In this document: one piece after another, positions 1 through 64,000 of the stretch
How the letters are laid out: each line of letters opens with the position of its first letter
Numbering within the stretch: position 1 is the stretch's first letter
Source of the DNA: Patescibacteria group bacterium
Lineage (GTDB): Bacteria; Patescibacteriota; Minisyncoccia; UBA6257; 1-14-0-10-40-38
Reading direction: 5' to 3'
NCBI GenBank assembly: GCA_038064975.1
Contig: JBBTRX010000006.1
Coordinates: 10,994 to 74,993, forward strand
Length of the DNA: 64,000 bases
Notes under the pieces: model-generated
The model's input: only the letters and a program-made list of their open reading frames with translations
The model's database searches: none
Told to the model about the DNA's origin: nothing
Position numbers and translations under genes: made by a program

Positions 1-84
1 CTTATTGCCGGTACACCAGAAGTAGTTGCTCGCAAAGCAGGGAGTTCTACGGGAGAATACCTTCGTAAAGTGCTGAAACAATAA
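1..84 (+). CDS. 3' end of an upstream CDS (partial; translates ...LIAGTPEVVARKAGSSTGEYLRKVLKQ*), product not identified
   Basis: Frame is open from the window edge to a TAA at 82-84. Too little sequence to name the family. Confidence 0.3.
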   Translation, partial: LIAGTPEVVARKAGSSTGEYLRKVLKQ

Positions 85-100
85 GGTTTTTAGGAGGTAA

Positions 101-128
101 TTGACAAAACTGTATTTTTGTGTATAAT
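101..128 (+). promoter_or_regulatory. Near-consensus sigma70-type promoter (TTGACA-16nt-TATAAT)
   Basis: TTGACA at 101-106 and TATAAT at 123-128 with a 16-nt spacer. AAGGAG RBS sites follow. Confidence 0.5.
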
Positions 129-190
129 TAAAGGAGTACGTTGAATGCGTTTCAGTCTCTCTTTCAGTAACACCTCGTGAGGAGTATTCC

Positions 191-514
191 ATGATCGTGG
201 CAAGAGGATCGAAAGGGCCGGAACACATCGGTGCGATCTTGAAAGGCATGGGTTTCATAGGAGGACCTAAACAGGTTTCCGATCTGACGAAGTGCGAGTG
301 CGAGAGTTTCTTGACTCCCGCCGAGTATGCCTGCATGGACTGTGGTCGGGAGAACCCCAACTTCAGTCGTGAGGAATTCGTACGTGAGAACGGCATCACG
401 CTTGAAGAGCGGCGCAGTGTCTGCTCTACCACGCATCGCAATATTCGTAGGCAGGTGCGGAGGGACCTGGAAGATCCGCGGTATTGCAGGGACTGCAAAA
501 TGAGGATCTGCTAA
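191..514 (+). CDS. Small Cys-rich protein (multiple CxxC pairs, zinc-ribbon-like), function unknown
   Basis: 107-aa ORF with a GAGGAG RBS 6 nt upstream. Motifs CECES, CMDCG and CRDCKMRIC. Local GC looks elevated (~50%). Confidence 0.45.
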   Translation: MIVARGSKGPEHIGAILKGMGFIGGPKQVSDLTKCECESFLTPAEYACMDCGRENPNFSREEFVRENGITLEERRSVCSTTHRNIRRQVRRDLEDPRYCRDCKMRIC

Positions 515-804
515 TGGTCGCTCGCATCGAAAAACGTTGTGAGAATTGTAAACGAATTCTCTATAACGAAGATGCGTTTTGCGCGCAATGTGGAGTTTCG
601 AATTCTTCCTTCTGTAGCCAGGAATTCGAAACGAAAGTAGAAATGCCGTATGTCCAATTTGTTCTTATTTCATGCACGCAGGAACATCCAGGGCTTGCTG
701 AAACCTTGGCAAACCTCACTGATGAGGAAGTGGAGATAGCATTGTTATATGTAGTCTTCTGCTCCGCGTGTGGTCACCGTCTGTTCCAAGAGGTTCACGA
801 GTGA
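514..804 (+). CDS. Small Cys-rich zinc-ribbon-like protein (start MVARIEKRCENCK)
   Basis: Its ATG overlaps the TAA of the previous ORF (TAATG), suggesting translational coupling. Contains CENCK, CAQCG and CSACGH pairs. Confidence 0.45.
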   Translation: MVARIEKRCENCKRILYNEDAFCAQCGVSNSSFCSQEFETKVEMPYVQFVLISCTQEHPGLAETLANLTDEEVEIALLYVVFCSACGHRLFQEVHE

Positions 805-893
805 TAATTCAAAGACCCTGTCGAGCTTCATCGCTCCGCAGGGTCTTTACTTATCAATTTACAACGATCGTAGAAAAATGATAAGTTTAAGAA

Positions 894-1448
894 ATGATGC
901 GATTGTCAAAAAAAGATGTTGTTCTTATTGGATTGTCAGTAATATTGGGCGGTTCTGGAGCTTCGCGAACATTGCTCTCAATAGCTCGAACGCAAATAAA
1001 AAATCAATTCAAGAAAAATATTTCCGCTGAAAAAGCTCTTAGTAAAAATTCATTTTATGTTATCCTTTCTCGCTTAAAAGAAGAGGGGCTTATTGCTAAA
1101 AATGATCATGGGTCTTGGTGTATTACCAAAGCGGGGAATATGGCAGTTTCTTTGCAACGACGTTATCTTGATTATCAAACTCGAATTGTGAATCATAATC
1201 AAAGCATGATCATTATCTTTGATATTCCCGAACGTGAGAGAAAGAAAAGAGATTGTCTGCGCACAGAGCTTATTGCTCTAAATTTCAAACAAGTACAAAA
1301 AAGCGTATGGATTGGTAATCCTCCCATACCTCGATCTTTTATAGAATATTTGCGCGATATCGAAACTATTCCATATTTACACATATTCACCGTTCAAAAA
1401 GCCGGTTCTTTACAGTTAGGCAAACTTAACAAATCTATACGATCGTAG
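894..1448 (+). CDS. PaaX-like transcriptional regulator (N-terminal winged helix plus Cas2-like/PaaX C-terminal fold)
   Basis: N-terminal wHTH-like segment (ILSRLKEEGLIAK...ITKAGN). C-terminal IIIFDIPERERKKRDCLRTELIALNFKQVQKSVWIG resembles the PaaX_C/Cas2-like motif. Confidence 0.5.
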   Translation: MMRLSKKDVVLIGLSVILGGSGASRTLLSIARTQIKNQFKKNISAEKALSKNSFYVILSRLKEEGLIAKNDHGSWCITKAGNMAVSLQRRYLDYQTRIVNHNQSMIIIFDIPERERKKRDCLRTELIALNFKQVQKSVWIGNPPIPRSFIEYLRDIETIPYLHIFTVQKAGSLQLGKLNKSIRS

Positions 1449-1452
1449 AGAA

Positions 1453-2727
1453 ATGATAAGTATGAAAAAAGAAGAACTATATCAAAATTTTCCAGAAAAC
1501 CCGGGCATTTATATCATGAGAGATTCCCAGGGCGGAATTTTGTATGTAGGAAAAGCGGGAAATTTAAAACGGCGCGTTTCCAGTTATTTTCAAAAAGCGC
1601 ATGATTCCCGAATTGAGAAACTTGTAAGCAGGATTCATTCCATTGAATACGAAGAAATGGGCACGGCAATAGAAGCGCTTATCCGCGAAGCGGAATTGAT
1701 TAAGAAATATGAACCGCCATTTAATGTTAGGGAAAAAGATGACAAAAGTTTTCTGTATGTAGAAATTACGAAAGAAAAATTCCCTCGCGTTCTTTTGGTA
1801 CGGGGTAAAAGCGTTGCTTCAGGAAAGCGCTATGGCCCATTTACGTCTGCGACCGCTATACGCGACGCGATGAAGATTATACGAAAAATATTTCCATTTG
1901 CGACTCATCCTACTCCCGAATGGGTATTAAACGGTGAACCGATGCCGCCAAGGACTCGTGCATGCTTTGATTATCAAATAGGGCTTTGTCCGGGAACGTG
2001 TATTGGGGCAATAAGCGTAAGCGAATATCGGGGAATCATTACTAACATGAAGCTTTTTTTGGATGGGAAGAAGAAGCGCGTGGCGACGAATATGGAGCGG
2101 GATATGAAATCCGCTGCAAAAGCACAGGAATTCGAAAAAGCAGAAAGCATCAAACGCCGCCTTTTTGCGCTCCAGCATATTCAGGATGTTGCGCTTCTCG
2201 GAGAAAATGAGATTCAAGATCCGGATGAAAAAATAAAAATGCGAATTGAAGGATACGACATTTCTAATATTTCAGGAGATTCCGCAGTTGGCTCTATGGT
2301 TGTTTTTATAGGAGAAAAGCCGGATAAGAATGAATATCGAAAATTTAAAATCAAAACTATTTCACAGGCAAATGACACCGGTATGCTGCGTGAAGTTTTA
2401 ATGCGCAGGTTTGCACATTCGCGAGAGGGAGGTCTGCCCGCCGCAGTCCGGCAAACTGGGACGAAGGAGGGGTGGGCATTCCCCGATGTAATTCTTATTG
2501 ATGGCGGGCTTCCGCAAGTAAATGCTGCGAAGGGAGTCCTGCTTGCGCTTGGGCTTCGCTTACCGATTATTGGTATTGCGAAGGGTCCCGATAGGAAGAA
2601 AAATGAATTTTTTGGATCTCCGCCTAAAGGAATAACCGAACAAACACTTATTAAAGTTCGCGATGAAGCGCATCGCTTTGCTGTAAAATATCATCGTGAG
2701 TTGCGCGGAAGAAAAACGATGGAATAA
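1453..2727 (+). CDS. uvrC: Excinuclease ABC subunit C, short form lacking the C-terminal (HhH)2 domain
   Basis: GIY-YIG motif (GIYIMRD...ILYVGKAGNLKRRV), a UVR-like helix (AQEFEKAESIKRRL) and an RNase H-like endonuclease domain (GYDISNISG...DEAHRFAV). At 424 aa it ends where the HhH domain normally begins. Confidence 0.8.
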   Translation: MISMKKEELYQNFPENPGIYIMRDSQGGILYVGKAGNLKRRVSSYFQKAHDSRIEKLVSRIHSIEYEEMGTAIEALIREAELIKKYEPPFNVREKDDKSFLYVEITKEKFPRVLLVRGKSVASGKRYGPFTSATAIRDAMKIIRKIFPFATHPTPEWVLNGEPMPPRTRACFDYQIGLCPGTCIGAISVSEYRGIITNMKLFLDGKKKRVATNMERDMKSAAKAQEFEKAESIKRRLFALQHIQDVALLGENEIQDPDEKIKMRIEGYDISNISGDSAVGSMVVFIGEKPDKNEYRKFKIKTISQANDTGMLREVLMRRFAHSREGGLPAAVRQTGTKEGWAFPDVILIDGGLPQVNAAKGVLLALGLRLPIIGIAKGPDRKKNEFFGSPPKGITEQTLIKVRDEAHRFAVKYHRELRGRKTME

Positions 2728-2783
2728 AAAAGACCCCTGCCAGCTCTGCCGAATTTTGGCGAGCGAAGACAGGGGTTGAGTGG

Positions 2784-3101
2784 CTACCAGCGAATAAAGG
2801 TGTCGTTCTTCCGATTGCCCTCAGGGGACAGTTGTCGTCGGATCTGCTTCTCCTTCACAAGGTAACGAAGAAGTTTTTTTAGGTCGAGAGGGTCAAGTTT
2901 GGGATCCATTTCTTCTCCAATGGATTCTGCAGTTGAAGCTCCGTTTGCTCTCAGAATGAAGAAGACTTGATCGCGGGGCGTTCGGGTTTTTTCCTTGCGG
3001 GTTTTACCTTTGATCATACGTTGCTTCCTTTCAGGGTTATGATCGGGGGTGTTTAGAAAAGGACATGTGGTGTTGGAGAGATTCGTTCGCAAGTACATCA
3101 A
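2784..3101 (-). CDS. Small basic protein, possibly winged-helix (likely start at internal Met MIKGK, near 3017)
   Basis: ORF in a GC-elevated patch. C-terminal half (ILRANGASTAESIGEEM...LLRYLVKEKQIRR) looks wHTH-like. Confidence 0.3.
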   Translation of the reverse strand: MMYLRTNLSNTTCPFLNTPDHNPERKQRMIKGKTRKEKTRTPRDQVFFILRANGASTAESIGEEMDPKLDPLDLKKLLRYLVKEKQIRRQLSPEGNRKNDTFIRW

Positions 3102-3273
3102 AGTTTGCTGCGCACCTGAAGCACGTGGCTTCTGGGAGAGAAACTAGCTCGGGGTCATCTCTCAGGCTCATCTTTTCTGTACTGCCGGGAATGGAAGAAC
3201 GAAGTTCTTCGTTACACATAGGACACTTTGCCACTGGTTTTTCCTCCGTAGAGACCACGTTCAGATATACCAA
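3037..3273 (-). CDS. Small Cys-rich protein (CPMC...CFRC), hypothetical
   Basis: 78-aa ORF upstream of and overlapping the previous one. Two CxxC pairs. Confidence 0.3.
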   Translation of the reverse strand: MVYLNVVSTEEKPVAKCPMCNEELRSSIPGSTEKMSLRDDPELVSLPEATCFRCAANFDVLANESLQHHMSFSKHPRS

Positions 3274-3303
3274 AAAATAGTCTTTTGGTCAACGAAATTG
3301 GGA

Positions 3304-3768
3304 TTAAAACTTTTTATTAGAAACTGCCATCATCCAGCGTTCTCCAGGTTCAAAACCATTACGCCAGCGGGGTAAAAAATTTTCTACGGAGATTTCAGTA
3401 TCTTTTCCGTTCCATGGATCGTTCATGGTAATGATATCTGATGAGATGTCGGTAATTATAGCGAAATGACCTTCTTCTCCGTCAGGATTAATATAACTTA
3501 CTACGATAGGGATGTTTTTGTGTAAGAAAAATTGAATTTCTTCAATCGTTGCATTTTCTTTTGCATAGCAATGTAATCCATATTTCATTGCAGTATGAAC
3601 AAGATCTTTATTGAGCGTGCCAAAGCTTCCGACTCTTGGGGTATTTGCTATTTTTGCTAGCTCGTCTTGCGAAATAGTAATGTTGAAGTAATTAAAAATC
3701 ATCTGCAATACTGCAGGTGCACAATAGTCTTCGTTTTCTTGTTTAAAAAATGGAATAAACATATACAA
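3304..3768 (-). CDS. Peptidase C39-like (papain-fold cysteine peptidase) domain protein
   Basis: DYCAPAVLQMIFNYFNI matches the catalytic Cys region of C39_2/BtrH-like peptidases. His/Asp candidates lie downstream. Confidence 0.55.
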   Translation of the reverse strand: MYMFIPFFKQENEDYCAPAVLQMIFNYFNITISQDELAKIANTPRVGSFGTLNKDLVHTAMKYGLHCYAKENATIEEIQFFLHKNIPIVVSYINPDGEEGHFAIITDISSDIITMNDPWNGKDTEISVENFLPRWRNGFEPGERWMMAVSNKKF

Positions 3769-3796
3769 CTATTACTAGCATATCACGCACACAAAA

Positions 3797-3829
3797 CACC
3801 CCGCCAGTTGGCGGGGTGTTTTGTTTATT
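3797..3829. terminator. Bidirectional intrinsic terminator hairpin (CACCCCGCC-AGTT-GGCGGGGTG plus T-run)
   Basis: Perfect 9-bp stem followed by TTTTGTTT. Lies 3' of the helicase gene. Confidence 0.6.
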
Positions 3830-5015
3830 CAACGAAGGTAAGCGCTTTTCCTTTCTTGGATCCGCGTCCGGTTCTACCGATGCGGTGAACGTAGTCGTCA
3901 TACGTTGCGGGGAGGTCATAGTTGATGACGTGACTTACGTCATCAATGTCCAATCCGCGTGCGGCGACGTCAGTTGCAACAAGAATCTTAATGCGGCTTT
4001 CTTTGAATGATCCTAAGGCACGTTGGCGATTCATATGCGTTTTATTGCCATGAATGGATTCTACTTTGAATCCGCGGCCTGCGAGCAGTTTAGAAAGCTT
4101 TTCTACGCCATGCTTAGTTTTTCCGAAAATCAACACCTTACTGAATTCTGGCTGTATAAGCAGTTCGTGTAAGAGGTCAATCTTGTCTTTTCCTCGCTGT
4201 ACTTTGATCACGTCTTGGTCAACGTTCTTTGCGGTATCGCGTGTCTTTACGGAAATCGTAACCGGATTGCGAAGGAATTCCTTAATCAATCCTTCAATTT
4301 CTTGAGAGAGCGTTGCGGAGAAAAAGAGCGTATGTCGTTCTTTCGGAGTCTGGGAGAGCATAAAGCGGATATCGGCGATAAAGCCCATGTCCAACATTCT
4401 GTCTGCTTCGTCCAAAACAACAGTTTTAAAGCGCGCGAGATTAATCATCTTGCGTTTCATTAAATCTTTTATTCTTCCTGGTGTGCCGATGACAAAGCGA
4501 TGTGGACGGCGCAGATCAGAGATCTGGCGGCCAATATTCGCTCCACCAACGCAACAGACGGAAAAGAGACGCATGCCTGCCGCAAACTCACGAAGCTCTT
4601 GGTCAATTTGAATGGCAAGTTCGCGAGTCGGTACGACTACGAGAATATTTTCAGAAGGATCATGAGCCACCTTATTAATAAGAGGAATCAAGAATGCTCC
4701 GGTTTTTCCCGTGCCGGTATTTGCAATACCGACAATATCGTCTCCGCGCAAAATATGCGGAATCGCGCGATCTTGAATCGGCGTAGGAGCAATATATCCC
4801 TTTGCGGCAATATTACTCTTAATGTGGTTATGTATCGCAAAATCACTAAACGCGTGTTCCGGCTTAAATTGCTCTACAGCTTCAGTAATAACAGCTTTGT
4901 TGATAAATTTTGAGACATCAAGGCGCTTTTCATAAGGTCTCCGGCGGCCGGTAAACGGTCTCTGGGGACGGAAAGAATTGCGACCAAAAGATCTCGTCTT
5001 AAAGTTTCTATTCAT
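3825..5015 (-). CDS. DEAD-box ATP-dependent RNA helicase
   Basis: Q-motif, Walker A (GTGKT), PTRELA, DEAD (VLDEADRMLDMGF), SAT and HRIGRTGRG motifs. Confidence 0.9.
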   Translation of the reverse strand: MNRNFKTRSFGRNSFRPQRPFTGRRRPYEKRLDVSKFINKAVITEAVEQFKPEHAFSDFAIHNHIKSNIAAKGYIAPTPIQDRAIPHILRGDDIVGIANTGTGKTGAFLIPLINKVAHDPSENILVVVPTRELAIQIDQELREFAAGMRLFSVCCVGGANIGRQISDLRRPHRFVIGTPGRIKDLMKRKMINLARFKTVVLDEADRMLDMGFIADIRFMLSQTPKERHTLFFSATLSQEIEGLIKEFLRNPVTISVKTRDTAKNVDQDVIKVQRGKDKIDLLHELLIQPEFSKVLIFGKTKHGVEKLSKLLAGRGFKVESIHGNKTHMNRQRALGSFKESRIKILVATDVAARGLDIDDVSHVINYDLPATYDDYVHRIGRTGRGSKKGKALTFVE

Positions 5016-5135
5016 ATATTTTTTAAAGCCAAAGGCTCTATTAAATATAATTAGAGCGAGCCCAGGAGAAGGAGGCTCGCTGCGACATTTCTATCAGTGA
5101 GACTCTAGCTTTGAAGCTATGATAGCGCAAAGCTT

Positions 5136-5594
5136 TTATTTTGTCAAGCGAGAGCGTTTATCAGATAAGGGAGTAAGCTGGGCAGCGATACCGATCGCAA
5201 GGGCGATAATAAGTACGTTTTTCAGGATATATTGGCCTTCCAACGTAGGAATAAGGAATCCGCTCCAGGTTTCTTGAGGGAGGAGAAAAAGAGGCATTGC
5301 CGTCGTTACCATGTGGATCGCAAGAAGGGGCATAACCATGCGCTCCAATCCCTTTATAAGAAAAAGGACACCGATAACCATTTCAAAAAGCCCGAAGAGA
5401 ATAAGGAAAGTATCAAAGGGCATGAAAGAAATCGTGCGCTCAAAGAGGTGCTGCACAAGCGGAGTTGCGGGGCTTACCCCGATAACTTTCAAAATTCCAA
5501 ACCAGAAGAAAACCAGAAAAATGCCAAATCGTGCGAAGGGGTTAGCAATTCGTTTGAAAAAGGTGATGAGCGTCTTATCAATCGCGGATATCAT
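5136..5594 (-). CDS. DoxX-like small integral membrane protein
   Basis: Four predicted TM helices of DoxX/DUF417-like length and hydropathy. No catalytic motif. Confidence 0.4.
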   Translation of the reverse strand: MISAIDKTLITFFKRIANPFARFGIFLVFFWFGILKVIGVSPATPLVQHLFERTISFMPFDTFLILFGLFEMVIGVLFLIKGLERMVMPLLAIHMVTTAMPLFLLPQETWSGFLIPTLEGQYILKNVLIIALAIGIAAQLTPLSDKRSRLTK

Positions 5595-5601
5595 GCAATG
5601 G

Positions 5602-5874
5602 TTAATCTAAGCTTCTAAAAATCCATGCAAGTAGGGCGAAAACAATGGCGTAGAAAATACCGTTCAATGTTGCGAAGAGTAGGATATTAAAAATCCCCGG
5701 AAGTGAAGCAAAATAGTCGGAAAAAGGCTGTATTACAAACCGCACCGGATAGAGAAATGGAATTGCGACAACTTCAACCCAACGGATTGCAAGTCCAAGT
5801 GTGGCGACAAAGGTTCCTACAAAACCAAAAATAAATCCTAATGTGGAGATTCTCATATATAATGATGTTACCAT
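5602..5874 (-). CDS. Small membrane protein (hypothetical)
   Basis: 90-aa hydrophobic ORF, divergent from the ferric-reductase gene. Confidence 0.35.
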   Translation of the reverse strand: MVTSLYMRISTLGFIFGFVGTFVATLGLAIRWVEVVAIPFLYPVRFVIQPFSDYFASLPGIFNILLFATLNGIFYAIVFALLAWIFRSLD

Positions 5875-5877
5875 ATC

Positions 5878-7188
5878 ATGAACGAAATTATGAGGAGATT
5901 CCTAATCTACACAATTTTTTTTGCTAATCTCGCCGCTATTCTTCTCCTGTGGTGGAACGGATCATTATTGTTTTTTGACGGAACAACGGACGGCACATTT
6001 ATTGCATTAGGGCGACTAGCAGGGCTTTTGGCAATGTTTTTTATTCTTGTCCAACTCATTCTTGTGAGCCGTGTCCCATTTATTGAGCGTGCCTATGGTT
6101 TTGATAAATTGAATAATTTGCATCGCATCTTGGGATACACGCTCGCCGCTACAATTCCCATGCATCCGATTTTACTTTCCTTGGGATATGCGATGTCACA
6201 TGGCATTTCACCGGTGGAACAATTTATTGATTTTATTTCTAACTGGGAAGAAGTGAATAATGCGCTTATTGGATTTATCATTATCCTCACCGCCGCAGTT
6301 TTCGCACTTCCTAAAATTCGCCGATTTTTAAAATATGAGACATGGCGCGTTACGCATCTCGCGATGTACTTTGGTATTTGGTTTATCTTTGATCATCAGA
6401 CCGAAGGGGCAACAGTAAGTCACGGACTCGGCATCACTTATTGGTTTGCACTGAATTTTAGCGTTTTTGGCCTAATACTTATCTATCGGTTTCTTCGCCC
6501 CTTCTGGCTATACTACCGACATCGATTTGTTGTAGATCGTGTTGAAAGGGAAACAGGGAGTGTAACCTCCGTTTATATTACCGGAAGAGATATGGAAAAA
6601 TTCCGATATGAAGCGGGGCAGTATATTAATGTTGTTTTTCTCGCGAGGGGATTTCTACAGCCACATCCGTTTTCTATTTCCGTAGCGCCAAATGGAAAGT
6701 ATCTTCGCCTCTCTATTAGAAACTCCGGAGACTTCACATCTCGCATTCCAAAACTTACTCCCGGAACGAAAGTTATCGTAGAAGGCCCGTTGGGGAGATT
6801 TACCGAACGCGCCGCGCGCACGGAGAAATATCTTTTTATTGCGGGAGGGATAGGGATTACTCCGATTCGCGCGATGGCAGAATCTATTAAAGAGAAGGGT
6901 GGAGACATGATCTTCGTCTACAATAATAGGAGTATGGCAGACGTTCCTCTCAAGTCCGAGTTGGACGCGCTCGTTATGAATCGTAAATATGTGTTTTCTG
7001 ATATGGCAGAATCCGGTCATGAATTTGGAAAAGTTACTGCAGAGATGATCGCGCGTTTCGCACGCGACTTCCGTGATCGGGATGTCTACATCTGCGGGCC
7101 ATGGCCGATGATGAAATCAGTCATCGCATCGTTACGGGAGTCCGGGGTTCCCAAGCGGCAAATCCACTTTGAAAAATTCTCGTATTAA
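5878..7188 (+). CDS. Ferric reductase/NADPH-oxidase-like flavocytochrome (6-TM heme domain plus FAD/NAD(P)-binding domain)
   Basis: Paired His residues in TM helices (HRILGYT...HPILL; HLAMYFGIWFIFDH). Then HPFSIS (FAD RxYS-like), GPLG and FIAGGIGITP (NAD-binding) motifs. Size and architecture resemble bacterial NOX (SpNOX-type). Confidence 0.75.
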   Translation: MNEIMRRFLIYTIFFANLAAILLLWWNGSLLFFDGTTDGTFIALGRLAGLLAMFFILVQLILVSRVPFIERAYGFDKLNNLHRILGYTLAATIPMHPILLSLGYAMSHGISPVEQFIDFISNWEEVNNALIGFIIILTAAVFALPKIRRFLKYETWRVTHLAMYFGIWFIFDHQTEGATVSHGLGITYWFALNFSVFGLILIYRFLRPFWLYYRHRFVVDRVERETGSVTSVYITGRDMEKFRYEAGQYINVVFLARGFLQPHPFSISVAPNGKYLRLSIRNSGDFTSRIPKLTPGTKVIVEGPLGRFTERAARTEKYLFIAGGIGITPIRAMAESIKEKGGDMIFVYNNRSMADVPLKSELDALVMNRKYVFSDMAESGHEFGKVTAEMIARFARDFRDRDVYICGPWPMMKSVIASLRESGVPKRQIHFEKFSY

Positions 7189-7301
7189 GGGAAGAAATAG
7201 GTGCTTTTCCGGTTATAAATTGGATTTTTGGACATTATGAAGATGTGATATATACTTATTCCTTAAGGTCTTATTATTAATCATTATTTTTATCGTTTGA
7301 T

Positions 7302-7715
7302 ATGAACAAAACACTAGGAATTATAGTTGTCGCAGTGTTGCTTATTGGTGGAGGTATTTATTTTGCGACCAAAGGTCCAGCTACGGTGGATATGGAGAAT
7401 GGAGATGCAAATGTAGGAGATGATATTGTAGAGAGTGAAATCCGAGAATTTACGGTTCAGGGATCAGGATTTTCATTCGCGCCTTCAACGATGAGAGTAA
7501 GAAAGGGAGATATAGTTCGCGTAACGTTTAAGAACACAGGAGGGATACATGATTTCGTGATTGACGAATTCAACGCTCGCACCAAACAGATTGCAAGCGG
7601 AGCAGAAGAAACGATTGAGTTCGTTGCAGATCAGGCAGGAACGTTTGAATATTATTGCTCAGTTGGCGATCATCGCGCAAAGGGTATGGTTGGGACGATA
7701 ACGGTAGAAGAATAG
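7302..7715 (+). CDS. Blue-copper (type 1) cupredoxin, plastocyanin/azurin-like, with N-terminal membrane anchor
   Basis: Type-1 Cu ligands: His (GGIHDF) and the C-terminal Cys-x-x-His-x-x-x-x-Met (CSVGDHRAKGM). Confidence 0.75.
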   Translation: MNKTLGIIVVAVLLIGGGIYFATKGPATVDMENGDANVGDDIVESEIREFTVQGSGFSFAPSTMRVRKGDIVRVTFKNTGGIHDFVIDEFNARTKQIASGAEETIEFVADQAGTFEYYCSVGDHRAKGMVGTITVEE

Positions 7716-7786
7716 TTAAGAAAGTTGATGAGTGGACAGTTAATGAGTTGAACAGTCTACTCAAAAGGAAACGACACAAAACAAAA

Positions 7787-7817
7787 CACCCTCCGTAAAA
7801 CGAGGGTGTTTTATTTT
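7787..7817. terminator. Bidirectional intrinsic terminator (CACCCTC-CGTAAAA-GAGGGTG plus TTTTATTTT)
   Basis: Hairpin with A-run and T-run on both sides, between the convergent cupredoxin and fur genes. Confidence 0.6.
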
Positions 7818-8284
7818 GCTAGTTTAGAACATTCTTTGCATAGTCCGTAAAATTCCAGCGCATGCTCATGAATACTTTTAAAATGTTTTGACTTTTTGAG
7901 AATCGTATCTTCCAAGATCTGAATATCGCATCCCGCTATTTCTTCCACACGCGCGCATGCAGTGCAAATAAGATGGTGATGATCTTGAGCTTTTACAATT
8001 TCATAGTGGGCGTGCCCGTGGCGAAGCTCCACACGGCGGAGGATTCCTTTTTCAAGAAGGAAAGAGGTATTTCGGTAAATCGTGACCGGATCAATATGGG
8101 GGAGCTGTTTCGAAATTCCCTTAATAGAGAGAGGAAGGGAAGAATTGAATAACAGCCCTAAAATGGCAAGTCGTTGTGGTGTGGCTTTAAGTCCCAATCT
8201 TTGCAGAATGGGAGCGGGAGAATCCGGTAGAGATGGAGAATGCGGTGAGGTTGTTGCTTCGCTTGACGCTGTCATAACTATCAT
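7811..8284 (-). CDS. fur: Fur family transcriptional regulator
   Basis: Winged helix (TPQRLAILGLL), the HHHxxCxxC motif (HHHLICTACARVEE) and C-terminal CKECS, as in Fur/Zur/PerR. Confidence 0.85.
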   Translation of the reverse strand: MIVMTASSEATTSPHSPSLPDSPAPILQRLGLKATPQRLAILGLLFNSSLPLSIKGISKQLPHIDPVTIYRNTSFLLEKGILRRVELRHGHAHYEIVKAQDHHHLICTACARVEEIAGCDIQILEDTILKKSKHFKSIHEHALEFYGLCKECSKLAK

Positions 8285-8295
8285 GTTAATCTAAA

Positions 8296-8310
8296 TGCAA
8301 ATAATTTGCA
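8296..8310. promoter_or_regulatory. Fur-box-like 7-1-7 perfect palindrome TGCAAAT-A-ATTTGCA
   Basis: 15-bp inverted repeat 12 bp upstream of the fur start codon, in the divergent region shared with ORF 8528. Confidence 0.45.
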
Positions 8311-8527
8311 ATTAAATAGTAGTTAATAGATATAGTAGCTAATAGAGTGGATACGGTAGACTTGGTTTTTGGGTTGATGAATGGCGGGTTTAGTCTTTGA
8401 TTCTTATAAGTCTCATAGATATTGCCTCGCCATTCACCAGGCTAAAAAGCACGTTTTCATCCTTTCTGCAGCAAGAACGCCTGGGTTCTCTGACTACGGA
8501 AAAACTCTCAACAAGGAGTAGCTCTTC

Positions 8528-9244
8528 GTGAAAATCAACGTCATACCGCTAGACATGACAGGAGAAGTGGAACTTCCGGAAGTCTGGAGGCAGCTCCAAG
8601 ATCGGGGATTCCATGCGGATCTCTTGGATCGCGCAGACCGATTCGCACGACTTGGAGAACGAGATGGCTTCAGAGAGCAAGCGCAAGAAGTTCTTCGCAT
8701 CACCGGGGAAGGGTTTTTGAAGCCCTTCAATTCCGCCGATTTCGCCCCGCTTGCCGATGATCCGCATTACGTCTTAAAGACCAATGTGCTCGCGGCTCTC
8801 CAAAAGCTCTCGTACGATTTTAGCAATCGCGTACCCTCTTCTGTATGGAATTCTCTTGCGTGTCTTATGACGCGAGAAAACCCAACGGAAGAAGCTTCCA
8901 TTCTCTCCCAGCAAGATCGCTTGCCGATTGACTGGTGGTACGTGGATGCTGTGCTTCATGCGCTTGGAAAACCGCATGCACTCTTTCTCCATGTGCAGTC
9001 ACGCATCTTCCAAGAAAGCGGCATGTTCTTTGATCACAACTGCGACTGCGAACACAGTTTGCAGAAACCGATCGAAGGAGGAATGCTTCGCTACAGTCTT
9101 CCGAAGGAGAACATCCGCAAGGCGACAGCAGCTCTTTTGTCTCACCTGCTTTCGGAGTCAGTGCTCATCCTGGTAGACAAGCTTCCGTTTGCGATGGGAC
9201 TTTCTCCCGAAACCAATGAAGTGATGGCGCTTGAGGGCGCCTGA
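8528..9244 (+). CDS. Hypothetical protein (GTG start, GC-elevated, no recognisable domain)
   Basis: 238-aa ORF with AAGGAG 9 nt upstream of the GTG. Composition visibly richer in G+C than its flanks. Confidence 0.5.
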   Translation: MKINVIPLDMTGEVELPEVWRQLQDRGFHADLLDRADRFARLGERDGFREQAQEVLRITGEGFLKPFNSADFAPLADDPHYVLKTNVLAALQKLSYDFSNRVPSSVWNSLACLMTRENPTEEASILSQQDRLPIDWWYVDAVLHALGKPHALFLHVQSRIFQESGMFFDHNCDCEHSLQKPIEGGMLRYSLPKENIRKATAALLSHLLSESVLILVDKLPFAMGLSPETNEVMALEGA

Positions 9245-9352
9245 ACTCCCAATTCACTCCAGCGTGCGAGCTTTCACGCTTGCACTCTGGAGTACTTTTA
9301 AAAAACTTTCGAATATTCATTCATATAAAAATATAATATATCTTACAGAACT

Positions 9353-9745
9353 ATGATCTGGTCCAATTTTTTCATGACAAGTATTGTTGTTGCTGGAACC
9401 GCGGTTCTTTGGCGTAGTTTACTGAATAATTCAGCATGGCTTCGCAATGCTGTAAAAAATATTCTTCCAGGAAAAATTGCGAAAGCAGTAACCTGCGGAC
9501 TTTGCTTCACATATTGGCTTGCCCTCTTCGCTGTCATTATTTCCGATCCGCTTCGGGGATGGGTTCCGCCATGGCGCTTTGCTATGGCCGTGGAATTAGA
9601 AAGTTTATTGAGTTTTATGACCTCGTGGATGGCGATTGGATTTGGAGCAGTCGCATTAAGATTTGTCTACGTCGTTATTCAAGAATCAGTTAATTACTTT
9701 ACTCATACGCTTAATGCTTCTCACGGAAAAACACACGAACACTAA
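9353..9745 (+). CDS. DUF1360-like small membrane protein
   Basis: TM helices with the CGLCFTYW (CxxC...W) motif characteristic of DUF1360. Confidence 0.4.
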   Translation: MIWSNFFMTSIVVAGTAVLWRSLLNNSAWLRNAVKNILPGKIAKAVTCGLCFTYWLALFAVIISDPLRGWVPPWRFAMAVELESLLSFMTSWMAIGFGAVALRFVYVVIQESVNYFTHTLNASHGKTHEH

Positions 9746-9790
9746 TTTTTTTGTGAAGCACTGCCTCTATACTCTAACCCCCCCTAGCCC

Positions 9791-10231
9791 CTATCCCAAA
9801 AGTTTAAGCAATTCAAACGGATGGCGGTCTGTTCTGTTGCCGAAGATTGTTTTTGTAATGCGCTTGCGGTCGCTGGTATGAAACGACTTTTGCATGATTC
9901 GCGCGACTTGCTGGGGCGCGCAGAAATATACAGTTTCAGGTTGATGACGCTCCGCGTTGTCATGCAGTGCTTCGGCAAAAAGCTTCATGAATTCCGCACG
10001 GATTTTATCACGGATAGGTTCGCGTACCGCGCCGGAACGAGTAGCACCACGTCCACTGCGTGTCATAAAAAATCCTTCATTATCCGAATAGTGAGGGATT
10101 GGCGTCCGGATAGTTTGCAGTTCTTTGAGTGATCCGTTCTCCGCAAGGTAGAGTTTTCCCGCCCGTTCACCGGTAACGGCGATAAGAACACGTTTATTTT
10201 TAAATTGTGGAAGTTCTCGTTGTATTTTCAT
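9791..10231 (-). CDS. Host-attachment/baeRF-like (eRF1-fold) protein, tentative
   Basis: About 146 aa with N-terminal VLIAVTGERAGKLY and C-terminal VYFCAPQQVARIM...ELLKLL, resembling the host_attach (PF10116) pattern. Weak. Confidence 0.35.
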   Translation of the reverse strand: MKIQRELPQFKNKRVLIAVTGERAGKLYLAENGSLKELQTIRTPIPHYSDNEGFFMTRSGRGATRSGAVREPIRDKIRAEFMKLFAEALHDNAERHQPETVYFCAPQQVARIMQKSFHTSDRKRITKTIFGNRTDRHPFELLKLLG

Positions 10232-10375
10232 ATATAGTGGTGCATCTATAACACCAGTCGTGGCATATAAATTTCTTAAACGGGCTTTCCTGGCTTTTAA
10301 ATTCTGTTCTGTTGTTAGTTATAAGTTCTAAGTTGTCAGTTTCTGTATTTTGGCTTTTCTGCTACGATATCGGAA

Positions 10376-11644
10376 ATGTTGAAAGACACGCTATGGGATG
10401 TAATCGTGATCGGGGGAGGGCCCTCCGGCATGATGGCCGCCGGTACTGCCGCGGAAAAGGGAGCAAAAGTACTTCTTATTGAAAAGAACGCGACGCTCGG
10501 CAAAAAACTGCTTATCACGGGCGGGGGTAGGTGCAATGTTACAAATTCCGAATTTGATACCCGAAAATTCTTGGCAAAGTTTAAAGACGATGGGAAATTC
10601 CTTTTCTCTGCATTTGCGCGGTGGAGCGTGAAGGAAACGCTGGATTTTTTTCATGTCCGAGGCATGGCTACAAAAGTAGAAAATGAACTACGTACGTTTC
10701 CTGTTTCTAATGCTGCTAAGTCAGTATTTGATACGCTCGTAAAATATATCCAAAAACATAACGTAACGGTGCTTTCTAATGCGAGCGTTGTTGAAATAGC
10801 GCGCGAAAGCAACGTGCTTGTTGGCGTAAAACTAAAGAATAAAAAAGTGATTAAAGGTAAATCGCTCATTATGGCGACGGGTGGAACGTCGCGTCCGGAA
10901 ACTGGCTCCACGGGCGATGGCTACAAATGGCTGAAAAAAATCGGTCATACCGTTATTGAACCGACTCCTTCCCTCGTTCCCGTGGCGATCAAAGACGCGT
11001 GGGTAAAAAGATTGGCTGGAGTAAGTCTCTCGGATATTAAGATTACGATTCTCCAAAACGGCGAGAAGCAGGGTATGACAAAGGGGAAGATACTGTTTAC
11101 TCACGTCGGCGTGAGCGGTCCCACGATACTTAATATGAGCAAAGATATCGGCGAACTGTTGCGTTATGGCGATGTCGTTCTCTCTCTTGATATATTGCCC
11201 GCGTACGATCATGGAAAGTTGAATACTAAACTCCAGGAATTATTCAAAGAACATGATAAGAAGAAATTCAGAAACGCGCTCGCCACGCTTATTCCACCCG
11301 GCATTGCATCCGTCATTGCGGAACTTTCGGACATTAATAAAGAAGTCGCGTGCAATAGCGTTACTCGCGAAGATCGATTAAAACTCGTAACACTCTTAAA
11401 AAATGTCCCGCTTAACGTACACAAGCTTCTTGGTGTTGAAAAGGCAGTTATCACGAGCGGCGGAGTGGTTCTAGAAGAAATAGATTTCAAAACCATGCGT
11501 TCCCGACTCTTCTCTAATCTCTATATTATCGGCGACTTATTAAACATTGATCGTCCGTCGGGCGGCTATAGTCTCCAACTCTGCTGGACGACCGGATTTA
11601 TTGCAGGAGCAACAGCCGCGGAGCAAGTAGGGTATACTGCATAA
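10376..11644 (+). CDS. HI0933/BaiN-like NAD(P)/FAD-dependent oxidoreductase
   Basis: DVIVIGGGPSGMMAA Rossmann dinucleotide motif, GGGRCNVTN and a C-terminal GG...GY pattern typical of the HI0933 (aminoacetone oxidase-like) family. Confidence 0.85.
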   Translation: MLKDTLWDVIVIGGGPSGMMAAGTAAEKGAKVLLIEKNATLGKKLLITGGGRCNVTNSEFDTRKFLAKFKDDGKFLFSAFARWSVKETLDFFHVRGMATKVENELRTFPVSNAAKSVFDTLVKYIQKHNVTVLSNASVVEIARESNVLVGVKLKNKKVIKGKSLIMATGGTSRPETGSTGDGYKWLKKIGHTVIEPTPSLVPVAIKDAWVKRLAGVSLSDIKITILQNGEKQGMTKGKILFTHVGVSGPTILNMSKDIGELLRYGDVVLSLDILPAYDHGKLNTKLQELFKEHDKKKFRNALATLIPPGIASVIAELSDINKEVACNSVTREDRLKLVTLLKNVPLNVHKLLGVEKAVITSGGVVLEEIDFKTMRSRLFSNLYIIGDLLNIDRPSGGYSLQLCWTTGFIAGATAAEQVGYTA

Positions 11645-11649
11645 TATAT

Positions 11650-11832
11650 ATGGAAGAACCAATATTTCCCATACGGATTAACAAGTTTCTGGCGCTTCGA
11701 AGAAACTGCACGCGGAGAGCCGCCGATGAATTGGTGTCTAAAAAACAAGTTTTTATCAACGGCAGACTTGCGGTGCTTGGGGACAAAGTACAAGCAGGGG
11801 ATAAGGTAGAAGTGCGCTATCGACGGAAGTAG
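11650..11832 (+). CDS. S4-domain RNA-binding protein
   Basis: 60 aa: INKFLALRR...VFINGRLAV...GDKVEV is the canonical S4 fold signature. Confidence 0.65.
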   Translation: MEEPIFPIRINKFLALRRNCTRRAADELVSKKQVFINGRLAVLGDKVQAGDKVEVRYRRK

Positions 11833-11854
11833 GGCGAGTGTTTTTATAGTCATT

Positions 11855-11886
11855 ACATTCCAACATTCTGCAGAATGTTGGAATGT
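11855..11886. repeat. Perfect 32-bp palindrome ACATTCCAACATTCTGCAGAATGTTGGAATGT (copy 1)
   Basis: Self-complementary with a central CTGCAG. The same sequence recurs at 13749-13780. Confidence 0.9.
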
Positions 11887-12016
11887 TGTAGTTATCAAAG
11901 TGAGTATAGGAAGTATTGTAATTTATATGCATATATGATATAATAAAGGAAGTTTCCAGCTTGGAAACCCGTTCTCCCGACGGTATTGGGAAAAGCACTT
12001 TCACAAGGATACTGCT

Positions 12017-12814
12017 ATGACTCGTTCGAAAGTCATGGTCGCGGACTCGAGCATTTCGGCTCCGCAGATGATGGATTTCTGGCGTAAGATCGGCGATGGA
12101 TCAATCGATGGCATTCGGCTCCAACGCTTCCTTCATAATCCCTCTTGGGATAGTGATAAGACGGAAGTCACGCTCGCGCGAGCGATTAACATACTCGGCG
12201 AGCAAAAAATCGTCAGCATCGATCTGGCGGCAAAAGCTCGAAAAATTGGAGTGGGATTTATTGCGGAATTCTATAATCGTAGGATTCGTTACTCTGAGAT
12301 GACACTTCGTGAGTGTGCTGAACAGAATCGCGATGGCGACGCCGACTGGCGTCTCACCTACTGTTTCGGCTTCTCGCTTCGCGAGCTTCGGGATCAGATC
12401 GGAACGGATCCGAAGAGCCAGCCTTGCTGTTACAGCAATGATTGGTGGTTGAAGAAACAAGAGGACGAGTGGGCAACGGCAAAACCCGAAACCGGCTACT
12501 ACCTCGTTGACTTCAACGGCCGCTTCGCGAGGACCTCTTGGAATAACCAAGAACGGGAAATCGCAAAGCTCGGTGGTCAGTTCTTCCGGACTCCGGAAGC
12601 GGTGATCGCCGAAGCCATCACGACGATCTTCCAAGTTCACAAAGAACGCTTGCTGGAAGAGTGGTACCATTGGGGTTCCTCTCTTGGCTCGGGCGGCGGC
12701 CGCGTGTTCGTCGGTCTCTTCGTTCAGAAGGGATGGGACCTCTACGGCGGTCTTCCTGACTACGACAGCGACGGCGACCTGCGTGTCTGTATCGCCCAGA
12801 AGTTCCAGAGCTGA
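12017..12814 (+). CDS. Hypothetical protein (GC-rich, no recognisable domain)
   Basis: 265-aa ORF with a TTGTAA-17-TATAAT promoter and AAGGA RBS upstream and a GC-hairpin terminator at 12844-12885. G+C clearly above flanks. Confidence 0.5.
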   Translation: MTRSKVMVADSSISAPQMMDFWRKIGDGSIDGIRLQRFLHNPSWDSDKTEVTLARAINILGEQKIVSIDLAAKARKIGVGFIAEFYNRRIRYSEMTLRECAEQNRDGDADWRLTYCFGFSLRELRDQIGTDPKSQPCCYSNDWWLKKQEDEWATAKPETGYYLVDFNGRFARTSWNNQEREIAKLGGQFFRTPEAVIAEAITTIFQVHKERLLEEWYHWGSSLGSGGGRVFVGLFVQKGWDLYGGLPDYDSDGDLRVCIAQKFQS

Positions 12815-12843
12815 ACGTTAACAAAACGAGTCTGTAAAAACAT

Positions 12844-12885
12844 CGGCCGTAGAGGGAGACCTCTGCGGCCGCTTTTAATTTTTTA
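12844..12885 (+). terminator. Intrinsic terminator (GC-rich hairpin plus T-run)
   Basis: CGGCCGTAGAGGG...CTCTGCGGCCG followed by CTTTTAATTTTTT. Confidence 0.55.
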
Positions 12886-13016
12886 ACGAAGCTCCGACGT
12901 TTTGATCGGAGTACTAAAAAATGAAAATAGTATTAAAATAAGGGATTTTTTAGTGAAATTTTCATGAACTTCATAGGAAATTTACAAAACTTTTCTTCTG
13001 GGTATACTTAGTTCGC

Positions 13017-13733
13017 ATGCCGAGTTTTATAAAATTTACTATCGCAATTGAAATAGCAGTTATAGTGCTGGCGTATCCCGCGAGCGCCGCTATTCCTCCG
13101 AATATTCTTATACTAGAAAAATTCGCATCAGTTCCTATTGTTACACCTCTCTCCGTATCGGAAGATATATTAAATGACGAATTAGAAACTGTAATTGAGA
13201 ATGCACCGGAAATCACGACGAATGTGAACGTTGATGTGGAGCCAAAAAAAATAGTAGAACCGGAGAAACCGGCGCCAGCCCCAAAGAAAATCTTTTCTAT
13301 TGATCAAAGCCGTCTCATTATCCCTACCATTTCACTAGATAAGCCGATTGCTCCTGTTGGTCTTACCCCTGAAGGAGATATGGATGTATTGGATGATCCG
13401 AGTCGCGTAGGGTGGTTTAACGGCCGTGCCCTGCCGGGCGAAGTGGGAAGCGCGGTCATTGGTGCGCACGTGTACCAGGCATTCGCGAATTTAAAAAAAC
13501 TCAAAGTAGGGGATGAAATATATGTTAAGCAGGCAGACGGCTCACAACTGCGTTTTGAAGTAGAGGAAATTGCCGTGATCCCTTACACGGATACTACCCA
13601 TCTTCCAAAGATTTTTAATCGTACCGATGGATTGTATCTGAACCTTATTACCTGCCACGGCGAACCCGTTCCCGGTAAGTCTACATACACGCACCGCCTT
13701 GTCGTCTACACTAAACTCGTAGCAACGACGTAA
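13017..13733 (+). CDS. Sortase family transpeptidase (class E/F-like), N-terminal TM anchor
   Basis: Catalytic His (VIGAHV), the TLxTC motif (LITCHG) and a downstream Arg (HRLV). Long Pro/Lys-rich linker after the TM. Confidence 0.8.
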   Translation: MPSFIKFTIAIEIAVIVLAYPASAAIPPNILILEKFASVPIVTPLSVSEDILNDELETVIENAPEITTNVNVDVEPKKIVEPEKPAPAPKKIFSIDQSRLIIPTISLDKPIAPVGLTPEGDMDVLDDPSRVGWFNGRALPGEVGSAVIGAHVYQAFANLKKLKVGDEIYVKQADGSQLRFEVEEIAVIPYTDTTHLPKIFNRTDGLYLNLITCHGEPVPGKSTYTHRLVVYTKLVATT

Positions 13734-13745
13734 AGAAATCTTACA

Positions 13746-13783
13746 CAACATTCCAACATTCTGCAGAATGTTGGAATGTTGTA
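13746..13783. repeat. Perfect 38-bp palindrome (copy 2; contains the same 32-bp core as 11855-11886)
   Basis: ACAACATTCCAACATTCTGCAGAATGTTGGAATGTTGT, immediately after the sortase stop codon. Confidence 0.9.
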
Positions 13784-13878
13784 ATTACTTGATTAGAAAA
13801 TCCAATTGATCTTCTGGGACTCCGATTGACTTGCCGTGCTTGGCGACGGAGAATAAAAATCTCTAATGTTTCTTGGTT

Positions 13879-14958
13879 TTATCCGAACGTAAATGCAAAT
13901 AGTAACGTGCCGGAATCCAAAACACGGAGTTCTAGCGTATGCTCACCAGGTTCGGTATTGCGGATGAGTTTATAAAGCTTACTCTCTTGTATCACTACTA
14001 TTCCATTGTCGTTTACATCAACTCCCGCTTCTCCGGTAACGCGCTTGCCATCTTGCAAGACTTCAATTTCCACCGGCTTATCCGAACTCGCGACGATATA
14101 GACTTCCTTAGCGTTGTATTTGTATACAACCATTGCGTCTTGGATGGATTCCGCATGCTCGCCAGTGATATTCCATATCCCGCCGAGATAGAGCGTGTTA
14201 GGAGAAGGTTTCTCCGGTATTATAAAAGTTTGCTTTCCAGATTTTCCCTGCTGTCCGTTACCGAGATATTCGTTTCGCAATGAACCGAAATACGTTTCCG
14301 GGCTTTTGGCGGCTGTAGTCTCACTCGTGATAGTTGAAGAGACGAGATTATTTTCGGACAATACCATTTCACTCTCATCCAGTACTTGGGCGCGTTCGGC
14401 AAGGAGCTCCCTGATTTTCATCTCCGTTTCTTCGTACGCTCCTTCGCCGATGTGGTCATAGACGATATTGCCGTAAATATCTATCAGATATTTTCTTGGC
14501 CAAAAACGATTACCATAGGCATTCCACGTACCATAGTCATTGTCTAGAACTACGGGATAGGTAATGCCGAATTCCTGCATTGCGTTTTCAACATTCTCTT
14601 TATTTTTTTCAAACGCAAATTCTGGCGTGTGGATACCGATAATAATCAACCCCTGGTCTTTGTACCGTTCGTACCACGAAGTCACATATGGGAACGTGCG
14701 CTGGCAATTGATGCAGGAATACGTCATGACATCCAAAAGAATAACTTTTTCGCCGATATAGTCCGCAATGGTAATAGGGAGATCGTTTGTATTCACAAAT
14801 CCTGAAGGGTTAACGATCTCTTTGTAGGGAATACCTTCCGGTACTCCTGATGCATTACGCGGAGTAATGTCGGGATTTTGAGGAGATGCAAAAAGCACGG
14901 CAACTCCGACGCCGACAAGAATAAGGATAGTAATGCCAAGATGATATTCTTTCCTCAT
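13879..14958 (-). CDS. TlpA/ResA-like thiol-disulfide oxidoreductase with long C-terminal extension
   Basis: Signal-anchor, then a thioredoxin fold with CINC (CxxC) in the redoxin context (VILLDVMTYSCINCQRTFP). About 180 extra C-terminal residues of unknown fold. Confidence 0.75.
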   Translation of the reverse strand: MRKEYHLGITILILVGVGVAVLFASPQNPDITPRNASGVPEGIPYKEIVNPSGFVNTNDLPITIADYIGEKVILLDVMTYSCINCQRTFPYVTSWYERYKDQGLIIIGIHTPEFAFEKNKENVENAMQEFGITYPVVLDNDYGTWNAYGNRFWPRKYLIDIYGNIVYDHIGEGAYEETEMKIRELLAERAQVLDESEMVLSENNLVSSTITSETTAAKSPETYFGSLRNEYLGNGQQGKSGKQTFIIPEKPSPNTLYLGGIWNITGEHAESIQDAMVVYKYNAKEVYIVASSDKPVEIEVLQDGKRVTGEAGVDVNDNGIVVIQESKLYKLIRNTEPGEHTLELRVLDSGTLLFAFTFG

Positions 14959-14959
14959 A

Positions 14960-15685
14960 TTATTTTACGCGCTCAAGGAGAATGTTTTCTATCTTCGTGA
15001 TGTCAAAATAGCCGCTATCAAGAATTGCCGTTTCCAGCTTTTTTTCATATCCCAAGGCAATCAAGAGCCCGAGAACGATAAAAAGAATGCCGATGCCGCG
15101 TTTGAATTTACTTTTAGGATCAGAAAATCCCGAGAGTTTACTTGCAAACCGTTCGCCAAGAAGAGCGATAAAAAGCAGTATAAGAGACAAGCCAAGCGTG
15201 TATGCTAGTAAGTACGTTGTTCCTAAGAAAAAACTTGCTGGAAGCACCGATGCGAGAATCACAAAATACGTGGGCGAGCATGTAGAGAAGATAGGACCAA
15301 GTGCGGCGCCGATAACGATATCTCCCCAGATGCTTTTCTTTTCGTAGCCGGAGCCTAAAAGCTTATTAGAACCAATAGAGAGTTTTGCTATGCCAGGAAT
15401 CTTGCTCCAAAGGTCGGGGAAGAGGAGCGTGATTCCGAAGAGGAATAAAATACCTCCAGAAATGTACGTCCATACTTCCGGCGAAACCATAATGAATGCC
15501 GTTGAAGCTTTGAGAGCGTAGGTAAAAAGAATAATAGAAACAGCAAGAGAGCCGACGACGATGTATGGCGTTGCCTTACTTCTACCGGACGCGGAAGAAC
15601 CGACGACCACCGGAAGAAGCGGTAAAATACACGGTGCGAGAACGGTCAGTACTCCCGCGATAAACGAAACGGCGAGGAACGTCAT
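14960..15685 (-). CDS. ccdA: Cytochrome c-type biogenesis/thiol-disulfide transporter CcdA (DsbD transmembrane domain family)
   Basis: Six TM helices with conserved Cys in TM1 (LAPCILPLLP) and TM4 (FSTCSPTY), typical of CcdA/DsbD_2. Confidence 0.8.
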   Translation of the reverse strand: MTFLAVSFIAGVLTVLAPCILPLLPVVVGSSASGRSKATPYIVVGSLAVSIILFTYALKASTAFIMVSPEVWTYISGGILFLFGITLLFPDLWSKIPGIAKLSIGSNKLLGSGYEKKSIWGDIVIGAALGPIFSTCSPTYFVILASVLPASFFLGTTYLLAYTLGLSLILLFIALLGERFASKLSGFSDPKSKFKRGIGILFIVLGLLIALGYEKKLETAILDSGYFDITKIENILLERVK

Positions 15686-15687
15686 AC

Positions 15688-16305
15688 TTATTTAATATTT
15701 GAGATAAGGGCGGCAAGGGTTGGGGAGCCAGTCCATTTTGTTATCTGGTTTCCCAAAGAGTCCACTTGTACAAGCGTGTGCTGATAAGTAACACCATATT
15801 TCTGTTTGAGCGCGGTTGAGTTGTCATAATTTACGTCAAGGATAGTCACTCCTTCGGGAATGGCGTTCAAGTTTGATTTGATATCCGCATCAAGTGTGCG
15901 GCATGTTGGGCACCATGACGCCCGGAAGAAAAGTACTACCTTGCCTTTGTCCGCGAGAGCGAGCTTCTCTGGGCTGTATGCTTCGTATGATCCTTTTTTT
16001 GCCATCATTACATCTCCCTTGTCCATCACTTCCGTATCTTTATTCTCCATCATTACGTCCCCTTCTTTTTCCATAACGTTGCTGTCAGTTTTTTCCATCA
16101 TCGCGCTATCTTCTGTGGCTGTATCGGGCGTAAGCCAGCTATATGAGCCGATACCAACGACCGCGAGCACGATAACTACTATAAGAATTGATTTTGTACT
16201 GTTCATAATTTTTTTAAATAATATTGCTAATACCTGTAAGTATATAACAACAAAAAACAATGTAAAGTCTGCTTTACATTCCTGTGGATATCTTTCAAAC
16301 GTCAA
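15688..16305 (-). CDS. Thioredoxin-like protein (WCPTC) with Met-rich N-terminal repeats; start codon uncertain (internal Met MNSTK plausible)
   Basis: FFRASWCPTCR thioredoxin active site. Preceded by the MxxM-rich segment VMEKEGDVMMENKDTEVMDKGDVMMAKKG and a TM anchor. Confidence 0.7.
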   Translation of the reverse strand: MTFERYPQECKADFTLFFVVIYLQVLAILFKKIMNSTKSILIVVIVLAVVGIGSYSWLTPDTATEDSAMMEKTDSNVMEKEGDVMMENKDTEVMDKGDVMMAKKGSYEAYSPEKLALADKGKVVLFFRASWCPTCRTLDADIKSNLNAIPEGVTILDVNYDNSTALKQKYGVTYQHTLVQVDSLGNQITKWTGSPTLAALISNIK

Positions 16306-16308
16306 CGT

Positions 16309-16671
16309 TTACTGATACCGCTCAAAATAGATGCGTGCGATTAATTTTGAGACGACCATAACCACGAGTGCGATCGGGATCCACGGGTCAATAGCGTGCG
16401 AAAATCCTTGCATAACAAACGCAATCGTAAGGACAGCAAGGCCGGAAAGGTAAGCAATTCTCCCAGCGTTCATTCTGTGGATCATTTCTCGTTCGTCCCC
16501 TGATCGTTCTTTAATAACAAATCCAGCTAACACGCACATTACTGTAGCAACGCCGAGTAGTGCGAGCGTAACCGCAAGCGGAGGCATCCAGAGCATAAAT
16601 GGGTCTGAGAGGAGGATAAGAAGCACGACGAGCACAAGGACTATGACAATATGTAGAATATTATTCTTCAT
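16309..16671 (-). CDS. Small 4-TM membrane protein, partner of the upstream XRE regulator
   Basis: Hydrophobic 120-aa ORF whose start overlaps the XRE gene's stop by 4 nt. Confidence 0.5.
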   Translation of the reverse strand: MKNNILHIVIVLVLVVLLILLSDPFMLWMPPLAVTLALLGVATVMCVLAGFVIKERSGDEREMIHRMNAGRIAYLSGLAVLTIAFVMQGFSHAIDPWIPIALVVMVVSKLIARIYFERYQ

Positions 16672-16874
16672 TGCGTAAGATGGAATATGTCTTCCACGGG
16701 ACGTTTAAAAATATCCGCGATTTTAAGCGCAAGCAAAACCGAAGGGGTATAGTTTCCCTTTTCTATCGCGATAATCGTTTGACGACTCACGCCGACTTTT
16801 TGAGCGAAATCTTCTTGAGTTAATCCCTGTTTGTTCCTCAAAAGATAAACGTTATTTGCAACGGATTTTTTCAT
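16668..16874 (-). CDS. XRE-family helix-turn-helix transcriptional regulator
   Basis: LRNKQGLTQEDFAQKVGVSRQTIIAIEKG is the canonical Cro/C1-type HTH. Confidence 0.85.
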   Translation of the reverse strand: MKKSVANNVYLLRNKQGLTQEDFAQKVGVSRQTIIAIEKGNYTPSVLLALKIADIFKRPVEDIFHLTQ

Positions 16875-16930
16875 TGTCTCATTTTGCGGGAGCGCTCATT
16901 TTTTATGTTCGCTCTGCAAGCACATAGTAA

Positions 16931-16960
16931 ACCCGACTTTACCACAAAGGCAAGTCGGGG
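16931..16960. repeat. Hairpin element CCCGACTT-TACCACAAAGGC-AAGTCGGG (copy 1 of 2)
   Basis: 8-bp inverted repeat. A close copy occurs at 17419-17444. Confidence 0.7.
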
Positions 16961-17108
16961 ATTTGATGTAAGATAATTCTTCAACGCATGTTCAGGATAC
17001 TTTTCTGCAAGCACAAAAAAACCGCCGCATCCCAGGTAGGGATAGGACGGTCGTGGAAACCAATTGAGACGAATGAAATGTTCGTTGGTCGTGATGTAAT
17101 TGCAGATT

Positions 17109-17345
17109 CTATTTTTGTGTGACGACTTCCAATTCTGAACCATCATAACTTCCTATCGTTCCATTGGGGTGTCGGACGAAATAGAAAAGGCCATGTGCGG
17201 TGTGGTAGCCAATAGTACGCCCTTCAATATTCCATTCACGGGTTTGCCAACCTTCTTCTGTCCATTCTTCGCGGAGAGCAATATTTGGCTTGGTTGTTCT
17301 CACGAGCGATCCGGTAGGAATCGGCGGAAATCTTTCTTCGGTCAT
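17109..17345 (-). CDS. Hypothetical small protein
   Basis: 78-aa ORF between two copies of a hairpin repeat. No recognisable motif. Confidence 0.3.
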   Translation of the reverse strand: MTEERFPPIPTGSLVRTTKPNIALREEWTEEGWQTREWNIEGRTIGYHTAHGLFYFVRHPNGTIGSYDGSELEVVTQK

Positions 17346-17418
17346 CGAATCCTCCTTGTGACTTAGATGGAAAAGAACACTAAATTATAAAATACACTAT
17401 TTCGATCGGTGCGGGCAA

Positions 17419-17444
17419 CCGACTTACCACAAGGGCAAGTCGGG
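17419..17444. repeat. Hairpin element CCGACTT-ACCACAAGGGC-AAGTCGG (copy 2 of 2)
   Basis: Same orientation as, and near-identical to, the copy at 16931-16960. Confidence 0.7.
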
Positions 17445-17500
17445 TTTAATGTACGTCGAAAGCATACTTGTTTCGACGCGATTTTTACGCTTAAAAATCG

Positions 17501-17516
17501 GCTGCGGGGCAGGGAC
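17501..17516. repeat. 16-nt direct repeat of the tRNA-Gln 3' end (GCTGCGGGGCAGGGAC), att-site-like
   Basis: Exact 16/16 match to 17676-17691, which is the T-stem 3' half plus acceptor 3' strand of the tRNA. Confidence 0.6.
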
Positions 17517-17640
17517 ATCTCACGCGTCACTTCACTCCTTAAAAACCCTCGGTTTTTAACAATTTTCCTACACGGGAGGAATACCTCTCCTCCCGACCCC
17601 TCCTTTCAGTTCGAGTCCTGCCTACAATATAGATACAAAA

Positions 17641-17670
17641 TAAGCCCACTACAGGAGTGGGCTTATTTTG
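17641..17670. terminator. Bidirectional hairpin terminator (AAGCCCACT-ACAGG-AGTGGGCTT plus T-runs)
   Basis: 9-bp perfect stem flanked by A and T runs. Lies 3' of the tRNA-Gln. Confidence 0.55.
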
Positions 17671-17676
17671 TATATG

Positions 17677-17747
17677 CTGCGGGGCAGGGACTCGAACCCC
17701 GATACCATGCTCCAGAGGCATGTGTCCTACCATTAGACGACCCCGCA
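17677..17747 (-). tRNA. tRNA-Gln (anticodon CUG)
   Basis: Reverse complement reads UGCGGGG-UC-GUCUAAUGGUAGGAC-A-CAUGC-CUCUGGA-GCAUG-GUAU-CGGGGUUCGAGUCCCUG-CCCCGCA-G. Cloverleaf with U1:A72 and G73 as in bacterial tRNA-Gln. Anticodon loop CU-CUG-GA. CCA not encoded. Confidence 0.85.
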
Positions 17748-17804
17748 TTCAAATAAGAATCTAGAAGCTAATAAGTAGAATCTAGAAGATACAAATAAAC
17801 TCTT

Positions 17805-17866
17805 TAACTGATTAACTCATTATCTGCTTTTAACTGTTCAACTCATCAACTGTCCACTCATTAACC
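17805..17866. repeat. Intergenic repeat family 1 (iterated YAACTNAT units ...TCAACTGTCCACTCATTAAC)
   Basis: Shares the core AACTGTCCACTCAT(C/T)AAC with copies at 7722-7762, 24804-24845 and 31315-31350. Confidence 0.7.
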
Positions 17867-17901
17867 TCCCCAAATGCTTCGCGTGTAGTATACTTAAACT
17901 T

Positions 17902-18369
17902 ATGAGGAAAAACAAACCGATTCTTGTTTGGATTTTTCTTGTTGTTATCCTCGGCGTTGTTGTATTTTTCGCGTGGAAATTGATAAGTCCAAATCAGCGG
18001 AACGTTGCCGCATGGAAAAATGCAGACGTACGCTGCCTTTCAAATCGCGAACCGGTAAGCGGAGGGGATTATTCTGTACTACAAATTCTGGTGGACGGCT
18101 CACCAGAAGCTATTCCGGAACAAATCGGTGTAGCAAAGCGTTGCATGGCGGAACTTTATACGTCGGATATATCGGGAACAATCTATATTGATCCTGCGAC
18201 TCCGGAGAAAACATTTACGCTTGGTCAATTTTTTAAAATTTGGAGAGAGCCGATGGAACGCGAGGGATATAAAATGCATATGACGGTAAACGGACTTCCT
18301 AATACACAATTTGAAAATCTAGTTTTAGAAGACAAACAGCTTATTATTCTGGAATATGACCGAAAATAA
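17902..18369 (+). CDS. Membrane-anchored hypothetical protein at the head of the pilus locus
   Basis: N-terminal TM helix plus ~125-aa extracytoplasmic domain. Overlaps pilB by 14 nt (operon). Confidence 0.45.
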   Translation: MRKNKPILVWIFLVVILGVVVFFAWKLISPNQRNVAAWKNADVRCLSNREPVSGGDYSVLQILVDGSPEAIPEQIGVAKRCMAELYTSDISGTIYIDPATPEKTFTLGQFFKIWREPMEREGYKMHMTVNGLPNTQFENLVLEDKQLIILEYDRK

Positions 18370-19651
18370 TAATCAAAATACGGGGCAGCAGGCAGCGCCG
18401 AACGCGGAAGCTGAAAGCAGTCATCGGCATACGGAGAGTATTGAAGAGATGAAACAGCAATTGGAAGGGAATCCAAACCAGATTTCCGTCATTAAGCTTG
18501 TGGACGCGATTGTTGTTGCAGCTTTTGAAGCTCGTGCTTCGGATATCCACGTTGATCCGGAGGGGGATAAAATCCGCATCCGGTTCAGAATTGACGGCGT
18601 TCTTCACGACAATTTTTCTCTGCCAAAAAATCTGCAATCGGAACTTGTAACGCGCATTAAAATTCTTGCCGGCCTTCGCACGGACGAACATCAAGCCGCG
18701 CAAGACGGAAGGTTTAAGATGCAAGTTCCGGGCCACGACCACTTAGACGTCCGTGTTTCCATCGCGCCCACATACTATGGAGAAAACTGCGTGATGCGCT
18801 TGCTTGCAGAGCAGTCACAGGGGCTTTCGCTGGAATCTCTCGGATATTCTGTAAAAAATCTTGAAATTTTAAACAGCTCGATGCGCCGCCCGTACGGCAT
18901 GATCTTGGCAACGGGACCAACCGGTTCCGGAAAAACGACATCGCTCTATGCGGTGCTTAAAAAATTAAACATCCCGGACGTATCTATCATTACGATTGAA
19001 GACCCAATTGAATACTCCATCGGCGGCATTGACCAAGTGCAGGTGAATACGAGAACCGGACTTACGTTCTCAGACGGACTGCGCTTTATCTTGCGTCAAG
19101 ATCCGAACATTATCATGGTCGGCGAAATTAGAGACGACGACACGGCAAAAATCGCAGTTAACGCCGCGATGACGGGGCACTTAGTGCTCTCCACGCTCCA
19201 CACAAATGACTCTGCGACGACTCTTCCTCGGCTTTTAGACATGGGAGTAGAGCCCTTCCTAATTGCTTCCACAATCAATATTGCGATCGGCCAACGCTTG
19301 GTACGCAAAGTGTGTAATGATTGTAGGGCAGAACGGCAGTTAAAACCGGAAGAGATTGTATCGCTTAAAGGCACGGTGCCGGATAAATATTTAAATCGCG
19401 ACCAGACATTTGTGGTCGGAGTAGGGTGCAAGAAATGTGAAGGAACTGGCTACAAAGGCAGAATCGGTATCCATGAAGTCCTTCAAATTACGGAACCGAT
19501 CCGCAAACTTATTATGCAGAGGGCAACCGCGGCGGAGATTCGGAGAGCCGCAATCGCGGAAGGGATGGTACCCATGTTGGAAGACGGTATTGAAAAAGCG
19601 ATGAGCGGAGTAACTACAATAGAAGAAGTCTTACGTGTATTCCATGAATAA
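18356..19651 (+). CDS. pilB: Type IV pilus assembly ATPase PilB/GspE family (short form lacking N-terminal domains)
   Basis: Walker A (ATGPTGSGKTTSLYA), Asp box, Walker B/His box (VLSTLHTND) and the tetracysteine motif CNDC...CKKCEG specific to PilB/GspE rather than PilT. Confidence 0.85.
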   Translation: MTENNNQNTGQQAAPNAEAESSHRHTESIEEMKQQLEGNPNQISVIKLVDAIVVAAFEARASDIHVDPEGDKIRIRFRIDGVLHDNFSLPKNLQSELVTRIKILAGLRTDEHQAAQDGRFKMQVPGHDHLDVRVSIAPTYYGENCVMRLLAEQSQGLSLESLGYSVKNLEILNSSMRRPYGMILATGPTGSGKTTSLYAVLKKLNIPDVSIITIEDPIEYSIGGIDQVQVNTRTGLTFSDGLRFILRQDPNIIMVGEIRDDDTAKIAVNAAMTGHLVLSTLHTNDSATTLPRLLDMGVEPFLIASTINIAIGQRLVRKVCNDCRAERQLKPEEIVSLKGTVPDKYLNRDQTFVVGVGCKKCEGTGYKGRIGIHEVLQITEPIRKLIMQRATAAEIRRAAIAEGMVPMLEDGIEKAMSGVTTIEEVLRVFHE

Positions 19652-20711
19652 AAAATTTGAAAACATGTTTTTGCACGTTTCGTTGGATGAAAGAATTCTT
19701 TTCACCAAGAATCTTGCGCTTGCGTTAAAATCTGGCATCTCGCTCGTGAATAGCTTGAAGCTGATTGACCGGCAGACAAAAAGCAAATCCTTTAAAAAAG
19801 TTTTAGCATCGCTCATGGAAGACGCGAATCGCGGAGTTTTCCTTTCGGATGGGCTCGTGAAATTCAAAAATATTTTCGGAGATTTATTTATCAACGTCAT
19901 CAAAGTCGCGGAAACAAGCGGTACGTTGCCGGAAAACTTGATTTATCTCGGCAATGAGCTCGGAAAAAAAGCTGAGCTGCGGAAAAAAATCCGCGGTGCG
20001 CTTATCTACCCGATTATTATTTTAATCGCGACAGTCGTCATTGGCGTAACGATGGTGGTCTTTGTATTCCCAAAAATTCTTCCGCTTTTTGAAAATACGG
20101 ACGTCGTACTTCCATTTACCACGCGTACGCTTATTTGGTTCTCCGCAGTCATCTCCTCATACGGCATTTGGATCGGCTTGGGACTCATCGCTCTCTTTAT
20201 CGGGCTTCGTTTCTTACTCAAATTAAAGCCGATAAGATATATCTATGACAGCTCGCTCTTTTATGTTCCTTTTTTGGGAAAATCTATTGTGAACTACAAC
20301 ATTGCGAACTTTACACGTACCTTCGGATTACTCCTTACGAGCGGCGTGCAAATCACAGAAGCATTGAACATCGCAGCGCTTACGCTTACGAATACCGTCT
20401 ATCGGAGCGAGCTGGAAGAAGCGGCGAACGGCGTGCGCAAAGGAGAATTCCTTTCAAAATTTATTACAACGCGCCCTCGCCATTTTCCGATTATCGCTTC
20501 TAACATGATTGAAGTGGGCGAAAACACAGGCAATCTTACTGAAAATTTGAAATATCTTTCCGAGTACTACGAAAACGAAGTTGATGATTTTGTAAAAAAC
20601 TTATCCAGCATCTTAGAACCGATTTTACTCCTCGTTATGGGTGGTATTGTGGGGTTTATCGCGCTTTCATTTATTACGCCGATTTATCAGGTGACACAAA
20701 CGATTAGGTAA
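19635..20711 (+). CDS. pilC: Type IV pilus platform protein PilC/GspF family
   Basis: Two T2SSF-like repeats with three TM segments. Start overlaps the pilB stop. Confidence 0.85.
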   Translation: MYSMNKKFENMFLHVSLDERILFTKNLALALKSGISLVNSLKLIDRQTKSKSFKKVLASLMEDANRGVFLSDGLVKFKNIFGDLFINVIKVAETSGTLPENLIYLGNELGKKAELRKKIRGALIYPIIILIATVVIGVTMVVFVFPKILPLFENTDVVLPFTTRTLIWFSAVISSYGIWIGLGLIALFIGLRFLLKLKPIRYIYDSSLFYVPFLGKSIVNYNIANFTRTFGLLLTSGVQITEALNIAALTLTNTVYRSELEEAANGVRKGEFLSKFITTRPRHFPIIASNMIEVGENTGNLTENLKYLSEYYENEVDDFVKNLSSILEPILLLVMGGIVGFIALSFITPIYQVTQTIR

Positions 20712-20715
20712 AAAT

Positions 20716-20745
20716 AGAATAAGGAATAAAGAATAAGGAATTAAG
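20716..20745. repeat. Intergenic repeat family 2, inverted copy (GAATAAGGAATAAAGAATAAGGAAT)
   Basis: Reverse complement matches the CCTTATTCTTTATTCCTTAT core of 34212-34238. Confidence 0.5.
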
Positions 20746-20851
20746 AATGAAGCAAAAAATACAAATCCTTTATTCTTTATACTTGATTCTTTATACTCGT
20801 TTATTCTTGTGCACAACCCTTCGCACGGAAGGCGGGGTATAATAAGAAGTA

Positions 20852-22651
20852 ATGCGCTTTTCATTTTTGAAACAAAAGCGTGGCGTTACATTGCTTGAAA
20901 CGCTCATTAGCATAACGATACTTTTGATTATCGCTGTTAGCGTGTATCGCGGATTTTCCGCGCTCTTAGATATTCTCGGAGCATCACGTACGCGTATCGC
21001 GGCTGCTCAAGTTGCGAATGAGCAAATAGAAATTATTCGTAATCTTCCGTACGCAAGTGTAGGTACGGTGGGAGGCGCGCCGACAGGAGTTATTACAGCG
21101 CTGGTTACAAAAGAAAAAGGAGGGCTTACGTTTACAATAGAAACAACTATTCGCAATGTGGACGATCCGTTTGACGGATTGCTCGGCGGCTCGCCAAACG
21201 ATCTTTCTCCTGCGGATTACAAACTAATTGAATTAAATATCACATGCGTGTTGTGTGATGACCCCACGACGTTTACATTTACAGGAAGAGCGGCTCCTAA
21301 AGGATTAGAGACGGCAAGCACGAATGGAGCGTTATTCGTTCAAGTAGTGGACGCTAATGGGCAAGCAGTTTCGGGGGCGACTGTTACTATCACAAATACA
21401 ACAGTAGTTCCTAACATCAATATTACTGACGTTACAGATGCAAGCGGATTTTTAAAAATTATTGATGCTCCGCCGGCAGTCCAGTCGTATCGTATTACAG
21501 TAAGCAAATCAGGATATTCTTCGGATCAGACCTACACATCAAGCGTAGCAAATCCTAACCCTACAAAGCCCCATGTTACGGTTGCCATACAGACGGTGAC
21601 TCAAGCGACATTCTCTATAGACCGCGTGAGTACAATTAATGCTTCCAGTCTTACACAAACCTGCGGAGGAGTCGGGAGTTTTGATTTTAGAGTAACGGGG
21701 AGCAAACTTATCGGCACCGCTCCCGATGTTCCAAAATTTAATCAAACGGTTATGACGAACAGTTCAGGACTACTTACATTAAATACTATAGAGTGGGGCA
21801 ATTACGTTATGGATTTCACTCTGGATTCTAATTTAGATGTGTTAGGTACCATCCCGGGGCTTCCGCTTACCGTAAACCCAAATAGTACGCAAGATTTTAA
21901 AATTATTACGGGACCGAAAAATCCACGCGCGCTCGTCGTTACGGTCCGCGACGCGACGAATTCCCAGCCGCTTGCGAACGCAAGCGTAGTTATTGATTCG
22001 GGGCCCTACAGTGCGATAAAGACGACAGGTAAGGGATCTCTCACACAAACGGATTGGTCCGGCGGAGACGGACAATTAGTTTTTGGAAGCGATACGCAAT
22101 ATTTCAGCCAGGACGGAAATATTGTAACCAATAATCCTGTAGGGGACATAACGCTCGCGGAAACGGAGCCGTCCGTATACGCTGCTTCAGGAAACCTTAC
22201 TTCGTCTCTCTTTGATACAGGTTCGCCCAGCAACTTTTTTCATCTCACATGGGAGCCGATAAGCCAACCTGCTGAAACTAACGTGAAATTTCAAATCGCG
22301 AGTGCGACTACGACAACACCATTTGAATGGACGTATCTCGGTCCTGATGGTACGGAAGGCACCTATTACACAACGAGCGGTACTGCTATTGCCGCGGAGC
22401 ATAACGGCGACCAATATATTAGGTACCGTGCATTTTTGGAAACCGCGAGCACAACCTTTACTCCGTCCATTTCCGACGTGGGGATTACGTTCGCTTCCGA
22501 TTGCGTTCCTCCCGGCCAGGCATATTTTGGTGGGCTTGCAATTGATACCTATAATGTAGACGTTACTATTCCGGGCTTCGCTCCGGAAAGCCAGCTCATG
22601 ACAGTAAATAATGATTGGCAGGAATTAGAAGTAATGATGAATCCGCAATAA
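20852..22651 (+). CDS. Giant (599 aa) type IV pilin-like protein with prepilin N-terminal methylation motif
   Basis: KRG|VTLLETLISITILLIIAV is a class III signal (Gly, hydrophobic helix, Glu+5). Followed by ~560 aa of Thr/Ser/Asn-rich beta-type domains. Confidence 0.75.
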   Translation: MRFSFLKQKRGVTLLETLISITILLIIAVSVYRGFSALLDILGASRTRIAAAQVANEQIEIIRNLPYASVGTVGGAPTGVITALVTKEKGGLTFTIETTIRNVDDPFDGLLGGSPNDLSPADYKLIELNITCVLCDDPTTFTFTGRAAPKGLETASTNGALFVQVVDANGQAVSGATVTITNTTVVPNINITDVTDASGFLKIIDAPPAVQSYRITVSKSGYSSDQTYTSSVANPNPTKPHVTVAIQTVTQATFSIDRVSTINASSLTQTCGGVGSFDFRVTGSKLIGTAPDVPKFNQTVMTNSSGLLTLNTIEWGNYVMDFTLDSNLDVLGTIPGLPLTVNPNSTQDFKIITGPKNPRALVVTVRDATNSQPLANASVVIDSGPYSAIKTTGKGSLTQTDWSGGDGQLVFGSDTQYFSQDGNIVTNNPVGDITLAETEPSVYAASGNLTSSLFDTGSPSNFFHLTWEPISQPAETNVKFQIASATTTTPFEWTYLGPDGTEGTYYTTSGTAIAAEHNGDQYIRYRAFLETASTTFTPSISDVGITFASDCVPPGQAYFGGLAIDTYNVDVTIPGFAPESQLMTVNNDWQELEVMMNPQ

Positions 22652-22656
22652 ATGAT

Positions 22657-23328
22657 ATGAAGAAAAAAATATATAATGTTCGTCGCGTTTTGCTAAACCA
22701 CGACATCTTCGTCGCTCTTCGCTCCTCGAAAGGTTTTACGCTGATTGAGTTTTTGATTACATTTGCCGTCATTCTTGCGGTTGGTGGCGGCATTGTCGTA
22801 TTCCAGAGGGATTTATTTGTATTCAATTCATACATTGGAAAATCTCTTTCCATCGGACGGGATGCGGAGCGGGTGGTGCGTGATATCGTGAGAGAAGTTC
22901 GATCTGCTTCCCAATCTAGTATTGGGGCATATCCGATAGAAATTGCGAAAGACAATGAGTTTATTTTCTTTGCCAATATTGATAAAGGGGCAGAGCGCGA
23001 GAGAATTCATTACTATCTTTCCGGCGATGAACTAAAAAGGAGTATTATTTACCCCACCGGTCAGCCGCTTACTTACAGTACAACGACAGGAGCGCAGGAA
23101 AGTGTGCGGACGGTGCTTAGGAATATCATCTCAACTACCACTCCTATTTTTACGTACTATAATAATACCTATGCGGGTACGACGACACCGCTTACCCAAC
23201 CCGTTCCGGTATTAAACATTCGTGTCGTAGGTATCATGATTACTGTTGACGAAGTATTAAATCAACTTCCTCCTCCACTCTCATTTTCCAGTAAAGTTAC
23301 TATTAGAAATTTGAGAGATAATCCGTAA
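22657..23328 (+). CDS. Type IV pilin-like protein with unusually long (about 29 aa) leader
   Basis: SSKG|FTLIEFLITFAVILAV prepilin motif. ATG at 22657 follows the upstream TAA by 5 nt. A shorter TTG-initiated leader is possible. Confidence 0.7.
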   Translation: MKKKIYNVRRVLLNHDIFVALRSSKGFTLIEFLITFAVILAVGGGIVVFQRDLFVFNSYIGKSLSIGRDAERVVRDIVREVRSASQSSIGAYPIEIAKDNEFIFFANIDKGAERERIHYYLSGDELKRSIIYPTGQPLTYSTTTGAQESVRTVLRNIISTTTPIFTYYNNTYAGTTTPLTQPVPVLNIRVVGIMITVDEVLNQLPPPLSFSSKVTIRNLRDNP

Positions 23329-23382
23329 ACCATAACCATGTGTAGTTTCAAAAAAAACAAATTGACGACAAGGAGTGGACAG

Positions 23383-24804
23383 ATGCTTATCCACACCCTT
23401 CTTTTAATGACGCTTTCCGTTGCCTTTCTTACCGTACTTACGAATCTCGCGCTTACTAATATTACGGAAGTTACTCGATCGGTGCAGTCCGAGCAAGCAT
23501 TCCAAATCGCCGAGGCGGGAATTGAATATTATCGGTGGCATTTAGCGCATTCTCCAGAGGACTATACTAACGGTACCGGACTTCCCGGTCCATATGCTGT
23601 TGATTATTATAATCGTGAGGGAAATAAAATTGGGCAATTTATTTTAACTATTACAGCCCCTATTCTTGGTTCAACGGTTACAACAATACGCTCCACCGGC
23701 ATATTAGACGATGCGCCGGGAAGTGCGCGCACTATTGAAGCAAAGATGGGTATTGCATCATTTACAAAATTTGCTGTTGTGGCGAACGACACGATGTACT
23801 TTGGTGTGGGTACGGAAACCTTTGGACTTATTCACTCCAATGGAGGAATTCGTTTTGACGGACTTGCCCATAATTTAATCACGAGCGCCGTTGCGAGCTA
23901 TAACGATCCCGATCACTCGGGACAAGATGAATTTGGCGTTCATACGCATGTTTCGCCCGTTGATCCGCTTCCTCCAGCACAGGTTCCCGAACGACCAGAT
24001 GTCTTCATGGCGGGCAGGCAATTTCCAGTTCCAGCAATTGATTTTGACGGCATTATTGCAGATTTGGCGGAAATAAAATCCGATGCACAAGCAAATGGAA
24101 CTTATTTTCCGGATTCCGGCCAATCTGGTTATGACGTCATTGTAAAAACTAACGATACGTTTGATGTATATCGGGTAAACAGTATCGTTCCAAAACCACA
24201 AGGATGTTCTAACGTTGTAGCGGATAACGACTGGGACACGTGGAGCGTCAATACAAAGACATTTTTAGGTAATTATCCCTTTCCTGCAAACGGACTCATC
24301 TTTTTTGAAGATGATATTTGGGTAAGTGGGCAAATTGATTCCGCACGCATTACGATAGGCGCCGCGCGTTTCCCCGAAACTCCCGGACAGATTAAAAATA
24401 TCAATATCAATAATGATCTTCGGTACACGAATTACGACGGGACTGACGTTATTGGTCTTATCTCCCAAAACGATATCAACGTAGGGTTATATAGTGAAGA
24501 TGATTTACGTATTGACGGTGCTCTCATTTCTAAAAATGAGCGAATCGGGCGCCTGTATTACCGTGCTCCAACGGAAAATAATACCTATTGCGGGCCTGAA
24601 GCCCTGCGGGATACCGTGACCCTTTTTGGCATGTTGGCCACAAATGAACGCTATGGATTCAGCTGGACCTGTGGGGGAGTGTACTGCTCAGGATACGAAA
24701 CCCGTACCATTATTTACGATAATAATTTACTCTTCAGTCCGCCACCCGGATTTCCATTAACGTCTGACCAGTACGAAGTTTTCTCGTGGGAAGAGATCCG
24801 TTGA
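23383..24804 (+). CDS. PilX-like N-terminal domain protein (putative pilus-associated minor component)
   Basis: Start chosen at MLIHTLLL, which has AAGGAG 7 nt upstream. N-terminus (hydrophobic helix then SVQSEQAFQIAEAGIEYY) resembles the PilX_N pattern. Large Asn/Asp-rich C-terminal region. Confidence 0.5.
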   Translation: MLIHTLLLMTLSVAFLTVLTNLALTNITEVTRSVQSEQAFQIAEAGIEYYRWHLAHSPEDYTNGTGLPGPYAVDYYNREGNKIGQFILTITAPILGSTVTTIRSTGILDDAPGSARTIEAKMGIASFTKFAVVANDTMYFGVGTETFGLIHSNGGIRFDGLAHNLITSAVASYNDPDHSGQDEFGVHTHVSPVDPLPPAQVPERPDVFMAGRQFPVPAIDFDGIIADLAEIKSDAQANGTYFPDSGQSGYDVIVKTNDTFDVYRVNSIVPKPQGCSNVVADNDWDTWSVNTKTFLGNYPFPANGLIFFEDDIWVSGQIDSARITIGAARFPETPGQIKNININNDLRYTNYDGTDVIGLISQNDINVGLYSEDDLRIDGALISKNERIGRLYYRAPTENNTYCGPEALRDTVTLFGMLATNERYGFSWTCGGVYCSGYETRTIIYDNNLLFSPPPGFPLTSDQYEVFSWEEIR

Positions 24805-24845
24805 TCAGTTAATCAGTGGACAGTTAATGAGTTGAACAGTTTAAG
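24804..24845. repeat. Intergenic repeat family 1 (inverted orientation)
   Basis: TCAGTTAATCAGTGGACAGTTAATGAGTTGAACAGTTTAAG is the reverse complement of the 17805-17866 core. Confidence 0.7.
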
Positions 24846-24877
24846 AAACGGAGATTGATTTCTTATCGGTCTTAAAA

Positions 24878-24925
24878 TAAAAAAGAGCTCCCTCCCGTAC
24901 ATGATGTACGAAAGGGAGCTTTGTT
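24878..24925. terminator. Nested hairpin terminator (GCTCCCT...CGTACATGATGTACG...AGGGAGC) flanked by A/T runs
   Basis: Lies 3' of the minus-strand GC-rich ORF. Confidence 0.5.
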
Positions 24926-24931
24926 CCTGGG

Positions 24932-25558
24932 CTAGGAGGGCTTGCGAACGCCGGCAAACCACCAGTCGTCGTCCCAGTCGAGGTCGTCGCGGTTGACGAA
25001 CACCCCGCGCCCGTCGTGCCAACGGCCGAACGTGGCGTAGCACCAGTTGCCCTCGGCATCCTTCCAGTGAGTGCCGTGAGGCTTCTCATCCGCGAAGGCG
25101 GGGTCGGCTTCGTTCACGGCGGCGAGGGAGTAGGGGTCGGCGGGATTGAGGCCACGCAGATCGAACTCATGTGCAAGGTCGTCATCGGAGATGAAACCGT
25201 TGCGGTTTGAGAGGTCAGGTTTGAAGAACACAACCTCCACTTCATCGGCCGAGGCCTTAGGCATCGCATCCACGATCTTGCGGTACGTGTACTGCGCGCG
25301 ATGAGTGGCATCGAGCGCCTCTTGTGGAGAGCGGCTGCGATTCACGTTGACCGTACGGACGATGAGATTCGAGATCGCGTGAGTGCAATCGCGGAAGGGA
25401 GCGAACATCATCATTCCAAGATTCGGGATACCGAGAACGTGTTGAGCGACATCCGAGGTGATCTGGGAACGATGCTTGCGCATCGCGTCGCGAAGTTTGT
25501 TCACGGCATTTTCGATCTGGCCGTCAGTCATTTCGGTTGCGGTCATGATCTTCGTCAT
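24932..25558 (-). CDS. Hypothetical protein, strongly GC-rich (about 60-67% by eye); start taken at MTKIM, which has AAAGGA 7 nt upstream
   Basis: Long ORF in a sharply bounded high-GC block. Asp/Trp-rich C-terminus (DDLDWDDDWWFAG). No recognisable domain. Confidence 0.5.
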   Translation of the reverse strand: MTKIMTATEMTDGQIENAVNKLRDAMRKHRSQITSDVAQHVLGIPNLGMMMFAPFRDCTHAISNLIVRTVNVNRSRSPQEALDATHRAQYTYRKIVDAMPKASADEVEVVFFKPDLSNRNGFISDDDLAHEFDLRGLNPADPYSLAAVNEADPAFADEKPHGTHWKDAEGNWCYATFGRWHDGRGVFVNRDDLDWDDDWWFAGVRKPS

Positions 25559-25720
25559 GGCGTCATCCTTTCTTGTTTTCCGTCGGCTGGCGGATTTCCT
25601 CTGCGCCGAGGAGGCACTATGGTCCGATGTGGTCATAGCGAGGAGAGGCCTTTCACTAGGTAGGGAATAAGCCGCTTTTCGCTATGACCATCTAAATTCG
25701 TATCAAAGAGCTATGAACAT

Positions 25721-25750
25721 ATTATAGCATACTTTTATGTATTCTGTCAA
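25721..25750 (-). promoter_or_regulatory. Consensus sigma70-type promoter (TTGACA-18-TATAAT) driving the GC-rich ORF
   Basis: The reverse complement of 25721-25750 reads TTGACAgaatacataaaagtatgcTATAAT. A large inverted repeat follows in the 5' UTR. Confidence 0.5.
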
Positions 25751-25757
25751 TATGCCA

Positions 25758-25797
25758 CAAAAAAGCCGCATCATCTGCGGCCTTCTTGTTGTATATT
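25758..25797 (-). terminator. Intrinsic terminator of the 945-aa surface protein gene
   Basis: Minus strand reads GCCGCAGATGATGCGGC followed by TTTTTT. Confidence 0.55.
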
Positions 25798-25800
25798 TTT

Positions 25801-25827
25801 TTCGCTTTATACTTTATTCCTTATACC
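25801..25827. repeat. Intergenic repeat family 2 (TTCGCTTTATACTTTATTCCTTATACC)
   Basis: Near-identical to 34212-34238 and 53703-53728. Confidence 0.7.
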
Positions 25828-25838
25828 TACTACTTTCC

Positions 25839-28676
25839 TTAATTCTTATAATACACTCGTTTCGTACTAAACTCTCGTGCGATGAAGAAGATTATCAAGA
25901 TAAGAAGAATGATGAGAAGAATCCATCCGAAGGGAATAGAGAGTCCAAAGATAGATGCAAGGAATCCTGAACCGCTGACCGTAAACGTGCGGTATGCGCT
26001 TGTGGATTGATCCTGATTGTTTGCGTCGCGATAATTCATAACAGCACCAGCAGTAAGCGTGTCGCCGGTTTCCATATTGTCTCTTACACGCAATGTAAGT
26101 CGTACGGAATTTTGATCCAGCGGATTAAGATTTCCAAGGTTAAAGGTTACAACGTTATTTGATTCAGAAGCTACCGAATTCGAAGATGAAATAAATTCCA
26201 ATCCATCGGAAAGCGTGATGCGGAGCATAAGACGAGATACCGCGTGACGATCACTGTCATTCCAATAGTTCAATGTGTAGATAATCGTTTCTCCCGGAGC
26301 CGGATTATTATTGTCAGCTGTTGGAGAAAGTACTATTGACGGAGAAATTTGAGAAACTGGAGTGGATGGTTTTGGAGGCGTTGTCGGTTGTGGCGGAACA
26401 AAGACGCTTCGCGTTTTAAAGCTCGTTATCGTTCCGTAGGATGTGCCAAAGTTATTTGTTGCGGTTACGCGATAATAGTAGGTAGTATTCGGCGAAAGGC
26501 TAGGAAGGAACCATGAGAAAGGAATTGATCCTTGTCCAAATCCAATATCGCGAGAAACAGTTGAATTGCCGAGCGATGGAGTCGTACCCCATTCAAAGCG
26601 TGCAGTCGTCTGCGATCCGCGAGGATCAACAGTGCTGTTTAACTGCGCGGAGATAGTTTCTACAAGTGAAGCGCCATTTGTGGAAACAAAGGGAATATTA
26701 CCCGATCCATTGAATCCCGATGAGGTATTAAATGAGAGGACAGAGCCGTATACGGTACCGAAACTATTCTGTGCAACAGCGCGGAAGTAGTACGTGGTAT
26801 TCTGTGAAAGATTAAAGAGGCTAGTGAAGTATGTTGAACCTCCAAATCCGCTTCCAATGAATTGCTGATTGGTTGTATTGCCGAGCGACTGCGAAGTGCC
26901 ATATTCAAACCATGCATTCATTTGCGATCCGTTCGGATTTGCGAATCCTTGAAGCGTTGCCGATGTTTGATTGATTGATGTTGCATTCAAGGTTGAAACA
27001 GTTGGGAAGTTGCCCTGCGAACCGCCGCTGCCAGATGTCGTAAATGAGAGGATACTGCCATAACTTGTGCTAAACGTGTTTTGTCCGACTGCACGGAAGT
27101 AGTAGGTAGTATTTGGAGCAAGATTTTGGATGGTGGATGAGAAATTCAAACTGGAATTTCCTGAACCGATACCCATGGATGCAGTTGAATTGCCGAGGAA
27201 TTGTGAAGTGCCGTATTCAAACCAGCCGCTCGTGAAAGCAGAGTTCGGATTTACGGATCCATGCAAGGTTGCGCTATTCGCACTAATATTGCTTGAAAAA
27301 ATCGTGTTCACAAATGGGCTGCCCGATCCGCCACCACCTCCGGTATTTCCACCTTGGGTAGTAAAGGAAAGAATGCTTCCAAATGTGGTCCCTGAAGAAT
27401 TCTGCGCGACAACGCGGAAGTAATAGGTAGTATTCTGTGAAAGATTAAAGAGTGAAGCACTTACATTAACGTTCCCATTTCCGTTGCCGACAGTCTGAGA
27501 ACCAACCGTGTTGCCAAGACTGAATGATGTGCCCCATTCAAATCGAACGTCAGTAAAGCCGCCATTTGGATTTACGGTACCGTTCAAAAGCGCACTGTTC
27601 TGTCCCACCCCGGAAGCGCTGTTCGTAGTTGCGGAAGGTGCCGATCCTGAAGATTGATTCGCCTGCGTAGTAAAGGAAAGGATGCTTCCTTGGGTTGTGC
27701 CGTAACTATTTGATCCGACGGCGCGGAAATAATAGGTCGTATTCGGAGAAAGATTTTGGATTGAGAACGAATAGTTTACGGATCCGTTGCCACTGCCTAC
27801 GTTTTGATTGCCTACGGTGTTGCCGAGCGACTGCGAAGTGCCATATTCAAACCATGCGTTGGTTGAGTTGCCGTTTGGATTTGCGGAACCCTGAAGTGTT
27901 GCGGATGTTTGTTCGATGCTATATGCAGAGAGGGTAGTAATGTTCGGTGCTGATCCGGACTGTCCTCCACCTTGAGTTGTAAAAGAAAGGATAGTTCCTT
28001 CACTTGCTCCAACATTAGACGCTCCGACCGCCCGGAAATAATACGTCGTGTTTGGGGAAAGATTATTAATAGATTTGGAAACGTTTACGAAGGAAGATCC
28101 GCTTCCTGCTGATTGCTGATTTGTTGCGTTTCCGAGTGATTGCGATGTACCCCACTCAAACCATACATCGGTATTTTTGCCTTCAGGGTTTACAGAAGCA
28201 TTTAAAGTTGCGGAAGTCTGACTTACATTAGTCGCTGGTTTTGTGATTACCGTTGGAAGGGAACCTGTAGGAGGATTGTCGGTCGTAGTGAAGCTGACTA
28301 TTGCTCCATAGCCGATGCCGAATGTATTTTTAGAAACTGCACGAACATAATAGGTAGTTCCCGCGGTAAGGCTTGATACTGATGCGGAAAAATCAGTACT
28401 TAACGATTTTGGATAACTTGTAATATTGTGTCCCGTTGAGAATGAATTAGAGGGCGTAAGGGAAGGGCTTGTGCCATATTCAAACCACGTAATGACATTT
28501 CCAGTAGAGGATTGCGTTTCGTGGCCAGAGAAAGTTGCGGATGTTTTGGTTACATTTTCAGCGGAAAATGTAGTGACGTCTGGTGCTGACGTTGCGGAAA
28601 CGGGGAACGCGAACGCAAGGGCTCCTATGAGTCCAAGTGCTATAAATACTGTATTTCTGGATAATTTTGCTGTCAT
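25839..28676 (-). CDS. Large secreted surface protein: signal peptide, about 8 tandem FN3-like repeats (~100 aa each), DUF11-like domain, conserved C-terminal GFLAS-TM-basic tail
   Basis: Repeats of ...WFEYGTSQSLGN...NLSPNTTYYFRAVG.N..G...GSILSFTTQ. C-terminus SGSGFLASIFGLSIP plus a 20-residue hydrophobic helix plus REFSTKR. The repeats are also visible as ~300-bp periodic near-identity at DNA level. Confidence 0.8.
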   Translation of the reverse strand: MTAKLSRNTVFIALGLIGALAFAFPVSATSAPDVTTFSAENVTKTSATFSGHETQSSTGNVITWFEYGTSPSLTPSNSFSTGHNITSYPKSLSTDFSASVSSLTAGTTYYVRAVSKNTFGIGYGAIVSFTTTDNPPTGSLPTVITKPATNVSQTSATLNASVNPEGKNTDVWFEWGTSQSLGNATNQQSAGSGSSFVNVSKSINNLSPNTTYYFRAVGASNVGASEGTILSFTTQGGGQSGSAPNITTLSAYSIEQTSATLQGSANPNGNSTNAWFEYGTSQSLGNTVGNQNVGSGNGSVNYSFSIQNLSPNTTYYFRAVGSNSYGTTQGSILSFTTQANQSSGSAPSATTNSASGVGQNSALLNGTVNPNGGFTDVRFEWGTSFSLGNTVGSQTVGNGNGNVNVSASLFNLSQNTTYYFRVVAQNSSGTTFGSILSFTTQGGNTGGGGGSGSPFVNTIFSSNISANSATLHGSVNPNSAFTSGWFEYGTSQFLGNSTASMGIGSGNSSLNFSSTIQNLAPNTTYYFRAVGQNTFSTSYGSILSFTTSGSGGSQGNFPTVSTLNATSINQTSATLQGFANPNGSQMNAWFEYGTSQSLGNTTNQQFIGSGFGGSTYFTSLFNLSQNTTYYFRAVAQNSFGTVYGSVLSFNTSSGFNGSGNIPFVSTNGASLVETISAQLNSTVDPRGSQTTARFEWGTTPSLGNSTVSRDIGFGQGSIPFSWFLPSLSPNTTYYYRVTATNNFGTSYGTITSFKTRSVFVPPQPTTPPKPSTPVSQISPSIVLSPTADNNNPAPGETIIYTLNYWNDSDRHAVSRLMLRITLSDGLEFISSSNSVASESNNVVTFNLGNLNPLDQNSVRLTLRVRDNMETGDTLTAGAVMNYRDANNQDQSTSAYRTFTVSGSGFLASIFGLSIPFGWILLIILLILIIFFIAREFSTKRVYYKN

Positions 28677-28919
28677 ACGGGTGTTTTTGATAATTTTACT
28701 TCATTAAGATGTGAATATTATGACGTTTAGGGCGTGATATTGTGACGCCTATAGTTCACAGATAATAGTAGATATATATGTATTTGTCAAGGGTAAGGGG
28801 TGGGAGGCATTGACAAATCCTCTATATTCGGATATTCTAATTCCCGGAAACTAGTGCATGGTGTCGGATCTACTGGCGTGCATAAGTTACTTGAAAACCA
28901 AGAAAGAAGGAGCTCTGTA

Positions 28920-30440
28920 ATGAGCATTTCTCGCTTGTATCTCTGCATGATGCTTCTCATCGCTTTCGCTTGTCATGGGGGAGGCGGCGATGAAATGCTC
29001 GCGAGTCCCAAAGCCAGTTTCGGTTTCAAAGGGCGCGGTGCTGACATTCTGAATGTCAGGATCGACAACCCCGACGTCAACGCGACTCACTACGCAAGGT
29101 GGTATCTCGGTTCAGGATTTGTTGTGGAGAACCCGGCTGTTCAAGAGGGTTTTCACCAAGAAGATCCTCAGCAGGAAGTTTTCTACCGCGCGCGATTCGC
29201 AATTCCTTTGGGAAGAATGGATCCCGGGAGTGACGGCATCGAAACTGGAGTAGTGATGGTGGAGATTGTCCGGAAAAAAAACGGCCAATCAGCATCATCG
29301 CCGCCTCAGGACTTTTTCATCTCCCAGTTTACGGGAGGGTTCGTGGAGCCTCCTGGCGGAGTTGCTCTTGCTGCGGTTAACGCAATGAGAGATTCTGTCG
29401 TTCGCGGTATTGCCGGGATGCAGAAACTCGACGAATTCGCGAAGGGGCAATTGGTCTTTGATAATCCGCTTCATGCGGCTGTCCAAGATCTGATCGCATT
29501 GGATACGCTTGCCAATCTGGTGGAGCGGGCAATGGGAGGTGAGGTAATCTTCCTCGGCTTCCATGGTTCTGAGCTGATTGTGCTGGATACGTTCAGTCTT
29601 TCACTCATGGACCGTCTCGTTGCTACTATGAACGGCGCTCTTGCGAACCAATTGGCTCCGAATTCGCCGCCACCGGATATCTCGTCCTTCGGAAGCTTCT
29701 ACCTCGTGATTGCTCATAACTTTGACGAGGATGCGGCAGACGCAATCAGAGTTGTCGGCGGTGCCGCAAGGTGCGGCTTGTCACTCTACGAAATCGCTCT
29801 CCAGGCAGACGGAAGTTCCGTTGCAAAGCTGGACGGTTCGACTCTGGGAGCGATTGCGTGGTTCAACACGTTCGCGACTGGATTCACTTCCGTTCTTATG
29901 CTGGATGCGCTTCCTGCGCATGCGGGAGTATCTCAAGGATCATTCGTGATCGTGATGGATGCTTCCGAAAGGATGGTTCCGTACGTGCATGACATTGCGA
30001 AATCTCATTTCGGTTCAGGGAACACGTTCTCTACGAAATACGGAGATGAGCTTTCGTCGGCGGGTGAGAAATCCGTCGCAGGTCTTCTTTCCAAGAAGGA
30101 CATCATTCTGGGTGTCCAAGGTGGATACGTAAACACCTCGGTACCCACAAACGGTTTGCCGCCTCCTGAATTCACTGTGGAGCTCAATGCAGATAAGGTA
30201 GGAGGTGAGTACAACACCAATGTCTCAACCGATCCAGCTACAGCCGGCCAAACTCTGGTAATCTTCATCCTCGGATCTGACGGGTTCGTCAGTGGTCAGG
30301 AGGTCGTTACCGATTCTTCGGGCGTTGCTGTCGCAGGGCCGTTCAATGGCACTGGCAACGGCTTCGACATCGTGACCGTGGTAAACCCCAACACTGGGGG
30401 ATTGGAATCCCAGGACGGCACGATCATCACCTTCCCGTGA
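28920..30440 (+). CDS. Putative lipoprotein, GC-rich (about 55% by eye), function unknown
   Basis: Start MSISRLYLCMMLLIAFAC has GAAGGAG 7 nt upstream and a lipobox-like LIAFAC. Terminator at 30477-30512. The long upstream extension in the ORF track is unlikely. Confidence 0.5.
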   Translation: MSISRLYLCMMLLIAFACHGGGGDEMLASPKASFGFKGRGADILNVRIDNPDVNATHYARWYLGSGFVVENPAVQEGFHQEDPQQEVFYRARFAIPLGRMDPGSDGIETGVVMVEIVRKKNGQSASSPPQDFFISQFTGGFVEPPGGVALAAVNAMRDSVVRGIAGMQKLDEFAKGQLVFDNPLHAAVQDLIALDTLANLVERAMGGEVIFLGFHGSELIVLDTFSLSLMDRLVATMNGALANQLAPNSPPPDISSFGSFYLVIAHNFDEDAADAIRVVGGAARCGLSLYEIALQADGSSVAKLDGSTLGAIAWFNTFATGFTSVLMLDALPAHAGVSQGSFVIVMDASERMVPYVHDIAKSHFGSGNTFSTKYGDELSSAGEKSVAGLLSKKDIILGVQGGYVNTSVPTNGLPPPEFTVELNADKVGGEYNTNVSTDPATAGQTLVIFILGSDGFVSGQEVVTDSSGVAVAGPFNGTGNGFDIVTVVNPNTGGLESQDGTIITFP

Positions 30441-30476
30441 TCGGAGACAAGTCTCCAGTCATGACACAAAACGCAC

Positions 30477-30512
30477 GCGGCGTCTCGGTGAAGAGACGCC
30501 GCTCTTTTATTT
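30477..30512 (+). terminator. Intrinsic terminator (GCGGCGTCTC-GGTGAA-GAGACGCCGC plus TCTTTTATTT)
   Basis: 10-bp perfect stem plus T-run, 37 nt after the stop codon. Confidence 0.6.
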
Positions 30513-30611
30513 AAAATACAGGGTTTAGAAATTTGACGAATATAATAGAAAAATGTTTCTATATTAATAGTTCTTAACCACAAAAAGCACAACTCTAGTC
30601 AGGAGGGGCAG

Positions 30612-31172
30612 ATGAGTCAAAAGATAGATCGGATTGCGGTGAATGCAGCAATTGAGGTACTTATTTCTCAGAATGATGAAAATGGCGAAGCTGCCCGCAC
30701 CGTTATTGCTTATGGATCTGAATTGCAGCGATCAGGATTCGTGACATTTGAGAGTGTTAAGAGCACTAAATCATCGGGCAAGAAGATGTCTGGATATTCT
30801 CCAGGCCATGGAGATGTCCCAATTCAAGATCAGGAACGCAAAGAACGAAAAGAATGGCAGTTTGGTATTCACAAGGAAAGAATTGGATACTTCCGGCTTT
30901 GGAAGGAAGATGAGGGAGAGCTATGCTTCCATCATTTCTGGCAATCAAGTATTGCCACAAAATCCTGTGCTAATAGAGATCCTGATGTGTACGTTCTTGG
31001 ATATGAAACTACCTCCCTGCAAATGGAATATTTTGCTATTGAGCGCTTGAAAACCATATGGACTTTCAGTATTGGAAGGAGGACGTACACAGTTCAACTC
31101 CTTTATCTTGAAGAGATCTATGGCAAGTCGCCAAAAATTTGTGGGATAAGGATTCACTCAAACTCCTCCTAG
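30612..31172 (+). CDS. Hypothetical protein
   Basis: 186-aa ORF with an AGGAGG RBS. No recognisable motif. Confidence 0.4.
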   Translation: MSQKIDRIAVNAAIEVLISQNDENGEAARTVIAYGSELQRSGFVTFESVKSTKSSGKKMSGYSPGHGDVPIQDQERKERKEWQFGIHKERIGYFRLWKEDEGELCFHHFWQSSIATKSCANRDPDVYVLGYETTSLQMEYFAIERLKTIWTFSIGRRTYTVQLLYLEEIYGKSPKICGIRIHSNSS

Positions 31173-31239
31173 GGAAACATCTACCGCTTTCTTTCTTCTG
31201 AAAGGAGGCGGTCTTTTTTTAGACCGATACGAAGCAGAA

Positions 31240-31318
31240 TATGCAAATGATACGAAACAATAGGTTCGTCGCGTTTTACTAAACTACGACATCTTCGTCG
31301 CTCTTCACTCCTCGAACT
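31240..31318 (+). pseudogene. Truncated duplicate of the 5' end (start-codon region and leader-peptide codons) of the pilin gene at 22651-22730
   Basis: 52-nt stretch GTTCGTCGCGTTTTaCTAAACtACGACATCTTCGTCGCTCTTCaCTCCTCGAA differs from 22678-22730 at 3 positions. AATGATAcGAA upstream echoes AATGATAtGAA. The frame is closed by TAG upstream and TGA at the cleavage-site position. Confidence 0.45.
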
Positions 31319-31350
31319 GATCAACTGTCCACTCATCAACTTCTTTAACT
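31315..31350. repeat. Intergenic repeat family 1
   Basis: AACTGATCAACTGTCCACTCATCAACTTCTTTAACT, fused to the pilin 5' fragment. Confidence 0.7.
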
Positions 31351-32896
31351 AGTTGTTAGTCGTATCAAAAATACTTGTACTTCTGCCTTGGGGAGCTTGC
31401 GGAGCTTTTGGTTTGCGCCGTTCGTAAATTACGAACGAAAGGCCAAGAAGCGTTGCGAAGACAATTCCTCCTACAACAATGACTCGTTTTCTAGTAAAGG
31501 GATTCACTCCTCCTAGATCGCCAATTGTGAACGGAATCGGATCGCCAACGAGTTCGGGGACACCGTTTCGTATCGCATAAATTTTAACTAAATATTTTCC
31601 GTTGCCGAGGCGTTCCACAATAACCTGACGTGAAGCTGCATCTACAAAGAGACTTTTTTGAAGAATATTATTTTCGTCAAAAATATCAATTCGGTATCCG
31701 GTAATCCCATCGGTATTTTCCGGAGCTTCCCAGGAAATAGTAACCGTGCCGGTACCGTCCTCGTTGTCTTCGGTCGCAGCTGACTCTTCGCCAGATCCGG
31801 ATCCTGTAGGCGGTTCGTTATCTCCACCGGTTGGCGGAGGTTCGTTTCCGGAAGGAGGATTATTATTGTCTGGAGGAGGGGGTGGTGGCGGGGGAATAAA
31901 TGCACCACAGTTTGGATCTGTGAGATCAATCAGTCCATCACCATCATTATCTATATTGTCTGAGCAGAGAGCTTGCGTGTTTTCAACTCCTCCAGTTGGC
32001 GGAGGCGGAGGCGGAGGCGGAGGCGGCGGAGGCGGCGGTTCGTTGTCTCCACCGGTTGGCGGAGGAGTTCCGGACGAGGGGCTTTCAAATGTTCCTGAAA
32101 CATTTGTTTCGTTTCCCCAATTGTCTTTTGCAAATAGGATATAGGAATAGGTCTCATCAGGAATTACGGAGATCGTAAGTGTGCACGGAGTTTGTACGTA
32201 GGGGCAGACAGTGTAATTGCCGATGTACGCTGTACTTTGCGTTCCACTACCTTCCGGCCCGTACGTTACACGGTAATCCACAGGCTCATTCGCGGTAAAA
32301 GAAATTTTGACTGAATTCAATGAAAGTTCAGTTACCGTCGTCGTTCCAAGAATTGGGGGAGCGGTTTCATTTGTTTCATAGAGTCCATATTTAAACGCAA
32401 AACTTTGATCGTCTTGGCCTAAAAGCGCGGGCTCTACAGGGAAAAGAGTTGAAGCTCCTGCATTATGCGTAAGAATTTGGAATTGAGTTGAATAATGTAG
32501 TTGAAGATTCGGCATCGTCGTCACCATACGGATGCGATATTTTTTTGTGACGGTAATCGGAATTTGCGTGTCCAAATCTACATGGAATTTTGTTCCTCCA
32601 TATTTTTCCGCAATAGTAGGAATGGTAACTGTTTTTGAACTGAGGAGCGTATTTGCTTCGTCACGGATTCCAAATGTAGCAGTTCCGGATGATCCAGTAT
32701 TCGTGAGCCACACGTCAAAGCCGCTCAAAAAATCATTTGCTGCGTAGAATGGTTGGGCGGGCGTTTCTCCGAATGCGGCGAGCAGGCTTTCGTTGTCATC
32801 GGGAGCAAATTCAAAAAAGTTCGTGCCGTGCGCGAATGCAGTGCTTACGACAACAACTCCCAAAAAGATCGCGAGTAATCTATGGAGAAAGAGCAT
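31349..32896 (-). CDS. Secreted/anchored surface protein with poly-Pro linkers, Ca-binding-like DxDxDG loop and C-terminal TM anchor
   Basis: Signal peptide MLFLHRLLAIFLGVVVVSTAFA. PPPPPPPPPPPPPP and PPPPPPP runs. DNDGDGLIDLTD (EF-hand/dockerin-like). C-terminal hydrophobic helix plus ERRKPK. Confidence 0.6.
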   Translation of the reverse strand: MLFLHRLLAIFLGVVVVSTAFAHGTNFFEFAPDDNESLLAAFGETPAQPFYAANDFLSGFDVWLTNTGSSGTATFGIRDEANTLLSSKTVTIPTIAEKYGGTKFHVDLDTQIPITVTKKYRIRMVTTMPNLQLHYSTQFQILTHNAGASTLFPVEPALLGQDDQSFAFKYGLYETNETAPPILGTTTVTELSLNSVKISFTANEPVDYRVTYGPEGSGTQSTAYIGNYTVCPYVQTPCTLTISVIPDETYSYILFAKDNWGNETNVSGTFESPSSGTPPPTGGDNEPPPPPPPPPPPPPPTGGVENTQALCSDNIDNDGDGLIDLTDPNCGAFIPPPPPPPPDNNNPPSGNEPPPTGGDNEPPTGSGSGEESAATEDNEDGTGTVTISWEAPENTDGITGYRIDIFDENNILQKSLFVDAASRQVIVERLGNGKYLVKIYAIRNGVPELVGDPIPFTIGDLGGVNPFTRKRVIVVGGIVFATLLGLSFVIYERRKPKAPQAPQGRSTSIFDTTNN

Positions 32897-32991
32897 TGCC
32901 TTAATTGTATCAGGAAATGTGAAAAGAGCAGAAAAAGCTCGAGTGTTCTCATGGTGTACTAAAGCCCATATTTTCGGCTATAATCCATTCT

Positions 32992-33351
32992 ATGGAGCCC
33001 ATAAAACCAGATGATTCTTATCTTGAGGGGTTAAAGAAGCGCTCTATGGAGCCTATCAAGTCAGAGAATTCTTATCTGGATGAGCTTAAAAGCCGTTCCA
33101 AACAAACTCGTGCTTATACGCGTTATCAGGATACCGGCGTGCAGATTGCGTATCTCTTAGGAGATCTGAAGCATAAATCGCTCTATATTAAGCTTGCAAA
33201 AGAAGGAGATGCAGATATGCTTTTCCGTCTTGCAAAGAGTATTGCGGAAAATAAATTAATCAAAAATCCCGGAGCATATTTTATGCGCCTAGTTACTAAA
33301 AAAGACGATTCCAAATCACATGAAAATCGTAACGATAGAAAACGACGATAA
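32992..33351 (+). CDS. Hypothetical protein with tandem 18-aa N-terminal repeat (MEPIKPDDSYLEGLKKRS / MEPIKSENSYLDELKSRS)
   Basis: ORF overlaps the def start by 32 nt. Repeat visible at protein and DNA level. Confidence 0.3.
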   Translation: MEPIKPDDSYLEGLKKRSMEPIKSENSYLDELKSRSKQTRAYTRYQDTGVQIAYLLGDLKHKSLYIKLAKEGDADMLFRLAKSIAENKLIKNPGAYFMRLVTKKDDSKSHENRNDRKRR

Positions 33352-33820
33352 AGCGGAGATTCTCAAAACAAGAATTCCTGATGTTGATATTCACGCGATG
33401 AATAAGAGTGTTATTCGCGAACTTGCACGTGATATGCGCAAAATTATGCGCGCCGCGGATGGCGTCGGTCTTGCCGCGAATCAAATCGGATTGAATATTA
33501 GAATGTTTGTAGCAGAAGTACCTGGCGAACGTGGTGGTCGCCCGAAATTTTACGCCCTCTTAAATCCCGAAATTATTAAAGTTTCTAAAGAGAAGCAAGT
33601 TGTGGAAGAAGGGTGTCTGAGTGTTCCCGGTATATTCGGTCCAACTCCGCGAGCCGAAAAAATAACTTTCGTGGGATACGATGCGAATGGGAAAAAAGTA
33701 AAAATAAAAGCCTGGGGTTTTCTCGCGCGCGTACTTCAGCATGAAACTGATCATTTGAACGGACATCTCTTTACGGAAAAAGCTAAATCTTTGCATCCCG
33801 TAGAAATAAAAAAAGTATAA
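33320..33820 (+). CDS. def: Peptide deformylase
   Basis: GVGLAANQIG, EGCLSVPG and QHETDHLNG motifs. Confidence 0.9.
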   Translation: MKIVTIENDDKAEILKTRIPDVDIHAMNKSVIRELARDMRKIMRAADGVGLAANQIGLNIRMFVAEVPGERGGRPKFYALLNPEIIKVSKEKQVVEEGCLSVPGIFGPTPRAEKITFVGYDANGKKVKIKAWGFLARVLQHETDHLNGHLFTEKAKSLHPVEIKKV

Positions 33821-33845
33821 GGAAGAAGGTATAAGGTATAAAGGT

Positions 33846-34211
33846 ATGTCAAAAATAATTAATTTCACTGATCTTATTGCATGGCAAGAGGCGCATAAAG
33901 TAGTTTTGTCGTTATATAAAGCTACGGAACAATTTCCTAATAAGGAAATATATGGACTTACTAGCCAAATGCGCCGCGCCGCTATTTCTCTGACAAGTAA
34001 TATTGCCGAAGGATTTTCTCGTAAATCTTCAAAAGAGAAAATACAATTTTATGCCATTACGTTGGGTTCAAATACCGAATTACAGAATCAACTTATGCTT
34101 GCTCGAGATCTGGGATATATTCCGCCGGAGCAGTTTCATTCTATATTTCAAGATATAATAAGAGTTCATAAACTAACTAATGGTCTTATTCGCGGTCTTC
34201 GGGAAGCATAA
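33846..34211 (+). CDS. Four-helix-bundle protein (23S rRNA intervening-sequence protein family)
   Basis: Characteristic 120-aa pattern IAWQ.A..L...IY..T..FP..E.Y.L..Q.RRAA.SI..NIAEGF, often found between def and fmt. Confidence 0.75.
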   Translation: MSKIINFTDLIAWQEAHKVVLSLYKATEQFPNKEIYGLTSQMRRAAISLTSNIAEGFSRKSSKEKIQFYAITLGSNTELQNQLMLARDLGYIPPEQFHSIFQDIIRVHKLTNGLIRGLREA

Positions 34212-34238
34212 TTCGCCTTATTCTTTATTCCTTATACC
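34212..34238. repeat. Intergenic repeat family 2 (TTCGCCTTATTCTTTATTCCTTATACC)
   Basis: Directly after the preceding stop codon. Also followed by TACCTACT as at 25828. Confidence 0.7.
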
Positions 34239-34250
34239 AAATACCTACTC

Positions 34251-35084
34251 ATGAAATTCGCTTTCCTTGGTACTCCTGAATTTGCAAAAATTGTTCTTGA
34301 ACAGCTGATAAGGGAAGGAATGCCCCCTACAGTCGTGGTATGCAATCCTGACCGCCCCGTGGGTAGAAAACACGCCATCACTCCTCCTCCGGTGAAAATA
34401 TTAGCGGAAGAACACAAGATTCCTGTATTCCAGCCAGAAACTCTTATCAGAGACGAGTGGCAAGTAAGAATGAAAGGCGTTGAGTTTGCCGTTGTCGCCG
34501 CATACGCAAAAATACTACCAAAAGAAATTTTGGATATTTTTCAAAAAGGCATTATTGGCGTACATCCTTCGCTTCTGCCGGAATTCCGTGGATCTACTCC
34601 GATCCAAAGCGCAATTATTTCGGGAGTAAAAGAAACGGGCGTAACTTTATTTATAACTGATAAAAAAACAGATCACGGCCCGATATTGGCTATAAAGCGT
34701 TTTAAAATAGCTTCAAACGATACGTCGTTTACGCTTATGAGCAAACTTGCGGAACTAGGAGGAATGCTTCTTGTGGAAACTATTCCTCAATGGGTAAGTG
34801 GGAAGATTAAGCCGCACGAGCAAGACCACAAGAAAGCAATAATGACTAAAAAGATTCAGACGACCGAGGCATATATTAATCCTGAAGATTTAACCATTGC
34901 AGAAGATGGAGATAAAGAAAAAGCAGGCGTAATCGAAAGGAAAATTCGCGCGTTCAATCCGGAACCCGGTGCATGGACGATGAAAGATGGAAAGCGCCTT
35001 AAGCTTCTCCAAGCAATTGTAAAAGACGATAAGCTAGTGCTTCAAAAAATACAGTGGGAAGGGAAAAAACCAACGAAGAAATAA
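34251..35084 (+). CDS. fmt: Methionyl-tRNA formyltransferase
   Basis: N-terminal FLGTPEFA, the catalytic formyltransferase signature IIGVHPSLLPEFRGSTPIQ and a C-terminal tRNA-binding domain. Confidence 0.9.
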   Translation: MKFAFLGTPEFAKIVLEQLIREGMPPTVVVCNPDRPVGRKHAITPPPVKILAEEHKIPVFQPETLIRDEWQVRMKGVEFAVVAAYAKILPKEILDIFQKGIIGVHPSLLPEFRGSTPIQSAIISGVKETGVTLFITDKKTDHGPILAIKRFKIASNDTSFTLMSKLAELGGMLLVETIPQWVSGKIKPHEQDHKKAIMTKKIQTTEAYINPEDLTIAEDGDKEKAGVIERKIRAFNPEPGAWTMKDGKRLKLLQAIVKDDKLVLQKIQWEGKKPTKK

Positions 35085-35087
35085 AAT

Positions 35088-35681
35088 ATGGATAAACTTC
35101 GGCTTTTTGCGGCAATTCCGATACCGGACGACATTGTGAAGAGGATCTTTAAAGAACTTGAGTCGGTAGAGAGAAATATTAGTTTCCCGATCCGTTTTAT
35201 ACGAACGGAGGATATGCATATTACACTCACATTTCTTGGAGAGCAAAAAAAAGATGTCATTGCGAGCATAACAAATGCTCTTTTACATACCGCGGAGCGG
35301 TTTGATTCGCCGCGCATAACATTCACGGATATTACGTATGGCCCTAAAAATCGAGGAGAGCATGTGTATACGCCACGCATGATTTGGCTGAATGGTTCCG
35401 TAGAAACGTCAGATGCGCTCGGTAAAATTAAAGAAGATTTTGAAGATCAATTATTAGACGAAGGATTGCGATTCACAAGAGAGTATCGAAAATTTACTTG
35501 TCATGTCACGCTCGCGCGGTTTCAAGCAGAGCATAAGATTGATTCTTCGGAACTTAATATTCCGTTTAATGTTGCCTTTGACGCATCAGAAATCCAACTT
35601 GTGCAATCGCGTCTTAAAAAATCGGGTTCTGAATACGAAACATTAGCGGAGTTTGAATTCCAGGAACAACCGAGCAATTAA
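35088..35681 (+). CDS. thpR: RNA 2',3'-cyclic phosphodiesterase (2H phosphoesterase, ThpR/LigT-like)
   Basis: Two H-x-T/S-x motifs (HITLTFLG and HVTLARF). Confidence 0.8.
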   Translation: MDKLRLFAAIPIPDDIVKRIFKELESVERNISFPIRFIRTEDMHITLTFLGEQKKDVIASITNALLHTAERFDSPRITFTDITYGPKNRGEHVYTPRMIWLNGSVETSDALGKIKEDFEDQLLDEGLRFTREYRKFTCHVTLARFQAEHKIDSSELNIPFNVAFDASEIQLVQSRLKKSGSEYETLAEFEFQEQPSN

Positions 35682-35741
35682 TTAGTATAATATCTGAACT
35701 TTTCTTGTAGTTAATTTTAGGTTGTTAGTTATGCGTAATTT

Positions 35742-37013
35742 TTGTACACTAATATAATGAAAGCTTTTTGGAAACATCAACTTGGAACTATCGGTGCGGC
35801 ACTTTTGATTGTTGTTGTGCTTGGCGCTGGTTTTTTCTATGTCGGATACCGTGTTGGCAGTGAAAATCCGAAAACAATCCTCGTACAGGGTGTTTCAAAC
35901 ATAAATGATACGACGAAGGATGTTGATTTTGCTCTTTTTTGGGAAGCGTGGAACTTGCTTAAGAATACTCACTTAAAAGGCGAGGAGGTGAGCAATCAAG
36001 ATTTTCTCTATGGCGCAATAGAGGGTATCACGACTGCGATTGGCGATCCGAACACAAACTTTTTCCGTCCGGAAGATTCTAAAAAATTTGAAGAAGATAT
36101 TAGTGGAAAATTTGGCGGTATTGGTGCAGAAATAGGTATGCGCGAAGATCAGGTTGTCGTTGTTGCTCCGCTTAAAGCTTCTCCTGCAGAAAAAGCGGGA
36201 CTGAAGAGCGGGGACTCCATTATTGCTGTTGATGGTCATCCAACGGCCGGACTCACCGTGGGCGACGCAGTTAAATATATTCGCGGCCCCATCGGCCAAG
36301 CAGTAGTTTTGAGCATTCTAAGAGAGGGGTGGTCGGAGATTAAAGATATTTCTATCGTAAGGGATACAATAACGGTTCCTACGTTAAAACACGAGGTTCT
36401 TGATGGGAATATCTCACACATCAGTATTTATAGTTTTAACGAGATCGCCCCTCGGGAGTTTGCAGAAGCGGCGCTTGCTGCGACCCTAAATAACACAAAC
36501 GGAATTATTCTGGATGTCCGCAATGATCCGGGAGGGTACTTGGAAGTCGCGATTAATATTGCGGGTTGGTTTTTAAACAAGGGAGATATTGTGGTCAGCG
36601 AAAAATTCAAATCAGGGCCGGATCGGGTATTCCGAGCAGACGGTAACGGTCTTTTAAAGAACATTCCCGTGGTGGTACTTATGAATCAAGGATCCGCTTC
36701 CGCGTCAGAAATTCTCGCCGGAGCGCTTCGTGACCAGCGTGGCACAAAGCTTGTAGGGGAGCATAGTTTCGGTAAAGGCACGGTACAGGAGCTTCTCCCG
36801 CTCCGCGACGGCTCTAAGCTTAAAATCACAATAGCAAACTGGCTTTTGCCGAATGGTACTATCATTGAAGAAAATGGTTTGAAACCCGATATTGAAGTCA
36901 CGATAACGGAAGCAGATGTAACTGCCGGGAAAGATCCACAGCTCAAAAAAGCAATTGAAGTTTTGCAGGCAGAAATTGAGAACAGAGAACAGCCGGTCGC
37001 GATAACAGAATAA
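35742..37013 (+). CDS. ctpA: Carboxyl-terminal processing protease (peptidase S41, CtpA/Prc-like)
   Basis: PDZ domain (GIGAEIG...SPAEKAGLKSGDSIIAVDG). Catalytic LMNQGSASASE (Ser) and GEHSFGKG (Lys) motifs. Confidence 0.9.
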   Translation: MYTNIMKAFWKHQLGTIGAALLIVVVLGAGFFYVGYRVGSENPKTILVQGVSNINDTTKDVDFALFWEAWNLLKNTHLKGEEVSNQDFLYGAIEGITTAIGDPNTNFFRPEDSKKFEEDISGKFGGIGAEIGMREDQVVVVAPLKASPAEKAGLKSGDSIIAVDGHPTAGLTVGDAVKYIRGPIGQAVVLSILREGWSEIKDISIVRDTITVPTLKHEVLDGNISHISIYSFNEIAPREFAEAALAATLNNTNGIILDVRNDPGGYLEVAINIAGWFLNKGDIVVSEKFKSGPDRVFRADGNGLLKNIPVVVLMNQGSASASEILAGALRDQRGTKLVGEHSFGKGTVQELLPLRDGSKLKITIANWLLPNGTIIEENGLKPDIEVTITEADVTAGKDPQLKKAIEVLQAEIENREQPVAITE

Positions 37014-37026
37014 GTATACTAACCAT

Positions 37027-37461
37027 ATGACCCGAGTAGTTCTTATCAAAGACGTAAAAGGCCTCGGTAAAAAGATGGAAGTAAAAGACGTTGCCGATGG
37101 CTACGCCAGGAATTTTCTTATCCCGCGGCAACTTGCCACACTCGCGGATGAAAAGATATTGAAAGAAAAATTCGCATGGGACGCGAACATTGCTCAAGAT
37201 TCTGAAGACAGAACGAGTCTTGCAAAACAGATTGGGAGGAAGGAATTTATTTTTTTTGTTAAAACAGGGGAGCAGGGTCAGATTTTTGAATCAGTACACG
37301 CTGAAGATATTGATATAGAAATCGCAAAGCACGGTTTTGCAGCAGGGAAAGCAATTTTAGAACGTCCGATTAAAGTGCTGGGAATGCATGACGTCGTTAT
37401 TGATTTTGGTAAAGGAATTAAAGGAACGGCAAAAGTGCGTATAGAGGCGAAGAAAAAATAA
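37027..37461 (+). CDS. rplI: 50S ribosomal protein L9
   Basis: MTRVVLIKDVKGLGKKMEVKDVADGYARNFLIPRQLA is the conserved L9 N-domain. Confidence 0.9.
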   Translation: MTRVVLIKDVKGLGKKMEVKDVADGYARNFLIPRQLATLADEKILKEKFAWDANIAQDSEDRTSLAKQIGRKEFIFFVKTGEQGQIFESVHAEDIDIEIAKHGFAAGKAILERPIKVLGMHDVVIDFGKGIKGTAKVRIEAKKK

Positions 37462-37464
37462 AGT

Positions 37465-37499
37465 CCCCCGCAGCGCGTGCGGGGGTTCGAGAGTTTTTA
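37465..37499 (+). terminator. Intrinsic terminator after rplI (CCCCCGCAGCGCGTGCGGGGG ... TTTTT)
   Basis: GC-rich hairpin 4 nt after the stop codon. Confidence 0.5.
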
Positions 37500-37892
37500 T
37501 AAATCTTGGATAAAGAAGTTGTCTCCAAGCTTTACCCATTCGGCATTATCTTCCGGCTTGTCTTGATGTAGAGTCCTCGTGACATAGAGGAGGCGAGGAA
37601 AGCAGGATTTCTCTCCAGGATGAGGGGCATGATCCAAAGAGTCATCCAAATACAAAATTGAATGCTTTTCTAGTCTGTGTGTTTCGAAATCTTCCCTCCA
37701 GTCCGGGCTATCTGGGCATGGAGCTGCGACCCAAAAGCCTTTCTCTGCATTCTTCAGTTCGGTTGTGGGTTTGGGGGATTTAAAGAATGGAGCCAGATGG
37801 ACACCAACAAGAGTTCCAAGAGCAAAAACCATGACAAATTCTACTGGTCTGGGAAATATATGGAGAAAAGAAAAACTCTTCTTAATGGGCAT
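37497..37892 (-). CDS. Hypothetical secreted/membrane protein (start taken at MPIKKSF, which has AAAGGA upstream)
   Basis: N-terminal hydrophobic segment. No recognisable domain. Confidence 0.35.
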   Translation of the reverse strand: MPIKKSFSFLHIFPRPVEFVMVFALGTLVGVHLAPFFKSPKPTTELKNAEKGFWVAAPCPDSPDWREDFETHRLEKHSILYLDDSLDHAPHPGEKSCFPRLLYVTRTLHQDKPEDNAEWVKLGDNFFIQDL

Positions 37893-38024
37893 GACGGTGT
37901 TTCCTTTTGAGTTAGGAAAGATCGGGGCGTATCGGGAACTAAAATAGTTATAGCACGGCATATGTGTTTTGAAAAACACAAATCAAAGCAAAATAAAAAC
38001 CGCCTTCAATACTGAAAGCGGTTT

Positions 38025-38309
38025 TTATTTTGATGGGGCTTCTACGGTGACAAGCTTGATTTTCGCAGGCGTGCCGTCAAATCGAGTCTTTCTTTTGGAT
38101 GCAATCCGTACCGTTCCTGCGGTTACGGCATAGAGCGTGTCGTCTCCTCCTTTGCGGACGTTCTTTCCTGCTGAAAAGTATGTCCCGCGTTGGCGAATGA
38201 TAACTCCTCCTGCATTCACTGTTTGACCGTTATTGACCTTGACCCCGAGGCGTTTGGATATTGAATCCCGCCCCAGTTTTGTAGAGCCACCCGATTTAGT
38301 ATGTGCCAT
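38025..38309 (-). CDS. rpmA: 50S ribosomal protein L27
   Basis: [24 protein letters not shown]...[10 protein letters not shown]... is the canonical L27 sequence. Confidence 0.95.
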
Positions 38310-38469
38310 AATTTCGCGAAATACGCAGTGTTGAGCTTGAAATTATGAGCATCTCGCCGAAGTTCTGTTTATGGAACGAAGGCGGAGGCCATTTCTCGCT
38401 CGCGGTGCTATTTCTCACTTCACTAAACTGCTTTAGTAAAGCCAGTAGACAGTATAGTATAATGATTAT

Positions 38470-39192
38470 ATGCCGTCAAACAGCAGAAAACTTGTCTTTG
38501 ATATTGAGACCATTGGAGAAGATTTTGAGGAGCTTGATAAGACTACCCAGGACGCGCTGACGCGTTGGATTGAACGGGAATCAGGAGACGATACGGAATA
38601 TCGCCTTCGGCTTGATGATCTTAAAAATGGAATGGGTTTTTCTCCGCTTACGGGGCAAATCGTCGCGATTGGTGTTTTAGACGTGGAAAAAATGAAAGGA
38701 GGGGTGTACTACCAAGCGCCGGGACAAAAATCAAAACGCTTTGACGAAGATGGCGTAACCTATGAAGCCATGACAGAGGTAGATATGGTACGAAAATTTT
38801 GGGATATTGCGCGCGAGTATGATGTATTTGTTACATTTAACGGCAGGCAGTTTGATGTGCCATTCCTCGTAACTCGTTCAGCAATCAACGGTGTAAAGCC
38901 CACAAAAGATTTAATGCGCGGCAGATATCTCTATCAACAGCATGCAGATGCGATTCATATTGATCTGCAGGATCAGCTTTCGTTTTATGGCGCAATGCGG
39001 AGAAAAGGAAGCTTACACCTATGGACGCGCGCCTTCGGTATAGTAAGTCCAAAGTCCGGTGGTGTAACAGGGGATGATGTTACTGATCTTTTTAAAAGGA
39101 AAAAATATTTAGATATTGCTCGATATAACGTACGAGATATTGTTGCAACAAAAGAATTGTATGAGAAATGGGAAACGTACTTTAATGTTTGA
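38470..39192 (+). CDS. RNase H-fold 3'-5' exonuclease (PolB-exonuclease-domain-like, YprB-type)
   Basis: Exo motif I (LVFDIETIG). Downstream acidic and Tyr-containing motifs (FNGRQFDVPFL; YNVRDI) fit DEDDy exonucleases. Confidence 0.55.
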   Translation: MPSNSRKLVFDIETIGEDFEELDKTTQDALTRWIERESGDDTEYRLRLDDLKNGMGFSPLTGQIVAIGVLDVEKMKGGVYYQAPGQKSKRFDEDGVTYEAMTEVDMVRKFWDIAREYDVFVTFNGRQFDVPFLVTRSAINGVKPTKDLMRGRYLYQQHADAIHIDLQDQLSFYGAMRRKGSLHLWTRAFGIVSPKSGGVTGDDVTDLFKRKKYLDIARYNVRDIVATKELYEKWETYFNV

Positions 39193-39200
39193 AAAATGAA

Positions 39201-39226
39201 CAATGGATAATGGACGATAAACTATC
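39201..39226. repeat. Intergenic repeat family 3 (contains CAATGGATAATGGACGAT, reverse complement of 46826-46843)
   Basis: 18/18 match to ATCGTCCATTATCCATTG at 46826. Confidence 0.55.
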
Positions 39227-39270
39227 ATCAATCTGTTTCGCAACATTCGCATTATAAATTTCGCATCGGT

Positions 39271-39426
39271 ATGCAACTTTGGCTTCAACAACATAAGCAG
39301 ATAGTACTTCTTTTCGTAATTGTATTTTTACTTGTCGTATTAAGTTTCGGGCTTGGATTTTTAGCAGGTAGTGAAACGGAGCACGCGCCGATTATTATTG
39401 AGAAAGCAGGAGAAAGTATAAAGTAG
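39271..39426 (+). CDS. Small single-TM peptide (51 aa) not in the ORF track, tentative
   Basis: ATG at 39271. Hydrophobic core VLLFVIVFLLVVLSFGLGFLAG. Flanked by TTCGCATCGG-type direct repeats. Confidence 0.25.
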   Translation: MQLWLQQHKQIVLLFVIVFLLVVLSFGLGFLAGSETEHAPIIIEKAGESIK

Positions 39427-39496
39427 AAGATATAAAGTATAAAGCGAAAAAAAATTTCGCATCATTCGCATATTTTACTTCGCATCGGAATATAAA

Positions 39497-39540
39497 AAAA
39501 GACCGCCTCCGTCCCGAAGGACGTGGCGGTTTCACTAACT
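39497..39540 (-). terminator. Intrinsic terminator for the minus-strand small genes
   Basis: Minus strand reads ACCGCCACGTCCTTCGGGACGGAGGCGGT followed by CTTTTTTT. Confidence 0.55.
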
Positions 39541-39560
39541 ACTTGGCTTCTGCTGGATGT

Positions 39561-39749
39561 TTACAGTGGGCGAACGTGAACAGTGATTTTCCCTGCGTTC
39601 TCTGACATACTGCACTGGAGAAAGCATGGTTCATATGCAGTATACATATCACTCAAAATCTGTCCCGTTCTTTCCCTCTCTTCATATGTGTCGTAGGGAA
39701 GTTCTCGTGTAAGAAGCTTGTTGTGTATGGGTTTCTGTGACTGGGTCAT
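39561..39749 (-). CDS. Hypothetical small protein
   Basis: 62-aa ORF only. Confidence 0.25.
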   Translation of the reverse strand: MTQSQKPIHNKLLTRELPYDTYEERERTGQILSDMYTAYEPCFLQCSMSENAGKITVHVRPL

Positions 39750-39769
39750 GGATGTTGCCTCTTGAGCGA

Positions 39770-39973
39770 TTACTTCTCAACCTCTTCGTAGAAGACAGTT
39801 ATGGCAAGCATGCCCTGATCCACAATTGTCTGAAAAAGATGTTTGACCTCAATCGGTCCAGCAAGAAATTCATTGACAAGGGTTTCTCCCAATAGTTCCG
39901 ATCCTGTTTCGATCGGACCACTGTGGTTTGCATGTTCATCTACTAGCATGACTCTGAATATTTTAACTTGCAT
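39770..39973 (-). CDS. Hypothetical small protein
   Basis: 67-aa ORF, co-oriented with the previous one. Confidence 0.3.
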   Translation of the reverse strand: MQVKIFRVMLVDEHANHSGPIETGSELLGETLVNEFLAGPIEVKHLFQTIVDQGMLAITVFYEEVEK

Positions 39974-40000
39974 GGCTAGTCCTTTCCGTTGAGGTTGCTG

Positions 40001-40387
40001 TTAGAGAATCGTTACGTCCAGTTTTTGTATTCCCCATGCACGCGCTGCTTCGTGAGATTCCATCCGGAGATCAATATGCCAGATGCCTTTCTTAGCATCC
40101 TGTCGCATACGGCCACCCGTATCATCCACTTCGCGTTCTCCAACTCCAGGAATCCAAAGCCGAGTACGATAGGGAATGAGTTTTGGATCTGCGGCGACGC
40201 CGTCGCAGATATGCGCGTCGTCACCGATTGAAGTTACTCGCTTTGTCTCACAAGCCCACTCGCCACAGCATTGCTCACAAAGGCAGTATGCGGTGACGGT
40301 CATAGGAATGGTGTCGGGCACGAGGAATTGAGCGAGCCAAACAAGTGGCCCCCAGATAAGTACCGCAAAAAGAATAAACTTCTTCAT
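40001..40387 (-). CDS. 3D (Asp-Asp-Asp) domain protein, MltA/YabE-like cell-wall-associated, secreted
   Basis: Signal peptide, then TAYCLCEQCCG...VAADPKLIPYRTRLWIPGVGEREVDDTGG...IDL, the conserved 3D-domain pattern. Confidence 0.7.
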   Translation of the reverse strand: MKKFILFAVLIWGPLVWLAQFLVPDTIPMTVTAYCLCEQCCGEWACETKRVTSIGDDAHICDGVAADPKLIPYRTRLWIPGVGEREVDDTGGRMRQDAKKGIWHIDLRMESHEAARAWGIQKLDVTIL

Positions 40388-40451
40388 CTCTCCCTCCTTC
40401 GGTTGTAAAGGTGCTTAAAAGTAGGCCTAATGGTTACACTTTTCGGATATA

Positions 40452-40480
40452 TTGTCAATATATAACCGATATGCTATAAT
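40452..40480 (+). promoter_or_regulatory. Strong promoter for rnpB (TTGTCA-17-TATAAT)
   Basis: -35 at 40452-40457, -10 at 40475-40480. Confidence 0.55.
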
Positions 40481-40487
40481 ATACAAA

Positions 40488-40866
40488 GCAATTCAGACGA
40501 CTACTGGATGTGTAGTAATACACATTTAGAGGAAAGTCCGGACACACAGTCTTCGCGCAAGCGAAGATAAAGGTAGCGGGTAACGCCCGTCAGCAGTAAT
40601 GCAGAGGTGCGAACAGTGACGCTCCGCGGCGAAAGTTTGCGGAGGAGCCCTATCCCAAGCTTGATGGCTTAATTCCGTTATAGGGAGAACAAAACGGAAG
40701 TGAAACGGCTAAATTCCTTATCTGTGTGCAAGGCCGTGTCCGTCCGCCAACCGGCGGACGGAAGTGCCGCTTGACCCTTTGAGTAATTGAAGGGCTAGAT
40801 AAATTGTCGTCCTCCGTTTCGCAGAAGCGAAATGGGACAGAATCCGGCTTACGAATTGCCGATAAC
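40488..40866 (+). ncRNA. rnpB: RNase P RNA (bacterial type A-like)
   Basis: P4 5' strand GAGGAAAGUCCGG, GGUAACGCC, and the 3' ACAGAAUCCGGCUUA (P4 3' strand). P1 pairing GCAAUUC (40488-94) with GAAUUGC (40853-59). Terminator hairpin at 40868-40893. Ends are approximate. Confidence 0.8.
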
Positions 40867-40910
40867 CGTCCAGCGAAAGCTGGGCGGTTTTTCGTTATAA
40901 GCTAGATGAA

Positions 40911-41366
40911 CTAAAACATCCCTTCGGATTCCAAATCAGCTCTTATTTTTCCATCAAGCGCGAGATTTACCATTGCGTCTGCTTCTTTATTTTGTTCTCG
41001 CGGAATATGCGTAAATGTTACGGATTTAAAATCTAATCTCATATTCCATATTTCCATAAAATATTTCTGCAGTTCCGGTTCTTGGATCTTATATTTTCCG
41101 TTCATCTGTTTCACAATAAGCTCGCTATCCATACGCATATCAATATCCGTTTTCTTAGCCATAATTTTTCCAAGCAATTGTTTTGCTTTTTTAAGCGCTG
41201 AAACAACGGCACGGTATTCGGCGACATTATTGGTTGCGTATCCGATGGTCTCGCCGTATTTTTTATTTCCCACGATAAACCCGATGCCGGCAGGGCCCGG
41301 GTTTCCGCGCGATCCGCCGTCGGTAAATATCTTTAACGTTGAACTTTGGAATAATTCTTCGGACAT
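40911..41366 (-). CDS. rnhA: Ribonuclease HI (start taken at internal Met MSEEL)
   Basis: IFTDGGSRGNPGPAGIG, TNNVAEYRA, DSELIVKQMNG and HIPREQNKEAD motifs (DEDD catalytic set). Confidence 0.85.
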   Translation of the reverse strand: MSEELFQSSTLKIFTDGGSRGNPGPAGIGFIVGNKKYGETIGYATNNVAEYRAVVSALKKAKQLLGKIMAKKTDIDMRMDSELIVKQMNGKYKIQEPELQKYFMEIWNMRLDFKSVTFTHIPREQNKEADAMVNLALDGKIRADLESEGMF

Positions 41367-41370
41367 ATGA

Positions 41371-42258
41371 TTATTTCGTATATCGCCACGGCGCTTTTTG
41401 ATCGGATGGAAATGAGAATCCCGATGCTGCTTTATGCCCTCCACCACCTAACTTCTGAGCTATTTTTGAAACATCCATTTTTTTACCGTCAGATCGTAGG
41501 GATACATCAACTCTTTTCCCATTATCGGACCAAATAACTCCGGCAGGGTATCCATTCAACATAATTTGGTGTCCTATTTCTGATTTCAGCATAGCAGAAT
41601 TGACCACACCTACGCGAACTCCGTTTAATATCGCAGGAGTAGCGCGAGAAGCAATTTCTTTTATTTTCTTTTCTTGATATGCAAGTATTGCCGATCCTTT
41701 TTCAGCTAATTTTTTCCGACCAACAGGGCTTTCAACTACTTTTGAAAGTTTATTCATTTCTATAAAAGACTCTCGAGTAAGAGTTATTCCAAATTCAGCA
41801 GTAATTTCCTTGGTTTTTGGAAGCTTAAATTTCCAGAGATCAATATCCTCTATATAACGGATGATGCGGGGAGTAGGTGTGCCTGGATGGAAATAATTCC
41901 AAGCGATCCAAGCTCCCGAATGAGTATCGCTATATCGATACTCGGGGGCACTAATAATAGCTGATTTTGAGCTTATATGATGATCTAAAATAATTATGCG
42001 CTTATTATTTTTTATGAGATTTTTTAATTCCTCTCCTCGGAATGTGAAATCAATCAAATAGATGGTTTTATTTTTAAAATTTGAATTGATAGGAATATTG
42101 TATTGTGTAGGAAAATATTCAGCTTGGGAGCCAAATTTTTTCCACGCCGCCCATGCACCAGCAAATCCGTCATTGCAATATGCATGATAAATAACCACAA
42201 TATCTTTTTTTGGATTGGCGAGCGCAAAATCTTCTGCTTTATAAATAGTATTCGCCAT
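41371..42258 (-). CDS. DHH-DHHA1 family phosphoesterase (NrnA-like nanoRNase/pAp phosphatase)
   Basis: DHH motif (ILDHHIS) and the C-terminal DHHA1 GGGHKAASGF. Confidence 0.8.
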   Translation of the reverse strand: MANTIYKAEDFALANPKKDIVVIYHAYCNDGFAGAWAAWKKFGSQAEYFPTQYNIPINSNFKNKTIYLIDFTFRGEELKNLIKNNKRIIILDHHISSKSAIISAPEYRYSDTHSGAWIAWNYFHPGTPTPRIIRYIEDIDLWKFKLPKTKEITAEFGITLTRESFIEMNKLSKVVESPVGRKKLAEKGSAILAYQEKKIKEIASRATPAILNGVRVGVVNSAMLKSEIGHQIMLNGYPAGVIWSDNGKRVDVSLRSDGKKMDVSKIAQKLGGGGHKAASGFSFPSDQKAPWRYTK

Positions 42259-42260
42259 AC

Positions 42261-43370
42261 CTATTTCTTTTTAGTTAAAACTGCAATACCCGGTAATTCT
42301 TTGCCACTCATATATTCCAACATTGCTCCGCCTCCGGTAGAAAGAAAGCCAAATTTATTTTCTAGCTTGAGCGATCGAATACAGGAAACGGTTTCTCCAC
42401 CGCCTGCGACAGTAAATCCTTTATGGTTTGCGAGAGCTTTCGCAATCTCTTCTGACCCTCTTGCAAACTTTTTCCGTTCAAAGAGCCCTAATGGCCCATT
42501 CCAAACTATTGTCTTAGCACCTTTAAGCGCTGCGACAAAGAGATCTGTTGAGAGCGGACCGATATCCAAAAGCTTGTTTTCCGCCCGCACAAAGTCTATA
42601 GGAAGGATGACTTTCTTTTCCCTCAGCATTTTTTTCGCGAAGGGTAGGGATGTCGGATCATATACGGAGTCTCCAATAGGGAATTTGCGTGCGGCAAGAA
42701 GAGTATTTGCTACGCCCCCGCCCAAAAGAATCGCTGCGGCGTCGTAAAGGAAATACCGAATGACTCCGATTTTATCCTTTGCCTTCGCGCCGCCTAGGAT
42801 AAGTACGAGTGGTTTCTTTGGATGTTTCATGATCATATCCAGCGTTTCTATTTCTCGCTCAAGCTGAATGCCGGCATACGAAGGCAAAAGTTTTGGCAGG
42901 GCATAGACCGAGGCATGCTTGCGATGAGACGCCGCAAACGCGTCGTTAACGTAGATATCTCCGAGCGAAGCGAGCTCTTTCGCGAAGGCGGAACTATTTT
43001 CTTCCTCTCCCGGGTGGAATCGCAGATTTTCTAGGATAAATACTGAACCTAGAGGACTTTCTGAAATAGTCGTGCGGATATGTTCAGGGTGAAGTTCGGA
43101 AAAGAATATTGGGGCCGTGCCCAGCTTTTTTTTGAGATAAGGTAACGTGATATGGAGAGAAAACTCGCCATGCTTTATAGAGGACGGTGTAGGGCGTCCC
43201 CGATGGCTCATGATAAGAACTCTCGCTCCGGCATTCATAAGAAAGCGGATGCTTGGAATTGATGCATCAATGCGGAACGTATCAGTTTTTTGCTCAATAT
43301 TAAAATCAACACGGAGGATAACCGTCTTTCCCTTAAGCTCTCCTTTTTTGCACGCTCTCAAATATTGCAT
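42261..43370 (-). CDS. pgk: Phosphoglycerate kinase
   Basis: Full-length colinear PGK with RVDFN and MSHRGRP N-domain motifs and C-terminal nucleotide-binding motifs. Confidence 0.95.
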   Translation of the reverse strand: MQYLRACKKGELKGKTVILRVDFNIEQKTDTFRIDASIPSIRFLMNAGARVLIMSHRGRPTPSSIKHGEFSLHITLPYLKKKLGTAPIFFSELHPEHIRTTISESPLGSVFILENLRFHPGEEENSSAFAKELASLGDIYVNDAFAASHRKHASVYALPKLLPSYAGIQLEREIETLDMIMKHPKKPLVLILGGAKAKDKIGVIRYFLYDAAAILLGGGVANTLLAARKFPIGDSVYDPTSLPFAKKMLREKKVILPIDFVRAENKLLDIGPLSTDLFVAALKGAKTIVWNGPLGLFERKKFARGSEEIAKALANHKGFTVAGGGETVSCIRSLKLENKFGFLSTGGGAMLEYMSGKELPGIAVLTKKK

Positions 43371-43395
43371 TCACCTATTATACCCGAAATCAGGC

Positions 43396-45039
43396 TTAAT
43401 TCCTTTTATTTTTCGTAGCTGCGCTTAGGAATGACACGAAAAGTGGATTTGGATCCAAAGGTCTGGAAGTCAGCTCCGGATGAAATTGCGTGCCGAGGAA
43501 GAACGGATGTTTTTCTTTTGGCAGTTCGGTTATTTCGGCCAAACGCCTGTCCGGAGACATGCCGGAAAATACCAATCCTTTTTTCTCAAGTCGAGTGAGA
43601 TATTCGGGATTTACTTCATAGCGATGCCGATGCCGTTCTTTAATACGTGGCGATCCATATGCTTCACGGGCGATCGTGCCCGCACGGATGGAGGCGGAGT
43701 ATGTGCCCAAACGCATAGTCGCGCCATAATTTTTTACTTCAATATTTTTCTTTTGCTCGGGAAGAATATCAATTACAGGATGTTTTGTTTCAGGGTCAAT
43801 TTCTGTTGTATGAGCTTTTGGAAATCCATGAGTACGTGCAAATTCTATAACAGCGAGCTGCATACCATAGCAGAGCCCAAAATAGGGGATTTTCTTTTCC
43901 CGACAGTAGCGGATTGCTGCAATTTTTCCTTCAACGCCGCGACTGCCAAATCCTCCAGGCACGAGGACGCCACTATAGCTAGAAAGCTCCTTAAGTTTGC
44001 TCGGCTGTTTTTCAAATTCAGCGGCATCAATCCATTCAATTTTCGGTTTTACTCCCAGCGCGGCTCCGGCGTGCTTTATCGCTTCTAATACAGAAAGATA
44101 AGAATCCGTAAGGACAAAATCTCCACTGCCGAAATATTTGCCAACAATAGCGATTGAGGGAAAAATTTTTGCCTTATTGGTTTTTTCTACAAACTTCCTC
44201 CATTCTTTCAAGTCCGTCTTACGCGGCTTAACGCCTAGTTTTTCAAGAATAATCGTACTCAAATTATCTTTTTCAAAATTAAGAGGAACTTCGTAAATAT
44301 TGCTAATGTCCGGAGCGGAAATAACATCCTTTTCTCTGATATTGCAGTTCTCCGCGATTTTTTCTTTTCGTTTCGTATCAAGCGCGCGAGCGGCACGGGC
44401 AATAATAATATCGGCTTGGAGTCCGGCGGAATTCAGAGATCTTGCAGCATATTGAGTTGGTTTGGTTTTAAGTTCAGTGCCTCCCGCTCCAAGTGTGGGA
44501 ACGTAGCTTACGAGCACGACCAAAACATCTCCCGGATGCCGAACTTTCAGCATTCTGATCGCCTCTAAAAATAAAATATTTTGATATTCGCCAACGGTAC
44601 CTCCTACTTCTGTGATTACAATATCTGCTTTTGCAGAACGGGCAGCACGTTCAAAACGGCTGATAATTTCCAAGGGAATATGAGGAACTACGGATACACA
44701 CTTACCCGCATATTCTAAATTGCGTTCCCGGTTGATAACGGAAAGGTAAATACTCCCCGTTGTCATGTAATTCAACCCTGAAAGCTCTCGGTTTAAAAAA
44801 CGTTCATAATTGCCCATATCTTGATCGCATTCCGTTCCGTCACTCAAAACAAAAACCTCACCGTGTTCGGTGGGGTTCATGGTGCCTGCATCAACGTTAA
44901 CGTAGGGATCAATTTTTAGTGCAGTGACTTCAAAGCCGCGTGCCTGGAGAATTTTGCCGATGGATGAAGTGGCGACGCCTTTGCCGACTCCCGACATGAC
45001 GCCTCCTACTACAAAAATATATTTTGGCTTTTTTGCCAT
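43396..45039 (-). CDS. pyrG: CTP synthase
   Basis: N-terminal synthetase domain (YIFVVGGVMSGVGKG) and C-terminal class I glutamine amidotransferase (GLCYGMQ; HPE). Confidence 0.95.
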   Translation of the reverse strand: MAKKPKYIFVVGGVMSGVGKGVATSSIGKILQARGFEVTALKIDPYVNVDAGTMNPTEHGEVFVLSDGTECDQDMGNYERFLNRELSGLNYMTTGSIYLSVINRERNLEYAGKCVSVVPHIPLEIISRFERAARSAKADIVITEVGGTVGEYQNILFLEAIRMLKVRHPGDVLVVLVSYVPTLGAGGTELKTKPTQYAARSLNSAGLQADIIIARAARALDTKRKEKIAENCNIREKDVISAPDISNIYEVPLNFEKDNLSTIILEKLGVKPRKTDLKEWRKFVEKTNKAKIFPSIAIVGKYFGSGDFVLTDSYLSVLEAIKHAGAALGVKPKIEWIDAAEFEKQPSKLKELSSYSGVLVPGGFGSRGVEGKIAAIRYCREKKIPYFGLCYGMQLAVIEFARTHGFPKAHTTEIDPETKHPVIDILPEQKKNIEVKNYGATMRLGTYSASIRAGTIAREAYGSPRIKERHRHRYEVNPEYLTRLEKKGLVFSGMSPDRRLAEITELPKEKHPFFLGTQFHPELTSRPLDPNPLFVSFLSAATKNKRN

Positions 45040-45071
45040 GATTTCCCTCCCAGTATATCAGAAGTCCCGTC

Positions 45072-45569
45072 TTAATGGCTATGGGTTTTTGCGGCGAGGA
45101 TTTTTATGTCGTGAAGTACTTCGTCCGCGTGTTCCGCGGGTTTTACCTTTTCGTATATTTTAGCGATTCTGCCTGTCGGATCAATCAGAAAGGATGTGCG
45201 CAAAATGCCTTGGAATTTTTTACCCATAAACGATTTTTCTCCCCAAACGCCGTATGTTCGAATGACATCTTTGTTTTCATCCGAAAGTAGCGTAAACGGA
45301 AGATCGTATTTTTCTTTGAACTTTTTATGGCTTTTCTCCGAATCTGCACTTACGCCGAATACCGTGATATTGAGTTTCTTAAAATGAGGGAAACTGTCCC
45401 GAATCATACATGCCTCTTTAGTGCATCCCGGTGTGTCGTCTTTAGGGTAGAAATAAAGGAGTACCCATCTGCCTCCCTGATCTTTTAGCGTATGTGTATA
45501 TCCGCTTTCGTCGGGGAGAGAGAACTCTGGCGCCGGAGACCCTACAATAAGCTTTGTCGTTTTTTCCAT
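45072..45569 (-). CDS. bcp: Peroxiredoxin Bcp (thiol peroxidase, PrxQ-type)
   Basis: FYPKDDTPGCTKEAC peroxidatic/resolving Cys motif. Confidence 0.85.
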   Translation of the reverse strand: MEKTTKLIVGSPAPEFSLPDESGYTHTLKDQGGRWVLLYFYPKDDTPGCTKEACMIRDSFPHFKKLNITVFGVSADSEKSHKKFKEKYDLPFTLLSDENKDVIRTYGVWGEKSFMGKKFQGILRTSFLIDPTGRIAKIYEKVKPAEHADEVLHDIKILAAKTHSH

Positions 45570-45597
45570 AGTATATTACTCATTATACCTTTTCTCC

Positions 45598-46416
45598 CTA
45601 TGACTTTCCTATGAGGGAGATAAAGGTTCCTTTCTTTGCAACTAAACCGTCCCGTATGAGGCCTTCTAATGCCCCTAGAATGCGTTTTTTAGGGGTTTTT
45701 GTGGTAATACTTAGTTTCACTACGGGGAGCGTTGGGGACGCAATAAGGGCTTTAATAATCTTTCCACGCACTTGTCTGTTAGAGCCAGTAAACGCGGCTT
45801 GTTTTGTATAATGGCGGCTTCTGCGATTCGGATTTTCCCGTCGCATAATTTTGCCGAGGTGCGATCCATAATCCATAAGTGCCCAGTGCCATTCTCGAGG
45901 ATTTTTACGGTCTATGGTTTGCTCAATAATGCGAAGAATTTTTTGATCGGAGACATTCGTTTCCATAGGAAAAAAATGATGGAGATAGACTCTCCGGATA
46001 TTTGTTTCTATAAACGGTTGAGCGTCATTAAACGCATAGGCAAGAATAGCTCCCGCGGTAGCAGGACCAATACCGGGAAGGGAGACAAGCTCCTCCACCG
46101 TCTTTGGTATTTTTCCTTTATGGCGGAGAGTTATTTCTTTAGCGCTTTTCTGGAGTGAGAGCGCTCGGCGGTTATAACCAAGTCCCTGCCAAAGAGCGAG
46201 TACGGAGTGAGTATCGGCCATGGCAAGATGTCGAAATGTAGGGAATGCTTTGATAAAGACTCTAAACTTCTCTTGTACTCGATCTACTTGTGTCTGCTGA
46301 AGCATAATTTCCGAAACAAGAATTTTATATGGCGTTATGGATTTCCGCCATGGCAAATCTCTCGCGTGCTCGCGATAAAATTTCCATACCTCGCGCTGGA
46401 AAGTTGAGTAATCCAT
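45598..46416 (-). CDS. HhH-GPD superfamily DNA glycosylase (MutY/Nth-like; no NUDIX domain)
   Basis: ILVSEIMLQQTQ, the HhH hairpin LVSLPGIGPATAGAILAYAF and a catalytic Asp-containing loop. Confidence 0.7.
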   Translation of the reverse strand: MDYSTFQREVWKFYREHARDLPWRKSITPYKILVSEIMLQQTQVDRVQEKFRVFIKAFPTFRHLAMADTHSVLALWQGLGYNRRALSLQKSAKEITLRHKGKIPKTVEELVSLPGIGPATAGAILAYAFNDAQPFIETNIRRVYLHHFFPMETNVSDQKILRIIEQTIDRKNPREWHWALMDYGSHLGKIMRRENPNRRSRHYTKQAAFTGSNRQVRGKIIKALIASPTLPVVKLSITTKTPKKRILGALEGLIRDGLVAKKGTFISLIGKS

Positions 46417-46740
46417 CTAGCGTACGGATGATCCGGGTTCTACTGGCTTTTCCGGAGTAAGAAATACGGGAGTTTCGCCCGCGGCAAGGAGCATACCTTG
46501 GCTTTCTAGCCCCATCATCATGCGCGGTTCAAGATTTGCGACGATGACGATTTCTTTTCCGATAAGATAATCCGGCTCGTACGCCTTTCCAATACCGGCG
46601 ATAATTTGCCGGTGTTCTTCTGGAGTTCCTCCGAGAGAAACAGAGAGTTTAAGGAGTTTTTCCGAACCTTCTACGCGTTCTGCGTGTATTACTTTGCCAA
46701 CGCGCAATTCTACTTTTTTAAAATCATCAAAAGTTATCAT
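46417..46740 (-). CDS. tRNA-binding domain protein (CsaA/Trbp111-like, EMAP fold)
   Basis: FKKVELRVGKVIHAE...KLLKLSVSLG...IIAGIG is the Myf/CsaA OB-fold signature. Confidence 0.8.
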   Translation of the reverse strand: MITFDDFKKVELRVGKVIHAERVEGSEKLLKLSVSLGGTPEEHRQIIAGIGKAYEPDYLIGKEIVIVANLEPRMMMGLESQGMLLAAGETPVFLTPEKPVEPGSSVR

Positions 46741-46825
46741 TGTTACATAGAAATTTACAATTATTAATGCACAATTTACAACGAATTTTCATTATACATT
46801 ATGCATTGTCCATTACTTATTATCT

Positions 46826-46843
46826 ATCGTCCATTATCCATTG
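46826..46843. repeat. Intergenic repeat family 3 (ATCGTCCATTATCCATTG), within a run of GTCCATTA-like iterations
   Basis: Exact reverse complement of 39201-39218. Neighbouring iterations at 46804-46824. Confidence 0.55.
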
Positions 46844-46850
46844 TCTATAC

Positions 46851-46885
46851 AACAAAAAATCGCCCTGCTTGCGCGGGACGATTTT
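46851..46885. terminator. Bidirectional terminator (CGCCCTGCTTGCGCGGGACG with A-run and T-run)
   Basis: Hairpin flanked by AAAAAA and TTTTTT, 3' of the FKBP gene. Confidence 0.55.
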
Positions 46886-46903
46886 TTGTTGAACGAAACG
46901 TTC

Positions 46904-47362
46904 TTAGTTCCCAATGCTCAAAAGCTCTACTTCAAACACAAGTGTCGCGTCAGCAAGAATAGGATGTCCTGTTCCCTGATAGGCGAGTGAAGGCGGAATG
47001 GTGAGCATGCGCTTACCTCCAACTTGCATACCGAGAAGTCCCATATCCCAACCTTTGATCACGTCTCCTGCTCCAACCGTGAAAGAAAACGGCTCTCCAC
47101 GATCGTATGAACTATCAAACTTCTGGCCGTTAGTGAGTGTTCCCAAGTAGTTTACGGAAATAGTGTCTCCCGTTTTAACTTCACGGCCTTCTCCCTTCAC
47201 AACGTCCTCAATCTTGAGTCCTTCTGGGGTTGTCATAGTGGAATCGTTGTTTGTTAATGATGCGGTACCAGTATCTCCGGTAAGAACGCCCGTTTTCACT
47301 ATCGTAAAGACGATAGCAATCGCGAGAACTCCTCCCACAATGGTAAGTATGTTTTTATTCAT
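46904..47362 (-). CDS. FKBP-type peptidyl-prolyl cis-trans isomerase, secreted
   Basis: [21 protein letters not shown]...[33 protein letters not shown] is the canonical FKBP domain. Confidence 0.85.
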   Translation of the reverse strand: [152 protein letters not shown]

Positions 47363-47427
47363 GGTAAATAATGATTTCGACTATTTTTGTATTATAGCAA
47401 GGTTTATTAATAAAGTCAAGCGTCTAT

Positions 47428-47850
47428 CTACTGCCACTGGACCAAAATCGCTCCCATAATCATAAGCGCAAGAAGATTGCAGGCATTATTGATAAGGTAG
47501 AGCTTCATCGGCCGCTGTTCATAGACTACCTCATTAAATGTGAATGTAGCAACAAATCCGAGCCAAAGCCAGAATCCGAGCTGTATGCCGCCTGAAATGG
47601 TAGTCACGCCTACGAGCTTCACGAAATGTGCGAGAACATAGGCAATGACAAATGTGGGGATAAGACAGATTATAATCGCTTTTGTTCCAGAGCCAGATGC
47701 CCTTATTTCACTCTCGTTTCTTTTAACTAACTGCATCCATTGGCGGCCAAATACGCCTTTAGGTGAATACCAAATCATGCCGAGGATGATGTACGAAACG
47801 CCTGCCGCGAGAACAGACCAAAGATTAATATCGGTCATAGTATTGTACAT
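47428..47850 (-). CDS. DUF1761-like membrane protein
   Basis: Four TM helices with N-terminal WYSPKGVFGRQW. Confidence 0.35.
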   Translation of the reverse strand: MYNTMTDINLWSVLAAGVSYIILGMIWYSPKGVFGRQWMQLVKRNESEIRASGSGTKAIIICLIPTFVIAYVLAHFVKLVGVTTISGGIQLGFWLWLGFVATFTFNEVVYEQRPMKLYLINNACNLLALMIMGAILVQWQ

Positions 47851-48301
47851 AGTACTTTTTAGGGCACTTCGACCCGTGAGTCATCTTCCTTCATAAGTAT
47901 ATATTACTTTAGCAAACAAAAAACCGGGATAGTGCTTATAGGGCATTCCCGGTATCTAACCCCTTGATAGGTTATAGTGTCCGCGCTTCTTAGGAAGTAG
48001 GCGGTTAATGAAAGTAATATATTGAATTGTGAAGAACGACGATTCGAATTGTCCTGTCTGCACTGGTATTGATCGTCGTAACACGGAATTTTTTACATTA
48101 CCGTGATGTTAGTTGTGTGTGCGGATAAACGGAGAAGTCTTATGGGCAGTTTTGATTTTGTTGTTGCATAGATTACCAATCAAGATAATTGCTACGCCTT
48201 CTTGTGCTCTGTAAGCCTTCCTACGCACACTCCAGGTTCATAATGCGCTAGAAGTTTTTCTAGCCGAAGGTTCGACCAACCTTCACAATATGAAACACCT
48301 A

Positions 48302-48850
48302 CTAAGAAAAAAATGTGTCGTTTTTATCTTCCGCAAACTCTTCTTTGAGTCGTGTCCGTCCGCGGGAGATGAGTAGCTTCACGGCATTCTCTGTTTTACC
48401 AAGCTTTTTAGCGATATCTCTCGTGGAATATTTTTCTTCATAATGCATAACAAGCGCCGCGCGTTGCTCTTCGGTCAAGGATTCGGCTCCGTGCAAAATC
48501 GCTCGCGCCTCTATCGTATGTTCCATCGCGGGTTGTGTGTCTACGGGAATATCTCCATATTCTTCAAGCGAGATGGGCTTTTTTGATCGATAGTAATTAA
48601 CAAGCGTGTTGTGGGCTATACGGATAAGATAGGTAAAGTACGATGCCGATCTTTTAGTAAACGTAGGGAAGGCGCGGAACGCTTTCATGAAAGTCTCCTG
48701 GGCAAGCTCTTCCGCAATACCTTTGCTTTTTCCGACGCGATACCAGAAATACTGATATACACGCTTAACGTATTTCTCGTAAAGGAGTCCAAATTTGCTC
48801 GCGTCCGCTTTTGCCGCATCTACTAATTTTTCGTCATCTTTATCAGTCAT
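48302..48850 (-). CDS. ECF-type RNA polymerase sigma factor (sigma-70 regions 2 and 4)
   Basis: Region 2 (YFWYRVG...AEELAQETFMKAF) and region 4 HTH (STRDIAKKLGKTENAVKLLISRGRTRL). Confidence 0.8.
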   Translation of the reverse strand: MTDKDDEKLVDAAKADASKFGLLYEKYVKRVYQYFWYRVGKSKGIAEELAQETFMKAFRAFPTFTKRSASYFTYLIRIAHNTLVNYYRSKKPISLEEYGDIPVDTQPAMEHTIEARAILHGAESLTEEQRAALVMHYEEKYSTRDIAKKLGKTENAVKLLISRGRTRLKEEFAEDKNDTFFS

Positions 48851-48944
48851 AGGTTTCTACTTGATATAACTCGTTTGTGGGCTGAAGTGCTACAAAACCA
48901 GAACCTTAAAACCCCCGAGCACGACGTAGGGTTTTAAAGAATCT

Positions 48945-51155
48945 CTAAACTTGATTTTCAGTGCGTCTGAAGAAGAGAAGGAAAAGCGTTGCGAGAATGA
49001 TAAGCCAGACAATCCATCCGAAAAGCAGGCTTCCTGTGCCAAGTGTGAAAAGGCTGGAAAGTCTTCCTAGAAATCCATCCGCAATTCTTTCCTGACCTTC
49101 GTTTTCTTCGCTTATTCCGGCAAGAATTCCTTCATTTTCGTCATCTGCTCCACCTCCTGTACCGCTTGAATCATCACTACTTTGAGCAAGTACGCTTCTT
49201 ACTGGGATGAGATCAAACTGATTTCCTCCCACGCCAAAGGCGTTGTCTGCAGTGTTGATTTCAGTACCAGTACCAGTACCCGTACCCGAGCCATCTCCGT
49301 TATTTCCCGTTGGGGGAGGGACATTACCGCCACTGGACCCGCCTCCACCACCTCCGCCCCCGCCACCGCTAGATCCGCCCGATCCTCCATTTCCACCACT
49401 AGGAGGAGTGGAGTTATCAACTACAGTTACAAATAATCCGGTTTTTGAACTTCCAAAAACACAGTTTCCGGAAACGACGGTACAGGAATCAATACTTTCC
49501 GGTCCCCATGGGCCGGCTTCGTTCATTGCGCGGAGGATTTTGAGTGTAGTTCCTTCAAGAGTTGTATCAGAGATTGGCAGGCTTATCAGAAGTTCCGTAT
49601 TTGTAGTGAGCTCATCTGCTGAGAGTCCAAAACGGGCAGCAGATTTTGGCGCCATATCTTGAGGAATATTAGAGAGCGCGCTAGAGAGTACCTCGCTTAC
49701 GGCAATATCCATCATATTAAAATTCTCGCCGTTGGTTCTATCAAATCGAGTGAAAGCGGGAATTCCCACAAGGCCGAATGAGGTCCCCATCGGGAACATG
49801 ATTGTTGAAGCGTCGGGCACAAACGATGCGTAGGTGGTTGTTGAAACCCCGGAAAACGGAGCCATTTTAATTCCTAAAACATCGTAGAGTTTAATAACGC
49901 CAAAATTGCGATCAGTAAGAGTTGAGCCGCTCGTCGTAATTGTTTCAGAGAACGTATCGGGATTTGTCGGAGATATTTGTTTCCAGAGTGTGCTTGTATC
50001 ATTAATCGCGCCTTCCGAAGGAACTATAAGATCAAATACCCATGTGCCGAGTTTAAACGGATTAAAAGAAAATGAATATCGCCCATTTTCAGTAAGTTTA
50101 TTCACTTCCGTATCACCATAATACGCGATTACATTCCAACCCGAAATCGGGGATTCGGGATACTCTCCGTCAGTCTGCCAGACTCCATCTGCATTCAAGT
50201 CATACCATACCGCTCCGGATAGGGAGGCGTCAGCAAACGCTCCAAAATTCTTGTCAGTAATGTGCTCGTTTTCTCCGAGAGTAACTACATACACCGATCC
50301 GTTTCTCCGTTCCACGGAAGCGGTTATTTCAATTTGTTCAATAGATGTTGAAATAAAAGTGTCTTCTAATATCGACTGAAGGGCATTTTCTTCTGTTCCT
50401 AAAACGGACATTGCGGGTTGAGGTTCCGGAGTTGCTGGGGTTATTTGAGGAAACGTTTGAGTCCAAGCTTCATGGACTAAAACTTTTACTACATACGTCC
50501 CTGCTTCCAATGTATCAAAAAGGTAGTTGCCGGATTCATCACTGTCAGTCGTTTTAAGCGGAGCGTTTGTCGTTATGGGGGATGTGTATAACTCTACCGT
50601 CCAACCTGTGATTCCCGGTTCTTCCTCATCGCGCGTTCCATCGCCATCCATGTCTTCTATGATAGTTCCAGCGATAGATCCTCCCTGGATATTTGGCGAA
50701 ACCGACATCCCTCCTCCTACTGGGGCTCCATGTGTCCGTTCTATATCAGATACGGCAATACCTCCAGTTGCCGCATTATCCGTAGCGGTATTATTTTGGC
50801 AGATTTGCGCATCTCTTGTGCAGATCTCTCTAGAAACAATGTCATCTGTTCTTTCCGGAGTAGATATTGCGGCAACATCCGCAGTAATTTTACTACTTGC
50901 TTCTACCTGGGTATCCAGCAATACGGCAACGCCGGTACCTGGTTCAAGTATGGTGATTGCCGAATCGTTAGTTTCACTACGTTCTTCCGGTAATGTGGCA
51001 ACATCAACGGGTTGCCGAAATTCAATTGCCGTATTTTCAACTTCAGTTGCCGCATAGGTTATGGCAATTGCCGGATTGCCGATTGTTGTAATTAAAGTAA
51101 TCGCGGAGATAACGGCAAACAATTTATTTTTAATAGCGAGAGAGGATTTTGACAT
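48945..51155 (-). CDS. Large secreted surface protein with SdrD-B/Cna-B-like domains, Gly-rich linker and conserved C-terminal GFLG-TM-basic tail
   Basis: Signal peptide. DGDGTRDEEEPGITGWTVELY...SGNYLFDTLEAGTYVVKV (Cna-B-like). GGNGGSGGSSGGGGGGGGGSSGG. C-terminus DGFLGRLSSLFTLG plus hydrophobic helix plus RRTENQV. Confidence 0.65.
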   Translation of the reverse strand: MSKSSLAIKNKLFAVISAITLITTIGNPAIAITYAATEVENTAIEFRQPVDVATLPEERSETNDSAITILEPGTGVAVLLDTQVEASSKITADVAAISTPERTDDIVSREICTRDAQICQNNTATDNAATGGIAVSDIERTHGAPVGGGMSVSPNIQGGSIAGTIIEDMDGDGTRDEEEPGITGWTVELYTSPITTNAPLKTTDSDESGNYLFDTLEAGTYVVKVLVHEAWTQTFPQITPATPEPQPAMSVLGTEENALQSILEDTFISTSIEQIEITASVERRNGSVYVVTLGENEHITDKNFGAFADASLSGAVWYDLNADGVWQTDGEYPESPISGWNVIAYYGDTEVNKLTENGRYSFSFNPFKLGTWVFDLIVPSEGAINDTSTLWKQISPTNPDTFSETITTSGSTLTDRNFGVIKLYDVLGIKMAPFSGVSTTTYASFVPDASTIMFPMGTSFGLVGIPAFTRFDRTNGENFNMMDIAVSEVLSSALSNIPQDMAPKSAARFGLSADELTTNTELLISLPISDTTLEGTTLKILRAMNEAGPWGPESIDSCTVVSGNCVFGSSKTGLFVTVVDNSTPPSGGNGGSGGSSGGGGGGGGGGSSGGNVPPPTGNNGDGSGTGTGTGTEINTADNAFGVGGNQFDLIPVRSVLAQSSDDSSGTGGGADDENEGILAGISEENEGQERIADGFLGRLSSLFTLGTGSLLFGWIVWLIILATLFLLFFRRTENQV

Positions 51156-51343
51156 GGAGGTCGATGTTTAATAATGAATAATTAAGTAATGTATCTATTC
51201 TAGCAATTTTTATGACTGGAGAATACGGCCTTAACTCATTTTATCTTCCTCGTGATTTCTACTTTAGAGGAAATATTGACGTTTATTATAAAAATGTTAA
51301 TCTGTAACCTGTTCCTTTTTTCCACCAGCCGTGAGGAGGGGAG

Positions 51344-51616
51344 ATGGTCAAGGAGAAGACTCGTCAAAAGAGCGGGAAAAAAATAAAGAAAGAAAAGCGA
51401 CGATATTCTGCGTGGCTTTTCACCACCAAAGAACCGAGTCCAGTATTGATGTATGTTTGTGGAGTTTCTATGAAGCAAGCGGAAGCTCGCCTTCTGCGAA
51501 ACTATCGGATGAAACATGCTCTCTCAAAGAGTTCACAAGTCGTTGTGGATCGATTGAGAGTTTCTCCACCGGAGAAGAAGTCGCAGGTCACTCCTTCTTT
51601 CCCTGAATTCGGGTAA
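51344..51616 (+). CDS. Small basic hypothetical protein
   Basis: GAGGAGGGGAG RBS 2 nt before the ATG. Terminator at 51641-51668. Lys/Arg-rich N-terminus. Confidence 0.35.
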   Translation: MVKEKTRQKSGKKIKKEKRRYSAWLFTTKEPSPVLMYVCGVSMKQAEARLLRNYRMKHALSKSSQVVVDRLRVSPPEKKSQVTPSFPEFG

Positions 51617-51640
51617 GTGGAAATCAAAAATTCCGAAGGC

Positions 51641-51668
51641 CCCGTACAGCAATGTACGGGCTTTTTTA
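51641..51668 (+). terminator. Intrinsic terminator (CCCGTACA-GCAA-TGTACGGG plus CTTTTTT)
   Basis: 8-bp perfect stem and T-run. Confidence 0.6.
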
Positions 51669-51733
51669 TCTCCATAAACAAAAAACCACCCCGCAGAGCG
51701 GGGCGATTTTTTGTATCAATCTGAAAAGCAATA

Positions 51734-52936
51734 TTATTGGATTTCAGCTTGAAGTTGAGAACGGGTTTCTATATCCCGAGTGGTATCTTCCAAAAGAGCA
51801 TCGAGCTGGTTCAAGAGATCTCCGGAGAAATCAGCTTGAGCATCAATCTCGTTTTTCAATTCCACAGTACCATTTACCTTAGTTTGGGTTTTAATGGTCG
51901 GGCGAAGAAAGATCGGGGCAGTATCAACAGTGTCATTGACTGTGTCCGATGCCGTGTTAGAGGCATTGGCTGCGCGGAGGTTTATTTCTGCATTGAGACG
52001 GATCATTGCCGTATTAGCAATAGTCCACGCGTCATTGAATTTCCGCGCTGCTTCAAGGGCATTATTACCCCGAAGAGCAGTTTCTCCTTCTGCAAAGGTC
52101 TTTTTTGCTAACTCCACTTGAGAAGTAAGGGCTCTCATCAACTCGTCGTTGATTTCGCCTTTTCTTGAATCGATTAAACGCTCAAGATCCTCAATTCTAT
52201 CTTCTGCTGCAAGCATGCGGCGTTCCGCATAAGGGCGAGAAGCATCGGTTTCCTCATCAAAACGTTCAGCAAGTGCAAGACGGATACGTCCTGCCGCTAC
52301 GCCACGAATGCGGGCGCGGTCGGCGAGTGTTTCAAGTGCATCTCTGTCATCTGCTTGGCGTTCTGCGAATCTACGAAGGATATCTTCGTGGACTCGTACA
52401 GCATTTTCGAAGCGGGCATTAACGTCAGCCGCAGCTTCAAAATTCTCTTTTGCTTCTAATTGCTTGATTCTTTCCTCAACGTTATCTGCGTGTCTTTGGA
52501 AATTTGCTTCAATGCGGGAAAGTACGGTGTCGTTGATATCTCCATCTTGTGCAACCTGTTCGGCTTCAACAAGGCGGCGGGCAACGAGCGCTACTTGGTA
52601 GTTCGCTCTAGCTTCATCTGAAGTAAGAGTGAGTGCTCCGCGAATTCTTTCATTAATGTTAACTTTGACGGGATAAAGGGCATCTCCAGGAAGCGAATTT
52701 TGCGCTCCAAGGGAAACTCCTCCTCCAAGTAATAGTGTGATAGCTAGTATAATTGGCATAGTTCGTGTATATAAGGTGAATCTTTGTAGTATCGACCTTT
52801 GCAATGTATGACGGATAAAATCAGTGTTTCTTACCGGATGTAATTCCGCAAACGCTTCAAGATAACGCTTAGTGGTGGATTTCTCCTCCTGCGTCATCAT
52901 GATCTTTGCGAATAACTTTTTGAGATTGTTCTCCAT
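51734..52936 (-). CDS. Putative anti-sigma factor (cytoplasmic N-terminus, one TM, DUF5667-like coiled-coil ectodomain)
   Basis: Immediately downstream of, and nearly abutting, the ECF sigma gene. Single TM (MPIILAITLLLGGGVSL). Long Ala/Glu/Arg-rich helical periplasmic region. Confidence 0.5.
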   Translation of the reverse strand: MENNLKKLFAKIMMTQEEKSTTKRYLEAFAELHPVRNTDFIRHTLQRSILQRFTLYTRTMPIILAITLLLGGGVSLGAQNSLPGDALYPVKVNINERIRGALTLTSDEARANYQVALVARRLVEAEQVAQDGDINDTVLSRIEANFQRHADNVEERIKQLEAKENFEAAADVNARFENAVRVHEDILRRFAERQADDRDALETLADRARIRGVAAGRIRLALAERFDEETDASRPYAERRMLAAEDRIEDLERLIDSRKGEINDELMRALTSQVELAKKTFAEGETALRGNNALEAARKFNDAWTIANTAMIRLNAEINLRAANASNTASDTVNDTVDTAPIFLRPTIKTQTKVNGTVELKNEIDAQADFSGDLLNQLDALLEDTTRDIETRSQLQAEIQ

Positions 52937-52948
52937 AAAATGAATTTA

Positions 52949-53446
52949 TTATGAACCAAGGGTATCTCGTAATTTCTTTACACCCCGGTGGATTCGTACG
53001 GAAACCGTATTTTCGCTTTCGCCTAGAATGTCCGCAATCTCTTTTGGTTGGAGATCATCGATATAGCGCATGATAACCGCGGTGCGGTATGGCTCTTCGA
53101 TATTCTCTATAGCCCGTGTTGCGCGAAAGAGTTCAGCGTTTGCTTCCGGACCTCGTTCATCTGAGACGGGAGAAAACCCTGCATCATGAAGTATCTCTAG
53201 TGAAGATTCTCGTTTTTTGCGGGATTCATCAATAATCAGATTTGTCAGCGTTTTATAGAGAAAGGCACGAATATTGTCCGCATCTTTACCACCTATAAAA
53301 TACTGCCATGTCCGAATGAAAGCCTCTTGAACGAAGTCTCTTGCGCGGGCTCTATCCCGAACGCGCACATATGCGTGTCGGAAGAGGGCATCGGCATATA
53401 ATTCGTAGGCGGAAAGCAGTTTCTGTTTTTGGTTTTCGTGTTCCAT
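52949..53446 (-). CDS. ECF-type RNA polymerase sigma factor
   Basis: Region 2 (DFVQEAFIRTWQ) and region 4 (LQPKEIADILGESENTVSVRIHRGVKKLR). Confidence 0.8.
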   Translation of the reverse strand: MEHENQKQKLLSAYELYADALFRHAYVRVRDRARARDFVQEAFIRTWQYFIGGKDADNIRAFLYKTLTNLIIDESRKKRESSLEILHDAGFSPVSDERGPEANAELFRATRAIENIEEPYRTAVIMRYIDDLQPKEIADILGESENTVSVRIHRGVKKLRDTLGS

Positions 53447-53552
53447 GAGGTATGACGGATAATATAAGTAATTCTTACCAGCGGATAGTAATCTTCTTCA
53501 TATCTATGATACATTGAAATCAGGCCCTTGGTATCCACAGGAAAGGAGAAAC

Positions 53553-53657
53553 ATGGCCGTGTTATTCTCTAATCCGCTCGCCTGGATCCTCCTCGCTGTC
53601 GCAGTCATGATCGCGATTCGGAACTGTTCCAAGCAACGAACGCGATTCCGTCTGTGA
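53553..53657 (+). CDS. 34-aa hydrophobic peptide MAVLFSNPLAWILLAVAVMIAIRNCSKQRTRFRL (not in ORF track), type-I-toxin-like, tentative
   Basis: AAGGAG 5 nt upstream of the ATG. Single TM plus basic tail. Strong terminator at 53669-53699. Confidence 0.35.
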   Translation: MAVLFSNPLAWILLAVAVMIAIRNCSKQRTRFRL

Positions 53658-53668
53658 TAAGCGCAATC

Positions 53669-53699
53669 CGCTCCCTAGTTTCTAGGGGGCGGATTTTTT
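53669..53699 (+). terminator. Intrinsic terminator (CCGCTCCCTAG-TTTC-TAGGGGGCGG plus TTTTTT)
   Basis: Hairpin and T-run directly after the small ORF. Confidence 0.55.
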
Positions 53700-53702
53700 C
53701 AA

Positions 53703-53728
53703 TTCGCCTTATACTTTATTCCTTATAC
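53703..53728. repeat. Intergenic repeat family 2 (TTCGCCTTATACTTTATTCCTTATAC)
   Basis: Near-identical to the 25801 and 34212 copies. Confidence 0.7.
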
Positions 53729-53741
53729 TAGATTCTACTTT

Positions 53742-55061
53742 TTACGCCTTCGGAAATATCACCGGCTGTTTTGCTCTCTCCGATCTCTGCATAACGTAGA
53801 AAATTCCGAGAAGGACAAGAATAAAGAAGATAATAAGCCAAAGGGGAATATTCAAGCCTAAAATAGAAGCAAGGAATCCTTTGCCTTCTACAGTAAGCGT
53901 GAGCGAAGAGTTTACCGTATGTGAAAATCCGCGCGCATCCTGATAGGTCGCAATGGCTTTAAAGGGAAGTCTGTCGCCATCATCGGCATTGCGAGAAACT
54001 TGGAGTATGAGCACGATCTCGTGGGAATCATCCGGTGCAAGCGTGCCGATATCAAACGTAAGTTTATTTCCATTTTCTTCTGTAGGCATAGGACCGGCTT
54101 CCACGGCCGTCACATCGTCCGGCAACGTTACCACAATAGAGAGTTTGCGAAGTGATCGTGCACTATCCGTATTTTCATACGAGAGTACATATTCAATTCT
54201 GTCTCCTGGACGAGGGTTTTCTGTATCGGTTGCGGATTTAAGCGTAAGGGAAATAGGAAGTGGTGTTCCGTTAGAGACCGGAGTGACGGGCGTTGGACCG
54301 GAAGGAATTACGACAGGCGGAAGATATTGAAAACTGAAAATAGTTCCCTGTTGGATGCCGGCATTTGTTTGAGCGACTGCGCGGAAATAATATGTTCTTC
54401 CTGGAACAAGACCGCTAATAAATTGGCTGATGTATCGCACGCCGGAAACATCTCCAATATTTTGAAGTGGTGTAACATTGCCAAGGTTAGTTGTTTCTCC
54501 CCATGTAAACCAGGTAACGGTAGAATTGCCGTTTGTAATAACCCATCCGTTGAGTACTGCGTTGGTTGGGAGAATGTTCGTTGCAGGATAAGTCGTTACG
54601 GTTGCGAGCGTATTGGTAGTTCCTCCGCCAGCTGGCGGACTACCACCTCCGCCGGTAATTCCTCCGCTCGTAACTGGAGCACCCGTAGTAAATGAAGTGA
54701 TAGCTCCATACACGGTCCCAAAATCATTTTTTGCCGCTGAGCGGTAATAGTATGTAGTCTTTTCTTCAAGATTAAAAAGTGTATGGGCATATTGGAAACT
54801 ACCATCGCCTTTACCGGCATATTGGTATCCGGCTGAATGTTCTATTGCTTGGGTTTTTCCCCATTCAAACCACGCAGAAGTAGAGTTTCCGTTCGGGTTA
54901 ATGGATCCCACAAGGCGCGCAGAAGTCTCGCTCACATTAATAGGTGAGTTTGTTGATACATTTGGGGCCGATTGCTGGTCAGCAAAAGCTATATGTATAG
55001 GAGATCCAAAAAGAAGCGAAATAAGGCCGAAAATGGCTGCTTTCTTGAGTATTGTAATCAT
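53742..55061 (-). CDS. Secreted surface protein: signal peptide, FN3-like repeats, DUF11-like domain, conserved C-terminal GFLAS-TM-basic tail (paralog of the 945-aa protein)
   Basis: NLEEKTTYYYRSAAKNDFGTVYGAITSFTT and GRTYYFRAVAQTNAG. C-terminus GKGFLASILGLNIP plus hydrophobic helix plus RSERAK. Confidence 0.75.
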   Translation of the reverse strand: MITILKKAAIFGLISLLFGSPIHIAFADQQSAPNVSTNSPINVSETSARLVGSINPNGNSTSAWFEWGKTQAIEHSAGYQYAGKGDGSFQYAHTLFNLEEKTTYYYRSAAKNDFGTVYGAITSFTTGAPVTSGGITGGGGSPPAGGGTTNTLATVTTYPATNILPTNAVLNGWVITNGNSTVTWFTWGETTNLGNVTPLQNIGDVSGVRYISQFISGLVPGRTYYFRAVAQTNAGIQQGTIFSFQYLPPVVIPSGPTPVTPVSNGTPLPISLTLKSATDTENPRPGDRIEYVLSYENTDSARSLRKLSIVVTLPDDVTAVEAGPMPTEENGNKLTFDIGTLAPDDSHEIVLILQVSRNADDGDRLPFKAIATYQDARGFSHTVNSSLTLTVEGKGFLASILGLNIPLWLIIFFILVLLGIFYVMQRSERAKQPVIFPKA

Positions 55062-55164
55062 GGGTCATATTATATAGCGTATTCGTAATTTAGTCAAGTT
55101 TTCACGATAATTGCCGTATAAAGGGGGACTTGACTTCTATTGTGCTATATGCTAGGATGAGAGA

Positions 55165-55430
55165 GTAAAGTAAGATCATCTACATGGCTCGCCTTCGTAG
55201 GTGACCGGGTTGGGAAAGTAAGACGTCTTCGGCGTCTTCCCGCATCGGGCGATACTCCTCAACAAGAGAGACGAGGATTCTCGCAACAGAGACCGATATA
55301 ACTTTCCCCTGCACCTTCCTGTAGTCAGAGTCACTTGGTCAGAGTCATTGTCGCTGCTGCGCTTGCGCTGCTACACTGCTCTACTGCATCCCCGGAACCG
55401 CGCGTCGGTTCCGGGGATCTTCTTTTTTAT
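55165..55430 (+). ncRNA. Candidate small non-coding RNA (promoter-to-terminator unit, GC-rich, no ORF above 6 codons)
   Basis: TTGACT-17-TAGGAT promoter at 55130-55158. Terminator CCCCGGAACC-GCGCGTC-GGTTCCGGGG plus T-run at 55390-55428. No coding potential. Confidence 0.3.
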
Positions 55431-55477
55431 GAATAAAAAATCGTCCGATGCGTTCTGCACCGGACGATACTGGTTTT

Positions 55478-55798
55478 TCAGGCGGTCATCACCGCCTCCG
55501 TCATGAGACGGTAGTGCTCACTGAGCGCGTTCTTGGTTTCTTCCGAGATCTCCATTTTGAGGATGCCCTTTTTGCACGTCTCTTCCACAGCGTCGTGCTT
55601 CGCGCAGCTGGGCCTGTCGTAGGGAGTGATGAAGACGGCACCACCTTCGGGGACGGCAATCAGCCAGTTGTCTCCGATGGCGTAGGTGCCCTGATCTCCC
55701 ATGCGGAATTTTCTCCTGAACGGCACGCCCTTCAAGACGAGATGGCTTGCGTCCACGAACCCCGTTTCTTCCAAACGTCGGATCACGTGACTGGTCAT
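55478..55798 (-). CDS. Hypothetical protein, GC-rich (start tentatively MTSHV; alternative MGDQG with AGGAGA RBS)
   Basis: Long ORF in a GC-rich block. Upstream TTGATA-17-TATTGT promoter with a palindromic operator. Own hairpin terminator at 55442-55466. Confidence 0.4.
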   Translation of the reverse strand: MTSHVIRRLEETGFVDASHLVLKGVPFRRKFRMGDQGTYAIGDNWLIAVPEGGAVFITPYDRPSCAKHDAVEETCKKGILKMEISEETKNALSEHYRLMTEAVMTA

Positions 55799-55836
55799 GA
55801 GGCGAGGGAGCTTTCTCTCGTTAAGTGAAAAGGAGA

Positions 55837-55860
55837 ACACGAGACATGAGTGTCTCGTGT
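55837..55860. promoter_or_regulatory. Operator-like palindrome ACACGAGACA-TGAG-TGTCTCGTGT abutting the -10 of the promoter of ORF 55478-55798
   Basis: 10-bp perfect inverted repeat with a 4-nt spacer, positioned at +1 to +25 of the predicted promoter. Confidence 0.45.
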
Positions 55861-55996
55861 GACAATATGTACTGTTCACGAGTTTATCAAACACTATTTG
55901 AAATTTCAACCTCGCCTCGCCGTAGCTTCAGCGAAGGAGGGTTCGCCTCACCGAATCTAGGCGGGTTTATCTCGCCGAAACTTTAGTGGAGGCGGA

Positions 55997-56947
55997 CTAT
56001 GGCTGCAGAGCTTCTTCAACTTCTCCGTTTACGGAGATAATAACAGCAGTCACCGTAGGAAATTGTTTAAGTGTTTTTTCTATCTGCGCACGGATTGCGG
56101 TAACACGGCATGAACCTCCAACATTCTTATCTAACTCTTCGCTAAAATCTGCGTATGCCGTTCCATTAGTAATAGTAAGACTCTTGAGGAGTACGCCGGT
56201 ATTAATATTCGTTTTATAATTCTCCTGTAATTCATAAGTGAGTGGTCCTTTCAAAAGTTCGTTCAAAGCAGCTTTGCCAACGCTCTGTGTTTTTGGAACG
56301 GAACGGGTAACGGGGAAAACAGCTGTGCATGTTGCTTGCGGATCAAGATCGTCATTACTGAAATAGACTTGAACACTCGTTGTTTCAGTACTCGTAAAAC
56401 GAACAGGGATAAAGAGCGCGTCATCATGCTCTGCAAGCCCGGACGGATTATCTTTTCGGAGGATTAGCGTTCCTGTCGCGGTAGTGGGAGCGGTAAAGGA
56501 AATTATGCTGGAGTAGGGAACAAAATCTTCAGTCATCCATTCTCCTTGGGCGGTCGCGTAGTGTTGAACGAGTAGGTTGCCGTTGCCGTCTCGAAGCTCA
56601 ACAGGAAAACTTGCTTCAAAAAACCAATATCCTCGCGCTTCGCCGGTAATAGAAAGCGGAGAAGTTACTACCTCATTCGGTCGAGGGTTTGTGATTTTAA
56701 TTAAATTTGTTTTTTCCAACTCGTTACCGATGCTTTCAGTAAACGTAGTGCCGTCGGGCCGCTTACACTGGCGAGGATAGGATTCCATAATCGGGTATCC
56801 TGCTGCAACACACGCTTCAAAGCTTGTGATGTCTTTTGATTCTGAATAGTCGCCGAGTGCGTATACTCCCCAGAAAATAATTCCGGCGAGAAGGAGTAAG
56901 AGCGCGATGCTCGTTATCATTACATTTTTTGAGTAGTGGTGTGTCAT
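55997..56947 (-). CDS. Gmad2 Ig-like plus GerMN domain protein, membrane-anchored
   Basis: N-terminal TM. Gmad2 pattern (PRPNEVVTSPLSITGEARGYWFFEASFPVEL). C-terminal GerMN (KAALNELLKGP...GS...AIRAQIEKTLKQFPTV). Confidence 0.6.
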   Translation of the reverse strand: MTHHYSKNVMITSIALLLLLAGIIFWGVYALGDYSESKDITSFEACVAAGYPIMESYPRQCKRPDGTTFTESIGNELEKTNLIKITNPRPNEVVTSPLSITGEARGYWFFEASFPVELRDGNGNLLVQHYATAQGEWMTEDFVPYSSIISFTAPTTATGTLILRKDNPSGLAEHDDALFIPVRFTSTETTSVQVYFSNDDLDPQATCTAVFPVTRSVPKTQSVGKAALNELLKGPLTYELQENYKTNINTGVLLKSLTITNGTAYADFSEELDKNVGGSCRVTAIRAQIEKTLKQFPTVTAVIISVNGEVEEALQP

Positions 56948-56989
56948 ATGTTGTTTGTAGTGAGTATAGCCGAATGGATTATAAGGTTA

Positions 56990-57532
56990 CTAGAGGGTAA
57001 AGAGTCCGCGGAGAATCGCTGTGCCGTACGCGAGGTTGAAGACGGCGTTTCCGGCAATGAGAATGGGGAATATGCTAAGCAGTCGATATCCCAGAAATCC
57101 CATTGGCACAATGATAAGTTCATTAGGGAGGGGGACAAGGGCCGCGAAGAAGAACAAAATAGTGAACATGATCCACGGGCGCGTTTTAAATCGTTCAAGG
57201 AAAGCGTATATTTTTCGCTTCGGCGCATCTAACGCAACTTTGCGTGCCGCGTCTCCCACAAAGTAGGCAACGCTATCTGCAAGCACGGTGCCCGCGATAA
57301 TAATAAGGATTGTCGGCCAGAATTGCAGGCCCGATTCAATAAAAAGCGGCAAAAAAGATATAGCCGGAACCGGAGCAATAAAATTAAAACCTGCGATAAT
57401 AGAAGCAATAAAAACTCCGCCATACCCGAACCGCGCGACTTCTTCACGGATAAACTCATTCTGTCCTGCAAAATATCCAAGCCAAAGGATCAATACAAGA
57501 AGAGCGATGCCAAGGAAGAGATGCTTTGTCAT
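56990..57532 (-). CDS. DedA/VTT (SNARE-associated, TVP38/TMEM64) family membrane protein
   Basis: Conserved FGYGGVFIASIIAGFNFIAPVPAISFLPL re-entrant loop motif and G(T/A)VLAD. Confidence 0.7.
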   Translation of the reverse strand: MTKHLFLGIALLVLILWLGYFAGQNEFIREEVARFGYGGVFIASIIAGFNFIAPVPAISFLPLFIESGLQFWPTILIIIAGTVLADSVAYFVGDAARKVALDAPKRKIYAFLERFKTRPWIMFTILFFFAALVPLPNELIIVPMGFLGYRLLSIFPILIAGNAVFNLAYGTAILRGLFTL

Positions 57533-57773
57533 ACTGTAAACTTTTCTCTGCATGAAATGATAAATAATTAACAATCCACAATCGTCTTTTATTTTTGAGA
57601 TTTAAGATTTGGGATCTTATTTATTATATTGTCTATTATTGATTGTTTATTGTCTATTATTTTTATTTTTTAGATTAATTATGATAGCTATTGATTATGG
57701 GAGTGATGAGCGCCATACTTTAATCTAGTTCCTCCTCATAACTATCTACCGAAAACAAGAAAGGAGCCTCCTC

Positions 57774-58172
57774 GTGTTCTACATCATATTATCCGTGGCA
57801 CTAGCTTCTTTCGTTATGTACTTTTTTTTCTGGTGTGGGTATGAAGATATTCGATTGAATACCTTGTATGTAGTTTCTGCCAACAAGGCCACGCCTCTTG
57901 AAGGTCAAAAATTGTTGAAAGAAGAAATAGTAGTCCTTAGGCGGCATGTCGCAATCCTCCTTTTTTTGGGAATTGTTGTATCACTTGGATTCTATTGGGT
58001 ATTGGAACTTACTGTAGCTGAAGAATTAATGACGTTCGTCATTTTCCTCATGCCTACGGCCTTTATGTCCCTTGCGTGGTTGAGGGATTGGTTGCTCATT
58101 CGCAAGCTCCAGTCTTTTCCTATTCCACTGCCAGAAGTTGTAGAACCTTCATTAGAGACCAAGACAGTATAA
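57774..58172 (+). CDS. Hypothetical membrane protein
   Basis: Three predicted TM helices. No motif. Confidence 0.35.
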   Translation: MFYIILSVALASFVMYFFFWCGYEDIRLNTLYVVSANKATPLEGQKLLKEEIVVLRRHVAILLFLGIVVSLGFYWVLELTVAEELMTFVIFLMPTAFMSLAWLRDWLLIRKLQSFPIPLPEVVEPSLETKTV

Positions 58173-58312
58173 GAACCTTAATCTCAATGTGCGAGAGTAA
58201 GGTTCTTTTTTGTTAGTTTTAAGTTGCCCGGCGAAGCCGGGTCCGGCTTCGTTGGAAAATTTCTTTTATTCTATTTTACTAACTGCACAACTGATCAACT
58301 AAAAAACTGTTT

Positions 58313-58984
58313 TTAGTAGTCTACCGAGTTCGCCTTATGATACAAATCACTTCCATTACTTTCTCCATATAAAAGAGTGAGTACATAATCTACGAGCATG
58401 CTACTCCGTCTGGAAAAATTAAAAAGAATGGCAAAAGTAATAAATATGAAAGCTGCGGTCATATTCCAATAACTAAGAGGGATGGCAAGTAAAGAACTTA
58501 TAACGGGAGTAATGATACGGATGGTCCCATGGCGAAATTCGGTCGCCGTCATGGTGTGGTTTGCAATCTGGCGAGAGATCCACGCATACCGGCGCATCAT
58601 ATAGAGCGTAATGCCGAGCATTGCAACATTCGTCGCATAAATCGCAATCGCAAGTTCAAGATCGCTGTAGACGCCAAGGAGATGCGAAGAAAAGGGGATG
58701 AGCGCTACGAAAAGCAGAAACACCGCATTGATGTTCGTAAAATAATTATTAATATTTCGCGTAAGCACGCTCGCGATGTAGTGGTGGAGCCGCCAATACG
58801 TAAAGAGCACCGCAAAGCTTAAAAGATAGCTTAAAAATAAATTTGCTTCCTCTTTCAAATAAAAGAGTAATGCTTCGTTCGTAATCGCGCCGTTCAAAAC
58901 CGGTATGCGGATCTCGAGCACGAGAAGCGTCATGACGATGGCAAAAATGCCGTCTACTAAATTTTCAAACCGTTCCTGCTTCAT
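58313..58984 (-). CDS. TMEM175/DUF1211-like putative K+ channel
   Basis: RFENLVDGIFAIVMTLLVLEI matches the RxxxFSD..FA...TLL signature of helix 1. About six TM helices. Confidence 0.6.
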   Translation of the reverse strand: MKQERFENLVDGIFAIVMTLLVLEIRIPVLNGAITNEALLFYLKEEANLFLSYLLSFAVLFTYWRLHHYIASVLTRNINNYFTNINAVFLLFVALIPFSSHLLGVYSDLELAIAIYATNVAMLGITLYMMRRYAWISRQIANHTMTATEFRHGTIRIITPVISSLLAIPLSYWNMTAAFIFITFAILFNFSRRSSMLVDYVLTLLYGESNGSDLYHKANSVDY

Positions 58985-59030
58985 GTACTAATAATATCAC
59001 GGGTACCGTGATAGGTGACATAGCCTTAAT

Positions 59031-59513
59031 TTACACAAATCTACCGTATCGACTTAAAGCGCTAAAGACAATGCCCGTCCAGATCGAAATGCAGCCGAAG
59101 AGTATGATCAAACTTGAAAATCCATAGGTCAGAATACCTAAGTTAAGAGCAGTAGTCAGTGTTGTTGCCGTTATCCAAATATCGCGCGCGGTATTTGCAG
59201 TCATTACAGGTTTGCCACTTGCATCTAAAATTGGCTGATTATTCTGATCAAGTTTTGGGATCTGGCGCGGCATTTCAGCATATGTTTTTCCGCCTGTTAA
59301 TTTCAAAGCGTGCTCTCTGATAATATCCGCCTGCGCTTTCAGTGTTAGAGGTCCGCGCACGGGTTTTTCCGAAATACTTGCATCAGCGGGCGTTATAATT
59401 TTTTCTTGCGCTATACTTTTATAAGTAAACGCGATACCCAAAACACCACCAAATACCAATGCAACACCTGCAACAATTGCCAGTACTGATGAAATTTTTA
59501 GTAATTTTTTCAT
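59031..59513 (-). CDS. Hypothetical membrane protein (N- and C-terminal TM helices)
   Basis: ORF only. Confidence 0.35.
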   Translation of the reverse strand: MKKLLKISSVLAIVAGVALVFGGVLGIAFTYKSIAQEKIITPADASISEKPVRGPLTLKAQADIIREHALKLTGGKTYAEMPRQIPKLDQNNQPILDASGKPVMTANTARDIWITATTLTTALNLGILTYGFSSLIILFGCISIWTGIVFSALSRYGRFV

Positions 59514-59529
59514 AAAATTATTTTAAAGC

Positions 59530-60441
59530 TTAGTAAATTTGAGTCCACGTATTACCTGCATCACTGCTTGTATAGAGTTTATTTTCTTTCGTAAGCGCAT
59601 ATACCACCATCGGATCGCGAGGTGCGTAAGTAATGTAAATTGGAAAGTCGGTTGAAAAGCTTTCTATTACAATAGACCGCCATATGGAACCGCCATCCTC
59701 GGTAACAAGAATACCTTTCTTTCTTGAAAAACCGATCATTTTTAGTGGATCACTAGGGTTTATAGCAAAAGTAGTTGTAATGCCTTGATATAATTCAGGA
59801 AAAACGTTTTCCCATGTTTCCCCCTGGTCCGTACTCAAGGATGTCCCATAAATTGTGAGCGCATACAATTTTTTTTCATCTTTCGGATCAAAGATAAAAC
59901 CTATAGGTTGCGGTAGATTTGTTGTTTCTACAATTTCCCAGGCGTTCCCTCCATCAATACTTCTTTGTAATGTTCCTTCAAAATACCCATACATAAGCTG
60001 AGGATTTATAGGACTTATCGCCATTTCATGAAAATCCACAGGACCATTTACCCCATTTGAAATTTTTTCCCAAGTGAGTCCGCCATCTTCTGATTTTTGC
60101 ACTCCGAGATTACCACCTCTTGCGGGATGTCCGCTTGAAAAGAATATATTTGCTTCGGACGGATGGAGAGAAAATCCCATGTAATCATCCTTGCTTGTAC
60201 CAACTCGGTAGAGGTCTTTTTCATTCATGAGCACGAGAAGGCCGTGATGTGTTGCGATGTAGAGCTTGTTCGGATCTGCTATATCAACCGTGAGACCATG
60301 GCCATGAGAAATAGACTGTTCAGGGTATAGATTGTTTGCTGAAGAATTACTTCCTGCATCACTGCCACTACGCGAAAGTAATAGGATGCCACCCAGTACT
60401 GCCACTGCAATAATTCCGAATAAAAATAATTTATTTTGCAT
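59530..60441 (-). CDS. BNR/Asp-box repeat beta-propeller protein (Ycf48/sortilin-like), secreted (start taken at MQNKLF)
   Basis: Repeated SxDxGxTW motifs (SEDGGLTW, SIDGGNAW, STDQGETW, TEDGGSIW, SSDAGNTW). Confidence 0.6.
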   Translation of the reverse strand: MQNKLFLFGIIAVAVLGGILLLSRSGSDAGSNSSANNLYPEQSISHGHGLTVDIADPNKLYIATHHGLLVLMNEKDLYRVGTSKDDYMGFSLHPSEANIFFSSGHPARGGNLGVQKSEDGGLTWEKISNGVNGPVDFHEMAISPINPQLMYGYFEGTLQRSIDGGNAWEIVETTNLPQPIGFIFDPKDEKKLYALTIYGTSLSTDQGETWENVFPELYQGITTTFAINPSDPLKMIGFSRKKGILVTEDGGSIWRSIVIESFSTDFPIYITYAPRDPMVVYALTKENKLYTSSDAGNTWTQIY

Positions 60442-60442
60442 T

Positions 60443-60835
60443 TTAATTGAAATTAATGGAAAAATTATACATACCCATACTGCAAAGCCCTTGGAACGGC
60501 TGTCCTGCTTTTGGTATGCCCAGATCAATAACTTCTTCTCCTGTCTGAGCTAATATTTTTTGAAAACCAATCGAAGGAATCACAAGCGATGCCGAACAAT
60601 CATATGTGCTATTTGTTTTTAAAATTAATTTTGTCGGGATGTCGGCTTGTGCTGTAGATACTTTAGGCGAGTATCCACCCCGAGCGTTTATGGTGATGTA
60701 CTGAATACCATCTCTTATTTCGACGTTTTGTGCCGATCCGCCCGTATCCGTATTATTTTTTGACTGCCCAAAAAACACGATACCGATGCCTACGACAAGT
60801 GCGAGGGTGATGATTATATAAGGAATCTTGTTCAT
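60443..60835 (-). CDS. Cupredoxin-like small secreted protein (possible Cu-binding), tentative
   Basis: Signal anchor plus ~100-aa beta domain ending in C..MGMY. Sits in the copper-resistance cluster. Confidence 0.35.
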   Translation of the reverse strand: MNKIPYIIITLALVVGIGIVFFGQSKNNTDTGGSAQNVEIRDGIQYITINARGGYSPKVSTAQADIPTKLILKTNSTYDCSASLVIPSIGFQKILAQTGEEVIDLGIPKAGQPFQGLCSMGMYNFSINFN

Positions 60836-60842
60836 CGGGTAA

Positions 60843-61865
60843 TTATATATTAAATAGTGGACTAATGATTCCGAGTCCGGCAAGTCCTCCAAGAAGTGCG
60901 AATAATCCGAGACCGATTACTACTACTCCAGCAGACTTAAAAAATAATGGAGCGTGCTTGCCGTGAGCAAATGAAGCTGAACCGAATGAAAGAAGGGCGA
61001 GTATCGGTAATGTTCCAAGAGCAAATGCGAGCATGATGAGAAGTCCCGACATAAAAGATCCGCTACTTAGTGCAGAAATCTGCATTGACTGCGTAAAGCC
61101 GCATGGCAAGAAGAATGTGGCGAAGCCGATAATAAGTGGTGTGAAAGTCTTGTGCTCTATGCTTCTGAAGAAATTAAAAATTCCCGAAGGTAATGCAACT
61201 TTATTTTTCGCAAATACTCCAACCAGATTTAAACCTAGTAATAGCATCACGACAGAAGCCAGAAGTCCCAAAATTGCAGTAAAGGTAAAACTGATGCCGA
61301 TAGCATTACCGACTACTCCAAGAACTCCTCCTAATGCTGCGAAGCTAACAAGTCTCCCTGTGTGAAAAAGTAAAAATGTTTTAGTATCACTGACATTGTC
61401 CTGTGATACTTTTGCCGAAAGAGATAAGACCAACCCTCCGACGATAGCAAGACAGCTTGATACTGACGCAATAAGACCGATGATAAAACTAGTGACGGGT
61501 GTCACTGTTCCACCTAACCCGAAGTTGAGTATTCCTGATTTTTGTACAATGAAGAAAAGGGCGAGGAATGCGAGGCCAATAGGCAAAGCCTGCCAAATAA
61601 TCTCATTATCTTTTCTTTCTCCGTCTTTTTTCTCAACGGAGAGAGAATAGCCGTTGTGTTTTATCTTCTCGGTTAGTATTTCTGCGAGTTTGTATTGGTT
61701 TTCATCAAGAGTGGTGTTGATTGAGACGGTTTCACGCTTCAAATCAACATTGGTACGATCGATGCCAATCTGCTCGTTTAAAGTATCTTCAATAAAGATT
61801 TTGCATGATGGACAATGAGTACCGGAAACATGGAATGTGTAGGTTTTAAGAGTTTGTGTAGACAT
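60843..61865 (-). CDS. HMA-domain (heavy-metal-associated) fused to DsbD_2/TauE-like polytopic membrane permease
   Basis: N-terminal HMA with GTHCPSC, then about 8 TM helices with conserved Cys (SSCLAIVGG; FLPCGFTQ). Confidence 0.6.
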   Translation of the reverse strand: MSTQTLKTYTFHVSGTHCPSCKIFIEDTLNEQIGIDRTNVDLKRETVSINTTLDENQYKLAEILTEKIKHNGYSLSVEKKDGERKDNEIIWQALPIGLAFLALFFIVQKSGILNFGLGGTVTPVTSFIIGLIASVSSCLAIVGGLVLSLSAKVSQDNVSDTKTFLLFHTGRLVSFAALGGVLGVVGNAIGISFTFTAILGLLASVVMLLLGLNLVGVFAKNKVALPSGIFNFFRSIEHKTFTPLIIGFATFFLPCGFTQSMQISALSSGSFMSGLLIMLAFALGTLPILALLSFGSASFAHGKHAPLFFKSAGVVVIGLGLFALLGGLAGLGIISPLFNI

Positions 61866-61874
61866 AAGTAGATA

Positions 61875-62090
61875 TTATCTCTCCTCTCTCTCAAGCTGAC
61901 GGCGATACATAGCACATACTCCGGCCGAAATCGAAATGAGTGTGAGAATGATGGCATCATTGATGCAATGCTGGTATGTAAAACCCCAGACGGTTCCACC
62001 TTCTCCTGCGATCCATGCGCCGAGAAGAGCAAAAAATCCCCAAATACCAGCTACAATTGATACTCCGTGAATGAATGATGATTTTCCCAT
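61875..62090 (-). CDS. Small two-TM membrane protein
   Basis: 71-aa hydrophobic ORF between the DUF305 and HMA genes. Confidence 0.3.
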   Translation of the reverse strand: MGKSSFIHGVSIVAGIWGFFALLGAWIAGEGGTVWGFTYQHCINDAIILTLISISAGVCAMYRRQLEREER

Positions 62091-62115
62091 ATATTTTTTT
62101 ATTTATTATTTTTAA

Positions 62116-62739
62116 TTATTTGTACCAGACCGCATACCAGCCTTGCATCTGCTGTATTTCTGCCGCCTGTGAAGTTTGAATGTTCTTTGCGAGTTGAAGC
62201 ATCTCCGGACGTGCAGTTCCAGATTCAAGCATGCGTGCCATCATAATTGCCATCTGATGATGCGGAATCATCTGCTCTATGAACTCTTTGTCAAAGTCAT
62301 CTGCATTTTTAAGGACATTAATATCCTGACTGCCTCCCATGTGCATACCGCCTTGAGACATCATTCCACCCATCATTGCGCTGTCTTTAGGGACATCTTT
62401 TCCAAACCAGTCTTTATACCAGTTTTTCATCTGTTGATTTTCAGATTCTTGCGCACTTACAATTGCCTGAGCTAGTGTTTTTATCTCCGGACGCTTAGAT
62501 TTTTGGAGCGCAAGGTTTGCCATAGCGATTGCTCCATCGTGGTGAGGTATCATCTGCTCAATGAAATGTCTATCAATAGTACTTGTTCCAGCAAACTCTT
62601 GATTAGAAACGGAGTTAGTTCTCCAACCCATCATTCCGAAACCACCATTTCTATAGGGGAGTAGTGCTGACGTAAAAAATATTGCAAGAAGTAAACCAAT
62701 AATTATTCCTCCTACACCAAATACAATTTTATTGTTCAT
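62116..62739 (-). CDS. DUF305 (ferritin-like, copper-resistance-associated) protein, two tandem domains
   Basis: Two copies of FIEQMIPHH...IAMA/IMMA, the DUF305 His-pair motif. Signal anchor. Confidence 0.75.
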   Translation of the reverse strand: MNNKIVFGVGGIIIGLLLAIFFTSALLPYRNGGFGMMGWRTNSVSNQEFAGTSTIDRHFIEQMIPHHDGAIAMANLALQKSKRPEIKTLAQAIVSAQESENQQMKNWYKDWFGKDVPKDSAMMGGMMSQGGMHMGGSQDINVLKNADDFDKEFIEQMIPHHQMAIMMARMLESGTARPEMLQLAKNIQTSQAAEIQQMQGWYAVWYK

Positions 62740-62757
62740 AGTATGTATGGTTAATTT

Positions 62758-64000
62758 TTATATTTTTTTCGCTTTAATACGAAGCGAATTTGATACCACC
62801 GATACTGACGACATTGCCATAGCAAATCCTGCGAATACCGGATTTAAGAGCCACCCGAAGACTGGATATAAAACTCCAGCCGCAAGTGGAATACCAACAA
62901 TATTGTAGATAAATGCCCAGAATAGGTTTTGTTTAATACCTCTCATGGTAATTTTTGAGAGTTTGATTGCCTTCACTAACTTTGAAATATCGCCACCAAG
63001 GAGAGTGATCCCTGCCGACTCAATAGCAACGTCTGTCCCAGTACCCATGGCAATGCCCACATCTGCTTGAGCAAGTGCGGGAGCGTCATTTACTCCATCA
63101 CCAGCCATTGCCACCACCTTGCCCTGTGACTGCAGTTCTTTTATCTTCTCAAGTTTGTTTTGGGGTAGCACGTGAGCGACGACGTCATCAATGCCCACAA
63201 GCGATGCAATATATTTAGCCGCTTTTTCATCATCTCCCGTGAGCATGACAACCTTGATGCCTAGCTTGTGAAGATCGGCGACGGCCTGTTTTGATTCCTG
63301 CTTTATCTCATCCGCGACCATTACAAAGCCAAGTATTTTTCCCTCGCCCGAACGACCGGGGTCCTGCCCGACTGCGTTATTCAGGCGTGCGTCCGGTCGG
63401 GCGGGTTTTGTCGCAAGAACGACAGGAGTCTTTCCTTGAGCTGTGAATTGTTCGATCTTTGAAGTGTCGAACGCCACGCCGAGTTCCTTTATGAGCTTTG
63501 CATTGCCTGCAAAGTATTCCGTTCCATGTATAGTTCCCTTGAGACCTTTGCCTTGTATTCCTTCAAAATCAGACACGTCAGATATCGCAATATTCTTTTC
63601 TTGCGCATAATTCACGATTGCATGCGCAATTGGATGCTCTGATTTTTTCTCAAGCGAAGCAAGAATGGATACGAATTCGTCATCTTTGAGATTAGAGAAG
63701 TTTTGAATATCAACAAGAGTCGGTTTACCGATGGTAATAGTGCCGGTTTTGTCCACGATAACCGTATCCACTTTGTGCAATTTTTCTAGAGTTGCCGCAT
63801 CTTTAATGAGAATCCCTTCCTTAGCTCCTTTGCCCACTCCGACAATAATCGCGGTCGGTGTAGCAAGTCCAAGAGCGCAAGGGCAGGCAATGACGAGAAT
63901 TCCAACAAAAGATACAAGACCAAATGAAAGTGCCTGAGAGAATTCTAGATACTGTGACCCAATAATGAGCCACGCGCCAAGGGTAAGAAAAGCGATTACT
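62758..64000 (-). CDS. copA: Copper/heavy-metal translocating P1B-type ATPase, C-terminal ~414 aa (gene continues beyond window; listed Met is actually GTG/Val)
   Basis: CPC motif in TM6 ([14 protein letters not shown]), [37 protein letters not shown]. Frame is open to position 64000. Confidence 0.85.

Follow-up and report, generated by a model that had tools for sequence, protein, structure and literature searches.

In a diversity-generating retroelement (DGR), a reverse transcriptase (RT) copies a template repeat (TR) into cDNA with errors at adenines, and this cDNA replaces the C-terminal variable region (VR) of a target gene, thereby reshaping a ligand-binding surface. DGR variable proteins had already been found to be common among CPR bacteria (PMC8144416, PMC5758913), and one DGR clade, whose targets lack recognisable domains, is confined to them (PMC8144416; clade 2 of Roux et al. 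2021). Atypical G+C is on record for DGRs too, as are remote targets that have no RT beside them (PMC5758913). Here we analysed a window of 64 kb (the whole stretch of DNA under study) that lies inside a 155-kb Patescibacteria (CPR) contig from Hainich groundwater, and in which two of six genes of outlying composition are predicted to encode DGR variable proteins. Like Mtd (Bordetella phage), TvpA (Treponema) and TaqVP (Thermus), these putative targets associate a conserved scaffold with a C-terminal VR, and, as in known DGRs, they have relatives in full cassettes of target, TR, Avd and RT with adenine-specific mismatches. Similarly to the targets of the CPR-restricted clade (PMC8144416), they have no transmembrane segment or recognisable domain. 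They differ from typical DGRs because both are solo, the 64 kb containing neither TR nor RT, and from known DGR targets because each is served by a consensus promoter and a terminator of its own. Their families show no sequence kinship to one another or to solved DGR proteins.

The G+C content of the window is 44.3%, with a standard deviation of 4.7% across 300-bp blocks. We ranked its 71 curated ORFs by composition, and the same six ORFs came out on top (ranks 1-6) by GC and by GC3: 191-514 (+ strand; GC 0.54, GC3 0.65), 8528-9244 (+; 0.52, 0.55), 12017-12814 (+; 0.54, 0.63), 24932-25546 (-; 0.60, 0.74), 28920-30440 (+; 0.53, 0.56) and 55478-55798 (-; 0.57, 0.76), the last being the strongest GC3 outlier. 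The remaining 65 genes have GC 0.436 +/- 0.031 and GC3 0.409 +/- 0.060, which puts the six at z values of 2.4-5.8. The original prediction had singled out these genes as compositional outliers with no detectable domain. On both counts it was right: GC3, which it had proposed to quantify for every ORF, is not uniform across the window, and 0/6 have a Pfam match above threshold, against 16/65 domainless genes among the others (Fisher p = 5e-4). Searches of NCBIfam, PHROG and PADLOC gave no match to the six either. Other elements of the prediction fared less well. A supposedly milder patch at 2784-3273 is no outlier (z about 1), and ORF 514-804, given as the G+C-enriched second half of a Cys-rich pair, has ordinary G+C (0.45). 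The six were called a family, and all-against-all BLASTP and profile comparison revealed no similarity among them. They were also called orphans, which is incorrect for four (homologues number in the hundreds for 24932, 12017 and 8528, and there is a single one for 28920) and holds provisionally for 191-514 and 55478. Further G+C-rich blocks in the window were absent from the original list; one of these (40488-40863) encodes RNase P RNA. In addition, 55165-55425 is a promoter-to-terminator unit without an ORF whose folding beats that of shuffled sequence. At gathering score, Rfam returned tRNA-Gln alone; the sole tRNA of the window is at 17676-17747. We think it likely that the six genes make up a real but heterogeneous compositional class, composed of two DGR targets, a Fur-linked gene, an inherited putative surface lipoprotein, and small genes of no assigned role (191-514/514-804; 55478-55798).

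The ORF 24932-25546 (- strand, 204 aa, with longer variants from 25558 and 25636) is preceded by a structured leader of about 170 nt. Its family, highly conserved in CPR bacteria, gave 676 matches, those listed being 66-80% identical; in the alignment the N-terminal part is conserved, and hypervariable positions sit on a C-terminal scaffold. Three of the seven loci of this family that we examined (L001, L031 and L032) hold a target-TR-Avd-RT cassette. Their RTs are 72-74% identical, and every TR-VR mismatch falls at a TR adenine (15/15, 20/20 and 18/18, respectively). The VR of the window gene (24942-25042, - strand; G+C 0.68, A 0.15) aligns base for base with the TR of L001. Of the 17 mismatches between them, 14 are at TR adenines, i.e. 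14/28 A sites are changed against 3/73 other sites (p = 3e-7). These comparisons argue that 24932-25546 encodes the variable (target) protein of a DGR, in a copy that is solo in the window.

We reached the same assignment, from sequence and from a structural model, for 12017-12814 (+ strand, 265 aa), which is predicted to be a solo variable protein of a DGR. Its large family of DGR variable proteins with a C-type-lectin fold forms more than 50 clusters at 50% identity. The family alignment places its VR at residues W216-F263 (12662-12805, + strand), on the scaffold WYHWGxSLxSxGxRVxVGxFxxxGxxV...LRVCLxRKF with hypervariable positions within. This region is the richest in G+C and the poorest in A of the gene (0.61 and 0.15, against 0.52 and 0.25 in the rest). 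The AlphaFold model of the protein (pLDDT 88.7) has a C-type-lectin / FGE fold, its matches including TvpA, Mtd and TaqVP, and would display the VR as C-type-lectin variable proteins do. In one relative (L018), an RT accompanies an inverted TR, and 13/16 mismatches fall at A. A second target matching this TR is remote, on a different contig (L011) of that MAG, with mismatches at 14/32 A sites against 10/117 others. The L018 TR is the sole one available for comparison with the window VR, from which it is strongly diverged, and the differences affect 18/32 A sites against 46/116 others (p = 0.11). Two identical 38-nt palindromes bracket 12017 and a sortase gene.

Neither gene has a template repeat within the 64 kb (self-BLAST, word size 8), and the Pfam scan of the 71 ORFs found no RVT_1 reverse transcriptase in the window. 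The absence of a nearby RT does not exclude that these genes are DGR targets, because remote targets are known (PMC5758913). Their diversification might be the work, in trans, of a DGR at another place in the genome, or of one since lost. What the scan did find was the RVT_3 match of an RNase H (40911-41447) and, between def and fmt, a gene (33846-34211) for a protein of the 23S-rRNA-IVP / Avd-like family that stands alone. The G+C excess of the two targets may have two layers. In both genes the VR is the G+C peak and is poor in A, the pattern expected if random bases replace template adenines. The rest of each target is G+C-rich in every host genome examined, regardless of host G+C, and this layer would be a property of the families. 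The targets exceed the G+C of their CPR hosts by 10-18 points, and also that of the adjacent RT gene, a feature that we did not find described in the DGR surveys PMC8144416 and PMC5758913.

The third gene with many relatives, 8528-9244 (+ strand, 238 aa; 229 aa from the public start at 8555), represents a widespread uncharacterised family with hundreds of homologues. Its invariant residues are W107, D140, H144, H170, C172, C174, H206 and P220, with an HNCDC motif, and the protein has a confident helical model with no solved structural relative. It is divergent from a gene for a Fur-family regulator (7811-8284, - strand; PF01475, E 2e-21), and the intergenic region between them holds the palindrome GCAAATAATTTGC (8297-8309), originally read as a Fur box, which is a candidate Fur-family operator. 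Fur homologues adjoin the 8528 homologue in two other loci (L020, L024). A membrane protein of ordinary G+C encoded downstream (9353-9745, + strand, 130 aa) is also a conserved partner, its homologues lying directly 3' of the 8528 homologue in L023 and L024. The neighbourhood includes a cupredoxin and a ferric reductase in the window, and copper and cobalt genes (CopCD-like, CbiMQO) adjoin the homologue in L022. The conserved Fur linkage and the operator-like palindrome suggest that 8528-9244 belongs to a Fur regulon. Its invariant residues and its neighbours make metal binding, as part of a module under Fur control, its most likely role. The arrangement resembles Fur/Zur/PerR regulons in its divergent Fur-family gene, intervening palindrome, metal-handling neighbours and invariant His, Cys and Asp. 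It differs from characterised Fur regulon members because neither Pfam nor NCBIfam has a model for the family, which also lacks a solved relative; here we infer Fur regulation and metal binding.

The ORF 28920-30440 (+ strand, 506 aa) has a different history. Its putative secreted protein or lipoprotein starts with MSISRLYLCMMLLIAFAC, where a hydrophobic core is followed by A-F-A-C, which is not the canonical lipobox [LVI][ASTVI][GAS]C. Its single homologue, 44% identical, is in a sister genome at the same position, divergent from an FN3 protein. Neighbouring genes have diverged to a similar extent (40-57% identity), and the four-fold degenerate sites of 28920 are saturated like theirs (0.27 identity, 0.25 expected). 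In the sister genome the homologue likewise stands out by its high G+C (62.7% versus 55.5%). Because the sole homologue is syntenic, 28920-30440 appears to be vertically inherited, and it would encode a lineage-specific partner, a secreted protein or a lipoprotein, for the large FN3 surface protein.

The remaining genes are small. The Cys-rich ORF 191-514 (+ strand, 107 aa) has a weak zinc-ribbon match, below threshold, and its stop codon overlaps the start (TAATG) of a second Cys-rich ORF, 514-804 (+ strand, 96 aa), which is zinc-ribbon-like (Zn_ribbon_3, E 2.8e-5, below the curated cutoff) and probably co-transcribed with it. Among the 150 matches listed, all better than E 4e-24, 514-804 found itself as its one match, and the full-library matches listed (E better than 4e-24) include no homologue of 191-514 or 55478-55798. 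An indexed search for these two ORFs with a concatenated query missed even the query's own known entry. The ORF 55478-55798 (- strand, 106 aa) has, 39 nt upstream of its start codon at 55798, a perfect 10-bp inverted repeat ACACGAGACA-CTCA-TGTCTCGTGT (55837-55860). This repeat may act as an operator, may fold into a leader hairpin, or may terminate transcription of 55997-56947, the gene upstream. The public annotation calls antisense ORFs over both genes, 164-436(-) over 191-514 (GC1 0.60, GC3 0.53) and 55448-55828(+) over 55478 (GC1 0.73, GC3 0.53). Both show a shadow pattern, as found opposite the two genes with homologues, and the terminator that follows 55478 is on the minus strand. The annotation is thus probably on the wrong strand at 191-514 and 55478-55798.

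The claim that each gene has its own promoter and/or terminator was largely correct. The sequence TTGACA-N16-18-TATAAT occurs exactly twice in the 64 kb, against 0.03 expected, and both occurrences precede G+C-rich genes. One is a perfect sigma-70 consensus promoter (TTGACA-16-TATAAT; 101-128, + strand), just 3' of the uvrA stop and ahead of 191-514, and the other a perfect extended promoter (TTGACA-18-TG-TATAAT; 25750-25721, - strand) ahead of 24932-25546. Promoter-like sites with 10/12 matches lie ahead of 12017 (TTGTAA-17-TATAAT with extended TG; 11916-11944, + strand) and of 28920-30440 (28810-28838, + strand), the latter paired back to back with an 11/12 site (28790-28762, - strand) that belongs to the divergent gene for the FN3 surface protein. 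Four genes are followed by strong hairpins: an intrinsic-terminator-like hairpin of 12 pairs (9 G-C) with a T run 3' of 12017-12814 (12844-12871, + strand), one of 16 pairs with a T run 3' of 24932-25546 (24920-24886, - strand), a bidirectional terminator 3' of 28920-30440 (30477-30502), and one of 12 pairs with a T run 10 nt past the stop codon of 55478 (55468-55440, - strand). An imperfect hairpin (9257-9292) lies 3' of 8528-9244. Two promoters were not confirmed: there is no match of at least 9/12 upstream of 8528, and the best matches upstream of 55478 reach merely 9/12. Several of the G+C-rich genes are nevertheless insulated single-gene units, as predicted.

Could the six genes be recent arrivals? 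The original prediction regarded them as independently inserted cargo, possibly host-derived or part of an effector repertoire. If all six had been recently and independently inserted from a G+C-richer host or as an effector set, their G+C excess would be un-ameliorated foreign DNA. They do resemble ORFan genomic islets in their atypical GC and GC3, single-gene units and lack of annotated domains, and 24932 also by its variable context. Relatives of this gene in six other CPR genomes are in unrelated gene contexts, and their four-fold degenerate sites are 61-84% identical (0.74 at the level of the family), against 0.40 expected from family-specific codon usage. This excess points to shared ancestry or site-specific constraint. 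The same sites are saturated in the host PilB (0.27-0.35, about 0.25 expected). Because its contexts are unrelated and its four-fold sites unsaturated while those of PilB are saturated, the 24932 family seems to provide direct evidence of horizontal spread, and is alone among the six to show recent spread. The presence of the 12017 family on two contigs binned as Acidobacteria (59-61% G+C, flanks 64%) and the identical palindrome pair around 12017 and the sortase gene also fit an import.

Several observations make a recent import of all six unlikely. Relatives of 12017 have GC3 of 0.56-0.83 in CPR genomes of 39-49% G+C and saturated synonymous sites (four-fold identity 0.22-0.50, about 0.29 expected). 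The bias of this family thus seems to be maintained and not a remnant of recent import, unlike in ameliorating foreign DNA. More generally, G+C richness recurs in relatives of four genes (patchily for 8528, whose homologues are enriched in some genomes and not in others) and is therefore not a mark of recent import. In intact cassettes the RT gene beside the G+C-rich target has host-like G+C (0.37-0.45). Two of the six proteins go against the prediction on its own terms, by which conserved genes of vertical descent would refute it: 28920 is syntenic and equally G+C-shifted in the sister genome, with saturated synonymous sites, and 8528 is found again in other genomes grouped with Fur and a membrane protein. 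Unlike acquired islets, the genes are not flanked by direct repeats, tRNA insertion sites or mobility genes such as an integrase or transposase, and the palindrome pair around 12017 and the sortase gene is the one feature of this sort; the genes that were queried gave no match on IMG/VR viral contigs or in phage or plasmid records. Neither host-derived HGT nor an effector repertoire receives direct support. There is no secretion signal or effector-like domain except the signal peptide of 28920, and the two best-characterised genes are predicted DGR variable proteins. What stands of the cargo proposal is atypical composition, insulated units and the apparent spread of 24932.

Translational codon bias of very highly expressed genes is a much less probable cause of the G+C excess. 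It would fit the excess being greatest at third codon positions, and both perfect consensus promoters of the window driving these genes. Yet presumed highly expressed genes have ordinary GC3 (L9 0.37, L27 0.45, AhpC 0.44, PGK 0.44), 8528 and 55478 lack good promoter matches, and the four-fold identity of 24932 far exceeds that predicted from codon usage. Finally, it is barely credible that the six reflect assembly chimeras, contaminating reads or structured RNA genes, which the RNase P RNA block and the well-folded ORF-less unit might evoke, because identical sequences occur in independent assemblies (ENA, NCBI, Logan), each block is one ORF between promoter and terminator sequence that is AT-rich, as is typical of the genome, the ORFs show codon-position periodicity and four have protein-level homologues, the G+C step is repeated in relatives from other CPR genomes, and Rfam gives only the tRNA.

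The heterogeneous class that we favour leaves one contrast unexplained. Inside 24932-type cassettes the RT gene is AT-rich and saturated at synonymous sites, whereas the target is G+C-rich and conserved there; thousands of cassettes are public. One could speculate, and we find it rather doubtful, that CPR DGR targets are held G+C-rich, A-poor and synonymously conserved by a retroelement-linked constraint at the nucleotide level, the solo copies with consensus promoters of their own, such as the two of the window, being a dispersed receptor repertoire diversified in trans by a remote DGR. Such a constraint might limit off-target adenine mutagenesis, or reflect a structural need of the target DNA or mRNA. 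If this were true, a local G+C spike would be a sequence-only signature for finding DGR targets.

Overall, our results place six domainless hypothetical genes of a CPR genome in concrete categories. They expose two probable wrong-strand calls in the public record, and draw attention to a widespread, confidently folded Fur-adjacent family without a solved relative. They also suggest that G+C spikes in reduced CPR genomes are not automatically the result of fresh horizontal transfer. The predicted DGR-diversified binding proteins would bear on the recognition of hosts or ligands by episymbiotic CPR cells.

The six G+C-rich genes of the window are a genuine compositional class built from unrelated things, two of them variable proteins of diversity-generating retroelements (DGRs), and there is no single cause behind their G+C richness. 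What the original prediction observed is confirmed in part, and its interpretation is supported in part. The window proteins (MEK76121xx in NCBI, locus tags AAB407_) belong to a Patescibacteria (CPR) MAG from Hainich groundwater, and the window corresponds approximately to positions 10994-74993 of the 155,102-bp ENA contig Hain_H51_01um_R1_31_length_155102. Its overall G+C is 44.3%, and outside the six genes, here called islets, its content is typical of CPR: uvrA/uvrC, a type IV pilus cluster, large FN3 surface proteins, a sortase, thioredoxin/DsbD genes, ribosomal proteins, PGK, CTP synthase and ECF sigma factors. When G+C was computed per codon position over 71 curated window ORFs, the islets, which the original prediction had named, took ranks 1-6 for both GC and GC3: 55478-55798(-) (GC 0.57, GC3 0.76), 24932-25546(-) (0.60, 0.74), 191-514(+) (0.54, 0.65), 12017-12814(+) (0.54, 0.63), 28920-30440(+) (0.53, 0.56) and 8528-9244(+) (0.52, 0.55), against 0.436 +/- 0.031 and 0.409 +/- 0.060 in the remaining 65 genes. 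A "milder patch" proposed at 2784-3273 is no compositional outlier, and in the Cys-rich pair 191-514 is an outlier but 514-804 is not.

The islets had also been described as autonomous promoter-ORF-terminator units, orphan and without detectable domain. The lack of domains is confirmed: all six lack a Pfam match above threshold, as against 16 of the other 65 genes (Fisher p = 5e-4), and NCBIfam, PHROGs and PADLOC gave no match for the islet proteins. The unit structure largely stands. There are just two exact matches to TTGACA-N16-18-TATAAT in 64 kb, where 0.03 would be expected, and each lies directly upstream of an islet (101-128 and 25750-25721); good terminator hairpins lie 3' of four of the six, and an imperfect one follows 8528-9244. 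It fails for the promoter of 8528-9244, upstream of which there is no match of at least 9/12, and is weaker for 55478-55798, where matches reach 9/12 only. The orphan label has to be dropped for 24932, 12017, 8528 and 28920 (islets named by their first coordinate), all of which have homologues.

The islets are not one family. All-against-all BLASTP of the islet proteins gave no match better than E 0.02, between the two zinc-ribbon-like ORFs, and comparing the profiles of the two largest families, those of 24932 and 12017, revealed no relationship either. Relatives of 24932 and 12017 are absent from IMG/VR contigs and phage records, and those of 8528 from plasmid records, and a phage or plasmid origin was rejected on these searches. 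The islets are not RNA genes either, as Rfam at gathering score gives tRNA-Gln alone in the window, and sensitive scans for RNA families around 55060-56000 found no match. Codon bias from high expression is an unlikely source of the G+C excess, because the ribosomal-protein and glycolytic genes have ordinary GC3. A further G+C-rich block that the original prediction did not list, 39965-40909, is explained by an RNase P RNA gene: 40488-40863(+) is a full-length bacterial class A RNA (RF00010, 99.6 bits for a gathering score of 100, E 3e-31), preceded by an extended promoter (11/12 matches, 40452-40480) and followed by a terminator (40864-40889).

The original prediction took all six islets for inserted cargo, possibly host-derived or part of an effector repertoire; two of them turned out not to be such cargo. 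The first, 28920-30440(+), has a single homologue in 5.8 billion clustered proteins, at 44% identity. This homologue belongs to a sister genome (L019, 55.5% G+C), where it is likewise G+C-enriched (62.7%) and occupies the corresponding place, transcribed divergently from the orthologue of the 945-aa FN3 surface protein. It has diverged about as far as the neighboring genes (40-57% identity), and its synonymous sites, like theirs, have reached saturation. For this gene, such synteny and neighbor-like divergence refute the proposed insertion by the standard that the original prediction itself had set; the gene is vertical and lineage-specific.

The second, 8528-9244(+), belongs to a family with dozens of 50%-identity clusters among the matches listed by an exhaustive search, in which W107, D140, H144, H170, C172, C174, H206 and P220 are invariant. 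In the window, fur (7811-8284) is its divergent neighbor, the palindrome GCAAATAATTTGC lies between the two genes at 8297-8309, and genes for a cupredoxin and a ferric reductase come just past this region. Its arrangement with fur and a membrane protein gene (9353-9745) is that of metagenome loci: a Fur homologue adjoins the 8528 homologue in L020 and L024, and a homologue of the membrane protein does so in L023 and L024. At a further locus (L022) the homologue sits between CopCD-like/YcnI-like and CbiM/Q/O genes. The recurrence of this Fur-linked module, in whole or in part, in L020, L023 and L024 contradicts the idea of inserted cargo, and these contexts and residues suggest that the protein is a metal-binding component of a Fur-family-controlled module. 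The family is uncharacterised and possibly has a new fold; some genomes carry a G+C-enriched member, others one that is not enriched.

For 191-514 and 55478-55798 the first matter is the coding strand, since public calls place antisense ORFs opposite both, 164-436(-) and 55448-55828(+) (MEK7612243). These annotated ORFs have high GC1 and moderate GC3, and the same "shadow" pattern is seen opposite both DGR-target genes, whereas GC3 reaches 0.65 and 0.76 in the originally predicted frames. The perfect promoter 101-128 is on the plus strand and the terminator 55468-55440 on the minus strand. Because codon-position G+C and the strands of these signals favor 191-514(+) and 55478-55798(-), the annotated ORFs are probably their antisense shadows. 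Homologues of 191-514, 514-804 or 55478-55798 were not among the best 150 matches listed, all within E 4e-24, and an indexed search with the three concatenated gave no match, missing even the known identical entry of 514-804, so that this negative carries no information. The inverted repeat at 55837-55860 exists, and it could equally serve as the proposed operator, form a leader hairpin or terminate the upstream gene.

Other features accompany these islets. The G+C-rich block of 55478-55798 includes a stretch, 55130-55425(+), with a promoter-like site (55130-55158), a strong terminator (55388-55418) and approximately 260 nt in between with no ORF and no Rfam match; the fold of its plus strand is better than that of shuffled sequence (z -3.3), making it a candidate small RNA. 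Between the Cys-rich pair and uvrC, 894-1448(+) encodes a PaaX-like protein with a Cas2-like central domain; no CRISPR array or further cas genes were seen in the window. A motif of approximately 37 nt containing GTGGACAGTTRATSAGTT has four copies (0.01 expected), at 7723-7759(+), 24807-24843(+), 17829-17865(-) and 31315-31351(-), all intergenic and one immediately past the terminator of 24932-25546; it may be a repeated regulatory or REP-like element. Self-BLAST also showed further short repeats, 42-65 nt long and 83-94% identical (22678-22730/31264-31316, 31195-31257/39519-39455 and 25796-25837/39453-39412). Finally, the same population was assembled independently three times in Logan (ERR3858113-115), and all three assemblies break at approximately 63762, within a HAD / P-type-ATPase-like ORF (62758-63837).

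The remaining two islets are DGR targets. A search with 24932-25546(-) returned 676 homologues, of which the best 120 have approximately 206 aa, 66-80% identity and no Pfam domain. The N-terminal 175 or so residues of the family are highly conserved, and its C-terminus is a scaffold, W-C-x-A-x-F-x-R-W...R-x-V-x-V...WWFAGVRK, bearing hypervariable positions. In three of the six other genomes examined (L001, L031 and L032), downstream of the gene lie a 101-nt repeat, a short gene resembling the accessory gene Avd, and an RVT_1 reverse transcriptase (RT). The repeat differs from the C-terminal end of the gene exclusively at repeat adenines (15/15, 20/20 and 18/18 mismatches, respectively). Mismatches between template repeat (TR) and variable region (VR) that are confined to adenines are the defining signature of DGRs. 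The VR of the window copy, 24942-25042(-), aligns without gaps to the TR of L001 and is changed at 14 of 28 adenines and at 3 of 73 other positions (p = 3e-7), and thus carries the adenine-mutagenesis pattern. Hence 24932-25546 is a DGR variable protein, a new member of a kind known in CPR.

The copy in the window is solo, as are those in L003, L004 and L030. BLAST of the VR and self-BLAST of the whole window found no TR for 24932 or 12017, Pfam scans of all ORFs found no RT in the window, and none lies in the 9 kb upstream. When we looked for VR variation within the population, members of the 90% clusters of the window proteins varied in start codon only. PDB sequence searches with the 24932 and 12017 family profiles gave no match. 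The leader of 24932, 25547-25715(-), of approximately 170 nt, is conserved with that of L004, has a long stem (GGTCATAGCGA...TCGCTATGACC), folds with z -3.0 and matches nothing in Rfam; it is a possible cis-regulatory RNA. In L031, a serine recombinase, an HTH regulator and an N6/N4 DNA methyltransferase surround the cassette (490-2052 and 8673-10370), which suggests carriage on an integrated mobile element. Elsewhere in the window, between def and fmt, 33846-34211(+) encodes a stand-alone 23S-rRNA-intervening-sequence protein (PF05635, E 8e-36; weak bAvd match), of the four-helix-bundle family shared with DGR Avd, with no TR or RT alongside.

The second target, 12017-12814(+), has full-length relatives in more than 50 distinct 50%-identity clusters among the matches listed by an exhaustive HMMER search, with the C-terminal scaffold WYHWGxSLxSxGxRVxVGxF...LRVCLxRKF and hypervariable positions. 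Genome scans, for which the alignment was narrowed because the full set of 24 sequences was too divergent, placed the family in Saccharibacteria, Doudnabacteria, Berkelbacteria, Parcubacteria, other Patescibacteria and two contigs binned as Acidobacteria, frequently at contig ends. At one locus (L018) the C-terminal region recurs in inverted orientation at a distance of 1.7 kb; of the 16 mismatches, 13 fall at adenines, and the RT between VR and inverted copy is 47% identical to that of L001. A second contig of the same MAG (L011) carries a target that matches this TR, changed at 14 of 32 adenine and 10 of 117 other sites, so remote targets occur in this family. The predicted VR of the window copy, 12662-12805(+), has diverged too far from the L018 TR for the adenine test to be informative (p = 0.11). 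The examined sequence at the other loci of the family contains no RT-like ORF or TR. We read 12017-12814, too, as a DGR variable protein, of a family unrelated to that of 24932 and likewise a new member of a kind known in CPR. Two identical, perfect 38-nt palindromes, ACAACATTCCAACATTCTGCAGAATGTTGGAATGTTGT (11855-11894 and 13745-13787; the sole copies in the window, 0 expected), enclose exactly this gene and the sortase gene 13017-13733.

In both targets the VR is the local G+C maximum (G+C 0.61-0.70; A 0.13-0.18, against 0.28 in TRs), the composition expected where random bases have been substituted for template adenines. Outside the VR, both families are G+C-rich whichever genome carries them: 54-61% for 24932 relatives (flanks 41-48%) and 50-65% for those of 12017 (flanks 39-60%), and 59-61% on the "Acidobacteria" contigs, themselves at 64%. 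The exception is a distant 12017 relative (L017, 30% identity), with no enrichment (0.40, against 0.45 in flanks). As relatives of 12017 keep a high GC3 despite saturated synonymous sites, their G+C bias is maintained, not residual.

Synonymous sites behave differently in the 24932 family. Across seven genomes, VR excluded, four-fold degenerate sites are 61-84% identical (mean 0.74, where family-specific codon usage predicts 0.40), whereas PilB of the same genomes is saturated, and protein identity is 71-79% against 45-47% for PilB. The relatives lie in unrelated genomic contexts, with conservation running from ribosome-binding site to stop codon and, between the window and L004, extending over the promoter and the structured leader. 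The family is best read as having spread horizontally, and recently, among CPR lineages. In the intact cassettes (L001, at 5970-8560, L031 and L032), target, spacer, TR and Avd have 75-100% nucleotide identity, compared with 50-70% for the 3' half of the RT gene, where synonymous sites are near-saturated and G+C is much lower. Their RT genes have host-like G+C (0.37-0.45) and four-fold sites close to saturation (0.30-0.39, against 0.25). This uneven conservation may stem from mosaic exchange involving the target/TR half, or else from a nucleotide-level constraint on that half.

DGRs are enriched in CPR bacteria, to which one cellular DGR clade is confined, and their targets there usually have neither transmembrane nor other recognisable domains (PMC8144416). 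Three aspects of our results may be new: the DGR targets are solo copies, each preceded by a consensus promoter of its own; a stretch of 64 kb holds two target families that are unrelated, with no RT close by; and targets contrast with RTs in G+C and in how far synonymous sites are conserved.

Follow-up and report, generated by a model that had tools for sequence, protein, structure and literature searches.

The closest described systems to the repeat considered here are the REP elements and REPINs of Enterobacteria and Pseudomonas, short palindromic repeats that are mostly extragenic, lie at the 3′ ends of genes and leave no target-site duplication. They are associated with RAYT, a single-copy cognate gene which is itself flanked by the repeats and whose protein lineages each have a repeat variant of their own (PMC3116915, PMC3337134). 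Rickettsia palindromic elements (RPEs) are mentioned in PMC1779305 and reviewed together with other MITEs in PMC10969869. These elements, RPE-1 to RPE-8, are ∼100–150 bp long, occur in Rickettsia and relatives, both in frame in housekeeping genes and in intergenic space, and are without a known cognate DNA-binding protein. Among chromosome-organising palindromes, parS, the site of ParB, also has a dedicated partner: it is conserved across phyla, tolerated in coding regions and located beside or inside the gene encoding the protein that binds it. parS sites emerge in situ, inside conserved sequence, and are concentrated around the origin. A further mark of REP elements is a GTAG-like 5′ tetranucleotide, conserved and asymmetric, which serves RAYT and lies beside an imperfect hairpin.

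The stretch of DNA analysed here (the window, 64 kb from a Patescibacteria group bacterium) contains two palindromes which are probably solo copies of a dispersed family of ∼38 bp, here called PAL, with a putative cognate regulator of the ArsR type; the bracketing of a GC-rich ORF and a sortase gene by the two copies would be coincidental. PAL resembles REP elements and REPINs in being short, palindromic, dispersed (at least 117 stretches) and mostly extragenic (84 of 125 listed copies lie outside ORFs), and the REP/REPIN–RAYT systems in having a repeat-flanked cognate gene with a repeat variant for each protein lineage. The differences are equally marked: the flanked gene encodes an 88-aa protein of ArsR fold and DNA-binding type rather than a Y1 HUH transposase, PAL is a perfect symmetric palindrome devoid of an asymmetric 5′ tetranucleotide, doublets are not the rule as they are for REPINs, copies are also accommodated in frame within genes, and the same master sequence recurs across phyla. 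The lack of direct target-site duplication, a trait in common with REP elements, sets PAL apart from DDE-type MITEs.

The two palindromes of the window

An exact search of the 64-kb window located the 32-mer ACATTCCAACATTCTGCAGAATGTTGGAATGT at 11855–11886 and 13748–13779, confirming an earlier note that an identical long palindrome occurs twice. No third copy is present in the window even when up to three mismatches are allowed, and 100 dinucleotide-preserving shuffles of the window gave no match. The features of the region are as follows.

11650..11832, + strand: S4-domain gene, 60 aa, last gene of the upstream unit
11855..11886, no strand: PAL copy 1, perfect 32-bp palindrome with arms of 14 bp and centre TGCA
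11916..11944, + strand: promoter-like site of the GC-rich ORF, TTGTAA, 17-nt spacer, TG-n-TATAAT; 10/12 matches
12017..12814, + strand: GC-rich ORF, 265 aa, of a family with 367 cluster representatives
12844..12881, + strand: classic intrinsic terminator of the GC-rich ORF, 12-bp stem (9 G-C pairs) and T-rich tail
12981..13008, + strand: promoter-like site of the sortase gene, TTTACA, 16-nt spacer, TATACT; 10/12 matches
13017..13733, + strand: sortase gene, PF04203; nearest NCBIfam model class F, under cut-off
13745..13782, no strand: PAL copy 2, perfect 38-bp palindrome equal to the full consensus, ACA-[32-mer]-TGT
13879..14958, − strand: thioredoxin-like gene, convergent

The full self-complementarity claimed in the earlier note holds over 32 bp for copy 1 and over 38 bp for copy 2. 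Copy 2 had correctly been described as a perfect 38-bp palindrome; its position is 13745–13782 and not 13746–13783. In copy 1 the left outer arm has ATT in place of ACA, which limits the palindrome to 32 bp. Considered as a direct repeat, the two sites agree over 40 nt with one mismatch (11855–11894 versus 13748–13787). Folding, which had been proposed as a check, yields stable hairpins for both copies in RNA and in DNA: stems of 14 and 17 bp with energies of −19.1 and −24.6 kcal/mol as RNA and −13.4 and −17.4 kcal/mol as DNA (z −5.5 to −7.7). The stems are 36% G+C and are followed by the tails AGTTATC and AATTACT. A scan for a stem plus T-run over 11400–14100 scored neither copy as an intrinsic terminator, in line with the previous statement that they are not classic terminators, and called 12844–12871 instead; classic terminators elsewhere in the window consist of a G+C-rich stem and a T-run. 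An Rfam scan of 11500–14100 (E ≤ 10) returned only chance microRNA-like matches, located on the hairpins.

As originally described, the ORF at 12017–12814 and the sortase gene at 13017–13733 lie between the two copies. Copy 1 follows a unit formed by an HI0933-like flavoprotein gene (10376–11644) and the S4-domain gene: it starts 22 nt beyond the S4 stop codon, and 29 nt separate its end from the predicted −35 element of the next gene. Downstream of the promoter-like site of the GC-rich ORF a structured leader extends up to 12016. Copy 2 starts 11 nt past the sortase stop, ends 96 nt short of the thioredoxin-like stop codon, and is the sole strong hairpin in the intergenic space shared by these two convergent genes.

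A dispersed palindrome family

The consensus of the family, ACA-ACATTCCAACATTC-TGCA-GAATGTTGGAATGT-TGT, spans ∼38 bp and has a 14-4-14 layout in which each arm is a tandem ACATTC-NN-ACATTC. By the earlier note's own standard, an occurrence at dozens of unrelated intergenic sites would refute its reading: a search of other genomes with the exact 32-mer gave at least 117 unrelated places in 81 assemblies (MAGs), and the flanks of the copies are mutually unrelated. The hosts belong to many Parcubacteria classes and, outside these, to a single group of MAGs from Kiritimatiellia, Verrucomicrobia and Lentisphaerae; PAL is AT-rich and identical even in genomes of 58% G+C. The 32-mer has no matches in IMG/VR, PLSDB or cultured phages, which makes a vector or adaptor artefact unlikely, and such an origin is further opposed by the taxonomically restricted hosts and by copies lying well within long contigs which come from many laboratories and assemblers. 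Literature searches, both for the sequence itself and for REP elements or other palindromic repeats of Patescibacteria or of the candidate phyla radiation, retrieved no description.

Across 149 copies the arms pair at ∼100% and pairing continues outwards, at −1/+1 in 133 copies, at −2/+2 in 102 (through several pair types) and at −3/+3 in 100, and then falls to background; the flank positions are symmetric (A-N-A / T-N-T). Among variants symmetric double changes predominate, and isolated half-sites are essentially absent, complete palindromes being found almost exclusively. The central four bases are self-complementary in almost all copies (TGCA, TATA, TCGA or TTAA) and therefore point to dyad symmetry of the duplex. 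No target-site duplication was detected, as direct repeats of 3–8 nt are not in excess at seven offsets or past the palindromic extension. Palindromic flank extensions of 5–12 nt accompany ∼26 of 163 copies: like the covariation at −2/+2, these are not explained by dimer binding, and together the two features point to a process based on hairpins or on replication.

The majority of copies are found directly past the 3′ ends of genes. Among the 125 listed, 23 are situated between convergent genes, 36 between tandem and 8 between divergent ones, and 41 fall within ORFs. The REP-like option offered by the earlier note is thereby upheld at the level of the family, which is dispersed, palindromic and positioned mostly at gene 3′ ends. 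At least 12 copies are in frame with both gene halves intact, in PGK, PrmC, TsaD, GltX, MiaA, FBA and a Mur ligase. Both sides of these genes are homologous to orthologues, relative to which PAL is extra sequence that adds ∼11 residues (HSNILQNVGM, TFQHSAECWNV or NIPTFCRMLEC, depending on the frame). The occurrence in frame in housekeeping genes, as a short peptide in tolerant loops, and also in intergenic space is reminiscent of RPEs; PAL is told apart by length (32–40 bp) and hosts (Patescibacteria and PVC-group MAGs), and differs also in having a putative cognate DNA-binding protein.

One surface loop of FBA is hypervariable: different lineages carry PAL there in two reading frames, and other orthologues have unrelated 7-nt tandem repeats or nothing. 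The presence of PAL in two frames of a single loop implies repeated insertion, and decayed PAL-encoded peptides are present in FBA orthologues. At orthologous sites PAL is identical while its flanks have diverged; this identity is partly an ascertainment effect, because the loci were picked by exact match. Purifying selection as the cause of that identity was downgraded in view of such picking and of the decayed FBA peptides.

A winged-helix gene flanked by the palindrome

Part of the family is found around an 88-aa winged-helix gene of ArsR/SmtB fold, with one palindrome upstream and a second over the stop codon. The upstream copy is centred ∼42 bp ahead of the start, by an extended −10 element, and the downstream copy provides the final two codons as well as the stop. 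This arrangement recurs in 21 of the 117 loci picked by the 32-mer (among the matches listed). When 80 metagenomic loci were chosen by the protein alone, an upstream copy (a PAL-family palindrome within 120 nt) was present in 75, a copy at the stop in 72 and both in 67. Because the gene is PAL-flanked in 67–75 of 80 loci, PAL looks like an operator for a dimeric regulator, an alternative that the earlier note had listed and that finds support at the family level. The motif TGnTAnnnT is found between PAL and the start in 36 of 62 loci, compared with a frequency of 3.7% in random windows of 30 nt; the −10 hexamer most often begins 30–31 nt from the dyad.

The AlphaFold model of the protein (pLDDT 92) displays helices, a beta-wing and a C-terminal helix in an ArsR/SmtB fold. 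Its best Foldseek/PDB matches are YgaV, HlyU, ArsR, CzrA and SmtB; HTH_5 and HTH_20 match near or over their cut-offs, and neither HUH nor Y1_Tnp models match. As in ArsR/SmtB repressors, a small winged-helix fold is combined with an inverted repeat over the promoter of its own gene (75/80 loci). Unlike the 12-2-12 operators of those repressors, PAL is longer (14-4-14), has a second copy over the stop codon and is present in many extra copies where there is no promoter.

The family comprises at least 7407 clusters at 90% identity. Homologues that are 34–53% identical have different palindromes, on both sides, and the recognition helix changes with the palindrome centre: KTISQHT goes with CTGCAG, KNISQHT with CTATAG, KTISEHT mostly with CTTGAG and KTISGHT with CTCGAG. 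Since the flanking copies and the gene are in physical linkage, this co-variation may partly reflect co-inheritance instead of recognition. At 21 module loci no transposase, nuclease or recombinase is consistently adjacent and no second conserved gene is found; the neighbours, in varying order, include a PIF1-like helicase (5/21), a DUF559-like protein (2/21) and a zinc-ribbon protein (2/21). The 64-kb window contains no copy of the winged-helix gene. An origin of solo copies as remnants of the whole module, in the manner of solo LTRs, is unlikely in essential genes, since the intermediate would be a knock-out.

The explanation proposed, from sequence and predicted structure, is that a dimer of the winged-helix protein recognises PAL in duplex form and that the protein controls its own gene. 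Solo copies would represent further putative binding sites, spread by some process and surviving at the least harmful places, namely past stops, between convergent genes and in protein surface loops. Copy 1 would mark where the flavoprotein/S4 unit ends, and copy 2 the 3′ terminus common to the convergent sortase and thioredoxin-like genes; both might form transcript hairpins of 14–17 bp and both might be occupied by the protein, if its presence in the source genome is assumed. A DNA-binding protein without a recognisable catalytic domain leaves insertion unexplained, a point that weighs against this explanation.

A bolder proposal, possible but rather doubtful, is that PAL and the 88-aa protein constitute an undescribed operator–repressor pair acting as a replicator. 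A module of ∼400 bp would have moved between phyla, since the proteins of Parcubacteria and of the PVC group are 74–77% identical and share the same AT-rich site, even in 58% G+C genomes. The binding site would multiply without an element-encoded transposase, also in frame into essential genes, and PAL would be kept uniform because the site must remain readable by the protein. Protein-bound sites might act as genome-wide transcriptional roadblocks at gene ends, and the bound protein might shield long palindromes from hairpin-directed nucleases.

Alternative explanations and implications

The earlier note had raised the prospect of a mobile or recombining two-gene cassette. Were the palindromes recombination sites, such as pdif/Xer modules or integron attC, the GC-rich ORF and the sortase gene would be mobile or invertible together. 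It would suit such a reading that the sole two copies in 64 kb bracket exactly two genes, the first of which is richer in G+C than the window (0.54 versus 0.44), that loci L095 and L108 hold several accessory genes with PAL copies between each, resembling the arrays in which pdif and attC palindromes separate single genes, and that gene families around the winged-helix gene recur in differing order; the geometry, taken as 13-6-13 with a CTGCAG centre, resembles tyrosine-recombinase core sites. The cassette is nonetheless unsupported, because the palindrome is found at well over 100 unrelated sites, scattered and in some cases within essential genes. Each of the two genes has a predicted promoter and the first its own terminator, no recombinase gene recurs near PAL copies, and, in contrast to pdif and attC, no integrase or Xer gene is associated (Xer arms judged by eye). 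The GC-rich ORF has no Pfam, NCBIfam or meaningful PHROG match; its homologues elsewhere (L124–L128) are also GC-richer than their neighbours everywhere, with no adjoining sortase and no PAL flank. The locus is present in Logan run ERR3858113; Logan contigs end at both copies, leaving a 1911-bp contig, and exact-protein look-ups gave the same arrangement only, in contigs broken at PAL. These breaks, which could be read as a trace of recombination, are expected anyway because the repeat exceeds the assembler k-mer. A relative with an empty site was sought and none close enough was found: the closest HI0933-like relatives are ∼77% identical and their loci are non-syntenic and without a PAL copy. 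Recombination sites are very unlikely, and coincidence is the likeliest account of the bracketing of two independently transcribed genes.

The chance that the only two copies of the window fall 1.9 kb apart is roughly 5–10% under a naive model, a value that counts against coincidental bracketing. The GC-rich ORF was also considered as a mobilising enzyme, by analogy with RAYT, and discarded: none of the 117 listed PAL loci includes a homologue, and homologues reside in ordinary contexts without PAL.

A role mainly at the RNA level, as terminators lacking a U-tract, 3′-end stabilisers or processing hairpins, has been proposed for the REP sequences of enterobacteria and would make the protein irrelevant to solo copies. 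The hairpins are stable (RNA −19 to −25 kcal/mol), the window copies lie past the stops of units without another terminator, convergent sites exceed divergent ones (23 versus 8), copies are found between cistrons at L095 and L108, and arm changes are paired, with pairing running on into the flanks. This role is unlikely all the same: a hairpin needs neither the conserved 28-nt arm sequence nor a self-complementary loop, both of which are present, ribosomes would unwind the copies in coding regions, the window has classic G+C-rich stem and T-run terminators elsewhere, and an AT-rich sequence that is identical in 58% G+C genomes argues for a sequence-specific reader. Of similarly low probability is a selfish miniature element moved by an enzyme, for example an IS200/IS605-like or RAYT-like HUH transposase, with the winged-helix gene as landing site or passenger. 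It would accommodate the absence of target-site duplications, as in HUH-type transposition, the obligatory hairpin with half-sites essentially lacking, the repeated insertion into one FBA loop in two frames and the decayed PAL-encoded peptides, but would not account for the fixed geometry (dyad often ∼42 bp before the start, second copy forming the last two codons and the stop) or for the joint change of both flanking copies with the protein subfamily; PAL is, moreover, fully symmetric as opposed to the asymmetric tetranucleotide of REP, and no transposase gene recurs near the copies. An uptake signal akin to DUS or USS, whose perfection would be maintained in naturally competent Patescibacteria through biased uptake and recombination, is extremely improbable. 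Patescibacteria are thought to rely on imported nucleotides, and one sequence is common to many lineages, where it lies in frame within coding regions or forms hairpins behind genes, and is identical at orthologous sites despite diverged flanks; that identity, however, is partly due to ascertainment. Whereas DUS and USS are short asymmetric motifs with abundant single copies, PAL occurs almost only as complete palindromes, single half-sites being essentially absent, and at the low density of two copies per 64-kb window; a tie to a cytoplasmic winged-helix gene would be unexpected for an uptake receptor. With parS/ParB, PAL shares palindromic structure, a cross-phylum distribution, tolerance in coding regions and proximity to the gene of a putative binder; it differs from parS in being extra sequence relative to orthologues and in being scattered.

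For the window, the preferred reading of solo copies with a putative regulator means that there is probably no mobile sortase cassette, only two solo repeats at gene ends. In a wider perspective, one sequence of 32–38 bp is common to many Parcubacteria classes and a PVC lineage, and is linked to a small regulator that ranks among the commonest in these uncultured hosts. There are practical consequences too: PAL adds spurious-looking peptides to annotated housekeeping proteins, and it breaks short-read assemblies and fragments MAG contigs. If the protein binds PAL, the two would form a testable regulator–site pair in organisms for which experimental genetics is nearly absent, with an architecture like that of REP and RAYT but a DNA-binding protein in the place of the transposase, and the palindrome would mark gene flow linking the episymbiotic Patescibacteria with other phyla.

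The two palindromes of the window and the genes between them

The 32-mer ACATTCCAACATTCTGCAGAATGTTGGAATGT occurs in the window as two exact copies, 11855-11886 and 13748-13779, which are the only representatives there of PAL, a family of dispersed palindromic repeats of about 38 bp with the consensus ACA, 32-mer, TGT. No further copy was found in the window at up to three mismatches, and none of 100 shuffles of it contained a match. Copy 1 is a perfect palindrome across 32 bp and copy 2, the consensus form of the PAL unit, across 38 bp; the direct repeat between them runs 8 nt further right with one mismatch. Both form hairpins of 14 or 17 bp, with folding far below shuffled controls; both lack a T-run after the stem, and the terminator scan calls neither. 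The earlier note had correctly described the two copies, the bracketed ORFs and the lack of classic terminator character, and the folding it advised bears out the hairpins; its 38-bp palindrome also holds, although with coordinates one base off.

Features of the window
9791-10231 (-): 146-aa protein matching baeRF family 12 / Host_attach domains (bacterial eRF1-like), near the PAL locus and unrelated to the palindrome finding
11855-11886: PAL copy 1 (32-mer), 22 nt after a 60-aa S4-domain gene, the last of a flavoprotein/S4 unit
11944-12016: 5' leader of the GC-rich ORF, hairpin GTTTCCAGCTTGGAAAC then CCGTTCTCCCGACGGTATTGGGAAAAGCAC
12017-12814 (+): GC-rich ORF, 265 aa, 54% G+C
13017-13733 (+): sortase gene
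13745-13782: PAL copy 2, beginning 11 nt past the sortase stop, between the sortase gene and a convergent thioredoxin-like gene
3791-3824, 7777-7818, 17633-17673, 37989-38032, 46850-46891, 51678-51714: classic bidirectional intrinsic terminators, perfect hairpins with a G+C core and A-runs and T-runs at the sides
7723-7759, 24807-24843, 17840-17868, 31315-31343: dispersed short repeat AGTTGATGAGTGGACAGTTAATGAGTT, in both orientations
25799-25831, 34210-34242, 53701-53733: dispersed short repeat AATTCGCCTTATTCTTTATTCCTTATACC, three copies
22678-22730, 31264-31316: 53-nt repeat pair, 94% identity
26467-28489: at least six tandem units of about 312 nt, 60-80% identity, probably the gene of a repeat-domain protein

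The six classic terminators mean that the genome has terminators of the ordinary kind in addition to PAL.

The GC-rich ORF, whose product has no family match, possesses a predicted extended -10 promoter, with its -35 placed 29 nt after the end of copy 1, a structured leader and a classic terminator; the sortase gene has a promoter-like site of its own. Homologues of the ORF form 367 representative clusters, and in the five loci inspected they have terminators of their own and neither PAL nor a sortase as neighbour. Since homologues exceed their surroundings in G+C (0.56 vs 0.51; 0.51 vs 0.42), high G+C is, on compositional grounds, a trait of the family and not a mark of recent transfer. The flanking flavoprotein has relatives of 77% identity at best, whose loci are not syntenic; exact-protein look-ups returned the same arrangement only, with short-read contigs stopping at the palindromes. 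The earlier note had raised a mobile two-gene cassette as one possibility and counted dozens of unrelated sites against it, and a scan of species-representative genomes returned the 32-mer in at least 117 stretches with unrelated flanks. Together with the separate predicted promoters and the ORF's own terminator, this leaves the cassette unsupported, and we conclude that each of the two genes forms a transcription unit of its own and that they lie between two solo repeats by chance.

A counterpart of the leader is recognizable in another genome (L124, 3912-4000), upstream of a 58%-identical homologue. The leader has no match in Rfam and, judging from these two informative sequences, may be an undescribed cis-regulatory RNA.

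Spread, anatomy and placement of the PAL family

The stretches carrying the exact 32-mer, recovered by a scan of species-representative genomes, come from 81 assemblies produced by many groups, and the flanking sequence differs from site to site. Many matches sit at contig ends, as expected of a repeat. One set of hosts comprises Parcubacteria/Paceibacterota classes (Giovannoni-, Lipton-, Brenner-, Kaiser-, Yanofsky-, Wolfe-, Sung-, Specht-, Doudna- and Moranbacteria) and many MAGs labelled Saccharibacteria; the other consists of MAGs with a G+C content of 52-62%, under the labels Kiritimatiellia, Verrucomicrobia or Lentisphaerae. The 32-mer has no match in IMG/VR, PLSDB or cultured phages, PAL matches no Rfam family, and within the searched literature, where no mention of it was found, the family appears undescribed.

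The fetched loci (854 kb) contain 165 copies at no more than 10 mismatches from the consensus and essentially no isolated half-sites. Differences are mostly even in number, being mirrored changes in both arms, and the commonest variant is C7T with G26A. The central four bases are TGCA in 152 of the 165, the rest having TTGA/TCAA, TTAA, TATA or, once, TCCA. Among 149 copies with 10-nt flanks, the arms are paired in essentially all; pairing extends to -1/+1 in 133, to -2/+2 in 102 (C-G, A-T and T-A all being common) and to -3/+3 in 100, and reaches background from about the fifth position outward. The unit therefore measures 38-40 bp. In about 26 of 163 copies the palindrome is prolonged by 5-12 nt of arbitrary sequence, and no target-site duplication surrounds PAL at any offset.

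A few copies are nested or hybrid. In L069 (6246-6295) a second palindrome, CCTGCCTGCGCAGGCAGG, is inserted at the loop of the PAL arms; L092 (about 6500-6570) carries a 31-nt loop insert; and downstream of the winged-helix gene described below, the G+C-rich hairpin ACATTCTGACCCCGCATTTGCGGGGTCAGAATGT lies within PAL outer arms in both L186 and L194. These forms suggest that hairpin tips are targets of further insertions.

Placement of 125 exact PAL copies
Between convergent genes: 23/125
Between tandem genes: 36/125
Between divergent genes: 8/125
Inside ORFs: 41/125
Too near the end of the fetched stretch, one flanking ORF lying beyond it: 17/125

Intergenic copies often begin 0-30 nt past a stop codon. 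All six frames of the consensus are free of stop codons, and at least 12 copies lie within recognizable housekeeping genes that are in frame on both sides (PGK, PrmC/HemK, TsaD, GltX, MiaA, class II FBA, Mur ligase, a dihydroorotase-like protein and others), encoding HSNILQNVGM, TFQHSAECWNV or NIPTFCRMLEC according to frame. Alignment with orthologues places these copies in variable loops. In one loop of Parcubacteria class II FBA, about 20 of 120 orthologues contain PAL in a first reading frame, with visible decay in some, and four contain it in another frame; other orthologues have unrelated 7-nt tandem repeats or no insert. Insertion has therefore occurred there more than once, and copies decay. 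At the codon positions of PAL in L036 (3531-3562), L131 and L132 have (AAATTCA)n or (ATTTTCA)n, and in L129 the surface loop is empty; the loop, which belongs to an essential enzyme, is a hot spot for insertion or expansion. PAL is identical at orthologous positions with differing adjoining codons in PrmC of five PVC MAGs and in two other gene pairs, which is weak evidence of constraint because these loci were selected by exact match.

Runs of accessory-looking genes with a PAL copy between each occur in L095 (1214-4634) and L108 (1154-5520). They encode a PIF1-like helicase, a zinc-ribbon protein, a DUF559-like nuclease, an NYN-domain protein and TspO, and the order of such genes relative to the winged-helix gene varies among genomes.

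A conserved PAL - winged helix - PAL module

The genes bracketed by two PAL copies in other loci belong to one family, encoding an 88-aa protein; the window has no copy. By tblastn this gene adjoins PAL in 21 of the at least 117 loci (21 of 81 assemblies), including one Verrucomicrobiota and one Kiritimatiellia MAG. The exact 32-mer lies 22-41 nt ahead of the start in most of the 21, and the stop is overlapped by a variant copy, whose C7T form reads ACA TTC TAA and supplies Thr-Phe-stop. The product is a winged-helix protein of the ArsR/SmtB group: matches to HTH_5, HTH_20 and MarR are weak to moderate, the best PDB sequence matches are ArsR and HlyU, and the model (pLDDT 92) most resembles YgaV, HlyU, ArsR, CzrA and SmtB. 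The family comprises at least 7407 clusters at 90% identity, mostly from Patescibacteria, many members lying on short contigs (0.5-1.5 kb), which is what breakage of assemblies at the flanking repeats would produce.

An independent sample of 80 metagenome loci, picked by the protein alone, removes ascertainment bias. A PAL-family palindrome lies within 120 nt upstream of the gene in 75 of the 80, at or over the stop in 72 and on both sides in 67; no other gene was found consistently adjacent. Between the upstream PAL and the start, the extended -10 motif TGnTAnnnT is present in 36 of 62 of these loci vs 3.7% of random windows; its first base is most often 30-31 nt from the dyad, and its end usually 6-10 nt ahead of the start codon. 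This geometry places the dyad near -42 of a predicted leaderless-type transcript, and the short distance makes it probable that this gene, very common in Patescibacteria, is expressed from leaderless mRNA. The PVC copies of the gene have the G+C of their hosts (0.55-0.57) and the PAL site stays at 37%, which suggests an old transfer with continued constraint on the site.

Protein and site co-vary. Homologues at 34-53% identity have quite different palindromes on both sides, such as TTCTATTCCAGTGTTTTGCAAAACACTGGAATAGAA or TTCTCTAATTCGCTCGAATTAGAGAA (one case being L123). Within the close family the recognition helix KTISQHT accompanies the centre CTGCAG, KNISQHT accompanies CTATAG in every case seen, KTISEHT mostly CTTGAG, KTISGHT CTCGAG and KTISVHT CTTAAG, and the two copies of one module nearly always share a centre.

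Related systems and a proposed role

The closest architecture is that of REP/REPIN sequences with the RAYT gene, in which a single-copy cognate gene lies between copies of a dispersed palindrome (PMC3116915, PMC3337134), but PAL lacks the defining Y1 transposase and has no asymmetric 5' tetranucleotide. Rickettsia palindromic elements also have in-frame copies (PMC1779305, PMC10969869), yet differ in size and hosts. The pair of PAL and winged-helix gene matches the ArsR/SmtB repressor-operator pattern, from which it departs in having another copy over the stop codon and many copies without a promoter. Of the alternatives raised in the earlier note, the REP-like and shared-operator options are supported at the level of the family. 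Intrinsic terminators (no T-run, no call by the scan), DDE-type MITEs (no target-site duplication), attC/pdif recombination sites (no recombinase recurring among the neighbouring genes), of which the attC type had been suggested earlier, and uptake sequences (half-sites essentially absent) were considered, and PAL lacks the features tested for each.

The protein probably acts as a dimer that binds PAL in duplex DNA and regulates its own gene; recognition of duplex rather than of an RNA loop is favoured because the centre is self-complementary and depends on helix residues. A winged helix with no recognizable catalytic domain cannot by itself explain insertion. Template switching at quasi-palindromes is a mutational mechanism acting during replication. 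It would fit three features, namely arm changes that mirror each other, covariation at -2/+2 and the occasional long palindromic extensions, and the spread of symmetric subfamilies would fit them equally.

Solo copies would, somewhat more tentatively, be additional binding sites, retained where they do no damage. For the window there is an even chance that PAL gives transcripts a stable hairpin at their 3' ends and may be occupied by the protein.

Follow-up and report, generated by a model that had tools for sequence, protein, structure and literature searches.

Within the window, the whole 64-kb stretch of DNA that was analysed, a single minus-strand gene is surrounded by its own expression signals. 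Gene and signals comprise the following features, all on the minus strand, listed from the promoter to the terminator.

25721-25750, minus strand: sigma-70-type promoter TTGACA-18-(TG)TATAAT, 12 of 12 consensus positions matched, extended -10
25559-25712, minus strand: structured 5' leader RNA, candidate RNA switch, with a 5' UCUUU, helix P1 and its inner hairpin P1b, an alternative-helix segment, a CCUCC hairpin and the Shine-Dalgarno sequence (SD)
25680-25690, minus strand: 5' arm of P1, UGGUCAUAGCG, one arm of an 11-nt inverted repeat
25630-25640, minus strand: 3' arm of P1, CGCUAUGACCA, which includes the upstream AUG in frame with the gene and doubles as 5' strand of the alternative helix
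25615-25621, minus strand: CAUAGUG segment, alternative partner of the P1 3' arm (7 pairs, 98.1% of alignment cells paired)
25610-25614, minus strand: invariant, anti-SD-like CCUCC in the small hairpin P2, found in 23 of 23 leaders
25566-25572, minus strand: Shine-Dalgarno sequence GAAAGGA, 7 nt ahead of the ATG at 25558
24932-25558, minus strand: coding sequence of 208 aa, variable protein of a diversity-generating retroelement (DGR), with a predicted N-terminal three-helix region and C-type-lectin-fold domain
24942-25042, minus strand: variable repeat (VR), codons 173-206, aligning over 101 nt without gaps to the template repeats (TRs) of 11 other genomes
24942-24965, minus strand: GC-rich, non-mutated 3' end of the VR, IMH-like, CUGGUGGUUUGCCGGCGUUCGCAA, where the homology to full cassettes ends
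24876-24920, minus strand: intrinsic terminator, a 16-bp hairpin (stem 24920-24886) with a T-tract, starting 11 nt past the stop codon

The ORF has a GC content of 59.2% with a GC3 of 74.6%, compared to a mean of 44.3% over the 64 kb. Among all 627-nt windows (sd 3.6), the maximum of 59.6% was found at 24918-25544, and the ORF lies about 4 sd above the mean in the highest-GC stretch of the 64 kb, which bears out the sliding-window check that an earlier note on this DNA had proposed. The same note had estimated 60-67% GC for the block of 24840-25760; this is true of its 3' half only, as the block has 54.4% overall, while the highest value among 50-nt windows, 70%, is reached near the 3' end. 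The boundaries are as abrupt as described, and the GC steps fall at the stop codon and at the 5' end of the leader. Second to the islet in GC content (55-56%) are 12017-12814 (+) and 55186-55812; of these, one is an ORF of 265 aa with many W, D and G residues and the other consists of overlapping ORFs on both strands.

The expression signals noted earlier were all recovered, namely, the perfect promoter, a strong ribosome-binding site at an internal Met and an own terminator, and the islet can be considered as a self-contained single-gene module with promoter, leader and terminator. A TTGACA-17/18-TATAMT architecture was also observed upstream of the gene in related loci. The terminator of the neighbouring 945-aa gene (25765-25781) abuts the islet promoter. 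On the other side, a type IV pilus-like cluster at approx. 18350-24804 encodes a T2SSE ATPase, a T2SSF platform protein and several pseudopilin-like proteins with an N-terminal methylation motif; it is convergent with the islet gene and ends 128 nt from its stop codon. Large predicted surface proteins are encoded at 25839-28676 (-), 53742-55061 (-) and 31349-32896 (-). Two of the three consist of repeated FN3/Pur_ac_phosph_N-like modules with a C-terminal hydrophobic tail, with DUF11 in the 945-aa one, and the third has long proline runs.

The reading of 24932-25558 as a real gene held. A word-indexed protein search yielded 881 homologues at E ≤ 1e-3, all of about 206 aa and unnamed, from Patescibacteria MAGs and metagenomes, and an exhaustive search yielded 1138 clusters at 50% identity. 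From these relatives, 24 genome loci and 50 metagenome loci were fetched. Nearly all recovered relatives came from Patescibacteria MAGs, one of the 24 genome loci being labelled Bdellovibrionales; IMG/VR contained neither a relative nor a TR. The window protein corresponds to MEK7612211.1 and its contig originates from Hainich groundwater (ENA ERZ1292623). Its 90% cluster holds only the window protein itself with two start calls.

No match to the 208-aa protein was found among Pfam, PHROG, NCBIfam, PADLOC and PDB-sequence models. Structure prediction, one of the checks suggested earlier, gave a model with a pLDDT of 95, comprising a three-helix region (residues 12-63) followed by a C-type-lectin-fold domain (residues ~64-206), on which the VR is predicted to sit. 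Foldseek returned no match against the PDB. A signal peptide, a TM segment or an N-terminal hydrophobic segment was not evident by eye. The target protein is probably a small, non-membrane ligand binder with a diversified binding surface. The dN/dS of the target gene is 0.17-0.32, which corresponds to purifying selection; with the intact ORF, the consensus promoter and the terminator, this indicates a functional gene. A 234-aa extended ORF starting at 25636 was rejected, since the additional stretch varies like an RNA helix, with paired changes and indels, and not like codons. Around the start codon, the sequence GAUGACRCCAUGA (window 25556-25567 (-), all related loci) is almost invariant, even at ~50% protein identity. 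It holds a 3-codon mini-ORF (AUG ACR CCA UGA), the stop of which overlaps the main AUG.

The identity of the gene became apparent from the related loci. Among 51 non-redundant loci with at least 700 nt of downstream sequence, 26 have a second copy of the final ~100 nt of the gene, the TR, at a distance of ~340 nt and with 78-90% identity. In nine ungapped VR/TR pairs, 144 of 149 mismatches fall at TR adenines, mostly in AAC codons. The TRs of the family are of the TGCTACGCCACGTTCAACCGTTGGAACGAC... type. Downstream of the TR follow a bAvd gene on the opposite strand (41.7 and 45.7 bits at a cut-off of 40) and a reverse transcriptase (RT) gene (92.8 bits on RVT_1); an RT follows the TR in about 25 related loci. 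A VR-bearing target succeeded by TR, Avd and RT is the canonical anatomy of a DGR. Such elements use error-prone reverse transcription to alter the tip of a binding protein; in the family cassettes, the bAvd/RT pair copies the TR into the VR. The function of the gene had been called unknown in the earlier note; the VR/TR pairs, RT and bAvd of the family and the VR pattern of the window copy identify its product as a DGR variable protein. The islet is thus very probably a complete expression module for a DGR target protein whose lineage occurs almost only in Patescibacteria.

The cassette is a unit of ~2.6 kb that has sharp homology borders and lies in unrelated genomic contexts. In one locus (L007 440-4832; also L004 and L001), a tRNA gene, a large serine recombinase, a 448-aa protein, small ORFs and a winged-helix (Trans_reg_C) regulator are found divergently upstream of the DGR cassette, an arrangement suggestive of an integrative island with the DGR as cargo. 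The non-coding 340-nt spacer and the TR have an identity of 90-98% between hosts and are thereby better conserved than either coding gene (L006/L007/L008, ~5620-6100). Within this spacer, the same three loci have a nested hairpin, ACUAAGU...GGAC-UCCG-GUCC...ACUUAGU, along with a terminator and, before GGCAGTAGGTGAATAT, a promoter-like TATACT.

Compared to the TRs of 11 other genomes, the window VR has 14 mismatches at A sites and 1-5 others; for the TRs of L007 and L073, adenines of the TR account for 14 of the 15 differences. When the near-invariant consensus TR of the family is taken as reference, substitutions are present at 14 of 28 A sites and at only 2 of 73 non-A sites. Outside the VR, the gene and its nearest relatives are separated by 78-94 differences per 510 nt (Fisher p = 0.0002-0.003). 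Hence, the scaffold (non-A) sites of the VR are 2.7% diverged from foreign TRs vs. 15-18% for the remainder of the gene, which suggests that the VR was rewritten after divergence. The IMH-like 24 nt are retained and differ from individual family TRs at 1-3 positions. The window VR would accordingly be a product of mutagenic retrohoming that took place once the gene had diverged from its relatives, and the writer may have been a DGR elsewhere in the genome acting in trans or a DGR that was lost recently. Strong purifying selection on scaffold residues could also account for the low divergence of the VR scaffold, instead of recent rewriting.

No second copy of 24860-25760, and hence no TR, was detected in the 64-kb window with blastn at word size 7, and no RT either, as tblastn with the cassette RT gave only noise at E > 0.5. 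Neither TR nor RT was found when the search was extended by 9 kb to the left on the same contig of 155 kb (~73 kb in total), and a cassette-type avd was likewise not found in these ~73 kb. The gene is therefore a solo target, as are about half of the family loci. Its homology to full cassettes spans from ~25713-25726 to 24941, that is, from promoter and leader through the IMH-like VR end, and then stops; the conserved post-VR hairpin/terminator of the cassettes is replaced in the window by the gene's own terminator, a different hairpin that resembles a plain terminator. The assignment of the window copy as a DGR member is accordingly drawn from homology and the mutation pattern of its VR, not from a local VR/TR pair.

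The only avd-like gene of the window, 33846-34211 (+), encodes a 121-aa four-helix bundle of the generic 23S_rRNA_IVP type with a weak bAvd hit. It is located between the peptide deformylase gene def (33320-33820) and the Met-tRNA formyltransferase gene fmt (34251-35084), has no adjacent TR or RT and probably has nothing to do with the DGR target, which lies 8 kb away. A hidden cassette made up of this gene and a weak RT hit at 33202-33303 was considered and dismissed: the four-helix protein is generic, the RT hit has an E-value of 1.1, and it coincides with the overlap of two plus-strand ORFs, an unnamed one of 119 aa (32992-33351) and the start of def. The islet is not a retro-copied (processed) gene either, given that the promoter region itself is homologous in architecture to the other loci.

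The solo state bears on whether the window copy is still a substrate of a DGR. It might be a relic whose writer is gone from the genome, leaving a gene for a lectin-like protein of fixed sequence, or one that is decaying. This would agree with ~73 kb free of TR and RT, with a cassette homology that is cut exactly after the VR and with the replaced post-VR region. It would also agree with the frequency of solo loci and with broken solo copies, as an in-frame stop in L011 (5001-5615) and a truncation/frameshift in L019 (5001-5589) imply that some stand-alone targets are decaying. The window copy, however, has an intact ORF under a dN/dS well below one, it retains consensus promoter, leader, SD and terminator, its VR scaffold is far closer to foreign TRs than the rest of the gene is to its relatives, and remote targets and action in trans are documented for cellular DGRs (PMC5758913). 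We regard a relic as a real possibility, yet not as the probable state of this gene.

The 5' leader is a conserved RNA, and the inverted repeat is its helix P1. The earlier note had recognised a perfect 11-bp inverted repeat; its arms are indeed perfect, but they lie at 25630-25640 and 25680-25690 and not at 25631-25641 and 25679-25689. As also stated there, the repeat can pair across the first in-frame ATG (25636), which is located inside the P1 3' arm. With 85% complementarity, the arms can be prolonged to 20 nt. All 34 non-redundant leaders retain the 11-bp P1, with 10-11 of 11 positions paired, and changes on both sides, e.g. UUGCCAUAGCG/CGCUGUGGCAA. For P1, P1b and P2 together, 97.7% of the cells in an alignment of 23 sequences are paired and 10 pairs have compensatory changes. 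None of 500 shuffles reached the observed values, and slid registers were paired to only 27-45%. For the alternative helix between the P1 3' arm and CAUAGUG, slid registers gave 17-58%. The P1 5' arm, the P1 3' arm and CAUAGUG show three-way co-variation in L026 and L036. In P2, the closing G-C pair is replaced by U-A in 4 sequences. The SD is predicted to pair with the UCUUU at the 5' terminus of the leader (columns 6-10 with 152-156); this helix is kept in 13 of 13 sequences and is invariant, i.e. without covariation support. An internal loop, AAAAG opposite UCUCCU, is nearly invariant. A long-range pairing of the conserved 5' ACUUGCGA with the VR 3' end or with the P2 loop was discarded, being conserved neither in the window nor in L015.

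The window leader has a minimum free energy of -49.9 kcal/mol (z = -2.8). The covariance model R1 scored it with 104.8 bits at 25556-25693 (-) and its antisense strand with 35 bits; across leaders, sense scores were 100-140 bits vs. 35-50 for antisense. This gap and the frequent G-U/U-G pairs place the RNA on the sense strand. A search of Rfam 15, including RT-associated motifs and riboswitches, yielded no leader match: for the window, nothing was hit at E ≤ 1 or at the gathering score, and four other loci gave no leader match at E ≤ 0.1. No description of such a leader was found in the literature searched on DGRs and RNA motifs. A second leader copy (77 bits) with its own promoter was found in L036 at 2410-2524 (+), ahead of a 201-aa ORF (2540-3145) whose product was not recognised by Pfam and could not be related to the DGR target by hhalign (probability 0.4%). 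In front of this unrelated ORF, the leader behaves as a portable regulatory module.

Judged from its structure, the leader may be a two-state translational switch. P1/P1b and the alternative helix are mutually exclusive and would gate translation, and either the 5' UCUUU or the CCUCC loop could occlude the SD.

The high GC content was traced across the family. In 58 non-redundant loci, the target gene has 58.9 ± 2.9% GC, while the host flanks range from 34 to 57% (r = 0.22). Within the same cassette, the target has 54-62% GC and a GC3 of 64-78% compared to 31-44% and 31-51% for the RT. Distant members with 50-55% protein identity and saturated dS still have a GC3 of 0.63-0.85. High GC is thus a trait of the gene family that is kept at synonymous sites and not the mark of a donor. 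Third positions outside the VR are composed of A.13, C.43, G.26 and T.18, those of the RT of A.27, C.22, G.19 and T.32. Inside the VR, A3 falls to 0-5%; such a drop is expected from A-to-N rewriting and accounts for the peak of 66-70% GC at the 3' end. Adenine-specific depletion was rejected as the cause of the GC content outside the VR, since A3 and T3 are both about halved and no 3'-to-5' gradient was observed beyond the VR bins. In pairs of the same cassettes, the dS of the target is 0.3-0.5 while that of the RT is saturated. The synonymous sites of the target thus appear to be either constrained or repeatedly homogenised, and nucleotide-level selection and GC-biased conversion through frequent inter-cassette recombination are both compatible with the pattern.

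These data also bear on other origins of the islet. The earlier note had favoured a recently acquired foreign gene, and a donor of high GC such as an Actinobacterium, with composition not yet ameliorated, would account for 59% vs. 44% GC and for the sharp borders. What stands of this is mobility: the gene descends from a horizontally mobile cassette, as judged from the sharp homology borders of the cassette and the L007 island, and the cassette clearly moves between genomes. A recent high-GC donor is nevertheless very improbable, because the gene has ~59% GC whatever the GC of its host, the RT of the same cassette is AT-rich in comparison, members at 50-55% identity retain their GC3 at saturated dS, and nearly all recovered homologues were located in Patescibacteria MAGs rather than in Actinobacteria-type hosts, one locus being labelled Bdellovibrionales. 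The mis-assembled contaminant that had been named as an option, i.e. an assembly chimera or contaminant read-through, is even harder to credit. It would explain the abrupt change in composition, but the identical protein sequence is on record on three contigs, with places of like context collapsed, dozens of other contigs from Patescibacteria carry the promoter-leader-gene module with the same boundaries, and the flanking terminators and the promoter fit the neighbouring host genes.

High expression could in principle enrich GC through host translational selection, or a second gene on the antisense strand could constrain the composition; the strong promoter and the long antisense ORFs of several homologues are in line with this. 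Host translational selection does not appear to be the cause, because neighbouring GroEL, ribosomal-protein, SSB and RpoC genes have a GC3 of 0.25-0.51 vs. 0.67-0.75 for the target in the same loci. The antisense frame of the window is broken into pieces of 120 and 64 aa, and such frames are an expected by-product of A3-poor codons. Both variants are accordingly rated as quite improbable. The preferred reading remains that of an expression module for a DGR variable protein with a family-specific composition.

A broader proposal can be put forward tentatively and is, in our judgement, rather doubtful as a whole. The leader would represent a new class of RNA switch for the translation of DGR variable proteins, the GC3 excess and low dS would reflect either a nucleotide-level requirement of the target (for retrohoming or mRNA function) or GC-biased conversion by intense recombination, and solo targets would be served in trans. 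If so, the leader has been re-used in L036 before another small protein, the synonymous divergence of the target, 5-10 times below that of the adjacent RT, signifies such a requirement or conversion, and the spreading unit is the target module and not the RT. A covarying two-state leader before a hypermutated gene would mean regulated display of variable proteins. Neither such a leader nor a strong constraint on GC and synonymous sites that acts on the target but not on the RT of the same cassette was found described in the literature searched. In any case, an anonymous hypothetical family (1138 clusters at 50% identity, with no Pfam, NCBIfam, PHROG or PADLOC model) becomes recognisable as a DGR target. 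The solo state of about half of its copies bears on how frequent trans-acting DGRs or fixed relics are in the reduced genomes of Patescibacteria, and the case illustrates that a compositional islet need not signal recent foreign origin.

DGRs of the Candidate Phyla Radiation (CPR) were reportedly first surveyed by Paul et al. in 2017. The targets of the CPR 'DGR clade 2' are typically without TM or known domains (Roux et al. 2021, PMC8144416). The present family resembles this clade in its host phylum, its cellular rather than viral nature, a usually single target with a C-terminal VR and without TM, signal or Pfam domains, adenine-biased mutagenesis and, in the related loci, RT and Avd. It differs in that the window copy is without nearby TR, Avd or RT, and in that the family has a conserved leader RNA and a target that departs from the cognate RT in GC3 and dS, neither of which is described for the clade in the literature searched. 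Non-adjacent or remote targets and action in trans are documented, e.g. for seven Treponema targets (Wu et al. 2018, PMC5758913). Like these, the window gene carries a VR far from any RT with A-type differences from a TR; unlike them, its VR was compared with TRs of other genomes, as no cognate TR was found in ~73 kb. A GC-rich inverted repeat follows the IMH in 34% of DGRs (PMC5758913). The 16-bp hairpin of the window occupies the same position and may by analogy have a role in retrohoming.

The leader differs from known riboswitches in having no Rfam match and in that its switching is deduced from structure. It is similar to translational riboswitches in its conserved multi-helix architecture, in an internal loop of invariant sequence, in helices that exclude one another and in an element close to the SD that resembles an anti-SD. 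The closest comparators for the predicted fold are the C-type-lectin-fold variable proteins Mtd of Bordetella phage BPP-1 (1yu0) and TvpA of Treponema denticola (2y3c). Compared to these systems, the gene for a CPR-type DGR variable protein is of a known kind, while the leader RNA and the family-wide anomaly in GC and synonymous sites relative to its own RT are not described in the literature searched.
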